Below, piece by piece: positions 1 through 29,609 of a DNA stretch of 29,609 nucleotides. The notes under the pieces are model-generated. The model was not told where the DNA came from and made no database searches. It saw only the letters and a program-made list of their open reading frames with translations. The stretch is from assembly GCF_035285525.1 (NCBI RefSeq), contig NZ_JAYKGW010000237.1, forward strand, positions 1-29,609, written 5' to 3'. This DNA comes from Okeania sp. GTDB lineage: Bacteria > Cyanobacteriota > Cyanobacteriia > Cyanobacteriales > Microcoleaceae. The position numbers were made by a program, and so were the translations under genes. How positions within the stretch are numbered: position 1 is the first letter of the stretch; every line of letters begins with the position of its first letter.

Positions 1-497
1 CAAAACTAAGTCAGAGTTCCATGATGTGAGAGAAGAGTTGGAGCGATCGCAATCTCAGTTAGATGAGGTATTGGGAGAGTTGGAGCAAACCCATTTTGAG
101 TTACATCAGCTAAAGGAAAAAGGGGAAAAACAGCACTCAGAGTCTAATGAACAAGTTAAGCAGGAGTTAGGGGAAACTAAGGCCAAGTTGCAGGAGACTC
201 AAAAGTTGTTAAAGGAATCTCAGTCTCAGAAAGAAAGAGATGATTATAAGGGTAAGTGGCAAGAAAGTCAACAAAAATTAGACAAAACTAAGTCAGAGTT
301 CCATGATGTGAGAGAAGAATTGGAGCGATCGCAATCTCAGTTAGATGAGGTATTAGGAGAGTTGGAGCAAACCCACTTTGAGTTACATCAGCTTAAAGAA
401 AAAGGAGAACAACAGCAGTCAGAGTCCAATGAACAAGTTAAGCAGGAGTTAGTAGAAACTAAGGCCAAATTGCAGGATACTGAGAAGTTATTAGATC
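1..497. repeat. In-frame 282-nt (94 aa) tandem duplication inside the coiled-coil CDS
   Basis: About 215 nt starting at 1 (caaaactaagtcagagttccatgatgtgagagaaga...) recur nearly identically from 283. Each copy carries a HIP1 site (43-50, 325-332). A degenerate third copy lies around 765-900. Confidence 0.85.
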
Positions 498-1321
498 AGT
501 CTCAGTCCCAGTTAAGTGAAACTATGGGAGTACTAGAAGAATATAAGTCTCAAATGGAAAAGACCATCGAGACATTAGAGGAGTCCCAAGGGAAGTTGCA
601 GCAGAAGCAGCATGAGTCCAAGGAGGTTAAGGAACAGTTACAAAAGGAGTCGAGAGTAGAGTTGGAACTCAAGAAGGAGTTGGAGGAAACTAAGTTTCAG
701 TTGCGGGAGACTGAGGAGTTGTTAAAGAAATATCAGATGCAGTTAGAAGAAACAGTAGGAATATTGGAGCAAACCCACCTTGAGTTACATCACCTAAAGG
801 AAAAGGGAGAACGACAAGAGTTAGAGTTACATGGACAAGTTAAACAAGAGTTGACAGAAACTAAGGCCAAGTTACAGAAGACAGAAAAGTTATGGGAGCA
901 GTCTCAGTCTCAGTTAGGTGAGACCATGGGTGTGTTGGAGCAGTATCAGTCTCAAATGGAACAGGTAATGGGGACATTGGAGGAGTTGCAAGGGAAGTTG
1001 CAGCAGAAGCAGTCGGGGTCAGAGTCGCAGTTGCAGAAAGAGTTGGAGGAAACTAAGGCCAAGTTACAGGAGAAAGAGGAGTTGTTGGAAAAGTATCAGT
1101 TGCAGCTTGAGGAAACAATGGGAGTATTAGAAGAGTCTTATTCTCAACTTGAGGAGAAACAAAAGGAGTTAGAACAAGTAAAACAAGAGTCTGAACAAAC
1201 GAAACTTCAACTACAACAGACTAAAATAAAACTCAGAAAATTAAAAGGTGACTATAAACCTGAATCTAATCAAAAAGTTGCTAAATCTTCTTCAGGAAAC
1301 AACAAAAGAAGAAAAAAATAG
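2..1321 (+). CDS. Coiled-coil repeat protein, 5'-truncated by the window edge
   Basis: The frame is open from base 2. KTKSEFHDV precedes the GTG at 26 used by the ORF track, and the same peptide recurs 94 aa later. Stop is TAA at 1319-1321. The sequence is E/K/Q/L-rich and heptad-like, with recurring ELEETKAKLQE and SQSQL-ETMGVLE blocks and a basic tail NNKRRKK. No catalytic motif recognised. Confidence 0.75.
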   Translation, partial: KTKSEFHDVREELERSQSQLDEVLGELEQTHFELHQLKEKGEKQHSESNEQVKQELGETKAKLQETQKLLKESQSQKERDDYKGKWQESQQKLDKTKSEFHDVREELERSQSQLDEVLGELEQTHFELHQLKEKGEQQQSESNEQVKQELVETKAKLQDTEKLLDQSQSQLSETMGVLEEYKSQMEKTIETLEESQGKLQQKQHESKEVKEQLQKESRVELELKKELEETKFQLRETEELLKKYQMQLEETVGILEQTHLELHHLKEKGERQELELHGQVKQELTETKAKLQKTEKLWEQSQSQLGETMGVLEQYQSQMEQVMGTLEELQGKLQQKQSGSESQLQKELEETKAKLQEKEELLEKYQLQLEETMGVLEESYSQLEEKQKELEQVKQESEQTKLQLQQTKIKLRKLKGDYKPESNQKVAKSSSGNNKRRKK

Positions 1322-1912
1322 GTATTTATAAAAATTTTAATTAAGGAAGTTTTCATCAGTGAAAAAGACTTGCTATAGTAGCAGAATATTTTGTGCAAAT
1401 ATATCCTTGGGATTTTATAGAAATAGGTTTTTTCAAGGAGAAATAAAAAAATTATTAGCTTAGGTGGCATATAAAAATAACATTAGGAACTCAAAATTTT
1501 CAAGGAGGAGAGTATGAAACTTTCTTGAAAAATATTGAACAATATAAGACTAATGTAGATATTGTCAGATTATTTTCTTTAGATAAAAAAAGCAATAAAT
1601 CTGATTAAAAATAGAGAATTATGTTTTACATTTGTAGATAGTTTATCTACTTCTTAATAATGCTTGTTTGTCTGATATAAAAACAGTCGCTCATTGTCAA
1701 AGTATTATAGCTGTTGATGATTAGTTTATTTCTGAAGTTGATAGTGCTTTTCATAAAGATACTGAAATTATTTAGAGCAGTAAACTCTATATTCCTATTT
1801 CTAGGGAAGGTTATCTACTAAAACTTTAAAATCAACTAATTTAACAGTCTGAAAAATCCCAAAATTCACGTAACAATTCAATAACGTTTTATATTAACCG
1901 AGGAAAAAAATC

Positions 1913-4900
1913 ATGGGTATAGTAAGAGGTGGAGTTCCCACTGAACTAGCTATTCAACTAAGAAATAAATACAATTTGCAAGTATTTGTGGAAACAGGAA
2001 CTCACTATGGAGATACCGCTTTATGGGCAGCAAAACATTTTAACAAAGTAATAACTGTTGAATTTTCCCAGAAAATTTATGATGAAGTGCTGAAAAGGCA
2101 TAGTCAAGTAAAAAATATAGAATTTTTGTTTGGTCATTCAAAAGAACAAATTCAATCAATTGTACCTAAGCTGAAAGAACCAGCTCTATTTTGGTTAGAC
2201 GCTCATTGGTCAGGAAATGTTACTTATGGAAAGGGAGATGAGTGTCCTTTATTAGAAGAGTTAGAAATTATTAATAATTCAGAATTCGATCATTTTATTA
2301 TGATTGATGATGCACGACTTTTTACTTCACCACCACCACTCCCTCATCAAGTTGATGAATGGCCGAATATTAGTGAAGTTATCAAAAAATTAAACTTTTT
2401 GGGTGGAAAAAGTAGATACACAGTTATTGTAGAAGATGTGATAGTTTCTGTGCCCGAATATGCCAAATCTTTAATTGCTAAATATTCTCAAGATATTAAT
2501 ACTAAATTATCCCAAGAATACTCTAAAACTCGTCAGTCTCCAGGTATTATCCAATCATCTAATCCCCAAGAAAAAGATTTGATAGAAATTGTTAATGTGG
2601 TTAATTTTTTTGAAACTGCAACTCAATATTTAGTAGATTTTAGGCTAGAAAAACCAACAAAAAGAGCAACTGATACTATTGTGCGTGTAAGAGGTTGGGT
2701 AGTAGGAAAAAAATCTCCAGTAAAAGCAATAGAATTAGTTAATGGAGGACAAGTATTAGATACTATTCCGGTTGATTGGGAAAGACATGATGTGGCTCAA
2801 GCTTTCCCAAACTATTTAAAAACTGGAGAAAATTCTGGATTTAGAAAATCCATTAATTCCCATCAACTTTCTAACAATAATCAATTCACTTTACAAGCAG
2901 TATTGAAAGATGAAACTCGCGTTCCCATAGCAGAAGTAACATTCAGAAAAAGACCCAACAAACAAAATGCTAAACAAAACATTGCTTTATTTAGAAATAG
3001 TGGAGAAAGTCACGTTATTTCCAGATTTATTAAATCTGACGATATAGTTTTTGATGTGGGAGCTTCGGTGGGAAATTGGACTCAAGAAGTTTTAGCTCAT
3101 CATCCCAATGCTGAAATACATATATTTGAACCCAGAATTAAAGCATACAGAAATCTCGTTAAAAATCTATCTGCACAAATACCGTCAGGAAAAATTATTG
3201 CCAATAATTTTGCTGTCGCCAAAACTGAAGAAATTAAGAGATTTTATGATTATGAAAGTGCCCCTGAATTAAGTACATTTTATAGAAGGGTTGATGTAGA
3301 AAAGCGACCTAAATTTAAGCCTCCAATAGAATTACCAATCTTGACAACTACTATAGATAATTATTGTCATAGTTTAGGAATTAAAAGAATTAATTTTCTC
3401 AAAATAGATGTAGAGGGTAGTGAATTAGATGTGCTTCATGGCTGCGATAAATTATTGAAACAAGGAAAAATAGATTATATTCAATTTGAGTATGGTGGAA
3501 CTTATATTGACTCGAAAACAACCTTAAAACAAGTTTTTAATTATTTGCAAAGTTGCCGATATTTAATTTTTAAGATGCTGCCAGATAGGGTAGATTATTT
3601 ACCTCAATTTTTACCAGAATATGAAAATTATGGCTATGCCAATTTCTTAGCAGTTAATGAACGTTTCAATGTCAATATTTTAGGTGGTAAAAAAGATCAA
3701 ATGCTTGACATTGCTGCTCTATGTCAAGAACATTCTATTAATATCAGTGGTGTAGTACATATTGGAGCGCACATGGGACAGGAACTTGGAGAATATCAAC
3801 GAATGAATGTCAAAAAAGTTTTGTTCATTGAAGCTAATCCAGTTGTGTCTGAACGGCTCCAAAAACAAGTAGCCAATTTACATAATGTACAAGTAGTTAA
3901 TTGTGCAATTACTAATCGTAACGGCATCGTTAACTTACACGTCACTTCTAACGAACAAAGTAGTTCCATCTTACCTCTAAAAGGTCATAGTAATATTTAT
4001 CCAAATATTAAAGAAACTCATCAAGTTAATGTACCTGGAAAGACATTGGATACCTTGTTACAAGAACTAGGAAATCAACCAGAAGAATTCAATTTTTTGA
4101 ATATAGATATTCAGGGTGCAGAATTATTAGCTTTGCAAGGAGCTACGAATCTACTAAAATATGTTGATGCTATTAATACAGAAATTAATTATGAAGAACT
4201 GTATGAAGGATGTGCATTAATTGATGAGATTGATGAATTTTTAGAACAACATGGGTTTGAGCGGGTGGCAACTACAACACCAAATCCTACTTGGGGAGAT
4301 GCTTTTTATATCAGAAAGCCAGTTGTTACTGTCTCTGAACTAGGTTTTAATGGTCGTTTTGGTAACCAGATATTTCAGTATGGTTTCTTGAAAACTTATG
4401 CCCTCAAACATAATCTCCGAGCTGAAACTCCTAATTGGATAGGCCAGTATCTTTTTGGTCACAAAGATCCGCCAATTTCTCGATTGGAAAATTTGCAAAA
4501 AGTTAAGGAAATAATAGATGGAAAAACTGGTTCCCGATCGATACCTGATTCAGAACAACCCTTTAAAGACGTTGACTTCTTTGGTTATTTTCAGCTTCAT
4601 TTTAGCTATTACGCGCCCTACAAAGAGTATTTCAAATCATTGTTTCAACCTATTGGAGAGGTAAAATCAACAGTGGCAGTAGCGATGAAGAAACTCCAGG
4701 AACGGGGAAAAACAATAGTTGGTTTGCATTTACGCCAAGGGGACTATAAACACCTAATGAGGGAAAAACGTTCTGGCATTACTTGTGCTTATGTAGCTCC
4801 TAACGAATGGTATAAAGATTGGTTGGCTGGTTTGTGGGAAACCTTAGAGGAACCAGTTTTATTTATTGCTAGCGATGAAGTTGAAGAAGTTGTCAGTGAT

Positions 4901-5662
4901 TTTGCGGATTATAATCCTGTTACGGTTAAAGATTTGGGTATAGAGTTACCCCAGACACCTGACTATCCAGATTTTTACATCTTGAGTCAATGTGATGTGT
5001 TAGCTATATCAAATAGCTCATTTTCCTTTGCTGCATCTGTGTTAAATGAACGAGGAAAGTTTTTCTTCCGCCCTCATTTTCAAGCCAAGAAATTAATCCC
5101 TTACGATCCTTGGAATAGCGAACCTCTTTTATGGTGGAAGCGAGATGATATTGATATGCAAAAGCTTCTACCTGAAGAAGATCTGAGAGAAGTTGTAGAT
5201 GTCGTCAGATTAGCTAAAACACCATCAGAACATCTAGAGGGATTTTCGCTCGGGAAACCGAGAAAAGGTAATAAAACTGATTCTAGCATTGGAATAAGAG
5301 GTTGGGTATTAGGAAAAACCTCTCCTGCAAAATCTGTAGAATTAGTTAGTGATGGACAAGTATTCCAGACTATTCAAGTTGATATCCAAAGGTTAGATGT
5401 GGCAAGAGCTTTTCCCAGCTATTCAAAAACTGCTGAAAACTCTGGATTTGACAAATATATTAACTTTAGCCAAATCCCTAGTGATGAATTTACTTTACAA
5501 GTTGTGCTAGAAAATCAAATCCGTCTTCCTTTATTAGCAGTTAAGTTAAGGAAAATCATAACTCAAGAATCCCAACCATTATCCCATCTACAGCAATCTC
5601 AGCAAGCTTTTAAGCAATTACAGTCTCGGTTGCAACAGATACAGGCAAAACAAAAGAATTGA
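1913..5662 (+). CDS. Multidomain glycan-modifying enzyme (1249 aa): class I MTase-fold domain, GW module, 2x FkbM-type methyltransferase, GT11-like (alpha-1,2-fucosyltransferase-like) glycosyltransferase, GW module, Q-rich coiled-coil tail
   Basis: ATG at 1913 is preceded by gagga (1901-1905).
- N-terminal domain: VETGTHYGDTA...WLDAHW...IMIDDARLF, a Rossmann MTase-like pattern, possibly CmcI-like.
- GW module around aa 235-345: VRVRGWVVGKKSPVKAIELV...DVAQAFP...ENSGF.
- FkbM motifs: FDVGASVGNW...FLKIDVEGSELDVL (aa ~380-560) and VHIGAHMGQE...FLNIDIQGAELLAL (aa ~615-800).
- GT11 hallmarks: GRFGNQIFQYGF (aa ~814), HLRQGDY (aa ~939), ISNSSFSFAA.
- Second GW module around aa 1100-1215: IGIRGWVLGKTSPAKSVELV...DVARAFP...ENSGF. 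Confidence 0.8.
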   Translation: MGIVRGGVPTELAIQLRNKYNLQVFVETGTHYGDTALWAAKHFNKVITVEFSQKIYDEVLKRHSQVKNIEFLFGHSKEQIQSIVPKLKEPALFWLDAHWSGNVTYGKGDECPLLEELEIINNSEFDHFIMIDDARLFTSPPPLPHQVDEWPNISEVIKKLNFLGGKSRYTVIVEDVIVSVPEYAKSLIAKYSQDINTKLSQEYSKTRQSPGIIQSSNPQEKDLIEIVNVVNFFETATQYLVDFRLEKPTKRATDTIVRVRGWVVGKKSPVKAIELVNGGQVLDTIPVDWERHDVAQAFPNYLKTGENSGFRKSINSHQLSNNNQFTLQAVLKDETRVPIAEVTFRKRPNKQNAKQNIALFRNSGESHVISRFIKSDDIVFDVGASVGNWTQEVLAHHPNAEIHIFEPRIKAYRNLVKNLSAQIPSGKIIANNFAVAKTEEIKRFYDYESAPELSTFYRRVDVEKRPKFKPPIELPILTTTIDNYCHSLGIKRINFLKIDVEGSELDVLHGCDKLLKQGKIDYIQFEYGGTYIDSKTTLKQVFNYLQSCRYLIFKMLPDRVDYLPQFLPEYENYGYANFLAVNERFNVNILGGKKDQMLDIAALCQEHSINISGVVHIGAHMGQELGEYQRMNVKKVLFIEANPVVSERLQKQVANLHNVQVVNCAITNRNGIVNLHVTSNEQSSSILPLKGHSNIYPNIKETHQVNVPGKTLDTLLQELGNQPEEFNFLNIDIQGAELLALQGATNLLKYVDAINTEINYEELYEGCALIDEIDEFLEQHGFERVATTTPNPTWGDAFYIRKPVVTVSELGFNGRFGNQIFQYGFLKTYALKHNLRAETPNWIGQYLFGHKDPPISRLENLQKVKEIIDGKTGSRSIPDSEQPFKDVDFFGYFQLHFSYYAPYKEYFKSLFQPIGEVKSTVAVAMKKLQERGKTIVGLHLRQGDYKHLMREKRSGITCAYVAPNEWYKDWLAGLWETLEEPVLFIASDEVEEVVSDFADYNPVTVKDLGIELPQTPDYPDFYILSQCDVLAISNSSFSFAASVLNERGKFFFRPHFQAKKLIPYDPWNSEPLLWWKRDDIDMQKLLPEEDLREVVDVVRLAKTPSEHLEGFSLGKPRKGNKTDSSIGIRGWVLGKTSPAKSVELVSDGQVFQTIQVDIQRLDVARAFPSYSKTAENSGFDKYINFSQIPSDEFTLQVVLENQIRLPLLAVKLRKIITQESQPLSHLQQSQQAFKQLQSRLQQIQAKQKN

Positions 5663-5721
5663 TTATTCTAGGAAGTTTGTCTACCACCAAATATTTAGGG
5701 TTTGGTGAAAAAGTCGGAAAT

Positions 5722-5814
5722 TAGGGAGTAGGGAGTAGGGAGTAGGGAGTAGGGAGTAGGGAGTAGGGAGTAGGGAGTAGGGAGTAGGGAGTAGGGAGTA
5801 GAGAGTAGGGAGTA
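5722..5814. repeat. Heptamer tandem array (TAGGGAG/GGGAGTA), about 13 copies, STRR-like
   Basis: Direct reading: tagggag repeated head-to-tail from 5722 to 5814, with one variant unit (gagagta) near 5800. Intergenic, downstream of the CDS ending at 5662. Confidence 0.95.
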
Positions 5815-5846
5815 AACCCACCCCTAACCCCTCCCAGGAGGGGAAT
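5815..5846. repeat. 32-bp GC-rich dispersed repeat with hairpin, copy 1
   Basis: aacccacccctaacccctcccaggaggggaat. It contains the inverted repeat cccctcc/ggagggg. A second copy at 8319-8350 differs by one base, in the loop. Confidence 0.9.
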
Positions 5847-5984
5847 TTAGGAGGAGTAGGGAGTTATAGAGGAATTAGTTGGAAGAATTGTCTCTTAATT
5901 TTTCTGCCCTCATGATATCATGTCCGAAGGCAATCGGAGCGTGTAAAAGTTGGGAAAATATCTACCGCCATAAGTAAGATTTTT

Positions 5985-6055
5985 CCTTCTTCACATCGAT
6001 CTTCTTCCTTCTTCACATCGATCTTCTTCCTTCTTCCTTCTTCCTTACCTTCTTT
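5985..6055. repeat. Simple repeat: 22-bp unit x2 (ccttcttcacatcgatcttctt) followed by (CCTTCTT)n
   Basis: Direct reading of 5985-6055. The same CCTTCTT-type run occurs inside the giant CDS at 14521-14555. Confidence 0.9.
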
Positions 6056-6146
6056 ATACAATACCGATGCTACCGGACATGATATGGGCTTTTTGTGCTA
6101 ACTTTTTTAATTTTTTTAACCTAAAAGCTAGTACTTTAGTAATAGC

Positions 6147-7832
6147 CTAATGAACTTTTGCTACCTGAAGTAATTTTGATAGTAAGTCAATATTAATGAC
6201 TACATCTAAATCTCTATTTTTTGGTAAATCCTGTCTGCTCCTAGAAGATTCACCTATCATATAATAGTGTTCTAAATTGCAGTGATTAGCAGTTATATAG
6301 TAGCAATTTCTCAGAGCATCAGGTCCAAATAACTCTATAATCTTAGTACCAGACTGACAGAATACTATATTAGTAAGTGCTGCACCATGAACTGCAACTA
6401 TAACTTTGGCATTGGCAAACAAAGAAACTTGCTCTGCAACTGAAGTAGAAGAGAGAACTACAGTCTGAAAACCAAGTGTACTTAAAAATTCAATTACCCG
6501 ATCTTCATTAACAAGACGACGCACATCACTGTCTTTTCTACTTATGTAAATACGCTCTTGATATTTTGTTGATTTAACTTGATTTTTTAATGGCATTAAC
6601 TCTCTTCTAATAAAGTCACAATTCCATTTTGAAGGAGCTGCCAGAGGTAAGGATGGTACAACTAATTTATCAGCTATAATATGATGATTTTGATAACTTT
6701 CTATAACTTTTTCTTGAGGAATACCTAAAAAAGTTAATATTTCTTTTTGAAATCTTTGTTGGTAAGAATTAACTATAAATTTATCTACATAACCTAAATC
6801 TATACCTCCTTTGAAGAGCAATTCCAAGCGAGAAATTACATCAAATATCCAATGGTAATAATTATACCCCCACCGAGATGATAAAAATACTGCTGTTCCA
6901 TCTAAATTTAGAGCTGGCGGTAAGTTTTTTGTTGACATTAAGTCAATAATATCAGGTTTTCTGAACATCCTTTTGGTTAAAATTTCATCTTCTGAGTCAG
7001 TCACAACTACCCCCCAAGAATCATTGCTCCAAACTCTTCCTTTAGGAACTAGCATAAGAAAATTATTTACATAATGAGAAGTTTTAATACAAAAGTTTTG
7101 ATGAATGTTTTTATCTACAGTTAAAGATGGGTTAAAGTAATTAGGATTGGAGAAATTAATCTGTGTATAACTTACCCGATATTTTTCATTTTGGTTATTG
7201 TTAGGAAGCTCTAGAAATTTGCCGATATCTTTACTTAATACAACTGGTATATTTGGATATTCTTCAGGGTTTTGTTCAGCTATTTTACAGTAGAGAGCTA
7301 TAGCTTCTTCAATTAATCCTTGTCTCCGTAATGCTTTAGCTAAACTAGAGTAATATTTAACTAATAAGTTGGGCTTTAATTGAAAAGCAGTTTGATATGA
7401 TTTGACAGCTTCTGATAGTTTTCCTTTTTTTAAGAAACAATCACCTAAATGTTTATATCCACTGGCAAATTCAGGGGATAACTCAACTGCTTTTTGGAAG
7501 AAAATTAGCGCTTTTTTAACATTTCCTTTTTCGTAAAAAGCTAATCCTAAATCATAGTTAAACCAAGCAACATTAGGGTTTAGTTTTAATGCAGATTTAT
7601 AAGTCTCTATTGCTTGTTCAAATTTACTTAACTTGAAGAAAGCATTTCCTAAATAATAATAAGACCAAGGTGAGTATGGATTTAGCTTTAAAGCAAATTG
7701 ATATGCAGCGATCGCTTCCTCAAATTTACCATTACGCATCAGTCTATTGCCATTTTTCATTTCCTCAGCAGATGTTACAGAAATCATTTGGCGATTATTT
7801 TTGAGCCAAGTTCCCTGTTGATTATTTTCCAT
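6147..7832 (-). CDS. TPR-repeat protein fused to a DUF563/GT61-like glycosyltransferase (561 aa)
   Basis: The N-terminal ~190 aa carry about 5 TPR units (AIAAYQFALKLNPYSPWSYYYLGNAFFKLSKFEQAIETYKSALKLNP...). The C-terminal half has GT61/DUF563 signatures YYHWIFDVISRLE and VHGAALTNIVFCQSGTKIIELF. Confidence 0.8.
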   Translation of the reverse strand: MENNQQGTWLKNNRQMISVTSAEEMKNGNRLMRNGKFEEAIAAYQFALKLNPYSPWSYYYLGNAFFKLSKFEQAIETYKSALKLNPNVAWFNYDLGLAFYEKGNVKKALIFFQKAVELSPEFASGYKHLGDCFLKKGKLSEAVKSYQTAFQLKPNLLVKYYSSLAKALRRQGLIEEAIALYCKIAEQNPEEYPNIPVVLSKDIGKFLELPNNNQNEKYRVSYTQINFSNPNYFNPSLTVDKNIHQNFCIKTSHYVNNFLMLVPKGRVWSNDSWGVVVTDSEDEILTKRMFRKPDIIDLMSTKNLPPALNLDGTAVFLSSRWGYNYYHWIFDVISRLELLFKGGIDLGYVDKFIVNSYQQRFQKEILTFLGIPQEKVIESYQNHHIIADKLVVPSLPLAAPSKWNCDFIRRELMPLKNQVKSTKYQERIYISRKDSDVRRLVNEDRVIEFLSTLGFQTVVLSSTSVAEQVSLFANAKVIVAVHGAALTNIVFCQSGTKIIELFGPDALRNCYYITANHCNLEHYYMIGESSRSRQDLPKNRDLDVVINIDLLSKLLQVAKVH

Positions 7833-8023
7833 TTCTAAATATACTAATTATTGAAACTTAACTATTAACTATTAATATAAGTGCCTATGCAAAATTAATT
7901 ACACATTCTGTTGATTTTCTGTTATTCCTTACCTCTTTCCTGTTCCCTATTTCCAGTTAAGTGTTCTCTCTCTCAAATAGGAGATTAATTTTGGACGACT
8001 ACTTAGATATAAGGCTTTGTTGG

Positions 8024-8043
8024 TAAGCATTCAGCTATTAGCA
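8024..8043. repeat. Solo terminal-inverted-repeat-like copy of the 18617-18826 element
   Basis: gtaagcattcagctattagc is identical to the reverse complement of 18807-18826 and matches 18617-18636 at 18/20. No convincing partner TIR nearby; the region ends in ...aggcttac around 8102. Confidence 0.6.
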
Positions 8044-8318
8044 CCTCAGCTATAAGCAATAAGACTCAGCTTTATCAGAAAAAAGCCTTTGAGAGGCTTA
8101 CCCATAACTTGTATATATTAAGGATAACCCTCTGCTTTTTATCGAACTTTTTGGATACTTACTACTGATTCTTGAGCTTTTTTTTTAGCATATCTAAATT
8201 TTCTTAAATACGAATAATAAAACGTATAGTCATTCCAAATAAGAATGGAACACTATCAAGAATAATGGAACCCAAAGACCTGAATACTTGCTAATAGACA
8301 TTCCAGAAAATACCGACT

Positions 8319-8350
8319 AACCCACCCCTAACCCCTCCCAAGAGGGGAAT
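8319..8350. repeat. 32-bp GC-rich dispersed repeat with hairpin, copy 2
   Basis: aacccacccctaacccctcccaagaggggaat, matching 5815-5846 at 31/32. Confidence 0.9.
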
Positions 8351-8565
8351 AATTTATAATTTCTTGTCGTGATAATTGATTTTGCTTTTTATTATTGGAG
8401 ATATCTAATGAAAAATGAAACTGAAGAAATTTAATTAATCACTATTTCTTAAGCTAAGACGCATTTAAAATGCACAATTACTTTTGTTTCTTGCATACAA
8501 TTGTAATAGGAATTCATGACTGCCTTTTGCCTTAAGCTCAGATATTTATCGGTAGTTTAAATGCC

Positions 8566-9813
8566 TCAAAGCTTGCTTAAAATTAATATATCTTGACCAC
8601 TAACGTATCTCTTTCGACCAGACCATGAACCATAATACTTATTGATTACACTCAAACCAGATTCAGATACCCATTTTAGTAACAAAGACTCTTTATAGGC
8701 AATAGCAACTTCTGGTTTAATAAGGTCAATTGTAAAACATCCATTCAACTCATGCACAAACTGAAAGCTACTTTTCCCTTCACTGATTAAATTTTCTGAT
8801 TCTTGATTAAGTAAAAAACAACTACACAAGCACTTTCCGCCTGGCTTCAATACTCTATATATCTCCTCTAAATAATGTCGTACTTCCTCAGTTTGCATAT
8901 GAGTAAATACAGAGGTCAAAAATATGAAATCAAAACTTTTATCTTCATAAGGAAAAATAAAATCTTTTGCTTCTATATTTCCACCAGGGTTGTAGTGATA
9001 GTTATATATATTCACTAAACAGAAATTGAAATGAGGACGGCGTGTTGATATTTCTTGTTGAGGCCACTTAATAAATCTAGCCATAATCTCGAAACCTTCA
9101 TAACTACCTGGAGGTTTTAAGTAGTGAGCTAAACCATAAGCCATTCTTCCTAAACCACATCCAACTTCTAGAACCCGATCTGTTTGTTTTAATCCTACTA
9201 ATTGGATAAAGTAACCTAGGAAGGCAAAAGAGTTCCTCACAAATGCCCCATTTTCTCCACCGCCGCCTGCCCACTGAAGATACTGTTGACTGGGGAGCGG
9301 TATAGAAGATTGGAGCAAATTTACTAAAATAGAACCTTCATACCTACCAAACAAAGGTGTCAAAATAACTAGAGCATCTTGCCAATTTTGTTGTTTCTGA
9401 TTAAGTGGTAATTTAATCAAAAATCCGGCCTTATCAACATTCTTGAAGTTGGGAAAGGCTTTTTTTAGATGGAGGCTATCCCGTCTTAATTCTAGTTCAA
9501 AATTCTGTATTTCTTCACCTGCAATAGAAAGTTTAAAGTTATCAAGTAAATAATCCTCAAATGAAACTACCCATCCTTCAATAAATAAAACTTGATTTTC
9601 AATGGCTACTTTTTGCAGAGAACCAGTAGTTATTAATAGCTGATTTTGTATGATTTGATTATTCTTGTGTTCTATAGCTATCTGATTTTCTAAATCAGAC
9701 TTGGACTTGAATTTATTTAATTCAGCTTTAAGTTGAATTAGTCTCATTTTTGATGAATCCAATTCTGACCTAATACTTGAAAGTTTATCTGATGTATTTT
9801 TTGTGTTTGACAT
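8566..9813 (-). CDS. Coiled-coil, GWV variant-B module and class I SAM-dependent methyltransferase (415 aa from the ATG)
   Basis: The ORF track starts at a TTG (9843). The first ATG is at 9813 (MSNTKNTSDK) and is preferred.
- N-terminal coiled coil: LSSIRSELDSSKMRLIQLKAELNKF.
- Variant-B module: LFIEGWVVSFEDYLLDNFKLSIAGEEIQNFE...KAGFLIKLPL.
- MTase motif I VLEVGCGLGRMA, acidic FDFIFLTSVFTHM, and LKPGGKCL.
Paralogous to the C-terminal halves of the CDSs at 22612 and 27327. Confidence 0.8.
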   Translation of the reverse strand: MSNTKNTSDKLSSIRSELDSSKMRLIQLKAELNKFKSKSDLENQIAIEHKNNQIIQNQLLITTGSLQKVAIENQVLFIEGWVVSFEDYLLDNFKLSIAGEEIQNFELELRRDSLHLKKAFPNFKNVDKAGFLIKLPLNQKQQNWQDALVILTPLFGRYEGSILVNLLQSSIPLPSQQYLQWAGGGGENGAFVRNSFAFLGYFIQLVGLKQTDRVLEVGCGLGRMAYGLAHYLKPPGSYEGFEIMARFIKWPQQEISTRRPHFNFCLVNIYNYHYNPGGNIEAKDFIFPYEDKSFDFIFLTSVFTHMQTEEVRHYLEEIYRVLKPGGKCLCSCFLLNQESENLISEGKSSFQFVHELNGCFTIDLIKPEVAIAYKESLLLKWVSESGLSVINKYYGSWSGRKRYVSGQDILILSKL

Positions 9814-9883
9814 ATTCAATCTAGTAAAATAAAGTATTAACAATATAATGATTCAAATAGGTAAAATCTCATGCTTTTAAAAT

Positions 9884-10558
9884 TTAATGACCAGAATTAA
9901 CATGACTTATATAAGATTTATTGAGTAAATTTTTGTAAGATGAAAAACTAGATTCTGAACGACCTTCGCCTTTTGTACCTTCAACAATCCAAACATTAGG
10001 ATATCCGTTATCTACTCGATAATTTCCATGACGTTCAATATCTATTAGGCTTGAATGTTGGCTTTTTCCATACTCACAAAATACTATATTTTGCCATCCT
10101 AAATGACTCAGTAAAGATTGCAAAAAATCTTGGGAATAAAGAAATTGATGACCCCATCCATGAAAAGCCCGATTGATAGATAATGTAGAATCAATTCGTC
10201 TCTGGGGATTCTTTTCTGATAAATTAAAATGAGTGGAAAGTACCCACTCAACAGCAGGAGTAGAAAGTCTAATTACTCCACCAGGTTTGAGACTTTTCCA
10301 ACCATGATTTAAGAAAGCGATCGCTCCTTCTAGACTTAGATGTTCGAGAAAATGTTCCCCATAAATATATTCCAAACCATTAAAAGGCCAAGGTTTAGTT
10401 ACGTCCATTGTTTGGTCAATCCCATTAAAAGGACGAATATCTACATTCCACCAATCAGGCAAAATATTTTGGGGTCCACAACCCACTTGGACTTTTTTAA
10501 TGCCATTGGGATGGTTTGGGTTCTTACGAGAGGTATTATTTTGGGTTGATAGATTCAT
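9884..10558 (-). CDS. Class I SAM-dependent methyltransferase (Methyltransf_11-like), 224 aa
   Basis: Motif I VQVGCGPQNILPDWWNVDI; EHFLEHL; post-II LKPGGVIRLSTP. Single-domain protein, 40 nt downstream of the preceding minus-strand gene. Confidence 0.75.
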   Translation of the reverse strand: MNLSTQNNTSRKNPNHPNGIKKVQVGCGPQNILPDWWNVDIRPFNGIDQTMDVTKPWPFNGLEYIYGEHFLEHLSLEGAIAFLNHGWKSLKPGGVIRLSTPAVEWVLSTHFNLSEKNPQRRIDSTLSINRAFHGWGHQFLYSQDFLQSLLSHLGWQNIVFCEYGKSQHSSLIDIERHGNYRVDNGYPNVWIVEGTKGEGRSESSFSSYKNLLNKSYISHVNSGH

Positions 10559-10595
10559 AAATTTGTTCTTGACTTTTAGTTAGAGTATTTTTTGA

Positions 10596-10772
10596 TTAAT
10601 GACTATTTTTTAAAGGTGGAATTTGATCGGCAGTTAATGTCACAATTTTACCATCTTTGAGAATACTAATTGATTCTCCTAATCTTCGATGTCTTTCTAT
10701 TGCAGAAGCGATCGCTGCTTTTACACCAGAATCAATTTGTTCTGATAATTTACCGGAATTTTTTTTATTCAT
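10596..10772 (-). CDS. Small hypothetical protein (58 aa), candidate partner of the zeta-toxin-like ATPase; not in the supplied ORF track because it is under 60 aa
   Basis: My translation is MNKKNSGKLSEQIDSGVKAAIASAIERHRRLGESISILKDGKIVTLTADQIPPLKNSH*. The ATG (10772-10770) overlaps the upstream gene's stop in ATGAATAA, an 8-nt overlap that suggests translational coupling. It contains a HIP1 site (10708-10715). Confidence 0.5.
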   Translation of the reverse strand: MNKKNSGKLSEQIDSGVKAAIASAIERHRRLGESISILKDGKIVTLTADQIPPLKNSH

Positions 10773-11340
10773 TGTTTTTTTCTGTTATTTGTTGCCAGAT
10801 AGAGGGTTGATAAATAATAACTGAAAGGTTGTGTGAGTATTCAGCTACTAATTGGGGATTATCCTCAGAATTATTATAGACAATCCAACTATCACATAAG
10901 GGTAAATATAGCTGAATTAAGTTTTTCTTTCCTCTTTCATAGCGACGGCGAATAACTTCAATAGGAATATTATGTCCTCCACTGTCTACTCGTCTTTGAA
11001 CTCTTTCTATTGCTAATTCAGGAGTTTGTAACCAGAAATAAATTAAATTAATTGTATAGCCATCAGCTTTACAGTTTCTCAAAAAATGAGCGAAGTTTCG
11101 GGCAGCTAGAGTAGTTTCAAAAGCAAAATCAAGTTTTTCTTTAACTAAAGTTTTCAGACGTTCTAACATTAACCTTCCAGCTTGGATAGCAACTGATTCA
11201 GCGTTAAAAGGAGATAGTCCAGTAGCAATTTCATCTGCGTTAACATATTCAAAAATATCAAGAACATTTGGTAATAGTTTCTTAGCAACAGTAGTTTTTC
11301 CTGAGCCATTAGCTCCACCAATTACATATATTTCAGGCAT
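10765..11340 (-). CDS. Zeta-toxin-family / COG4185-like P-loop ATPase (191 aa)
   Basis: Walker A IGGANGSGKTTVAKK at the N-terminus, then DEIA...FAFETTLA...GGHNIPIEVIRRRYERG. This is the typical layout of zeta-toxin-domain predicted ATPases. Confidence 0.7.
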   Translation of the reverse strand: MPEIYVIGGANGSGKTTVAKKLLPNVLDIFEYVNADEIATGLSPFNAESVAIQAGRLMLERLKTLVKEKLDFAFETTLAARNFAHFLRNCKADGYTINLIYFWLQTPELAIERVQRRVDSGGHNIPIEVIRRRYERGKKNLIQLYLPLCDSWIVYNNSEDNPQLVAEYSHNLSVIIYQPSIWQQITEKNNE

Positions 11341-11462
11341 AATTTATTTGAGAAAGTTAGTAAATAATACTTTGTTCTCTAATAGAAAAAATTATACAGT
11401 ATTTGTGATATTATTCATTGGTTTAGTTTTATATTATAATGTAGATTATTGAGGATTTATTA

Positions 11463-11654
11463 ATGTCTAATAATGACAAAAATCCTGAAAATATTCATTC
11501 TGCTACCACCCCAGAAGAATGTGAAAAAATGGAAGAGAAATATGGATGGAAGTTGAAAGATATTAGATTTAATAAAGAACAAGAAATCCTAAAAGTCGAT
11601 TGCGTCTTTGAGGGAGAACAAACATCATTTGAGGATTCGAGATATGACAACTGA
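11463..11654 (+). CDS. Small hypothetical protein (63 aa)
   Basis: ATG ORF divergent from the ATPase gene. Acidic, no recognised motif. Its TGA stop (11652-11654) lies 8 nt after the ATG of the next ORF (11 nt of overlap in total). Confidence 0.45.
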   Translation: MSNNDKNPENIHSATTPEECEKMEEKYGWKLKDIRFNKEQEILKVDCVFEGEQTSFEDSRYDN

Positions 11655-12015
11655 AACTTGGATTGTATACAAAACCGAAAATAGAAGTGATTATGGTTGG
11701 GAAGACCGGATGCTAATGCCAAGAGAAAGTTTGACTAACATTCTTTGGGAAAATTGGACTTACCAAGAAAAACCTTCTATTCCTCAAATAGGAGATAGAA
11801 CCAGAAATTACAAATCAGAATCTGAAAATGGTTTTACTACTCATGGCCGGGATGGAGATTGGGTTGTCACCAGAGTTGAAAAATTTGTTGACCTTAATAC
11901 AGACAAAAAAATATTTGTATGCTATTGCAAGTACGATCCTATAGAGCCAAAATGGAGTTTAATGAATCGTGGCGCTAAGGCATCAGATTTATTGGAGCAA
12001 AAAGCAGAAGTTTAA
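11644..12015 (+). CDS. Hypothetical protein (123 aa from the ATG)
   Basis: The ORF track starts at a TTG (11608). The first ATG at 11644 (MTTETWIVYKTENRSDYGW...) overlaps the upstream ORF, which suggests coupling. W/Y-rich, no recognised domain. Stop TAA at 12013-12015. Confidence 0.5.
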   Translation: MTTETWIVYKTENRSDYGWEDRMLMPRESLTNILWENWTYQEKPSIPQIGDRTRNYKSESENGFTTHGRDGDWVVTRVEKFVDLNTDKKIFVCYCKYDPIEPKWSLMNRGAKASDLLEQKAEV

Positions 12016-12016
12016 G

Positions 12017-12272
12017 CCCACGTTCCGCACGTCAAGTTGTAGCACGCTTAGTATTATAATAATTTGGTAGCGAGTGTAAGTATTTATACTGTAAAAATCA
12101 CCTTGATTGAACTTTTCCATTCGTCAAATTCTCAGACAAATATTAAGTATAAATACTTGCAAAGTATGTGAATTTCTTCTAAATTCTGGATTCACCGGTT
12201 CTGACTTCTGTTTGCGGAGCATGACCTAGGAACTCCTAGCTTGATACTACATTTTGTCGTGCGGAATGTAGG
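12017..12272. mobile_element. MITE-like non-autonomous element (~256 bp) with imperfect 19-bp TIRs and a 6-7 bp target-site duplication
   Basis: Left end cccacgttccgcacgtcaa (12017-12035). The reverse complement of the right end (12254-12272) is cctacattccgcacgacaa, matching at 16/19. It is flanked by the direct repeat TTTAAG(C) at 12011-12016(17) and 12273-12278(79). An internal inverted repeat aagtatttatact/agtataaatactt lies at ~12077-12089 and ~12145-12157. No ORF inside. Confidence 0.65.
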
Positions 12273-12309
12273 TTTAAGCATATTTATCTTAATAGGGAGT
12301 AGGTAATAG

Positions 12310-12337
12310 GTAGGGACGTTGCATGCAACGTCCCTAC
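12310..12337. repeat. Perfect 28-bp palindrome between convergent genes
   Basis: gtagggacgttgcatgcaacgtccctac is fully self-complementary, with GCATGC at its centre. It is preceded by degenerate TAGGGAG/TAGGTAA heptamers (12293-12312). There is no flanking T-run on either strand. Confidence 0.9.
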
Positions 12338-12368
12338 TAAGTCATATCAAATTTATTCAGTAAACCCT

Positions 12369-12417
12369 AATTATCAATTATTAATTATTAATTGTTAATT
12401 ATTAATTATCAATTATT
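12369..12417. repeat. Heptamer tandem array AATTATY x7
   Basis: aattatc aattatt aattatt aattgtt aattatt aattatc aattatt. The last unit contains the TAA stop (12413-12415, minus strand) of the giant CDS. Confidence 0.9.
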
Positions 12418-15400
12418 TAGGACTTTGCATTTTTTTCTGATTTAGCTCCTTGATCGCTTCCAACATTTTCTCTACTCTTTTCTGAAAACTATGATGCTCC
12501 CGAACATATTTTGCCAACTCTAATTTTACTCCTTTATTCTGACTTTTTTGCTGCAAACTATTTGCTACTACTTTTGGCAAATCTGCCTGAGAATTATAAG
12601 TAGAAATTTTATTTCCAAAGACTTTTTCTAAACCTGAAATTTTATCAGATACTATTGTTGCTCCACAAGCAGCAGCATCAAATAAACGATTAGAAATAAA
12701 TCCTTTTTCTCGCATAGTATCCCAATGGTCATTTAATAATACACCACATTTACTGTAATAACGTCGTAAAATTTCATTAGGAATATATTCTCCTTTCAAA
12801 TAACCATCGGGCAATAAATTTCCCCAGTTTGTACCATAAACATCTACCTTTAAATTACTCTCCACTGCATCTTTTACTATCTGGCGATAAACCTTTCGAG
12901 AATTTCCCACAAACAAAATTTCTCCTACTTCTTCAAAACCTTCCTCATCAGGATAAAACAAATTTGGGTCAGTACATTGAAGCAAAGTGTTGACTGGAAC
13001 TTTTACTTGTTTTTGTAACTCCTCAGCATAAGAATGAGATGCCACAAATACTTGGTCATATTCTTCATATTCTTCTAGAGAAACTTTATCTGGATGACTA
13101 ATATTCCACATCAAATTAATATGATAAGACTTAGGTTGATAACGACTCAAACCTCGAATCGTAATTGCCACATCATCTCCAAATATTTGGGGATTTTCCC
13201 ACTCTGGCAAAATATCAATTCTGACAGAATGACCTAATATTTCAAATTGCCGTTTCATGGCTAAGGCAAAATGATAATCTCCCCATTCTTGAGCTTGGTT
13301 CCAGTCAGGAACTCCAATTTTTATAGCGATGCGGAAACTATTACTCATTTTTTCGCGTAAGGCAGAAAATATTGTATAAGCACGATGTTTATAAGTATGT
13401 TTTTCTTTAACTATTTTCTGTAACTCTGCCACTTTTGCTAATCTTAATTCCTCATTTGTGAGATATTCTCGTAATAAATTTTCTAGAGATTCACGAGAAT
13501 GATAAGTAGGCAAAATTCCATCGAAAGACTCTTGATTTCCTAATTCTCCATTGCTAATAACTAAAGCACCAGACATAATTGCATCAAAGACTCTAGAATT
13601 TGTGGAACCCCATTGTTTTGTAACTGAGTTGGCATCATCAATTACTACTTTTGTAGAAGCATAAACTTTTGGCATATCAGTATAAGGAAGAGGTCCGCGA
13701 TTATACTTTTTAAACTTCTCAAATTTTTCCCAGTTATAACCATACAAAGCAAATTCAAAAGGTAAATTATCTGGTTCCAATACGCTCATAATATCTCGTG
13801 GATATTTCCAGAAACTTCCTGTGAAACAGTAGTCAGATTTATATTTATTCTCTAGTTCAGAATTGATATTTTCCTGTTGCTCTAAAACTGCTACTTCCGA
13901 ACTACTTTCTACTTTACTTTTGTCTGCTTCGGGAATTTTATTACCTAGTTCAGAAGAAGACTTTTCTGATTCTTCTAAAATTGCTACTTCTGAATTTTTC
14001 TTTGATTCCGAATCTGATTTGTGTGACTCTTTTGAAATTCCTAATTCCGAATTTTTCCCTACTGCACTTTTCCCTACTTCGGGAATTTTATCACCTAGTT
14101 TAGAAGAGGATTTGCCTGACATTTCTGAAATTCCTATTTCGCAATTTTTCCCTACTTCGGAATTTTTCTCTAATTCAGAATCTAATTTTTCTGACTCTTT
14201 TGAAATTCCTATTTCAGAATTTTTCCCTACTGCACTTTTCCCGGCTTCGGAAATTTTATTACCTAGTTTAGAAGAGGATTTTTCTGACATTTCTGAAATT
14301 CCTATTTCGGAATTTTTCCCTACTTCGGAATTTTTCTCTAATTCAGAATCTAATTTTTCTGACTCTTTTGAAATTCCTATTTCGGAATTTTTCCCTACTT
14401 CGGGAATTTTATTACCTAGTTCAGAAGAAGTTTTTTCTGACTCTTCTGAAATTGAAAATCCCAATTTTTTCTCTAGTTCAGAATCAATTTTTCCTGACTG
14501 ATTTAAAATTCCTACTTTATCACTTCTTCCTTCTTCCTTCTTCCTTCTTCCTTCCTCAAATCTTTCCTCATTAGTTGCTATTCTAATTACCGTTGCAGGT
14601 TTAAATAATTTCTGCTGAATATAATCAGCAGATTTTTGAGAAGAACACCAAAAACAATCATAATCTACCTTTGATTTTTGAGACCCCCAAACCTCAAACC
14701 AATTTCTTGCCCAAGCAACTTTTACTAAACTTGGTTTAGCATTTTCTATTCTTTCTAAATCATAATCATGGCGCATAATCACAATTACATCTAACCTTGT
14801 CATATCATACCAATCATCTCCTTCCGAAATATAATAAACATCCCATCCAAATTCTTTAACTAATTGTTCTCCTAACTCCACCGCTGTAAAATAATCTCCT
14901 GCGGAAGCTGCCATATCTGCTTCAGTTACAGCAAACCCAATAGTTAAAGGATGACCAGTCCAATACATTCCTTTTTCAAAGAAATCTTGTAAATGTTGAC
15001 GACGCAAATAATAAGCATATCTTTGTTCAATTATCGGGCGATTTTTCAAGATTTTCTCGATAAATTCTTTCCCTTTATTAAACCGAGAAAAACCGCGATT
15101 ATGAAAAGCAGTTAAATTATTAGCACTGATAATTTCTTTGCCTAATTTTTGTCGAATAGTCAAACATAAATCTACATCCTCATAACCATAAAAATAGTCT
15201 TCATTAAAACCTCCCACTGCCAGAAAATCTTCTCGCCGACACATCATTAAAGCTCCAGTAACAACAGGTACTTTCCAAGGAGCAGATTGTACCTTTAATA
15301 ATTGGGGAGCATATCTAACTTCATAAGGATAAAAAGGTTCATTTTGACTGTGGAAATATAACTGAACTCCTAAATGTTGAGTAGGAGGAAAAGCCAAAGA

Positions 15401-18382
15401 GCGATCGCTTACTATGTCTAATAATTTTACTCCTACCATTCCGAGATTTTCATCTTTTTGAATTAATTCAACCATCTGCGGAATAATATCTTGGCAGAGG
15501 GTAATATCATTATTCATAAATAGTAGTAAAGGTGCTTTTGTTTCCTCTACTCCCACATTATTTGAATTGGAAAAAGAATAATTATCTCCCCTAGCAATAA
15601 TTGTAATTGGTAATTTTTCTGACCATTGGATACAGACATCTATACTATTATCTGTGGAACCGTGGTCAACTATTATTAATTGATAATTTTCATAGGTATT
15701 ATAAATTTCAAAAGAAGCAAATAATTCACTTAAGAGTTTGGCTCCATTCAAACTCAAAATAATTACTGCTACTTCTGGTTTTTCTATCTTAACTTTTGCC
15801 AGAGGTATTTGATTTATAACTTCCTCTCCACTTCTGACTTCTTCTAATTCTTCACTTTTGATTCCTTCTTCACTTTTAACTTTTGAATCTTCATTTCTTA
15901 CTTTGGAATTTTGATTCTTGACTTCTTCTAATTCTTCACTTTTTACTTTGGAATTTTTACTTTGGAATTTAAAATTTACTTCTTCACTTTTTACTTTGGA
16001 ATTTTTACTTTTGAGTTCCAAAACTCGATAGATAAGTTTATTAATTTCTCCCTGATTATAACTAAGTTTAATTTCATGTTTTACCCCTTTCGGTCCGACT
16101 ACTAAAAGTTTAGGAGAATTTTTTAATTGCTGACCTGTTTCTGTTATTTTCACACTAACTTCAACTAACCCATTGCTATGTAAAGAAGGCGGAATCTTAT
16201 GAGCAAAAGCATGATATCCATGAGTATCAAAAGCCTCAGCTAAATCTTTTCTATATTTATTCGCGACTAAAGTTCCGATTAAATTATTACCAACAAAAAT
16301 ATCAAGAAATACAACCTTATTAGCATCTTTTTTATGTCTCGCCCAACCAGAAACATAGTCAATAGTTGCATAATCCAAACAACCTTCAAACTCCGTTTCT
16401 CCTAATACACTTAAATTACTAATTTCCCCAGTTTCCAGAACCCTTTGAAAAGATAAAACTTCCTCTAATTTTTTCTTAGCTTTAGAAAAATAAGGGTCTA
16501 TTTCCAAAGCACGACGATAAAAACTTATAGCATCAGTTAATGGATTTTTTTTAGCCTTAACTTCCCCTAACTGAAACAGAAACTTTGCCGAATTAGGTCT
16601 TAACTCCACAGCCTTAGTATAAGCAGCGATCGCCTCATCCCATCTACCTAATCTTGACATAACGTTCCCAATATGGTATCTTACGTCAGCAGATTTAGGA
16701 TTAAGTTGACTAGCTTTCGTATAAGCAGCCACCGCTTCATCCAACTTTTGCAGTTCAGCCAAACTTTCTCCCAACATATGGTATAATGCCGCCGAATTAG
16801 GATTAATTTCTGCTGCCCGACGATAACTCGTAACTGCTTCATCCCACCGTTTCAACTTACTCAAAGTATGACCCAACTGATGGTGAATTTCTGCCGTATT
16901 AATACCCAACTCAATAGCTTGCCGATAATTTACAATAGCATCATCAAAATTTTGTTGCTGTACTAAAGCAAAAGCCAAATTATGGTATACTGCTGCTAAC
17001 TTGGGATTAAGTTCTAAAGCGTAGCGATAATTAACAATAGCCGCATCCCACTTTTGTTGTGAGGCATAACTTTCCCCTAAATAACCATATACCTCAGCTA
17101 AATTGGGGTTAAGCTTTAGGGCACGTTCAAAAGAAGCGATCGCCTCATCCCACTGTTTAATATTACCCAAAGCCTTACCCAAATCTCCATAAGCTTCAGC
17201 CATATTAGGATTAAGTTTAACAGACTTACGCAGAACAGCTACTGCCCAATCATTCTGTTTTAATTGAATCAAAACATGGCCGAACTGATGAAACACATCT
17301 GGAGAATTAGGTTGAAGTTCAGAAGCTTTCCGGTAAGCTACAACTGCTTCCTCCCATTTTTCTTGTTGAGACAGAGCATATCCTAAATAATGATAAACCT
17401 CTGGGGACTTTGGTTGAAGTTCCGTAACTTTCCGGTAAGCTACTACTGCCTCTTCCCATTTTTCCTGTTGAGCCAGAGCATATCCTAAATGGCGATAAAT
17501 ATCTGGGGACTTTGGTTGAAGTTTCTGTGCTTGTCCATAAGCTGAAATAGCTTCTTCCCATCTTTTTTCTTGAGTCAGAGCATATCCCAATTGATGATAG
17601 AGTCCTGCTGTAGGGGTAGTATTTTGCTCCCTCAATAAATCAATTGTTTTTTGATAAGCAACAATAGCCTCATCCCACCGATGTAATTTTGCCAAGACTT
17701 CCCCATAATGATGAAAAACTGTAGCAGAGTTCGTAATTATTTGGCAAGCCTTTAAATAAATTTCCGCAGCTTGATGTAAATCTCCCAATTTTGTGAAAGC
17801 CATTCCTAACTTTTGGTATCCTGCCCAAAAACCAGGATCAATGTCAATCGCTTTTCGATAACAAATTATCCCTTCCTCAATCTGACCTTGTTTTTCTAAA
17901 GCTACTCCTAAACTTTGATGAGCAATACTAGAGTCAGGGTCCATAGATATAGCCTTTTGGAAATTAGCGATCGCTTCATAAAATAATCCTTTTTGGATTA
18001 AAACTTTTCCTAAACTAATGTAAAATTCAGAGAAATTAGGATTAATCTTAATAGCTTGGGAAAAAGAAGCGATCGCTTGACCTAACTTACCTTGTTTTTC
18101 TTGCATATTTCCCAAATTGTAATGAGATAATGCAGAAGTAGGTTGAAGTTCTATTGCTTTGTGGTAAACTTTAGCAGCTTCTTCCCATTTACCTATTTGA
18201 GTAAGAACATATCCTAAATGTTCGTGAAACATGGCCAAATTAGGGTTAAATTCAATAGCTTTTCTGTAGAGAGTAACTGCTTCTTTTAATTGGCCTGCTG
18301 CTACAGCTTGTTGGCCTTGTTGGAAATATTTGTTTGGAGTTTCTGGATTTAGTGGGAACAGGGTACTCATATTTGTCTTCAT
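12413..18382 (-). CDS. Giant multidomain protein (1989 aa): ~17 TPR repeats, GW-like module, K/S/E repeat linker, GT2 glycosyltransferase, and 2 CgeB-like (DUF3880/Glyco_trans_1_2-type) GT-B modules, the first split by a long S/E/K repeat insert
   Basis: - TPR array aa ~15-640 (nt ~18340-16460), many units of the form W.EA...Y.KA.EL.P.
- GW-like module: YVSGWARHKKDANKVVFLDIFVGNNLIGT...KDLAEAF...GYHAF (nt ~16100-16440).
- GT2: VAVIILSLNG...LIIVDHGSTDNS...FMNNDI...GALMMCRREDF..GGFNEDYFYGYEDVDLCL (nt ~15790-14950).
- CgeB-like C-terminal halves: FALYGYNWEKF...STNSRVFDAIMSGALVISN and ILFVGNSRKVYR...VDVYGTNWG...ISNRLFDAAACGATIVSD.
A methionine at codon 5 (nt 18370) is an alternative start. Confidence 0.8.
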   Translation of the reverse strand: MKTNMSTLFPLNPETPNKYFQQGQQAVAAGQLKEAVTLYRKAIEFNPNLAMFHEHLGYVLTQIGKWEEAAKVYHKAIELQPTSALSHYNLGNMQEKQGKLGQAIASFSQAIKINPNFSEFYISLGKVLIQKGLFYEAIANFQKAISMDPDSSIAHQSLGVALEKQGQIEEGIICYRKAIDIDPGFWAGYQKLGMAFTKLGDLHQAAEIYLKACQIITNSATVFHHYGEVLAKLHRWDEAIVAYQKTIDLLREQNTTPTAGLYHQLGYALTQEKRWEEAISAYGQAQKLQPKSPDIYRHLGYALAQQEKWEEAVVAYRKVTELQPKSPEVYHYLGYALSQQEKWEEAVVAYRKASELQPNSPDVFHQFGHVLIQLKQNDWAVAVLRKSVKLNPNMAEAYGDLGKALGNIKQWDEAIASFERALKLNPNLAEVYGYLGESYASQQKWDAAIVNYRYALELNPKLAAVYHNLAFALVQQQNFDDAIVNYRQAIELGINTAEIHHQLGHTLSKLKRWDEAVTSYRRAAEINPNSAALYHMLGESLAELQKLDEAVAAYTKASQLNPKSADVRYHIGNVMSRLGRWDEAIAAYTKAVELRPNSAKFLFQLGEVKAKKNPLTDAISFYRRALEIDPYFSKAKKKLEEVLSFQRVLETGEISNLSVLGETEFEGCLDYATIDYVSGWARHKKDANKVVFLDIFVGNNLIGTLVANKYRKDLAEAFDTHGYHAFAHKIPPSLHSNGLVEVSVKITETGQQLKNSPKLLVVGPKGVKHEIKLSYNQGEINKLIYRVLELKSKNSKVKSEEVNFKFQSKNSKVKSEELEEVKNQNSKVRNEDSKVKSEEGIKSEELEEVRSGEEVINQIPLAKVKIEKPEVAVIILSLNGAKLLSELFASFEIYNTYENYQLIIVDHGSTDNSIDVCIQWSEKLPITIIARGDNYSFSNSNNVGVEETKAPLLLFMNNDITLCQDIIPQMVELIQKDENLGMVGVKLLDIVSDRSLAFPPTQHLGVQLYFHSQNEPFYPYEVRYAPQLLKVQSAPWKVPVVTGALMMCRREDFLAVGGFNEDYFYGYEDVDLCLTIRQKLGKEIISANNLTAFHNRGFSRFNKGKEFIEKILKNRPIIEQRYAYYLRRQHLQDFFEKGMYWTGHPLTIGFAVTEADMAASAGDYFTAVELGEQLVKEFGWDVYYISEGDDWYDMTRLDVIVIMRHDYDLERIENAKPSLVKVAWARNWFEVWGSQKSKVDYDCFWCSSQKSADYIQQKLFKPATVIRIATNEERFEEGRRKKEEGRSDKVGILNQSGKIDSELEKKLGFSISEESEKTSSELGNKIPEVGKNSEIGISKESEKLDSELEKNSEVGKNSEIGISEMSEKSSSKLGNKISEAGKSAVGKNSEIGISKESEKLDSELEKNSEVGKNCEIGISEMSGKSSSKLGDKIPEVGKSAVGKNSELGISKESHKSDSESKKNSEVAILEESEKSSSELGNKIPEADKSKVESSSEVAVLEQQENINSELENKYKSDYCFTGSFWKYPRDIMSVLEPDNLPFEFALYGYNWEKFEKFKKYNRGPLPYTDMPKVYASTKVVIDDANSVTKQWGSTNSRVFDAIMSGALVISNGELGNQESFDGILPTYHSRESLENLLREYLTNEELRLAKVAELQKIVKEKHTYKHRAYTIFSALREKMSNSFRIAIKIGVPDWNQAQEWGDYHFALAMKRQFEILGHSVRIDILPEWENPQIFGDDVAITIRGLSRYQPKSYHINLMWNISHPDKVSLEEYEEYDQVFVASHSYAEELQKQVKVPVNTLLQCTDPNLFYPDEEGFEEVGEILFVGNSRKVYRQIVKDAVESNLKVDVYGTNWGNLLPDGYLKGEYIPNEILRRYYSKCGVLLNDHWDTMREKGFISNRLFDAAACGATIVSDKISGLEKVFGNKISTYNSQADLPKVVANSLQQKSQNKGVKLELAKYVREHHSFQKRVEKMLEAIKELNQKKMQSPK
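13863..14500. repeat. 171-nt (57 aa) in-frame tandem repeat, ~3.5-4 copies, inside the giant CDS
   Basis: The unit encodes GKNSEIGISKESEKLDSELEKNSEVGKNSEIGISEMSEKSSSKLGNKISEAGKSAV. Near-identical DNA blocks begin at about 14109 and 14279 (tttctgacatttctgaaattcctatttcg...), with degenerate flanking copies. The repeat also produces a spurious 212-aa antisense ORF. Confidence 0.9.
15835..16015. repeat. Short in-frame repeat encoding SKNSKVKSEE(L/V) units in the giant CDS
   Basis: The protein reads LKSKNSKVKSEEVNFKFQSKNSKVKSEELEEVKNQNSKVRNEDSKVKSEEGIKSEELEEV. On the plus strand, cttcactttttactttggaatttttac recurs. Confidence 0.8.
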
Positions 18383-18616
18383 TAAAGATTACTACTTATA
18401 CCATCAGGTGATGAACTTAAGATATTGATATTATAGGTTGGTGTATTTTGTTCTTTCAGCCTACATCAAAATTTGTTTTGAGATTTTCTCTTTTTGTAAA
18501 TAAAGGACTAAAATAATTTTTAGTTCCATTGATTAGGAGTAGACAACAATAATTTCAGAAATATTATCAATTTTTTCTGCTACTTATCAAATATAAATTA
18601 TTTAATTAAAGACAAT

Positions 18617-18826
18617 GTGAGCATTCAGCCATTAGCATTTAGGCGTCAGCTATTTATTTGAGTTTGAGATCAAAGCTTGGCTTTGTTGAGGTAAATTGAA
18701 TCTTATGATTAAAGCCGACTTTAAAGCTTATATTCATTTAAAACCATTTTAAAGTTTAGATAGGATTTGTTGTTAGGGAAACTCTGACCCAAGAAGCTAG
18801 CTGGTAGCTAATAGCTGAATGCTTAC
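18617..18826. mobile_element. MITE-like element (~210 bp) with 20-bp TIRs and an 8-bp target-site duplication
   Basis: Left TIR is gtgagcattcagccattagc (18617-18636). The reverse complement of the right TIR (18807-18826) is gtaagcattcagctattagc, matching at 18/20. It is flanked by the direct repeat AAGACAAT at 18609-18616 and 18827-18834. No ORF inside. It ends 50 nt upstream of the ATG at 18877. Confidence 0.7.
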
Positions 18827-18876
18827 AAGACAATATCCAAAAGTTATAAATTATAGAGAGGTTTAATAATATCAAA

Positions 18877-21800
18877 ATGACTTTACCTAGTTTTATCATT
18901 ATAGGCGCTCACAAGTGTGGCACAGCTTCTTTGTATAACTATATGATTGAGCATCCACAAATTTTACCTGCAGCCAAAAAAGAATTGCATTTTTTTAATT
19001 GGTTTTCTAAAGCAGGAAACAGAAAAAAAGCAGAAGGAGTAGAGTGGTATTTATCTCAGTTTCCCACAATTTCTAATGGAGAAAATTTCATAACTGGGGA
19101 AGCTACACCAGACTATCTGGTCGATCCACATACTCCCCAAAAAATGTTTAAATTATTACCAGATGTTAAATTAATTGTGCTTTTGAGAAATCCTGTAGAC
19201 AGAGCAATATCTCATTATCATCATAATCGAGGAGTTAGTAAAAAACGAGAACCTTTACCTTTCAAAAAAGCAATTGAAAAAGAGTCAGAAAGATTGAATC
19301 AAGAAAAAGAAAAACTCATATTTGATGAAAATTATAGAAGCTTATTTTATAAAAATTATAGTTATTTAGAAAGAGGAATTTATATTGAACAGTTAGAAAT
19401 ATGGATGAATATTTTTCCCAGAGAACAGTTTTTAATTTTGAAAAGTGAAGATTTTTTCGACAACCCAAATATCACACTCAAAGAAGTGTTTAATTTTTTG
19501 GATTTACCGAACTATGAACTAACTCATCAAAAACAAGATAATGAACTGTCTCATCAGCCAATAGATAGAAAAACGCGCTCTATTCTTGCTAAATATTTTC
19601 AACCTTATAATCAAAGACTAGAAGAATATTTAGCCATGAAATTTAATTGGGATAATACTGTTAAAAAATTAGAAAACCAGGAAAATAAATCTTTAAATGT
19701 AGCTCCTATGAATCAGCAAGTATCAAATAAAAATTTAGATAAATTATCAGTAACTAAAATTCAGCAAAGTCAAAAGAAAAATCAAAAAATTCTCAGGAAA
19801 ATTGACTTCAAATATCTAGTTGTAGGAATGGCAAGAAGTGGAACTACATTTATGGCCCGTGCTTTGAGAAGTGTAGGCATAAGATGCGGACATGAAAAAT
19901 TTTTTGGTGGTTCTCACAAACCCCAATCTCTAACTAAGAAAGTAGTTAAGCAGAGAATGTTGAAGCATCAAAACCTAAAAGCTGATTCTAGTTGGTTAGC
20001 AGTTCCATTTTTAAATACTGAATGTGTACCACAAGATGTTTCGATTATTCATTTAACTCGTCATCCTCAAAAAGTAATTGAGTCAATAATGGCAATAGGT
20101 TTTTTTCGACGAAAAAATTACAACTTTTATACTGACTATGTTTTTTTAAATACACCCGAAATTAAATTATCAGATTCAGAATTAACTAAATGTTGTAAGT
20201 GGTATTTATACTGGAACCGTAAAATTGAAGAAAGTGGCAGGCAGTTAATACATTATCGGGTAGAAGATCCCCTGGAAAAATTGTTCGATCGACTAAATTT
20301 GAATTACGATCGGTATAAAATTTTTAATGATACTCAAGCAAATTCTAGAAGAACTAAAGATCGGAAATCAATCAACCTTATAGAAGAAATAGAAGAACCA
20401 GATTTACTTAAACAAATTGTGGAAATGGCTGAACGGTATGGTTACTCAATTGAAGGAACAGAAACACCTAGTAAATATAGTCAGCAAGTTCAACAGGAAA
20501 ATCCTATTAAATTTGATAAAAAAGAAAGGGATATACAAGAATTTGACTCCAAATTAGCAAAAATCAAAGATGAATTACAGAGCTTTTCATCAATTGCCAA
20601 GGAAAACGCCAAAGTTCAGAAAATAGAAGAAAACTTAGTTGTCTCTGGGCTAAAATCACCAAGAATAGTTATTGAAAAGTACGACCAGAATATTGATAGA
20701 ATTTATAATGAATTATTTTGGGGATATGAAATCCAAGAAATTCAGACAAAAACTAACAACCAAGATACCATTAATATTTCTGGATGGGTATTAGGAAAAA
20801 ATTGTCCTGTAGTAGCTATAGAAATAGTTGAATGGAGTCGAATAGTGAAAAAGGTATCTGTTAATCAACCAGATCCTGATGTAGTTAAACTTTATCCAGA
20901 AGCAGCTCAAGTCAAAGAAATTGGTTTTAGTATAGATTTCTCAGTTAATGAATTACCACCAAAATTTAATTGGCTAGTACAAGCAGTATTTGCTGATGGA
21001 ACTCAAATGTCAATAGCTTGTCTCCAAACTAATGATCTTCAACCACTAAATATTAGGGATACACCTTTATTGACAAGAAAAGCTGTTGAATTTATCAAAA
21101 ATTTCTTTCCACAAAAACCTGATGCTAAAGTTTTGGAATTTGGCAGTGGTGCTTCTACTATATGGCTCTCTAAACTCACCAAAAATCTTACTTCTATTGA
21201 GCATGACGGTAGGTGGTTTCAGCAGGTTAAAAATCAGATTGAGACCCAGACAGATTGTAATCCAGTAGATTTTAAACTATTACCAAGACCATATCATACA
21301 ATATGCGAAAAGTTTCCTGAAGCATCTTTCGATTTAATTATTGTAGATGGTCGTGATCGAATGAAATGTTTTGAAGCATCAATTAAACTTTTAAAACCAG
21401 GTGGAATAATAGTTTTAGATGACGCACAAAGACAAAAGTATCAACAAGCTCAAGATTTGTTAAAAGATTGGCATTTGACAAAAACTATTACCAATGCTCG
21501 ACATACTTATTGGTGGCAAAAGCCATTTTCAGAGGCGAAATTGGTAGATAAAAGTCGAAGAACTCCTAGTCGAAGGTCAAAATCTCGGGAATTAGAAAAA
21601 ACAGTTATAGCTGGTGTGTCAATGGTGAAAGATGAAGAGGATATTATTTATTACACTTTAGCTGGGAATTATAGACAAGGGGTCAAAAAATTTGTCATGC
21701 TAGATCATTTGTCTTCAGATACAACAAGGGATGAGATTAGACGCTTCGCTGATGATTATCCAGAAGCAATGGTTTACTTGATTGAAGATAGAGATCCTTT

Positions 21801-22404
21801 ATTTCATAAGTACAGGAAAATGTCTGCTGCTGCTGAGTTTGCCCATACAATGTGGGGAGCAGAATGGATATTTCCATTTGATGCTGATGAAGTGATATCT
21901 TCATCAGAACAACCTCTAACAACTATCCTGAGTCAATTTGATCCAAAAGATATTTGTGTTGGTCTGCAACACAGGAACCATATAATCCGTTCATTCTACG
22001 ATTTATCTGAACCTAATCCTCTGAAAAGAATGACTTACAGAAAAAAAGAAGATACTGCTAGTGGTGAGGATTACAGTAAGGTTATAATTCGCTGGCAGCC
22101 TGGTATGGAAATTACTCAGGGACATCACGCTGTCAAATTTAAGGGCAAGAAGCTACCTGTGACAATACTGGGAAAAAATCATGGACTTATTCTGAGACAA
22201 TATAGATATCGTTCTCGAGAACAGATGAAACAAAAAATTATTAATGGAGGAAAAGCTTACGAGATCACTCCAGGTATGAAAGGTATTGTATGGACAAAAA
22301 AGTATACAAAGTATCAGAAAATAGGAGAAAAATTTATTGATAGGTTCTATAATTATGAGATTAATGGAGATTTAGATGCTGTTTACGATCCAGCTTGGGT
22401 ATAA
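18877..22404 (+). CDS. Multidomain enzyme (1175 aa): sulfotransferase, second sulfotransferase-like domain, GW module, class I SAM methyltransferase, GT2-fold (Glyco_tranf_2_4-like) glycosyltransferase
   Basis: - Sulfotransferase 1: 5'-PSB-like IIGAHKCGTASL and 3'-PB-like LLRNPVDRAISHYHH (aa ~1-260).
- Sulfotransferase-like 2: VVGMARSGTTFMARAL ... LTRHPQKVIES (aa ~310-520).
- Short coiled coil: IQEFDSKLAKIKDELQSF.
- GW module: INISGWVLGKNCPVVAIEIV...GFSIDF (nt ~20690-21030).
- MTase: KVLEFGSGASTIWL...FDLIIVDGRDR...LKPGGIIVLDDA (nt ~21090-21520).
- GT: IAGVSMVKDEEDII...FVMLDHLSSDTT...WIFPFDADEV (nt ~21600-22404). Confidence 0.8.
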   Translation: MTLPSFIIIGAHKCGTASLYNYMIEHPQILPAAKKELHFFNWFSKAGNRKKAEGVEWYLSQFPTISNGENFITGEATPDYLVDPHTPQKMFKLLPDVKLIVLLRNPVDRAISHYHHNRGVSKKREPLPFKKAIEKESERLNQEKEKLIFDENYRSLFYKNYSYLERGIYIEQLEIWMNIFPREQFLILKSEDFFDNPNITLKEVFNFLDLPNYELTHQKQDNELSHQPIDRKTRSILAKYFQPYNQRLEEYLAMKFNWDNTVKKLENQENKSLNVAPMNQQVSNKNLDKLSVTKIQQSQKKNQKILRKIDFKYLVVGMARSGTTFMARALRSVGIRCGHEKFFGGSHKPQSLTKKVVKQRMLKHQNLKADSSWLAVPFLNTECVPQDVSIIHLTRHPQKVIESIMAIGFFRRKNYNFYTDYVFLNTPEIKLSDSELTKCCKWYLYWNRKIEESGRQLIHYRVEDPLEKLFDRLNLNYDRYKIFNDTQANSRRTKDRKSINLIEEIEEPDLLKQIVEMAERYGYSIEGTETPSKYSQQVQQENPIKFDKKERDIQEFDSKLAKIKDELQSFSSIAKENAKVQKIEENLVVSGLKSPRIVIEKYDQNIDRIYNELFWGYEIQEIQTKTNNQDTINISGWVLGKNCPVVAIEIVEWSRIVKKVSVNQPDPDVVKLYPEAAQVKEIGFSIDFSVNELPPKFNWLVQAVFADGTQMSIACLQTNDLQPLNIRDTPLLTRKAVEFIKNFFPQKPDAKVLEFGSGASTIWLSKLTKNLTSIEHDGRWFQQVKNQIETQTDCNPVDFKLLPRPYHTICEKFPEASFDLIIVDGRDRMKCFEASIKLLKPGGIIVLDDAQRQKYQQAQDLLKDWHLTKTITNARHTYWWQKPFSEAKLVDKSRRTPSRRSKSRELEKTVIAGVSMVKDEEDIIYYTLAGNYRQGVKKFVMLDHLSSDTTRDEIRRFADDYPEAMVYLIEDRDPLFHKYRKMSAAAEFAHTMWGAEWIFPFDADEVISSSEQPLTTILSQFDPKDICVGLQHRNHIIRSFYDLSEPNPLKRMTYRKKEDTASGEDYSKVIIRWQPGMEITQGHHAVKFKGKKLPVTILGKNHGLILRQYRYRSREQMKQKIINGGKAYEITPGMKGIVWTKKYTKYQKIGEKFIDRFYNYEINGDLDAVYDPAWV

Positions 22405-22513
22405 ATAAATTTCTCAAAAGTCCTGAATAAGCTTTCAGTAATCCACTGAAAATACCGATTTATCTTTATCAAAATAATTGGGTTGCGCACTCCGCCTTTT
22501 AAGGGGAAATATT

Positions 22514-22544
22514 TTTGTAATGGGGCTGAAATCCCTGTTACAAA
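22514..22544. other. Intergenic hairpin (7-bp perfect outer stem, extendable with G-U pairs plus ggg/ccc)
   Basis: tttgtaatggggctgaaatccctgttacaaa lies between the CDS ending at 22404 and the one starting at 22612. There is no following T-run, so it is not a canonical intrinsic terminator. Confidence 0.3.
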
Positions 22545-22611
22545 AATAACTGACTTGGTTTAAAGATACTAGCTCAATTAAGTTTAGTAGAAAAAATGTA
22601 GTAATAATCAA

Positions 22612-25600
22612 ATGTCTAATCAAAGTCAAAACCAAAAACAATTAACTGAAGCTACACTACCAGCCAAAGTGGAAGTTTTAGACATTACTGTGTCTACAGT
22701 TGATTCCCAAAATTTATGGGGATTTTATATAGATAAACCAGTAAAGGGAGAAAAAATTGACTCGGGCAACCATAAAGTGGAAATAATGGGTTGGGTGTTG
22801 GGGAAAAGCTCTCCGGTGGTAGCGGTAGAAATAATTTGTAATGGTAAGATTCTCCAAACAGTACCTGTTGACCAACAACGCCTTGGTGTGGCTAAAGCTT
22901 TTCCCGGTGTTAAAGAGGCTAAAAACAGTGGGTTTTCTACCACAGTTAGAGTTCCTAAACAGGTATCTTCAAGGGAGTTGTTTCTGCGAGTCAGACTAAA
23001 AGATGAAAGCCTAATTCCTGTGGGAAAAATCAAAATCTGCTCAGTTGCATCTAAATCTATTGAGGAAGTAGATTCAAAAACATCGGCTCAAACTCCGTTG
23101 ACACTACCCAAAGAAATAACCCAACGAACTTTGGGGACAGATTCAACAGTAGAAATAATTTCAGTTCATGTGCCCAAAACAGCAGGGACTACATTTAGAG
23201 AACAGTTGATACAAGCTTATGGAAAAGAACAAGTTTTTCTAGATTACAAAAAGCAACCAGTCGAGGAAGTATTATCAGAAATAAAATCTCTAAATATTAG
23301 AGCTATTCATGGTCATTTTAAGGTAGAAAAATACGACGATTATTTTCCTGAGGCCAAAAGAATTATCTGGATCAGGGAACCTATCAAGCGTTTGATTTCT
23401 AATTATTGGCATCAAGTGACACATTTCCAAAATAGAAAAGTCCTTTTGCATGAAGTTAAATTCGAGAAAAAAAAGTTAATAGAGTATGCTACTCGACCTG
23501 ACATTAAGAATTTGATGTTTAATCATTGTGGCCAAAGAACTCTAGAAGATTTTTGGTATGTGGGAATCACAGAATTTATGGAGGAAGATTTAGTTGAAAT
23601 TCAAACAAATATCGGATGGCCAAAAGTTAAACTTAGTAATCTAAATAAGCACAAATATTCCCAAAGTTATTCAGCTTTTGTGAAAGAGGTATTGTCAGAT
23701 TCAGAAATGATAGAGCAACTAAAAGCTATCAATAGCCAAGATATAGAAGTTTATGAAAATGCCTTAATAATGCGAGCAGAAAGGATAAAAGATCGGTTAA
23801 AAACCCTACAGTCAAATAATCATAATTATCAACAGGAAAACAATAAATTACCAAAACAATTCACTAAAAAACCAGCAAAATCCAAAATTAAAATTCTAGA
23901 TATTAGCTTGTTTGAAGTTGATTTCCAACATCTATGGGGATGTCGTATAGCTAGACCAAGAAAGGAGGGCAATAAGATAAAAATTAGGGGTTGGATTTTG
24001 GGAAAAAGCTCTCGGGTAGTGGCAATAGAAATAATTAGTAAAGGAAGTATTGTCCAAACAGTTCCTATTGATAAAAAACGTCTTGGTGTAGCTAAAGCTT
24101 TTCCCCATGTTAAAGAAGCTAAAAATAGTGGTTTTTTCACAACAGTTAGAGTTTCTCAAGAGGTATCCTCAAACGAGTTGTTTCTGCAAGCCAGACTAGA
24201 AGATAAAAGGCTGGTTCCTGTAGGAAAAATCAAAATCCCCTCAGTTACGTCTAAATCTATTGCTATTGAGGAAGTAGACTCGGAGACATCTGCTCAAACT
24301 CCTTTGGCACTACCCAAAGAAAAAACCGAGCTAGCTCAAGTTGAAATTCAAGATGTGGGTTTGTCCGAGCTTGATAATAAAAATTACTCTAGTTCAAATC
24401 TTGAGACAGATTCAAAAGTAGAAATAATTTCAGTTCATTTGCCTAAAACAGCAGGAACTACATTTAGAAAAATATTAGAGAAGGTTTATACTCCTGAGCA
24501 AGTTTGTAGTGACTACACAGGTTCAAAATTTTCAGAAGAATTATTAACTCAAATAGGTGAACCTAATACTAAGGTAATTCATGGTCATTTTCCAGTAACT
24601 AAGTATCAGAATATGTTTCTGGAGGCGAAGAGGATAATTTGGCTAAGAGAACCAGTAAAACGTTTACTTTCCCATTATATATTTGAGATAAATGTTCAGA
24701 AAAAAAGAAGATTCACAACTATAGAAAAAGAGAAAAAAAAACTCCTTAAATTTGCTAACAAAGACTACATGAAAAACTTAATGTCATACTACGTTAAGGA
24801 CTTACAATATTTTTGGTTTGTTGGAATCCAAGATTTTTTTCAAGAAGATTTAGTGGAACTTCAACAAAAATTAGGATGGTCAAATATTGAATATTCTTAT
24901 GCTAACAAAAATCCATCAAAAATCCATAAAAATTTTGTCAAACAGGTATTAGCAGATACAGAAATGATAGAGCAGCTAAGGGCTATTAATAGCCAAGATA
25001 TAAAAATTTATGAAACCGCTTTAAAAATGCGAGCAGAAAGGAGGAAATATTTGTTGAAAACCCTAGCATCAAATAGTCATAATCACCAACAAGAAAACAA
25101 TAAATTACCAAAACAGTTCTCTCAAACAACACCAAAAGCAAAAGTAGAAATTAAAGATATTAGCGTGTCCAAAATTGATTCCCAACGTCCTATTAAAAAG
25201 TATAGTTTAAGTATTTGTGGAATTATGAAAAATGAAGGTCCATATATCGTGGAGTGGTTAGAATTTCACAAGTTAGTTGGTGTGGAAAGATTTTATCTAT
25301 ATGACAATACCAGTACTGATAATACGATTGATGTTCTGCAACCTTATGTTGAATCTGGAGAAGTTATTTATTATTATTGGCCTCATAAACCAGGACAAAT
25401 GTCTGCTTATTCTCATTGCTTAAAGAATCACAAATATGATTCAGAATGGATAGCATTTATAGATTTAGATGAGTTTTTGTTCCCTACGGTAGCAGATAAG
25501 ATAACAGATATAATAGATGAGTTTTCTCAGGTTTCAGCTCTAGGAGTTAACTGGATGAACTTTGGTACATCAGGACATGAAAAAAAGCCTGAAGGATTGC

Positions 25601-27288
25601 AAATAGAAAACTTTATTAAATGTGCCAAAAAAAGTTTCGGTCCGAATAGACATATCAAATGTATTTTACGGCCAGAAAAAGCAGTTCGTCCACTAAATCC
25701 TCATCAGTTTGTATTTTCTCAAGGTCAGGTAGTCACAGAAAATAAACAACCAATCACAGGACCGATATCGTCAACACATTCTATTAAAAAAATCAGAATA
25801 AATCATTATACTACTCGCTCAAAAGAGGAGAGTATGAAAAAAATGATGCGAGGTAGGGCAACTAAGAATGAACAGAGACCTTGGTCGCATTTTGAATCTA
25901 AAGATAAGATATTTAATGAGGTAGAGGATTTAACGATTCAACGATTTGTTCCTAGACTAAAAATAGCGGTAGAAAAAATTCAGAGGCAAATAAATAAAGA
26001 ACAATTTTTATCGGCAAAACCACAGATAGAAATTAATGAACCTTTGGTAACGGTAGGAAATCTAAATACAGTAGCGACAGAAAACGACCTATTATTGCTA
26101 GGTGGTTGGGTTGTGTCACTCAAGTATGGGTCTGCGGATAGCTTCAAGGTTTCTATTGATGGAACTGAGATATCTAATTTTCAACAGAATGTGGCTATTC
26201 CTAGTCCAGATGTTCAGAAAGTTCGTCGCCAACTCCAGGGTGCAGATAAAGCTCGTTTTCGTATCAAAATACCTCTGGAGCAACAACAACTTGAACAGTT
26301 TCAAGATTCTCTGGTTGTTGTAACTCCTATTTTTGAGGGTAATGAAGGTGCTGCTTTACGAGGTGTATTAAATCCTACTATTAAGACTCCTAAAAAAGAA
26401 TACATTAAACAATTTGGCGATCCTCCCAATAACTTTAGTCATGCTGGTTTTAAATGGTTGGGTCATTTAATCGAAATAGGAGGTCTTCAACCGACAGATC
26501 ATGTTTTTGAGTTGGGTTGCGGGATAGGAAGGGTTGCTTATGCTCTAGCTAACTATCTTAAACCAATAGCTGCTTACGAAGGTATTGATTTTCGGGAAAA
26601 TGCTCTGTCGTTTGCTCAACAAGAAATTACTACCCGAAAACCTAACTTAAATTTCCGGAGGGAAAATGTTCATCACCCAATTTATAACCCCAATGGTGCT
26701 GTACCGGGAGTAGAATTTGTTCTTCCCTATCACAATTTCAGTTTTGATGTAGTTTACATTACGGATATGTTTACTCATCTGCAAATTTTGGAGATGCGAC
26801 ATTATTTGGAAGAAGTTCACCGAGTTTTGAAGTTTGAGGGTAGGTTGTTATTTGGATGTTTCCTGCTTAACTCGGAATCACAAAAATTAATTGCAGAAGG
26901 TCAAGTTTCTCAGAAACTGATTTATGAAGTGGAGGGTGGTTTGACTTTAGATTCAGAGTTACCAGAAAAAGGTACTGGTTTCTCAGAATCTTTACTGTTA
27001 AGTTTAGTAGAAGAGTGTGGGTTAAGGGTAGTAGGAAAATATTATGGTTCTTGGTGTGGACGTAAATCTTTTATTAATCAAGATTTGCTGGTTTTACAAA
27101 AAAAGACTCAGTTATCTCTAGAAAAACAGACAGAACTGAAACAGATATCTGAAACTAAAACTAATGAAACTAAGATGTTGAACTCAAAGTTAGATAACTA
27201 CGAGAAAAATTTAGAACAATATAAGTCTAAATTAGAAAAGTTTCAGATAGAAATTGATGATTTAAAATTTAAAACTAACCAGAATTAA
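22612..27288 (+). CDS. Multidomain enzyme (1558 aa): [GW module + sulfotransferase] x2, GT92/Glyco_tranf_2_4-like glycosyltransferase, GWV variant-B module, class I SAM methyltransferase, coiled-coil tail
   Basis: - GW modules: VEIMGWVLGKSSPVVAVEII...GVAKAFPGVKEAKNSGF (nt ~22680-23040) and IKIRGWILGKSSRVVAIEII...GVAKAFPHVKEAKNSGF (~23880-24240).
- Sulfotransferase-2-type motifs: ISVHVPKTAGTTFRE...IHGHF...IIWIREPIKRLIS (~23140-23790) and ISVHLPKTAGTTFRK...IIWLREPVKRLLS (~24418-25050).
- GT: ICGIMKNEGPYIVEWLEFHKLVGVERFYLYDNTSTDNT...WIAFIDLDEFLFP (~25195-25900).
- Variant-B module: LLLGGWVVSLKYGSADSFKVSIDGTEISNF...KARFRIKIPL (~26040-26340).
- MTase: VFELGCGIGRVAYAL (~26400-27090).
- Coiled coil: ~27100-27288. 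Confidence 0.8.
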   Translation: MSNQSQNQKQLTEATLPAKVEVLDITVSTVDSQNLWGFYIDKPVKGEKIDSGNHKVEIMGWVLGKSSPVVAVEIICNGKILQTVPVDQQRLGVAKAFPGVKEAKNSGFSTTVRVPKQVSSRELFLRVRLKDESLIPVGKIKICSVASKSIEEVDSKTSAQTPLTLPKEITQRTLGTDSTVEIISVHVPKTAGTTFREQLIQAYGKEQVFLDYKKQPVEEVLSEIKSLNIRAIHGHFKVEKYDDYFPEAKRIIWIREPIKRLISNYWHQVTHFQNRKVLLHEVKFEKKKLIEYATRPDIKNLMFNHCGQRTLEDFWYVGITEFMEEDLVEIQTNIGWPKVKLSNLNKHKYSQSYSAFVKEVLSDSEMIEQLKAINSQDIEVYENALIMRAERIKDRLKTLQSNNHNYQQENNKLPKQFTKKPAKSKIKILDISLFEVDFQHLWGCRIARPRKEGNKIKIRGWILGKSSRVVAIEIISKGSIVQTVPIDKKRLGVAKAFPHVKEAKNSGFFTTVRVSQEVSSNELFLQARLEDKRLVPVGKIKIPSVTSKSIAIEEVDSETSAQTPLALPKEKTELAQVEIQDVGLSELDNKNYSSSNLETDSKVEIISVHLPKTAGTTFRKILEKVYTPEQVCSDYTGSKFSEELLTQIGEPNTKVIHGHFPVTKYQNMFLEAKRIIWLREPVKRLLSHYIFEINVQKKRRFTTIEKEKKKLLKFANKDYMKNLMSYYVKDLQYFWFVGIQDFFQEDLVELQQKLGWSNIEYSYANKNPSKIHKNFVKQVLADTEMIEQLRAINSQDIKIYETALKMRAERRKYLLKTLASNSHNHQQENNKLPKQFSQTTPKAKVEIKDISVSKIDSQRPIKKYSLSICGIMKNEGPYIVEWLEFHKLVGVERFYLYDNTSTDNTIDVLQPYVESGEVIYYYWPHKPGQMSAYSHCLKNHKYDSEWIAFIDLDEFLFPTVADKITDIIDEFSQVSALGVNWMNFGTSGHEKKPEGLQIENFIKCAKKSFGPNRHIKCILRPEKAVRPLNPHQFVFSQGQVVTENKQPITGPISSTHSIKKIRINHYTTRSKEESMKKMMRGRATKNEQRPWSHFESKDKIFNEVEDLTIQRFVPRLKIAVEKIQRQINKEQFLSAKPQIEINEPLVTVGNLNTVATENDLLLLGGWVVSLKYGSADSFKVSIDGTEISNFQQNVAIPSPDVQKVRRQLQGADKARFRIKIPLEQQQLEQFQDSLVVVTPIFEGNEGAALRGVLNPTIKTPKKEYIKQFGDPPNNFSHAGFKWLGHLIEIGGLQPTDHVFELGCGIGRVAYALANYLKPIAAYEGIDFRENALSFAQQEITTRKPNLNFRRENVHHPIYNPNGAVPGVEFVLPYHNFSFDVVYITDMFTHLQILEMRHYLEEVHRVLKFEGRLLFGCFLLNSESQKLIAEGQVSQKLIYEVEGGLTLDSELPEKGTGFSESLLLSLVEECGLRVVGKYYGSWCGRKSFINQDLLVLQKKTQLSLEKQTELKQISETKTNETKMLNSKLDNYEKNLEQYKSKLEKFQIEIDDLKFKTNQN
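22655..25200. repeat. Intragenic tandem duplication of a ~1.2 kb GW + sulfotransferase module, with the start of a third unit
   Basis: The unit begins at K(V/I)E(V/I)LDI.. and ends at QQENNKLPKQF. Long, nearly identical DNA stretches are shared, for example gtagaaataatttcagttcatgtgcccaaaacagcagggactacatttaga (23149) versus gtagaaataatttcagttcatttgcctaaaacagcaggaactacatttaga (24418). A third start, PKAKVEIKDISVSKIDSQ (~25132), runs into the GT domain. Confidence 0.85.
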
Positions 27289-27326
27289 AGCAAATATTTA
27301 TTATTGAGTATTCTGCCGAAAAATGA

Positions 27327-29174
27327 ATGAAATCAACCAACCTAACGAATTACAATTTAGAAGAAGTAAAAGTAGAAGTAATTTCGATTCATGTACCAAG
27401 AACTGGTGGTACTGCATTTAAGAATGTTATTAGGCAGGTATATAGTTCAGAGGAAATTTTTTTTGACTATCCTCACAAAGGTCCGATTCGGAATCGGATG
27501 TTAAGTAAACCAAAACCGGAAGTCAAAATAATTCATGGTCATTTTCCGGCTCCAAAATATAATCAAAAATTTCCGGGTTCTAAAAAAATTATTTGGCTGA
27601 GAGACCCGATTAAACGGTTGATTTCTCTTTACTTTTTTTGGAAAAGTTGGCAAATATTAATAGCAAATGATGAGCAAAGTTTAAAAAATAATCAAGAAGC
27701 TAGTTTGAGTTTTATCGAATTTGTTGAACAACCGGAAATGCAGAATCTAATTAAGTTAAATTTTCTGCAAAATGAGCGGCTAAAAGATTTTTATTGGGTG
27801 GGTATTCAGGATTTTTTTGCTGAGGATTTACATCAATTATCTGTAATGTTAAATTGGGCAGATTATGAGTTAGAAACTCAAAAAAGTAATCCATACCCAG
27901 AATATAAGTTGTTAACAAAAGAAGTATTATCGAATCAAGAAATAGTTGATAAAATATCTGCTATGAATCAGGAGGATATAGAAATTTATCGAGAAGCATT
28001 AAGTTTGCGGGTGCGGCGTCAAAAAACTTCAGAGATAAAATACTATATTCAAAATAACTCTGGAAAAAAAAATATTATCCAGAAAAAAGGGAGAATTAAT
28101 TGTTTACTTACTTGGGGTTCTATTGATCGGGTAATTGTTAAAAATCAAGTTTTACGTTTATCTGGTTGGGTTGCTTCTCTGGATGCTGGTATGGTGCAAG
28201 GTTTTAAAGTTTCTGTTGGGAATCAGGAGTTTAGTTTCTTTGAACAAACTTTGAATATACCTAGTCCAGATATTGAGAAGGTTCACTCTAGTTTATTTGG
28301 TGCAGGTAATGCTAGATTCCGTCTAAAAATACTTTTAAATAAACAAAAAATTAATCAAATAAAACATTCATTAATTTCTGTAATTCCTCTGTTTGAAAAA
28401 GGTGAGGGTATAGTTATATTGACTGCATTGACGCCTATTTTACCACTGCCAGATCGGAAATATCTAAAAATGATTGGAGAAGATAGTGCTCATCAGTTTA
28501 TTTATCATTCTTTCAAGTTATTAGGAAGTTTAATTCAGAGATTAGGTTTACAACCAACAGACCATATTCTTGATGTTGGTTGTAATGTTGGTAAAGTTGC
28601 TTATTGCTTAGTTCATTATTTAGAACCTTCTGGTCGTTATGAGGGTTTTGATATGGTAGAAAATTTTATTTCTTGGACTCAAAGGGAAGTTACTACTCGT
28701 AAACCTAATTTTAATTTTAATTGGCATAATATTCATCATCGTCTCTACAATTATACAGGCAAAATATCTGCTAATAATTTTATTTTTCCTTATCCTGATG
28801 TTAGTTTTAATTGTGTTTGTGTTTCTCGTTTATTTACTCATTTACAAGGTTCAGGAGTTGGTCATTTTCTTGATGAAATATATAGAGTTTTACAACCAGG
28901 GGGTAGATGTTTATTAATCTGCTTTTTAGTTAATTTGGAAGCTGCAGAGTTGATTAGTAAGGGGAAGAGTTCTCAACAGTTTATTTATGAAATAGAGGAT
29001 GGTTTGACTATAGATATTAATTTGCCGGAGAAGGGAATTGGGTTTAGGGAGAATATACTATTAGAATGGGTGGAGGAACGAGGATTTAGTGTTTTAGAAA
29101 GAGCTTATGGTTCTTGGTGTGGTCGGACTTCATCTATTAAGGAAGATTTGTTGGTTTTGGAAAAAAGTTTTTAA
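27327..29174 (+). CDS. Sulfotransferase, GWV variant-B module and class I SAM methyltransferase (615 aa)
   Basis: Starts 38 nt after the previous stop, so co-transcription is likely.
- Sulfotransferase: ISIHVPRTGGTAFKN...IHGHF...IIWLRDPIKRLIS (~27370-28010).
- Variant-B module: LRLSGWVASLDAGMVQGFKVSVGNQEFSFF...NARFRLKILL (~28100-28400).
- MTase: ILDVGCNVGKVAYCL...LQPGGRCL (~28450-29174). Confidence 0.8.
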   Translation: MKSTNLTNYNLEEVKVEVISIHVPRTGGTAFKNVIRQVYSSEEIFFDYPHKGPIRNRMLSKPKPEVKIIHGHFPAPKYNQKFPGSKKIIWLRDPIKRLISLYFFWKSWQILIANDEQSLKNNQEASLSFIEFVEQPEMQNLIKLNFLQNERLKDFYWVGIQDFFAEDLHQLSVMLNWADYELETQKSNPYPEYKLLTKEVLSNQEIVDKISAMNQEDIEIYREALSLRVRRQKTSEIKYYIQNNSGKKNIIQKKGRINCLLTWGSIDRVIVKNQVLRLSGWVASLDAGMVQGFKVSVGNQEFSFFEQTLNIPSPDIEKVHSSLFGAGNARFRLKILLNKQKINQIKHSLISVIPLFEKGEGIVILTALTPILPLPDRKYLKMIGEDSAHQFIYHSFKLLGSLIQRLGLQPTDHILDVGCNVGKVAYCLVHYLEPSGRYEGFDMVENFISWTQREVTTRKPNFNFNWHNIHHRLYNYTGKISANNFIFPYPDVSFNCVCVSRLFTHLQGSGVGHFLDEIYRVLQPGGRCLLICFLVNLEAAELISKGKSSQQFIYEIEDGLTIDINLPEKGIGFRENILLEWVEERGFSVLERAYGSWCGRTSSIKEDLLVLEKSF

Positions 29175-29214
29175 GAGGGAAAGGAATAAAGTGCATTTTA
29201 AAGGTCAAGAGTTA

Positions 29215-29609
29215 GTGGTGAATTTTTCTAACTATTGCGCAAATGAGAAGTTTCATTTTGTGAAGCACCCCAGTAGAGGTGATGAGTGATGAAATTTTCC
29301 CACTATTGTTCTATACGCAATAGTTAGTGCATTTTGTGAAGCACCCCAGTAGAGGTGATGAGTGATGAATTTTTCCCACTATTGCGTATAGAGCAATAGT
29401 TAGTGCATTTTCTTAAGCACCCCAGCAGAGGTGATGAGTGATGAATTTTTCTAACTGTTGCGCAAATGAGAAGTTTCATTTTGTGAAGCACCCCAACAGA
29501 GGTGATGAGTGATGAATTTTTCCACTATTGTTCTATACGCAATAGTTAATGCATTTTCTTAAGCACCCCAACAGAGGTGATGAGTGATGAATTTTTCCAC
29601 TATTGTTCT
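29215..29609. repeat. Composite tandem array, 71-76 bp period, at least 5 units, running off the window end
   Basis: A conserved ~40-bp core ([gtg/ctt]aagcacccca[gt/gc/ac]agaggtgatgagtgatgaatttttc) starts at 29260, 29336, 29412, 29483 and 29558, with a degenerate partial copy at ~29215. The cores alternate with two recurring hairpin-plus-T-run inserts: type A cactattgttctatacgcaatagttagtgcatttt and type B taactattgcgcaaatgagaagtttcatttt. Confidence 0.9.

Follow-up and report, generated by a model that had tools for sequence, protein, structure and literature searches.

A cyanobacterial gene island of multi-module glycosyltransferase, methyltransferase and sulfotransferase proteins

What kind of glycan, and on which acceptor, would be built by a locus that joins its sugar-modifying enzymes into very large polypeptides with no visible export or polymerisation genes beside them? 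The question is raised by a complete contig of Okeania sp., whose 29,609 bp equal the window (the whole stretch of DNA analysed here). Its eight enzyme ORFs encode proteins of 1249, 561, 425, 224, 1989, 1175, 1558 and 615 aa, named below by their lengths. A preliminary description made from the sequence had placed the same ORFs at the same positions and differed in one size only: p425 starts at a TTG codon and measures 415 aa if counted from the first ATG.

Eight soluble proteins and their modules

Segment-wise Pfam scans recovered 20 of 20 catalytic domains in the eight ORFs, 17 of them above the curated cut-offs, and thereby reproduced the earlier count of five sulfotransferase, eight methyltransferase and seven glycosyltransferase (GT) domains. 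The assignments hold on profile search, with one sulfotransferase borderline and two methyltransferases (MTs) sub-threshold. PAPS-binding, SAM-binding and GT11 motifs were detected in the proteins, including the motifs cited previously. By our own domain boundaries, catalytic domains account for about two-thirds of the residues, and the coding sequence of the eight proteins occupies 86% of positions 1913-29174, so that the earlier statement that almost all coding capacity is catalytic was too strong. The rest is shared between ~840 aa of TPR repeats, nine Ig-like modules that total ~850 aa, coiled-coil segments and ~220 disordered residues. The same interval also contains a zeta-toxin-like gene (10765-11340) and a 135-aa ORF without assignment.

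On the left, p1249 (1913..5662, + strand; architecture from Pfam) comprises an MT24-like domain (residues 1-210; Methyltransf_24, 17 bits, sub-threshold), an Ig-like module (242-348), two FkbM MTs (350-590 and 590-805), a GT11-like domain of fucosyltransferase type (805-1105; 34 bits) with an HLRQGDY motif at residue 939, and a second Ig-like module (1111-1218). Three proteins follow on the - strand: p561 (6147..7832), with ~5 TPR repeats (residues 20-190) ahead of a GT61 domain (about 200-561; 103 bits); p425 (8566..9843), with a short coiled coil (residues 15-51, flagged by a heuristic scan), an Ig-like type B module (70-195, assigned via module alignment) and a class I SAM methyltransferase (200-425; Methyltransf_11, 54.7 bits); and p224 (9884..10558), a small methyltransferase-like protein (Methyltransf_23, 19 bits, sub-threshold) with a motif I-like VQVGCGP at residue 23. 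The six MT domains above the Pfam cut-off are the FkbM pair of p1249 and one each in p425, p1175, p1558 and p615.

The largest protein, p1989 (12413..18382, - strand), begins with ~18 TPR repeats (residues 1-650), followed by an Ig-like module (660-795), a GT2 domain (865-1190; 58 bits) and two GT-B domains (GT4-like, 'CgeB'; Glyco_trans_1_2, 78 and 63 bits). An insert of ~220 aa, disordered and of low complexity (residues about 1290-1510; encoded by 168-bp tandem repeats at 13984-14399), interrupts the first GT-B domain. In an AlphaFold model, residues 1180-1989 reach a pLDDT >90 except in the insert, and the best Foldseek matches of the GT-B model are GT4 enzymes; the C-terminal domains are thus predicted to fold as GT4-like GT-B enzymes. 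The top structural matches include a methylmannose-polysaccharide mannosyltransferase (7qsg) and a capsule-synthesis multienzyme.

The right-hand proteins, all on the + strand, carry the five sulfotransferase domains. p1175 (18877..22404) is ordered as Sulfotransfer_1 (residues 1-285; 76 bits), a second P-loop sulfotransferase-like domain (285-565; Sulfotransfer_3 over residues 280-570, borderline at 28.5 bits, the cut-off being 27), Ig-like (615-720), MT24 (722-890) and a GT92-like domain (890-1175; Glyco_tranf_2_4/GT92-like, 40 bits). p1558 (22612..27288) has eight modules: Ig-like, Sulfotransfer_2 (150-425; 47 bits), Ig-like, Sulfotransfer_2 (555-855; 31.5 bits), GT92 (111 bits), Ig-like type B, a class I MT and a C-terminal coiled coil. 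p615 (27327..29174) consists of Sulfotransfer_2 (1-255; 30.8 bits), Ig-like type B (250-375) and a class I MT (365-615).

The catalytic inventory of the preliminary description therefore stood, and what it had overlooked were the TPR arrays and the Ig-like spacer module of ~95 aa. Coiled coils within the enzymes are short (~30-45 residues by a heuristic heptad scan). By the same scan most of a further protein of at least 439 aa, encoded at 2..1321 (+ strand), is coiled coil; its frame is open from position 2 with no in-frame stop, its 5' end is truncated by the contig start, and it contains 282-bp internal repeats. The portion present has no catalytic domain and only weak matches, to SMC/HmpF coil regions. 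At the equivalent position in relatives a coiled coil is joined to a methyltransferase (a 428-aa protein in L022, a 772-aa protein in L020), and the protein may serve the enzymes as a scaffold or ruler.

All eight enzymes are soluble. A Kyte-Doolittle scan with 19-residue windows peaked at 1.67, in the first strand of the p1989 GT2 domain, with no other window >1.6, and thus predicts no membrane segment in any of them, as had been judged by eye.

Export genes and the closest known systems

Genes for an ABC transporter, a flippase, a polymerase or co-polymerase, outer-membrane export or undecaprenyl-phosphate priming are absent from the window, and none were found in the ~115 kb of related islands whose genes were annotated with Pfam. 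The reported absence of visible export or polymerisation genes thus extends beyond the contig, yet the contrast drawn with typical loci loses its force, because cyanobacterial EPS genes are dispersed through genomes (PMC4594306) and five related islands also lack them. As no export genes are linked, a polysaccharide route depends on unlinked genes. Related islands carry genes for sugar precursors: a DegT aminotransferase with a hexapeptide acetyltransferase in one, and in another an epimerase of the GDP-mannose-dehydratase family together with NeuB and a CMP-sugar synthetase, the latter two adjoining the Microcoleus orthologue.

We consider it probable, if only moderately so, that the island encodes a cytoplasmic line of modules for the assembly and tailoring of a glycan that bears methyl and sulfate groups, contains deoxyhexose and leaves the cell via unlinked export genes. 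Each soluble polypeptide would work in the cytoplasm as a string of independent catalytic modules, in which GT2, GT4-like, GT11-like, GT61 and GT92-like modules would extend a glycan from nucleotide sugars, SAM methyltransferases (FkbM and class I) would O-methylate its sugars and PAPS sulfotransferases would O-sulfate them. The Ig-like beta-sandwich modules could provide spacing between catalytic units, and the TPR arrays and coiled coils may tether the enzymes to each other or grip the acceptor. The product would most likely be a methylated, sulfated glycan with fucose or another 6-deoxyhexose, completed on the cytoplasmic face, probably lipid-carried in the manner of ABC-transporter-dependent polysaccharides, before export by the products of genes elsewhere in the genome. 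The data show the domain identities, the solubility, the conservation of the genes and the joining or splitting of the same modules in different genomes; we infer the reaction order, which sugars are used, a polysaccharide (rather than protein) acceptor and the export route.

Such a line would resemble the polymerase-terminator systems of ABC-transporter-dependent O-antigen, capsule and S-layer glycan assembly (PMC11231755, PMC3482155), exemplified by E. coli O9a WbdA/WbdD, K. pneumoniae O12 WbbB and K. pneumoniae O7 ORF6. Both feature soluble or peripheral cytoplasmic proteins with several GT and MT modules, coiled-coil segments and a single- versus multi-module distribution that varies among strains. 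By contrast, the island has no linked wzm/wzt or priming GT, carries PAPS sulfotransferase modules in place of a kinase, adds TPR arrays and repeated Ig-like spacers, has only short coils within its enzymes and is larger in scale (20 catalytic modules in eight proteins). Since soluble multi-module GT/MT proteins are well established in such assembly, with cyanobacterial orthologues mentioned in the same work (PMC11231755), the 'assembly-line polyprotein' is a known strategy, and the earlier idea of tethering as a replacement for gene-by-gene organisation is to be read as a case of it.

A second precedent is the xss cluster of Synechocystis PCC 6803, which serves synechan, a sulfated exopolysaccharide, and is also cyanobacterial and endowed with sulfotransferases (types PF00685, PF03567 and PF13469; sulfation is cytoplasmic and PAPS-dependent) and many GTs (PMC8205485). 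It encodes single-domain enzymes together with Wzx, Wzy and PCP genes and regulators, whereas the island has fused enzymes, plentiful methyltransferases and no Wzx/Wzy/PCP genes. The previously proposed link to sulfated cyanobacterial glycans is consistent with this literature, which also records abundant sulfotransferases in Trichodesmium (Maeda 2021, PMC8205485). The PDB matches of the N-terminal p1175 domain are carbohydrate sulfotransferases, namely heparan sulfate 3-O-sulfotransferases (E = 1e-20).

Protein acceptor or retained polysaccharide

The earlier proposal of a methylated, sulfated glycan or a glycoprotein decoration holds as far as the enzyme set is concerned, and its acceptor may be a polysaccharide or a protein. 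TPR arrays are typical protein-binding devices, and they are the chief argument for the second option, which had only been touched on. A cytoplasmic protein O-glycosylation system is a serious rival, possible though on balance doubtful: the TPRs of p561 and p1989 would bind one or more secreted surface proteins, for instance a pilin or an S-layer or sheath protein, on which the GTs joined to them would start glycans, and the other modules would extend, methylate and sulfate these before secretion. In favour of this rival, both proteins place the TPR array N-terminal to the GT in one soluble protein, as does FlmG, in which flagellin is bound by the TPR domain and the sugar is transferred by the GT domain (PMC7591256). 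The island TPRs are closest to those of OGT and SPINDLY; the TPR-bearing homologues found are nearly all cyanobacterial (one, P0311, is from Bdellovibrionota), and sampled proteobacterial GT2-CgeB homologues have no TPR array. Unlike FlmG/OGT-type enzymes, p561 and p1989 use GT61 and GT2/GT4-like domains; the island adds many tailoring modules, and its host has no flagella.

Other evidence bears on the protein acceptor from both sides. The FkbM-GT11 core is joined to GT61 and GT41-family domains in other genomes, and protein O-GlcNAc transferases are among the characterised members of both families. Gtf3 and GtfC, which act in serine-rich-repeat protein glycosylation, appear as structural neighbours of the GT-B domains, although GT4 structural matches are generic. 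A distant GT2-CgeB core homologue (Duganella P0372) adjoins the flagellar export genes flhA/flhB in a transporter-free block of GT and MT genes, but this neighbourhood is a single case, not seen in two other genomes, and these cyanobacteria lack flagella. NeuB and CMP-sugar synthetase beside the Microcoleus orthologue, the consistent lack of lipid-carrier and export genes in the window and related islands, the shortness of the coils in the enzymes and the lack of a catalytic domain in the portion present of the one long coiled-coil ORF also count for a protein acceptor or against a polysaccharide. On the other side, no candidate substrate protein was identified, the TPRs could merely assemble an enzyme complex, and polysaccharide terminators such as O4 ORF7 likewise contain TPR or TPR-like bundles (PMC11231755).

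Very unlikely, in our estimate, is an intracellular polymethylated polysaccharide comparable to the mycobacterial methylmannose/methylglucose polysaccharides, which would stay in the cytoplasm and hence need no export genes. The soluble enzymes, the lack of linked export genes and the eight methyltransferase domains would suit it, as would the fact that the p1989 GT-B domains match 7qsg best in structure, but 7qsg is one among many near-equal GT4 matches. To our knowledge, nothing in such polymers corresponds to the five sulfotransferase domains. Cyanobacterial sulfated glycans are, moreover, extracellular (PMC8205485).

Conservation, fusion and fission in relatives

Trichodesmium erythraeum IMS101, Okeania, Dapis, Microcoleus and Planktothrix have orthologues of the long ORFs, with the same modules split or joined in different combinations and orders; the fusions are thus no fixed assembly line. 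The gene order p1989, p1175, p1558-like, p615 is kept in Okeania, Dapis and Trichodesmium with varying module content. The three-module layout of p615 is the island's most conserved architecture (~615-636 aa in relatives, 50-79% identity). p1175 and p1558 have additional sulfotransferase modules that their closest orthologues lack: those of p1175 (924-935 aa) keep the order without the second sulfotransferase domain, and p1558 relatives have GT92-Ig-MT on its own (642-701 aa) or divide the modules otherwise. Orthologues of p224 (220-224 aa; L020, L021, L023 and L027) adjoin FkbM-GT11 proteins in relatives.

Other Oscillatoriales have the FkbM-FkbM-GT11 core of p1249 joined to TPR+GT61, GT92, GT4, GT8, GT41 or sulfotransferase partners. 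Microcoleus P0171 carries FkbM-FkbM-GT11 in its N-terminal part and TPR-GT61 in its C-terminal part, the latter matching p561 (32% identity over 531 aa, E = 6e-79), and the GT92 domain of p1558 is 54% identical to that of Microcoleus P0163, there fused to FkbM-GT11. These fusions of a p1249-type core to p561-like and p1558-like partners indicate that the island genes work together.

That the long ORFs are chimeras of a metagenome-bin assembly or pseudo-fusions from sequencing errors is hardly credible and largely refuted: the contig is short with repeats at its ends, the exact p1558, p1989 and p615 sequences were not found in any other assembly searched, and p1175 and p1558 modules are divided differently in 80%-identity relatives, but p1249 has an identical copy in an independent Logan assembly and a 1249-aa orthologue in a Trichodesmium MAG (79% identity), the module order recurs both in the complete T. 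erythraeum IMS101 genome and in the cultured strains Dapis BLCC and Okeania hirsuta, p1989 orthologues are full-length (1824-2141 aa; Okeania and cultured Dapis), and proteins of this kind (1600-2050 aa) are intact in >10 genomes.

Multi-domain enzymes of this type are frequent among related filamentous cyanobacteria. Direct homologues in databases, as a group so far uncharacterised, number >150 for FkbM-FkbM-GT11 (Oscillatoriales) and >200 for GT2-CgeB-CgeB (cyanobacteria, Proteobacteria and other groups). Their database names cover one domain only, such as 'FkbM family methyltransferase', 'tetratricopeptide repeat protein' or 'GT2 family glycosyltransferase/spore maturation protein CgeB'.

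Integrity and catalytic domains of the giant ORFs

All ORFs listed in the preliminary description were recovered from the sequence, p425 (proteins are named by their length in amino acids) having TTG as its start codon and measuring 415 aa, the length given originally, when counted from the first ATG. The window constitutes a whole contig, whose p1249 shares 100% identity with the NCBI protein 'FkbM family methyltransferase [Okeania sp.]'. The giant ORFs are real. An independently built Logan assembly contains exactly the same p1249, and a Trichodesmium MAG encodes an orthologue of it that is likewise 1249 aa long; for p1989, Okeania and cultured Dapis strains encode orthologues over its full length, at 1824-2141 aa. 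The assembly chimeras initially envisaged as a pitfall were dismissed on the basis of the identical independent p1249 and of intact orthologues in complete and cultured genomes. Exact-sequence look-ups of p615, p1989, p1558 and P0271 (our handle for another protein) returned no identical entry; the nearest reference genomes are those of Trichodesmium erythraeum IMS101, Dapis and other Okeania (69-79% identity for p615). The sulfotransferase-Ig-like-methyltransferase architecture of p615, the most conserved member, recurs among relatives, in which, including the complete T. erythraeum genome, the p615 orthologue is followed downstream by a protein of 1600-2050 aa that combines a sulfotransferase with two GT2 domains and either one or two methyltransferases. 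The last 356 bp of the window (29254-29609) are a 76-nt tandem repeat (4.8 copies) that reaches the contig end, and the window therefore probably stops short of the gene after p615.

Domains were called by Pfam scans of whole proteins and of segments with curated cut-offs. The count of five sulfotransferase domains in the preliminary description was reproduced (PF00685, PF03567 and PF13469; 76, 28.5, 47, 31.5 and 30.8 bits), one of the five being borderline (28.5 bits against a cut-off of 27). A 5'-phosphosulfate-binding loop is present in every one of them (KCGTAS, RSGTT, PRTGGTA and, twice, PKTAGTT), and the 3'-phosphate-binding R-x-P-x-x-R/K...S motif is canonical in four, the second sulfotransferase domain of p1175 carrying the variant TRHPQKVIES. 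The first p1175 domain matches heparan sulfate 3-O-sulfotransferases in the PDB (E = 1e-20). By profile and motif, the five domains are thus predicted to belong to the PAPS-dependent sulfotransferases. Methyltransferase domains were sought as FkbM (PF05050) and class I families (PF08241, PF13649, PF13578) together with the glycine-rich motif I. Six of the eight that had been claimed exceed the Pfam cut-off; the other two, residues 1-210 of p1249 and p224, fall below it, yet contain motif I-like sequences. NCBIfam gave a TIGR01444 (fkbM_fam) match of 158 bits and beyond Pfam only generic names.

All seven glycosyltransferase domains proposed earlier were confirmed by Pfam (GT11-like, GT61, GT2, two CgeB-like, GT92-like and GT92), and the PAPS-binding loops, SAM motif I and the GT11 sequence HLRQGDY are present. 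The last of these, an HxRRGDY-type motif at residue 939 of p1249, accompanies a PF01531 match of 34 bits (cut-off 23.9), and together they place this domain, as a predicted member, in GT11, the alpha-1,2-fucosyltransferase family. PF13524 (CgeB) matched twice in p1989, whose C-terminal 810 aa are modelled by AlphaFold as two GT-B domains with pLDDT >90 outside an insert. This model has 148 structural matches in the PDB at E <= 0.001, and among the 50 of 148 matches listed all are GT-B glycosyltransferases, mostly GT4; the domains, each of two Rossmann-like halves, are accordingly modelled as GT-B folds of GT4-like type. The insert, which separates the two halves of the first GT-B domain, is a Ser/Glu/Lys-rich stretch of ~220 aa, disordered according to AlphaFold and encoded by 168-bp and 75-bp coding repeats (13853-14515, minus strand). 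A PDB sequence search found no match for p1249 or for p191, a 191-aa zeta-toxin-like protein, and only a weak methyltransferase match for p1558.

Non-catalytic modules and their reshuffling among relatives

The eight genes span 86% of 1913-29174, and about two thirds of their residues are catalytic by our domain boundaries, so that the description of almost all coding capacity as catalytic was overstated. The preliminary description had missed the TPR arrays with which p1989 (~18 repeats) and p561 (~5 repeats) begin, and whose nearest counterparts are consensus TPRs and the TPRs of OGT and SPINDLY. It had likewise missed a recurrent Ig-like module of ~95 aa with the core pattern 'GWV...R.DV...F...GF', present in nine copies (for example at 2636-2956, 22729-23055 and 28074-28451). 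The copies fall into two types, one with five members (p1558 and p1249 have two each and p1175 has one) and the other with four (p425, p1558, p615 and p1989). The module is modelled as a beta-sandwich (mean pLDDT 82, core >90). It had no match in Pfam, and Foldseek against the PDB returned weak immunoglobulin-like matches alone (best E = 0.04), from which its identification as a carbohydrate-binding module is not supportable. An exhaustive HMMER profile search found it in 2,616 protein clusters, the best matches being clostridial cell-wall amidases and proteins annotated as 'Ig-like domain-containing' that carry it in tandem, with Pfam assigning Big_7 to the same residues; further matches lie in sulfotransferase, methyltransferase and GT2 multi-domain proteins akin to those of the window. 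It has distant relatives within tandem arrays of extracellular proteins, namely the clostridial amidases and a T9SS-sorted Dyadobacter protein; the copies in the window sit in proteins with no visible signal peptide or membrane segment.

These modules are joined differently from genome to genome. Orthologues of p1175 read sulfotransferase 1-Ig-MT24-GT92-like and lack the second sulfotransferase domain, those of p1558 are usually GT92-Ig-methyltransferase alone, and two metagenome contigs of 80% identity carry the order ST1-ST3-...-Ig-ST2-Ig, ST2, Ig-GT92-Ig-MT and ST2-Ig-MT in successive proteins (ST, sulfotransferase; MT, methyltransferase). More than 150 proteins, from Microcoleus, Planktothrix, Tychonema and others, share the FkbM-FkbM-GT11 core with p1249 and have it fused to TPR and GT92 (with or without GT2), to TPR and GT61, or to GT4, GT8, GT41 or sulfotransferase domains. 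Over 531 aa, p561 can be aligned with the TPR-GT61 portion of one FkbM-GT11 fusion (E = 6e-79), and the GT92 domains of p1558 and of another such fusion are 54% identical. Since modules encoded by separate genes in the window are fused within single proteins of relatives, these genes appear to serve one process. The GT2-CgeB-CgeB core of p1989, with its preceding Ig-like module and no TPRs, is found as well in Proteobacteria, Myxococcota and other groups, in some cases with sulfotransferase or methyltransferase domains attached. Polypeptide boundaries are thus fluid, modules being split and fused differently across genomes, and do not form a fixed assembly line. The fusion and fission series shows which modules work together and thereby aids the assignment of function. 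On two separate metagenome contigs, L024 (8410-11807) and L025 (491-3888), a 235-aa sulfotransferase ORF overlaps the beginning of a 919-aa Ig-GT92-Ig-MT ORF in another frame; either the gene is genuinely split or both contigs share a frameshift in a once-fused gene.

Polysaccharide or protein as the acceptor

Among bacteria, sulfated glycans are uncommon and characteristic of cyanobacteria; to our knowledge, only the synechan pathway has been elucidated. The blooms and mats formed by Trichodesmium, Okeania and their relatives matter ecologically, and the surface polymers of these cyanobacteria bind metals and give colonies their shape. The island and its relatives offer a concrete, conserved candidate gene set for the methylated, sulfated glycans of these organisms and a sound lead toward the methylated, sulfated product, whether glycan or glycoprotein, of marine cyanobacteria that form blooms. 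Glycosyltransferase modules would extend a glycan in the cytoplasm, after which SAM-dependent modules would O-methylate it and PAPS-dependent modules would O-sulfate it. This core is well supported and common to both readings of the acceptor considered below.

The first description had seen no export or polymerisation genes, and by Pfam and hydropathy the window indeed encodes neither an ABC transporter nor an outer-membrane exporter, neither a flippase nor a priming transferase, and no polymerase or co-polymerase. The hydropathy scan likewise bore out the reported lack of membrane-spanning stretches, finding no membrane segment in any protein. Nor were export, polymerisation or priming genes found in the Pfam-annotated genes (~115 kb in total) of the related islands scanned, which comprise those of T. 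erythraeum (near 2.24-2.26 Mb of NC_008312 in strain IMS101), Okeania SIO2B3 (~36 kb), an ocean metagenome contig, a Trichodesmium MAG and a Microcoleus genome. Further enzymes of these kinds are encoded there, along with genes for sugar precursors: one island has a DegT aminotransferase plus a hexapeptide acetyltransferase, another NeuB, a CMP-sugar synthetase and an epimerase of the GDP-mannose-dehydratase family. EPS genes are typically scattered in cyanobacterial genomes (PMC4594306), a point in favour of a polysaccharide acceptor.

On balance we lean towards a polysaccharide as the acceptor, because the design matches polymerase-terminator systems, which are ABC-transporter-dependent: like them, the island has soluble multi-module glycosyltransferases, with glycosyltransferase-methyltransferase and glycosyltransferase-sulfotransferase-methyltransferase fusions and no membrane segment. 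Cyanobacterial orthologues of such terminators have been noted (PMC11231755), and Trichodesmium is known for its many sulfotransferase genes (PMC8205485). Unlike in ABC-transporter-dependent systems, however, wzm/wzt or kpsMT together with a polyprenol-phosphate priming glycosyltransferase were found neither in the window nor in these related islands, L002 (T. erythraeum), L009/L027 (L027 being Okeania SIO2B3), L020, L022 and L023. Within the island's enzymes a heuristic scan marks coils of 30-45 residues only; a longer coiled-coil ORF is truncated at the contig start.

That the glycan is instead built on a protein is a less likely but serious alternative. The TPR array N-terminal to a glycosyltransferase in one soluble protein, as in p561 and p1989, is the layout of OGT and of FlmG, in which the TPR domain is the flagellin-binding part (PMC7591256), although TPR-like bundles are also found in polysaccharide terminators (PMC11231755) and our search yielded no candidate protein substrate for the TPR domains. 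Homologues fused to GT61 and GT41 domains, and the absence of lipid-carrier genes from the window and the related islands examined, also favour a protein acceptor. In Duganella sp. CT11-25 (L028, 1-24431), a 1476-aa GT2-CgeB homologue of p1989 directly adjoins the flagellar export genes flhA and flhB and belongs to a block that comprises GT2, GT4, methyltransferase and DUF4214 genes and no transporter, an arrangement that suggests a flagellin glycosylation island; this flagellar context is, however, not repeated in Prosthecodimorpha or in a Bdellovibrionota genome. We regard as unlikely the bolder proposal that filamentous Oscillatoriales have a widespread and hitherto undescribed cytoplasmic protein-glycosylation system in which TPR arrays would select surface or secreted proteins and fused glycosyltransferase, methyltransferase and sulfotransferase modules with Ig-like spacers would build sulfated, methylated O-glycans on them; if true, it would represent the first sulfated protein-glycan system in bacteria. 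A Wzx/Wzy cluster was rejected, the window having no membrane proteins or matching Pfam families and, unlike the synechan xss type, no flippase, polymerase or co-polymerase genes.

Multi-module glycosyltransferase/methyltransferase enzymes are an established design, as are cyanobacterial EPS clusters with sulfotransferases, there encoded as single-domain genes beside Wzx/Wzy genes. What differs here is the fusion of sulfotransferase modules to methyltransferase and glycosyltransferase modules, the recurrent Ig-like spacer and long TPR arrays, and combinatorial reshuffling across Oscillatoriales with a consistent absence of linked export genes; on present evidence this does not amount to a new principle. 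The island proteins are already in databases, named by one domain only, and a literature search found no paper describing these fused proteins. The sulfotransferase-methyltransferase and sulfotransferase-glycosyltransferase fusions are possible parts for engineering sulfated sugars.

Smaller ORFs and repeats

A zeta-toxin/AAA_33-like P-loop protein of 191 aa is encoded on the minus strand within 10596-11340, together with a 58-aa ORF on the same strand that overlaps and follows it and has no family match. PADLOC reported nothing meaningful for the zeta-like gene and its neighbours. In Okeania SIO2B3, Uma2 and MNT/HepT toxin-antitoxin-type genes lie between the p224 and p1989 orthologues; as they occupy the equivalent gap, the zeta-like gene is probably a passenger, and the region has the appearance of a variable site at which small mobile modules insert, with no tie to the glycan genes. 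A 135-aa ORF (11608-12015, plus strand) with only a sub-threshold DUF2947 match lies in the 1-kb gap that separates the zeta-like gene from p1989. Promoter and terminator scans gave counts no better than chance.

At the beginning of the window, a long coiled-coil ORF (2-1321) is truncated by the contig start; relatives carry proteins that combine a coiled coil with a methyltransferase. Over 1-1321 this ORF contains 282-bp repeats of 90% identity and has a G+C content of 0.42 (0.30-0.40 elsewhere in the window), and its weak resemblance to the coil of the pilus-motility protein HmpF probably reflects composition alone. Two tandem heptamers were also observed: (TAGGGAG)x13 at 5722-5814, intergenic and just downstream of p1249, and (TAATTAT)x7 at 12368-12417, downstream of p1989 and entering its 3' end by a few bases. 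Both seem to resemble the short tandem heptamer repeats of filamentous cyanobacteria.

Follow-up and report, generated by a model that had tools for sequence, protein, structure and literature searches.

Short intergenic repeats of several kinds have been described in bacteria. In enterobacteria and pseudomonads, REP/BIME elements lie outside genes at many loci, each built on an imperfect palindrome of 20-40 nt with conserved linker motifs; they form tandem clusters with a composite period of ~80 bp, are enriched at gene 3' ends, and are thought to act as barriers or attenuators at transcript 3' ends and to bind proteins. The MIRU/VNTR loci of mycobacteria are many, and consist of 40-100-bp tandem intergenic units, often between co-directional genes, whose copy number varies between strains; small open reading frames (ORFs) within MIRUs overlap the flanking stop and start codons, giving translational coupling. 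Filamentous cyanobacteria carry SDR, heptamer STRR and Nezha MITE sequences, hairpin modules of ~21-27 nt, specific to that group, that occur in either orientation and nested in repeats, and CRISPR arrays were called LTRR in the early cyanobacterial literature. Chloroplast non-coding DNA undergoes hairpin-associated minute inversions, in which a loop flips in place recurrently. A non-coding head-to-tail array of short units with hairpin and T-run is also known from cyanobacteria, that of NsiR1 (PMC4030482, PMC6596454), each copy of which has its own 70-nt promoter with a DIF motif (TCCGGA at -35) and a 60-nt RNA (PMC4030482).

The window analysed here is an entire Okeania sp. contig of 29,609 bp. 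A preliminary description had reported a tandem array of at least five units with a period of 71-76 bp, continuing past the end of the window, and both points were borne out. Tandem Repeats Finder returned 29254-29609 with a period of 76, 4.8 copies, 83% matches and a score of 472, together with a higher-order period of 146 bp, and a repeat search of the window recovered five copies at spacings of 76, 76, 71 and 75. The array as a whole occupies 29194-29609 and comprises one degenerate unit followed by five units of 71-76 bp, the last of which is cut short by the contig end; since the window is the whole contig, the assembly broke within the repeat. A 31-nt core, AAGCACCCCARYAGAGGTGATGAGTGATGAA, occurs in five copies confined to the array, with 0 expected from 100 shuffles. 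The upstream gene, whose stop codon lies 20 bp 5' of the degenerate unit, and the units themselves are as follows.

27327..29174, + strand: upstream gene, an ORF for a 615-aa sulfotransferase/SAM-methyltransferase protein (Pfam Sulfotransfer_2 and Methyltransf_25/11/23).
29194..29253, + strand: unit 0, degenerate, CATTTTAAAGG...GTGGTGAATTTTTCT plus a type-B insert at 29231-29253 (sequence reading; profile).
29254..29329, + strand: unit 1, 76 bp, junction CATTTTGTGAAGCAC at 29254-29268, palindromic module at 29302-29324 (nhmmer, E = 5e-14).
29330..29405, + strand: unit 2, 76 bp, palindromic module at 29378-29400 (repeat search and unit profile).
29406..29476, + strand: unit 3, 71 bp, type-B insert ACTGTTGCGCAAATGAGAAGTTT at 29454-29476 (sequence reading and unit profile).
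29477..29551, + strand: unit 4, 75 bp, palindromic module at 29524-29546, loop in the minority orientation (repeat search and unit profile).
29552..29609, + strand: unit 5, truncated by the contig end within the palindromic module at 29599-29609 (sequence reading and unit profile).

The array is composite and not a CRISPR array, as had been proposed: recurring palindromic inserts of a few kinds, one of them flipped, are interspersed with a conserved core. Type A (ACTATTG-N9-CAATAGT) was located at three sites, starting at 29302, 29378 and 29524, and type B (ACT[AG]TTGCGCAAATGAGAAGTTT) at two, 29231-29253 and 29454-29476; the order previously given for them (B, A, A-flipped, B, A, A) is correct. 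In the middle type A copy (29378) the loop is reverse-complemented, and its 23-nt arms are 96% complementary to the adjacent copies. The loop of unit 2, CGTATAGAG, is in the orientation that predominates in the wider family and is the reverse complement of the loops of the adjacent units, that of unit 1 being TTCTATACG, in the minority orientation. In unit 3 the insert is derived from the palindrome, as a TTGCGCAA form with no loop; the ACTATTGCGCAATAGT units of T. erythraeum are comparable. Within unit 0, the unit profile matches 29214-29242 (E = 2e-5).

What the contig preserves is the beginning, cut short, of a single array. The array belongs to a family of non-coding, extragenic tandem repeats specific to one clade, the Okeania/Dapis/Trichodesmium group (Microcoleaceae). 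The family was counted with a scan for the tandem junction pattern, which gave at least 115 stretches in GTDB species genomes, and then with a unit profile, which gave 1,039 units in 149 arrays at 147 loci, with 2-29 units per array. It was found in 17 assemblies (eight Okeania, three Dapis, two Trichodesmium including IMS101, two Microcoleaceae MAGs and two unplaced cyanobacterial MAGs), and metagenomes also carry its units. There are many arrays per genome and well over 100 intergenic sites with arrays in all; none of the 149 arrays lies inside an ORF of at least 150 aa. The more than 1,000 units in the sequences sampled include defined loci in the finished genome of T. erythraeum IMS101.

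NC_008312.1 4,217,373-4,218,694, plus strand: T. erythraeum IMS101 array of 18 units.
NC_008312.1 5,774,654-5,775,240, minus strand: T. erythraeum IMS101 array of ~8 units.

All 20 pattern matches from outside the cyanobacteria, and all nine in viral contigs, failed the unit profile, and plasmids and phages gave no family match. The search for further copies of the 40-bp core that had been suggested earlier yielded none, exact-core scans of the genome and metagenome collections finding no copy; the window core is strain-specific, with junction and palindrome alone common to the family. Sequence-string and topic searches returned no description of the ~76-bp repeat family in the published literature, and it is apparently previously undescribed. 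The array does lie beside the glycan island noted in the preliminary description, the window's neighbour genes being glycan-modifying enzymes by domain scan, but with more than 100 arrays clade-wide it is not a curiosity peculiar to that island. A specific tie to the glycan-island genes was considered and rejected, one further locus alone (L086) having a homologue of the neighbouring gene.

The family shares with REP/BIME an imperfect palindrome (here 21-23 bp) combined with short conserved motifs, an extragenic position (149 of 149 arrays, 1,039 units) at many loci per genome, tandem clustering with a period near 80 bp and enrichment beside gene 3' ends. It differs in that its units run head-to-tail and the palindromic module alone inverts (24 of 277), whereas BIME palindromic units alternate in orientation; in that its arrays are much longer, at up to ~30 units; and in that conservation is highest in a 15-mer that is not palindromic. 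The sequences of the two are not similar, and a crude HUH/Y motif screen of the array flanks found no RAYT-type gene. With MIRU/VNTR it shares intergenic tandem units (68-88 bp) at many loci with variable copy number, but its start codons are unconserved, one third of its arrays are antisense and all orientations occur, quite apart from the unrelated lineage and sequence.

Units of the family are ~76 bp long (range 68-88), head-to-tail, and have five parts: a near-invariant, non-palindromic 15-nt junction, CATTTTnTGAAGCnC, which is the most conserved element; a stretch of ~9 nt; a purine box, GGnG-(A)TG; an A/T tract, AAATTTT; and a 21-23-bp palindrome, T.TTGC-N7-G.AA.A, with ~78-80% pairing. 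The ~9-nt stretch is homogeneous inside an array and saturated between arrays. When arrays were ascertained independently, from palindrome pairs in metagenomes, the junction was again the most conserved block. Because the junction is nearly invariant while adjacent bases are saturated, something must read it. The ends of many arrays fall precisely on one of two points, just past the junction or at the palindrome's 5' edge, and in 13 loci the palindrome slot holds a 115-nt element with terminal inverted repeats.

Loop orientation could be assigned in 277 units, 253 in one orientation and 24 in the other, and both co-occur in six of 61 arrays, which shows or strongly implies that the palindromic module occasionally inverts in place. 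Window units 1, 2 and 4, near-identical but for the flipped loop, recall the minute inversions of chloroplasts; at L086, however, the inversion also moves mismatched arms (CCCCATGC...GCAATAG versus CTATTGC...GCATGGGG), so at least some flips involve the whole module and not the loop alone. SDR, STRR and Nezha elements are likewise short hairpin-forming modules of filamentous cyanobacteria found in both orientations, but SDRs are described as dispersed single insertions, whereas the palindrome of this family is the fixed slot of a tandem unit.

Identity averages 0.90 within arrays and 0.66 between them, and the window array matches its syntenic counterparts at 0.68 and 0.67. Differences per site, within versus between arrays, were 0.06 versus 0.12 in the junction and 0.22 versus 0.71 in the variable stretch. 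These data show or strongly imply that arrays are homogenised internally, by concerted evolution through unequal recombination, slippage or gene conversion. The data are equally firm that copy number varies between orthologous sites and that arrays are gained or lost: sites sharing flanks have 20 versus 11 units, or ~4 versus 15 versus 20, and homologous arrays lie 3' of an orthologous methyltransferase gene at two loci (L001 and L002) and are absent in five other relatives. The Dapis array (L002) has ~17 units, with the next gene beyond it; compared with L004, ~190 bp are replaced, which is not a clean insertion with target duplication. A 'scar' or proto-unit at array-less orthologous sites looked plausible by eye, but the unit profile finds none there. 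Single-unit matches are rare, six among ~100 match clusters, most of which are multi-unit arrays.

A degenerate or orphan CRISPR array would account for a ~40-bp core regularly spaced with ~35-bp inserts, and the family does resemble CRISPR in that a constant segment and inserts about as long take turns at regular intervals, and in breaking assemblies. Its palindrome, however, sits in the 'insert' and not in the 'repeat'; the two recurring inserts are conserved across genomes and are not unique spacers; the complete Dapis array has no unique spacers either; and arrays are many per genome. The check for cas genes advised earlier was run: none of the 12 window ORFs of at least 120 aa gave a Cas domain, nor is a conserved leader shared among the upstream flanks of 50 arrays. 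We give this explanation practically no weight.

The suggestion that the units are tiny peptide genes (MNFS.../MSDE...) translated from the GAGG box rested on accurate readings: in each unit of the window GAGG precedes two ATGs, with short ORFs of 6-23 codons, and the four MNFS/MKFS peptides quoted are translated exactly as given. Across the family these features dissolve. Of 564 distinct units, 30 have ATG and 165 have GTG at the MNFS start position; 259 have the first ATG, which the GGAG box usually abuts with no spacer. Length (6-23 aa within the window alone) and sequence of the would-be peptides change with insert type and flip, unit lengths are mostly not multiples of three, and conservation has no third-position periodicity. 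Peptide genes are accordingly highly improbable, and among the three options of the preliminary description (sRNA genes, peptide genes, or a structured repeat with no product) the last fits best.

The first of these options, tandem sRNA genes with a promoter and terminator per unit as in NsiR1, or else one long transcript cut at the junction into ~76-nt RNAs, has several observations in its favour. Terminator-like hairpins with a T-run are confined to one strand (21.5% of units on the CATTTT strand versus 1.1% on the opposite strand), no kind of intergenic context lacks arrays, divergent gaps included, and an invariant junction followed by an array-specific 9 nt would suit a processing site and a specificity segment. 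Abundant ncRNAs derived from repeats are, moreover, known in Trichodesmium (PMC4143802). Against it, the share of 456 distinct units with a TAnnnT -10 hexamer never exceeded 22% at any one offset, on either strand, and the window has no periodic sigma-70-type promoter or terminator matches. The upstream flanks of 50 arrays share no common leader, RNAalifold predicted no pairs and no consensus structure for the unit, and Rfam gave nothing at gathering thresholds, relaxed searches returning chance-level miRNA/snoRNA model matches (E >= 1.5). NsiR1 itself occupies a single locus near hetF in heterocystous cyanobacteria, whereas this family occupies over 100 across Okeania, Dapis and Trichodesmium, hosts that to our knowledge do not form heterocysts; no hetF-type domain was found among the window ORFs scanned. 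A 76-bp unit is also too short for the NsiR1 layout, since a 70-nt promoter and a 60-nt RNA are needed (PMC4030482). The claim of one NsiR1-style gene per unit thus found no support, and sRNA genes or a processed transcript are together quite unlikely.

In one form of the processing idea, to which we give a low probability, the arrays would be precursors of clade-specific ~76-nt RNAs. They would be transcribed from outside the array or by read-through, and a dedicated protein would then cleave them at the invariant CAUUUUnUGAAGC junction. Any one array would yield a single RNA in many copies, with the ~9-nt segment directly after the junction as its address. That address might serve as a seed or guide, or else as a sponge that takes up an RNA-binding protein or the anti-Shine-Dalgarno end of 16S rRNA, the GGAGGTGAT box being complementary to the latter. 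Such a scheme, if true, would share with CRISPR the logic of a repeat joined to a short specificity segment, though with no spacer acquisition, and would explain part of the large, highly transcribed non-coding fraction of Trichodesmium-type genomes. Trichodesmium and its relatives have ~40% non-coding DNA and very abundant repeat-derived ncRNAs (PMC4143802). The repeats of the T. erythraeum transcriptome paper differ from this family (736-973 bp), and its libraries excluded RNAs below 300 nt.

Two candidate RNA features were rejected. A CACC/GGTG 'hairpin 1' shows no covariation, its commonest central pair is A-A, and its mutual information follows subfamilies and not pairs. A C/D-box or K-turn RNA was suggested by an sR11 match, but at E = 3; the perfect GUGAUGA occurs in this strain alone and the junction has no CUGA.

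Unit folding z-scores are weak (-0.9 forward, -0.6 reverse). Covariation in the palindrome helix is no higher than in shuffles, 164 of 500 of which reach the observed score, and its mismatches are G·U and A·C in near-equal number (233 vs 235). The palindrome evidence thus speaks against selection on an RNA helix. Half-sites that are symmetrically conserved, with no compensatory change or G·U excess, are what a duplex site predicts, and one alternative is an array of DNA-level protein sites, in which a nucleoid-associated, insulator or iteron/sopC-like protein would bind the two-fold site T.TTGC-N7-G.AA.A together with the asymmetric 15-mer. The tolerated inversion of the loop agrees with this, and F-plasmid sopC, whose tandem units each have a short inverted repeat, provides a precedent. 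A purely duplex site, however, does not predict a bias relative to transcription, loop orientation is itself strongly biased (253 vs 24), no candidate binding protein was found and plasmids gave no match, and we consider such an array rather unlikely.

The missing covariation would also suit a selfish or neutral minisatellite with no host function, the junction and palindrome being the site of a trans-acting enzyme such as an HUH/Y1 transposase, as in REP/RAYT; the enzyme would seed units at new sites, where slippage and unequal crossing-over would expand them. The unit layout (a hairpin, 7-8 nt and an invariant motif of single-strand type) resembles HUH substrates, which we take to count for this explanation. 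So do the many arrays ending exactly after the junction or at the palindrome's 5' edge, their patchy presence at orthologous sites, the 115-nt element in the palindrome slot and the frequency of IS605-type TnpB genes in array loci. Yet the TnpB genes lie 0.1-5 kb away with no fixed spacing or relation to the arrays, and a TnpB association was set aside. The crude HUH/Y motif screen gave 0 IS200/RAYT-like Y1 candidates among flank ORFs, solo units are rare, and because arrays have their own sequence signatures and persist at orthologous sites across species, the family looks old and not like a recent burst. Nor does a selfish minisatellite predict an orientation bias toward the upstream gene. 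It is an improbable explanation, though one to be taken seriously.

That bias is present. Upstream genes share the array's strand in 58 cases and lie on the other strand in 30 (p = 0.004). Where the flanking genes are co-directional, 22 arrays are sense and 10 antisense, and arrays are adjoined by gene 3' ends 123 times and by 5' ends 81 times. The orientation lean and the single-strand hairpin/T-run sites favour a strand-specific role. We put at about even the prospect that, overall, the family is a REP/BIME- or MIRU-like extragenic repeat that evolves in concert and is read into from the upstream gene. Its functional part taken alone, a leaky 3'-end element, is a more tentative proposal that we think may well be wrong. 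Under it, the array would have no promoter of its own; the upstream transcript, here that of the 615-aa methyltransferase gene, would run into it; the iterated weak hairpin and U-tract on the sense strand would act cumulatively, as a leaky stop to transcription or a 3'-end barrier separating neighbouring genes; and some factor would read the invariant junction strand-specifically. No terminator-like site was found between the stop codon of the 615-aa gene and the array. The T-run typically starts 7-8 nt past the stem, so the element is not a canonical intrinsic terminator, and the window's own units fail the terminator rule. Two further points tell against the proposal: in one third of cases the array is antisense to its upstream gene, and a terminator leaves the highly conserved non-palindromic junction unexplained.

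The arrays have practical consequences for genome analysis. They break short-read assemblies, this contig and many others ending inside one, and can pass for CRISPR arrays by mistake; their variable copy number could serve as a strain marker for bloom- and mat-forming marine cyanobacteria. Arrays with an 87-bp period yield long spurious ORFs on both strands.

The 3' end of the window had been described as a periodic composite array with two recurring inserts, and this was confirmed. Tandem Repeats Finder returned 4.8 copies of a 76-bp unit at 29254-29609 (83% matches, score 472) and a higher-order period of 146 bp, and a repeat search recovered five copies spaced by 76, 76, 71 and 75 bp. A 31-nt core, AAGCACCCCARYAGAGGTGATGAGTGATGAA, occurs five times and is confined to the array, with a chance expectation of none. 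The proposal that one type-A palindrome (ACTATTG-N9-CAATAGT) is flipped was likewise upheld, the loop of its middle copy being reverse-complemented relative to the other two; the type-B inserts were read from the sequence.

Features of the window array
29194, start of degenerate unit 0
29231-29253, type-B insert
29302, type-A palindrome
29378, type-A palindrome, loop reverse-complemented
29454-29476, type-B insert
29524, type-A palindrome

A block of ~223 bp (B-A-A', A' being the flipped A) is duplicated at 94% identity, and since only one copy of the block has its third unit flipped, the flip is younger than the duplication. It makes neighbouring modules (29302-29324, 29378-29400 and 29524-29546) 23-nt inverted repeats enclosing 53 or 123 nt, two such pairs (96% complementary) being returned by the repeat search; in a long transcript or single-stranded DNA, flipped and unflipped modules pair mutually instead of folding into local hairpins (MFE z-scores -4.3 and -6.6). 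As had been supposed, the array extends further: it stops at 29609 because assembly broke inside it, the window being the whole contig.

One genome per GTDB species was scanned with a pattern of two junction motifs separated by 55-75 bp, which yielded at least 115 stretches with paired motifs. A profile HMM made from 53 diverse units recognized at least 803 units in the scanned loci, nearly all in arrays (solo units numbered six among the matches listed); with a second, independent scan, the family comprises at least 1,039 units in at least 149 arrays of 2-29 units each, at no fewer than 147 loci. Hosts among the matches listed were eight Okeania (Microcoleaceae, Oscillatoriales), three Dapis and two Trichodesmium assemblies, two Microcoleaceae MAGs and two unplaced cyanobacterial MAGs; the finished T. 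erythraeum IMS101 genome carries arrays of 18 and ~8 units. All 20 pattern matches in other phyla failed the unit profile and are thus chance matches, and no members were found in viral contigs, plasmids or phages. The arrays are strictly intergenic, with 0 of the 149 listed lying within ORFs of at least 150 aa.

Arrays evolve in concert, identity being 0.90 within arrays versus 0.66 between them. At sites with both flanks common to different Okeania species, copy number varied (20 versus 11 units; ~4 versus 15 versus 20 units). The palindromic module has the majority orientation in 253 units versus 24, both orientations occurring together in six arrays, the window's included; at locus L086 mismatched arms are inverted as well, so an entire module can flip. 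These repeats form a tandem-repeat family that is non-coding, extragenic and clade-specific, and whose arrays evolve in concert, vary in copy number and undergo inversion of the module. Of this identity we are highly confident. No description of it was found in Rfam or the searchable literature; we therefore place it, provisionally as an undescribed family, among bacterial extragenic repeats. It behaves most like REP/BIME and MIRU-type minisatellites, but lacks the alternating orientation that defines the former and the coupling ORFs that define the latter.

The anatomy of the unit was drawn from 564 distinct units.

Anatomy of the ~76-bp unit
Positions 1-15, junction CATTTTnTGAAGCnC, nearly invariant
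Positions 16-24, variable stretch, ~0 bits
Positions 25-31, purine box GGnG-(A)TG
Positions 40-44, AAATTT tract
Positions 50-71, palindrome T.TTGC-N7-G.AA.A.T

Since the first scan had selected for the junction, arrays were ascertained anew in metagenomes through palindrome pairs. The junction was present with at most one mismatch in 104 of 189 linkers, many of the rest being unrelated GC-rich repeats, and it was again the most conserved block among the 194 distinct units of this set that the profile confirmed. Differences per site between arrays were 0.12 for the junction, 0.27 for the palindrome, 0.42 for the box and 0.71, or saturation, for the variable stretch (0.22 within arrays). In many arrays the box reads GGAGGTGAT, which is complementary to the 16S rRNA 3' end.

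That the array is not a CRISPR was borne out: inserts recur within and across genomes, cas genes were not found (no Cas domain among the window ORFs of at least 120 aa by Pfam), and arrays have no leader in common, so that CRISPR has virtually no chance of being correct. Translation reproduced exactly the peptides quoted in the preliminary description. The suggested family of tiny MNFS peptide genes was rejected. Of the 564 units, 30 have ATG and 165 have GTG where the MNFS peptides start (an upstream ATG is present in 259), peptide length spans 6-23 aa within the window alone, unit conservation exhibits no codon periodicity, and units mostly measure 76, 77 or 86 bp, none of these lengths being a multiple of three; peptide genes are accordingly very improbable. 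At L093 (2094-3021), 87-bp-period arrays have one uninterrupted reading frame per strand, and the resulting ORFs of 276 and 241 aa, composed of 29-aa repeats, appear to be spurious proteins, which gene callers might report.

One NsiR1-like sRNA gene per unit, also suggested earlier, found no support. A TAnnnT hexamer at a fixed offset was present in at most 22% of units on either strand, a scan that included the window gave no sigma-70-type periodic matches, and units matched no Rfam family. The NsiR1 layout, in which a 70-nt promoter is combined with a 60-nt RNA (PMC4030482), is impossible in a 76-bp unit; only the tandem, non-coding arrangement is common to the two. RNAalifold predicted no conserved structure. 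The palindrome is 78% paired, yet its covariation equals that of shuffles and G·U mismatches are as frequent in it as A·C ones (233 and 235); a tentative CACC/GGTG stem displayed no covariation. Per-unit folding z-scores were weak, the strong values of multi-unit window stretches arising from the pairing of flipped with unflipped palindromes. We consider sRNA genes or a processed precursor unlikely; unit-length RNAs cut at the junction would, if real, make the family of far greater interest.

Several signals were strand-specific. The upstream gene lies on the CATTTT (sense) strand at 58 arrays and opposite at 30 (binomial p = 0.004); for the downstream gene, the counts of 51 on the same strand and 65 on the opposite one reveal no significant bias. 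Gaps between co-directional genes hold 22 sense and 10 antisense arrays, and adjoining gene ends are 3' in 123 cases versus 5' in 81. By the simple rule of a terminator scanner, a hairpin followed by a T-run is present on the CATTTT strand in 21.5% of 456 distinct units and on the other strand in 1.1%; the window palindromes, with just two G-C pairs each, fail this rule.

As the most likely mechanism we tentatively propose, by analogy, that arrays may have no promoter of their own, that transcription from the upstream gene would enter them, and that the iterated weak hairpin and U-tract on the strand so transcribed might act as a leaky, cumulative stop or a 3'-end barrier, much as has been proposed for REP/BIME elements. 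It is weakened by the absent helix covariation, by the 7-8-nt gap from stem to T-run, by the antisense placement of one third of arrays and, above all, by the near-invariant, non-palindromic junction, which it leaves unexplained. A selfish or neutral minisatellite, in which junction and hairpin form an enzyme's recognition site, is possible but rather doubtful, and a protein-binding array acting at the DNA level is improbable.

The gene upstream of the window array encodes a 615-aa sulfotransferase/methyltransferase (27327-29174) with 100% identity to an Okeania sp. protein; between its stop codon and the array, the window scan found no promoter-like or terminator-like site. Arrays also lie 3' of orthologs in a metagenome scaffold (protein 83% identical), again cut by the contig end, and in Dapis sp. 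BLCC M172 (79%), where ~17 units of 76 bp span 1.3 kb and the next gene follows on the same strand after 105 bp. At five other orthologous sites (proteins 72-80% identical) the array is absent and there is only an unrelated spacer of 118-270 bp. Across the three syntenic arrays units are 67-68% identical, versus 90% on average within an array; the three have CATTTTnTnAAGC, GAGGTG, GAATTT and the palindrome in common.

Gene content downstream of the ortholog varies among relatives (window compared with L002, L004, L006, L252, L253; proteins of 1160, 2004 and 1597 aa), so the glycan island is mosaic, the array lying at one of its junctions. Informative Pfam matches of window ORFs of at least 120 aa were to glycan-modifying multidomain enzymes (sulfo-, methyl- and glycosyltransferases, TPR) and one zeta-toxin/AAA_33-domain protein (10765-11340, minus strand), within the island; it is followed on the same strand (9884-10558) by an ORF of 224 aa whose sole match, to a methyltransferase, is weak.

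The junction, as CATTTTnTGAAGC, also heads other tandem or alternating units, otherwise unrelated and unmatched by the unit profile, which may bear on the motif's origin.

Other junction-headed units, by locus
L016, L077, L082, L098, L109, L113: 82-88 and ~195 nt
L100/L028: 76/119/220 nt
L036/L039: alternating 61/77 and 69/75 nt

Some carry, on the opposite strand, a Shine-Dalgarno box, ATG and small ORF (e.g. AGGAGGGAGAG-ATG MEKFDEGKTSIYGSFRK); the 195-nt units contain a GC-rich hairpin with a T-run.

At 13 loci, arrays are immediately adjoined by a ~115-nt element that has terminal inverted repeats (ACTAGACYGACACA...TGTGTCAGTCTA) and carries TGCTATAAG/C, an extended -10-like box. The element has the array's orientation at 12 of these loci and fills the palindrome slot of the terminal unit; it is not in the window.

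Loci with the ~115-nt element
L020, 6507-6622
L011, L044, L054, L060, L070, L072, L078, L079, L089, L094, L095
L024, two copies, flanking arrays

IS605-type TnpB genes (OrfB_IS605 plus Cas12f1-like TNB domain) occur at eight array loci (L071, 2890-4125, and seven others), 0.1-5 kb from the arrays in no fixed arrangement.

The window also holds heptamer tandem repeats (5722-5814, 12368-12417, 6001-6046, 14523-14554; TAGGGAG x13, TAATTAT x7, CTTCTTC runs) of the STRR type, which is characteristic of filamentous cyanobacteria. Long tandem repeats within coding regions (1-511, 13984-14453, 17286-17599), none related to the 76-bp family, include a 282-bp repeat where the first ORF begins (1.8 copies, 90% matches) and internal repeats of 168, 75 and 102 bp (the last TPR-sized) in a minus-strand TPR/glycosyltransferase ORF of 1989 aa.
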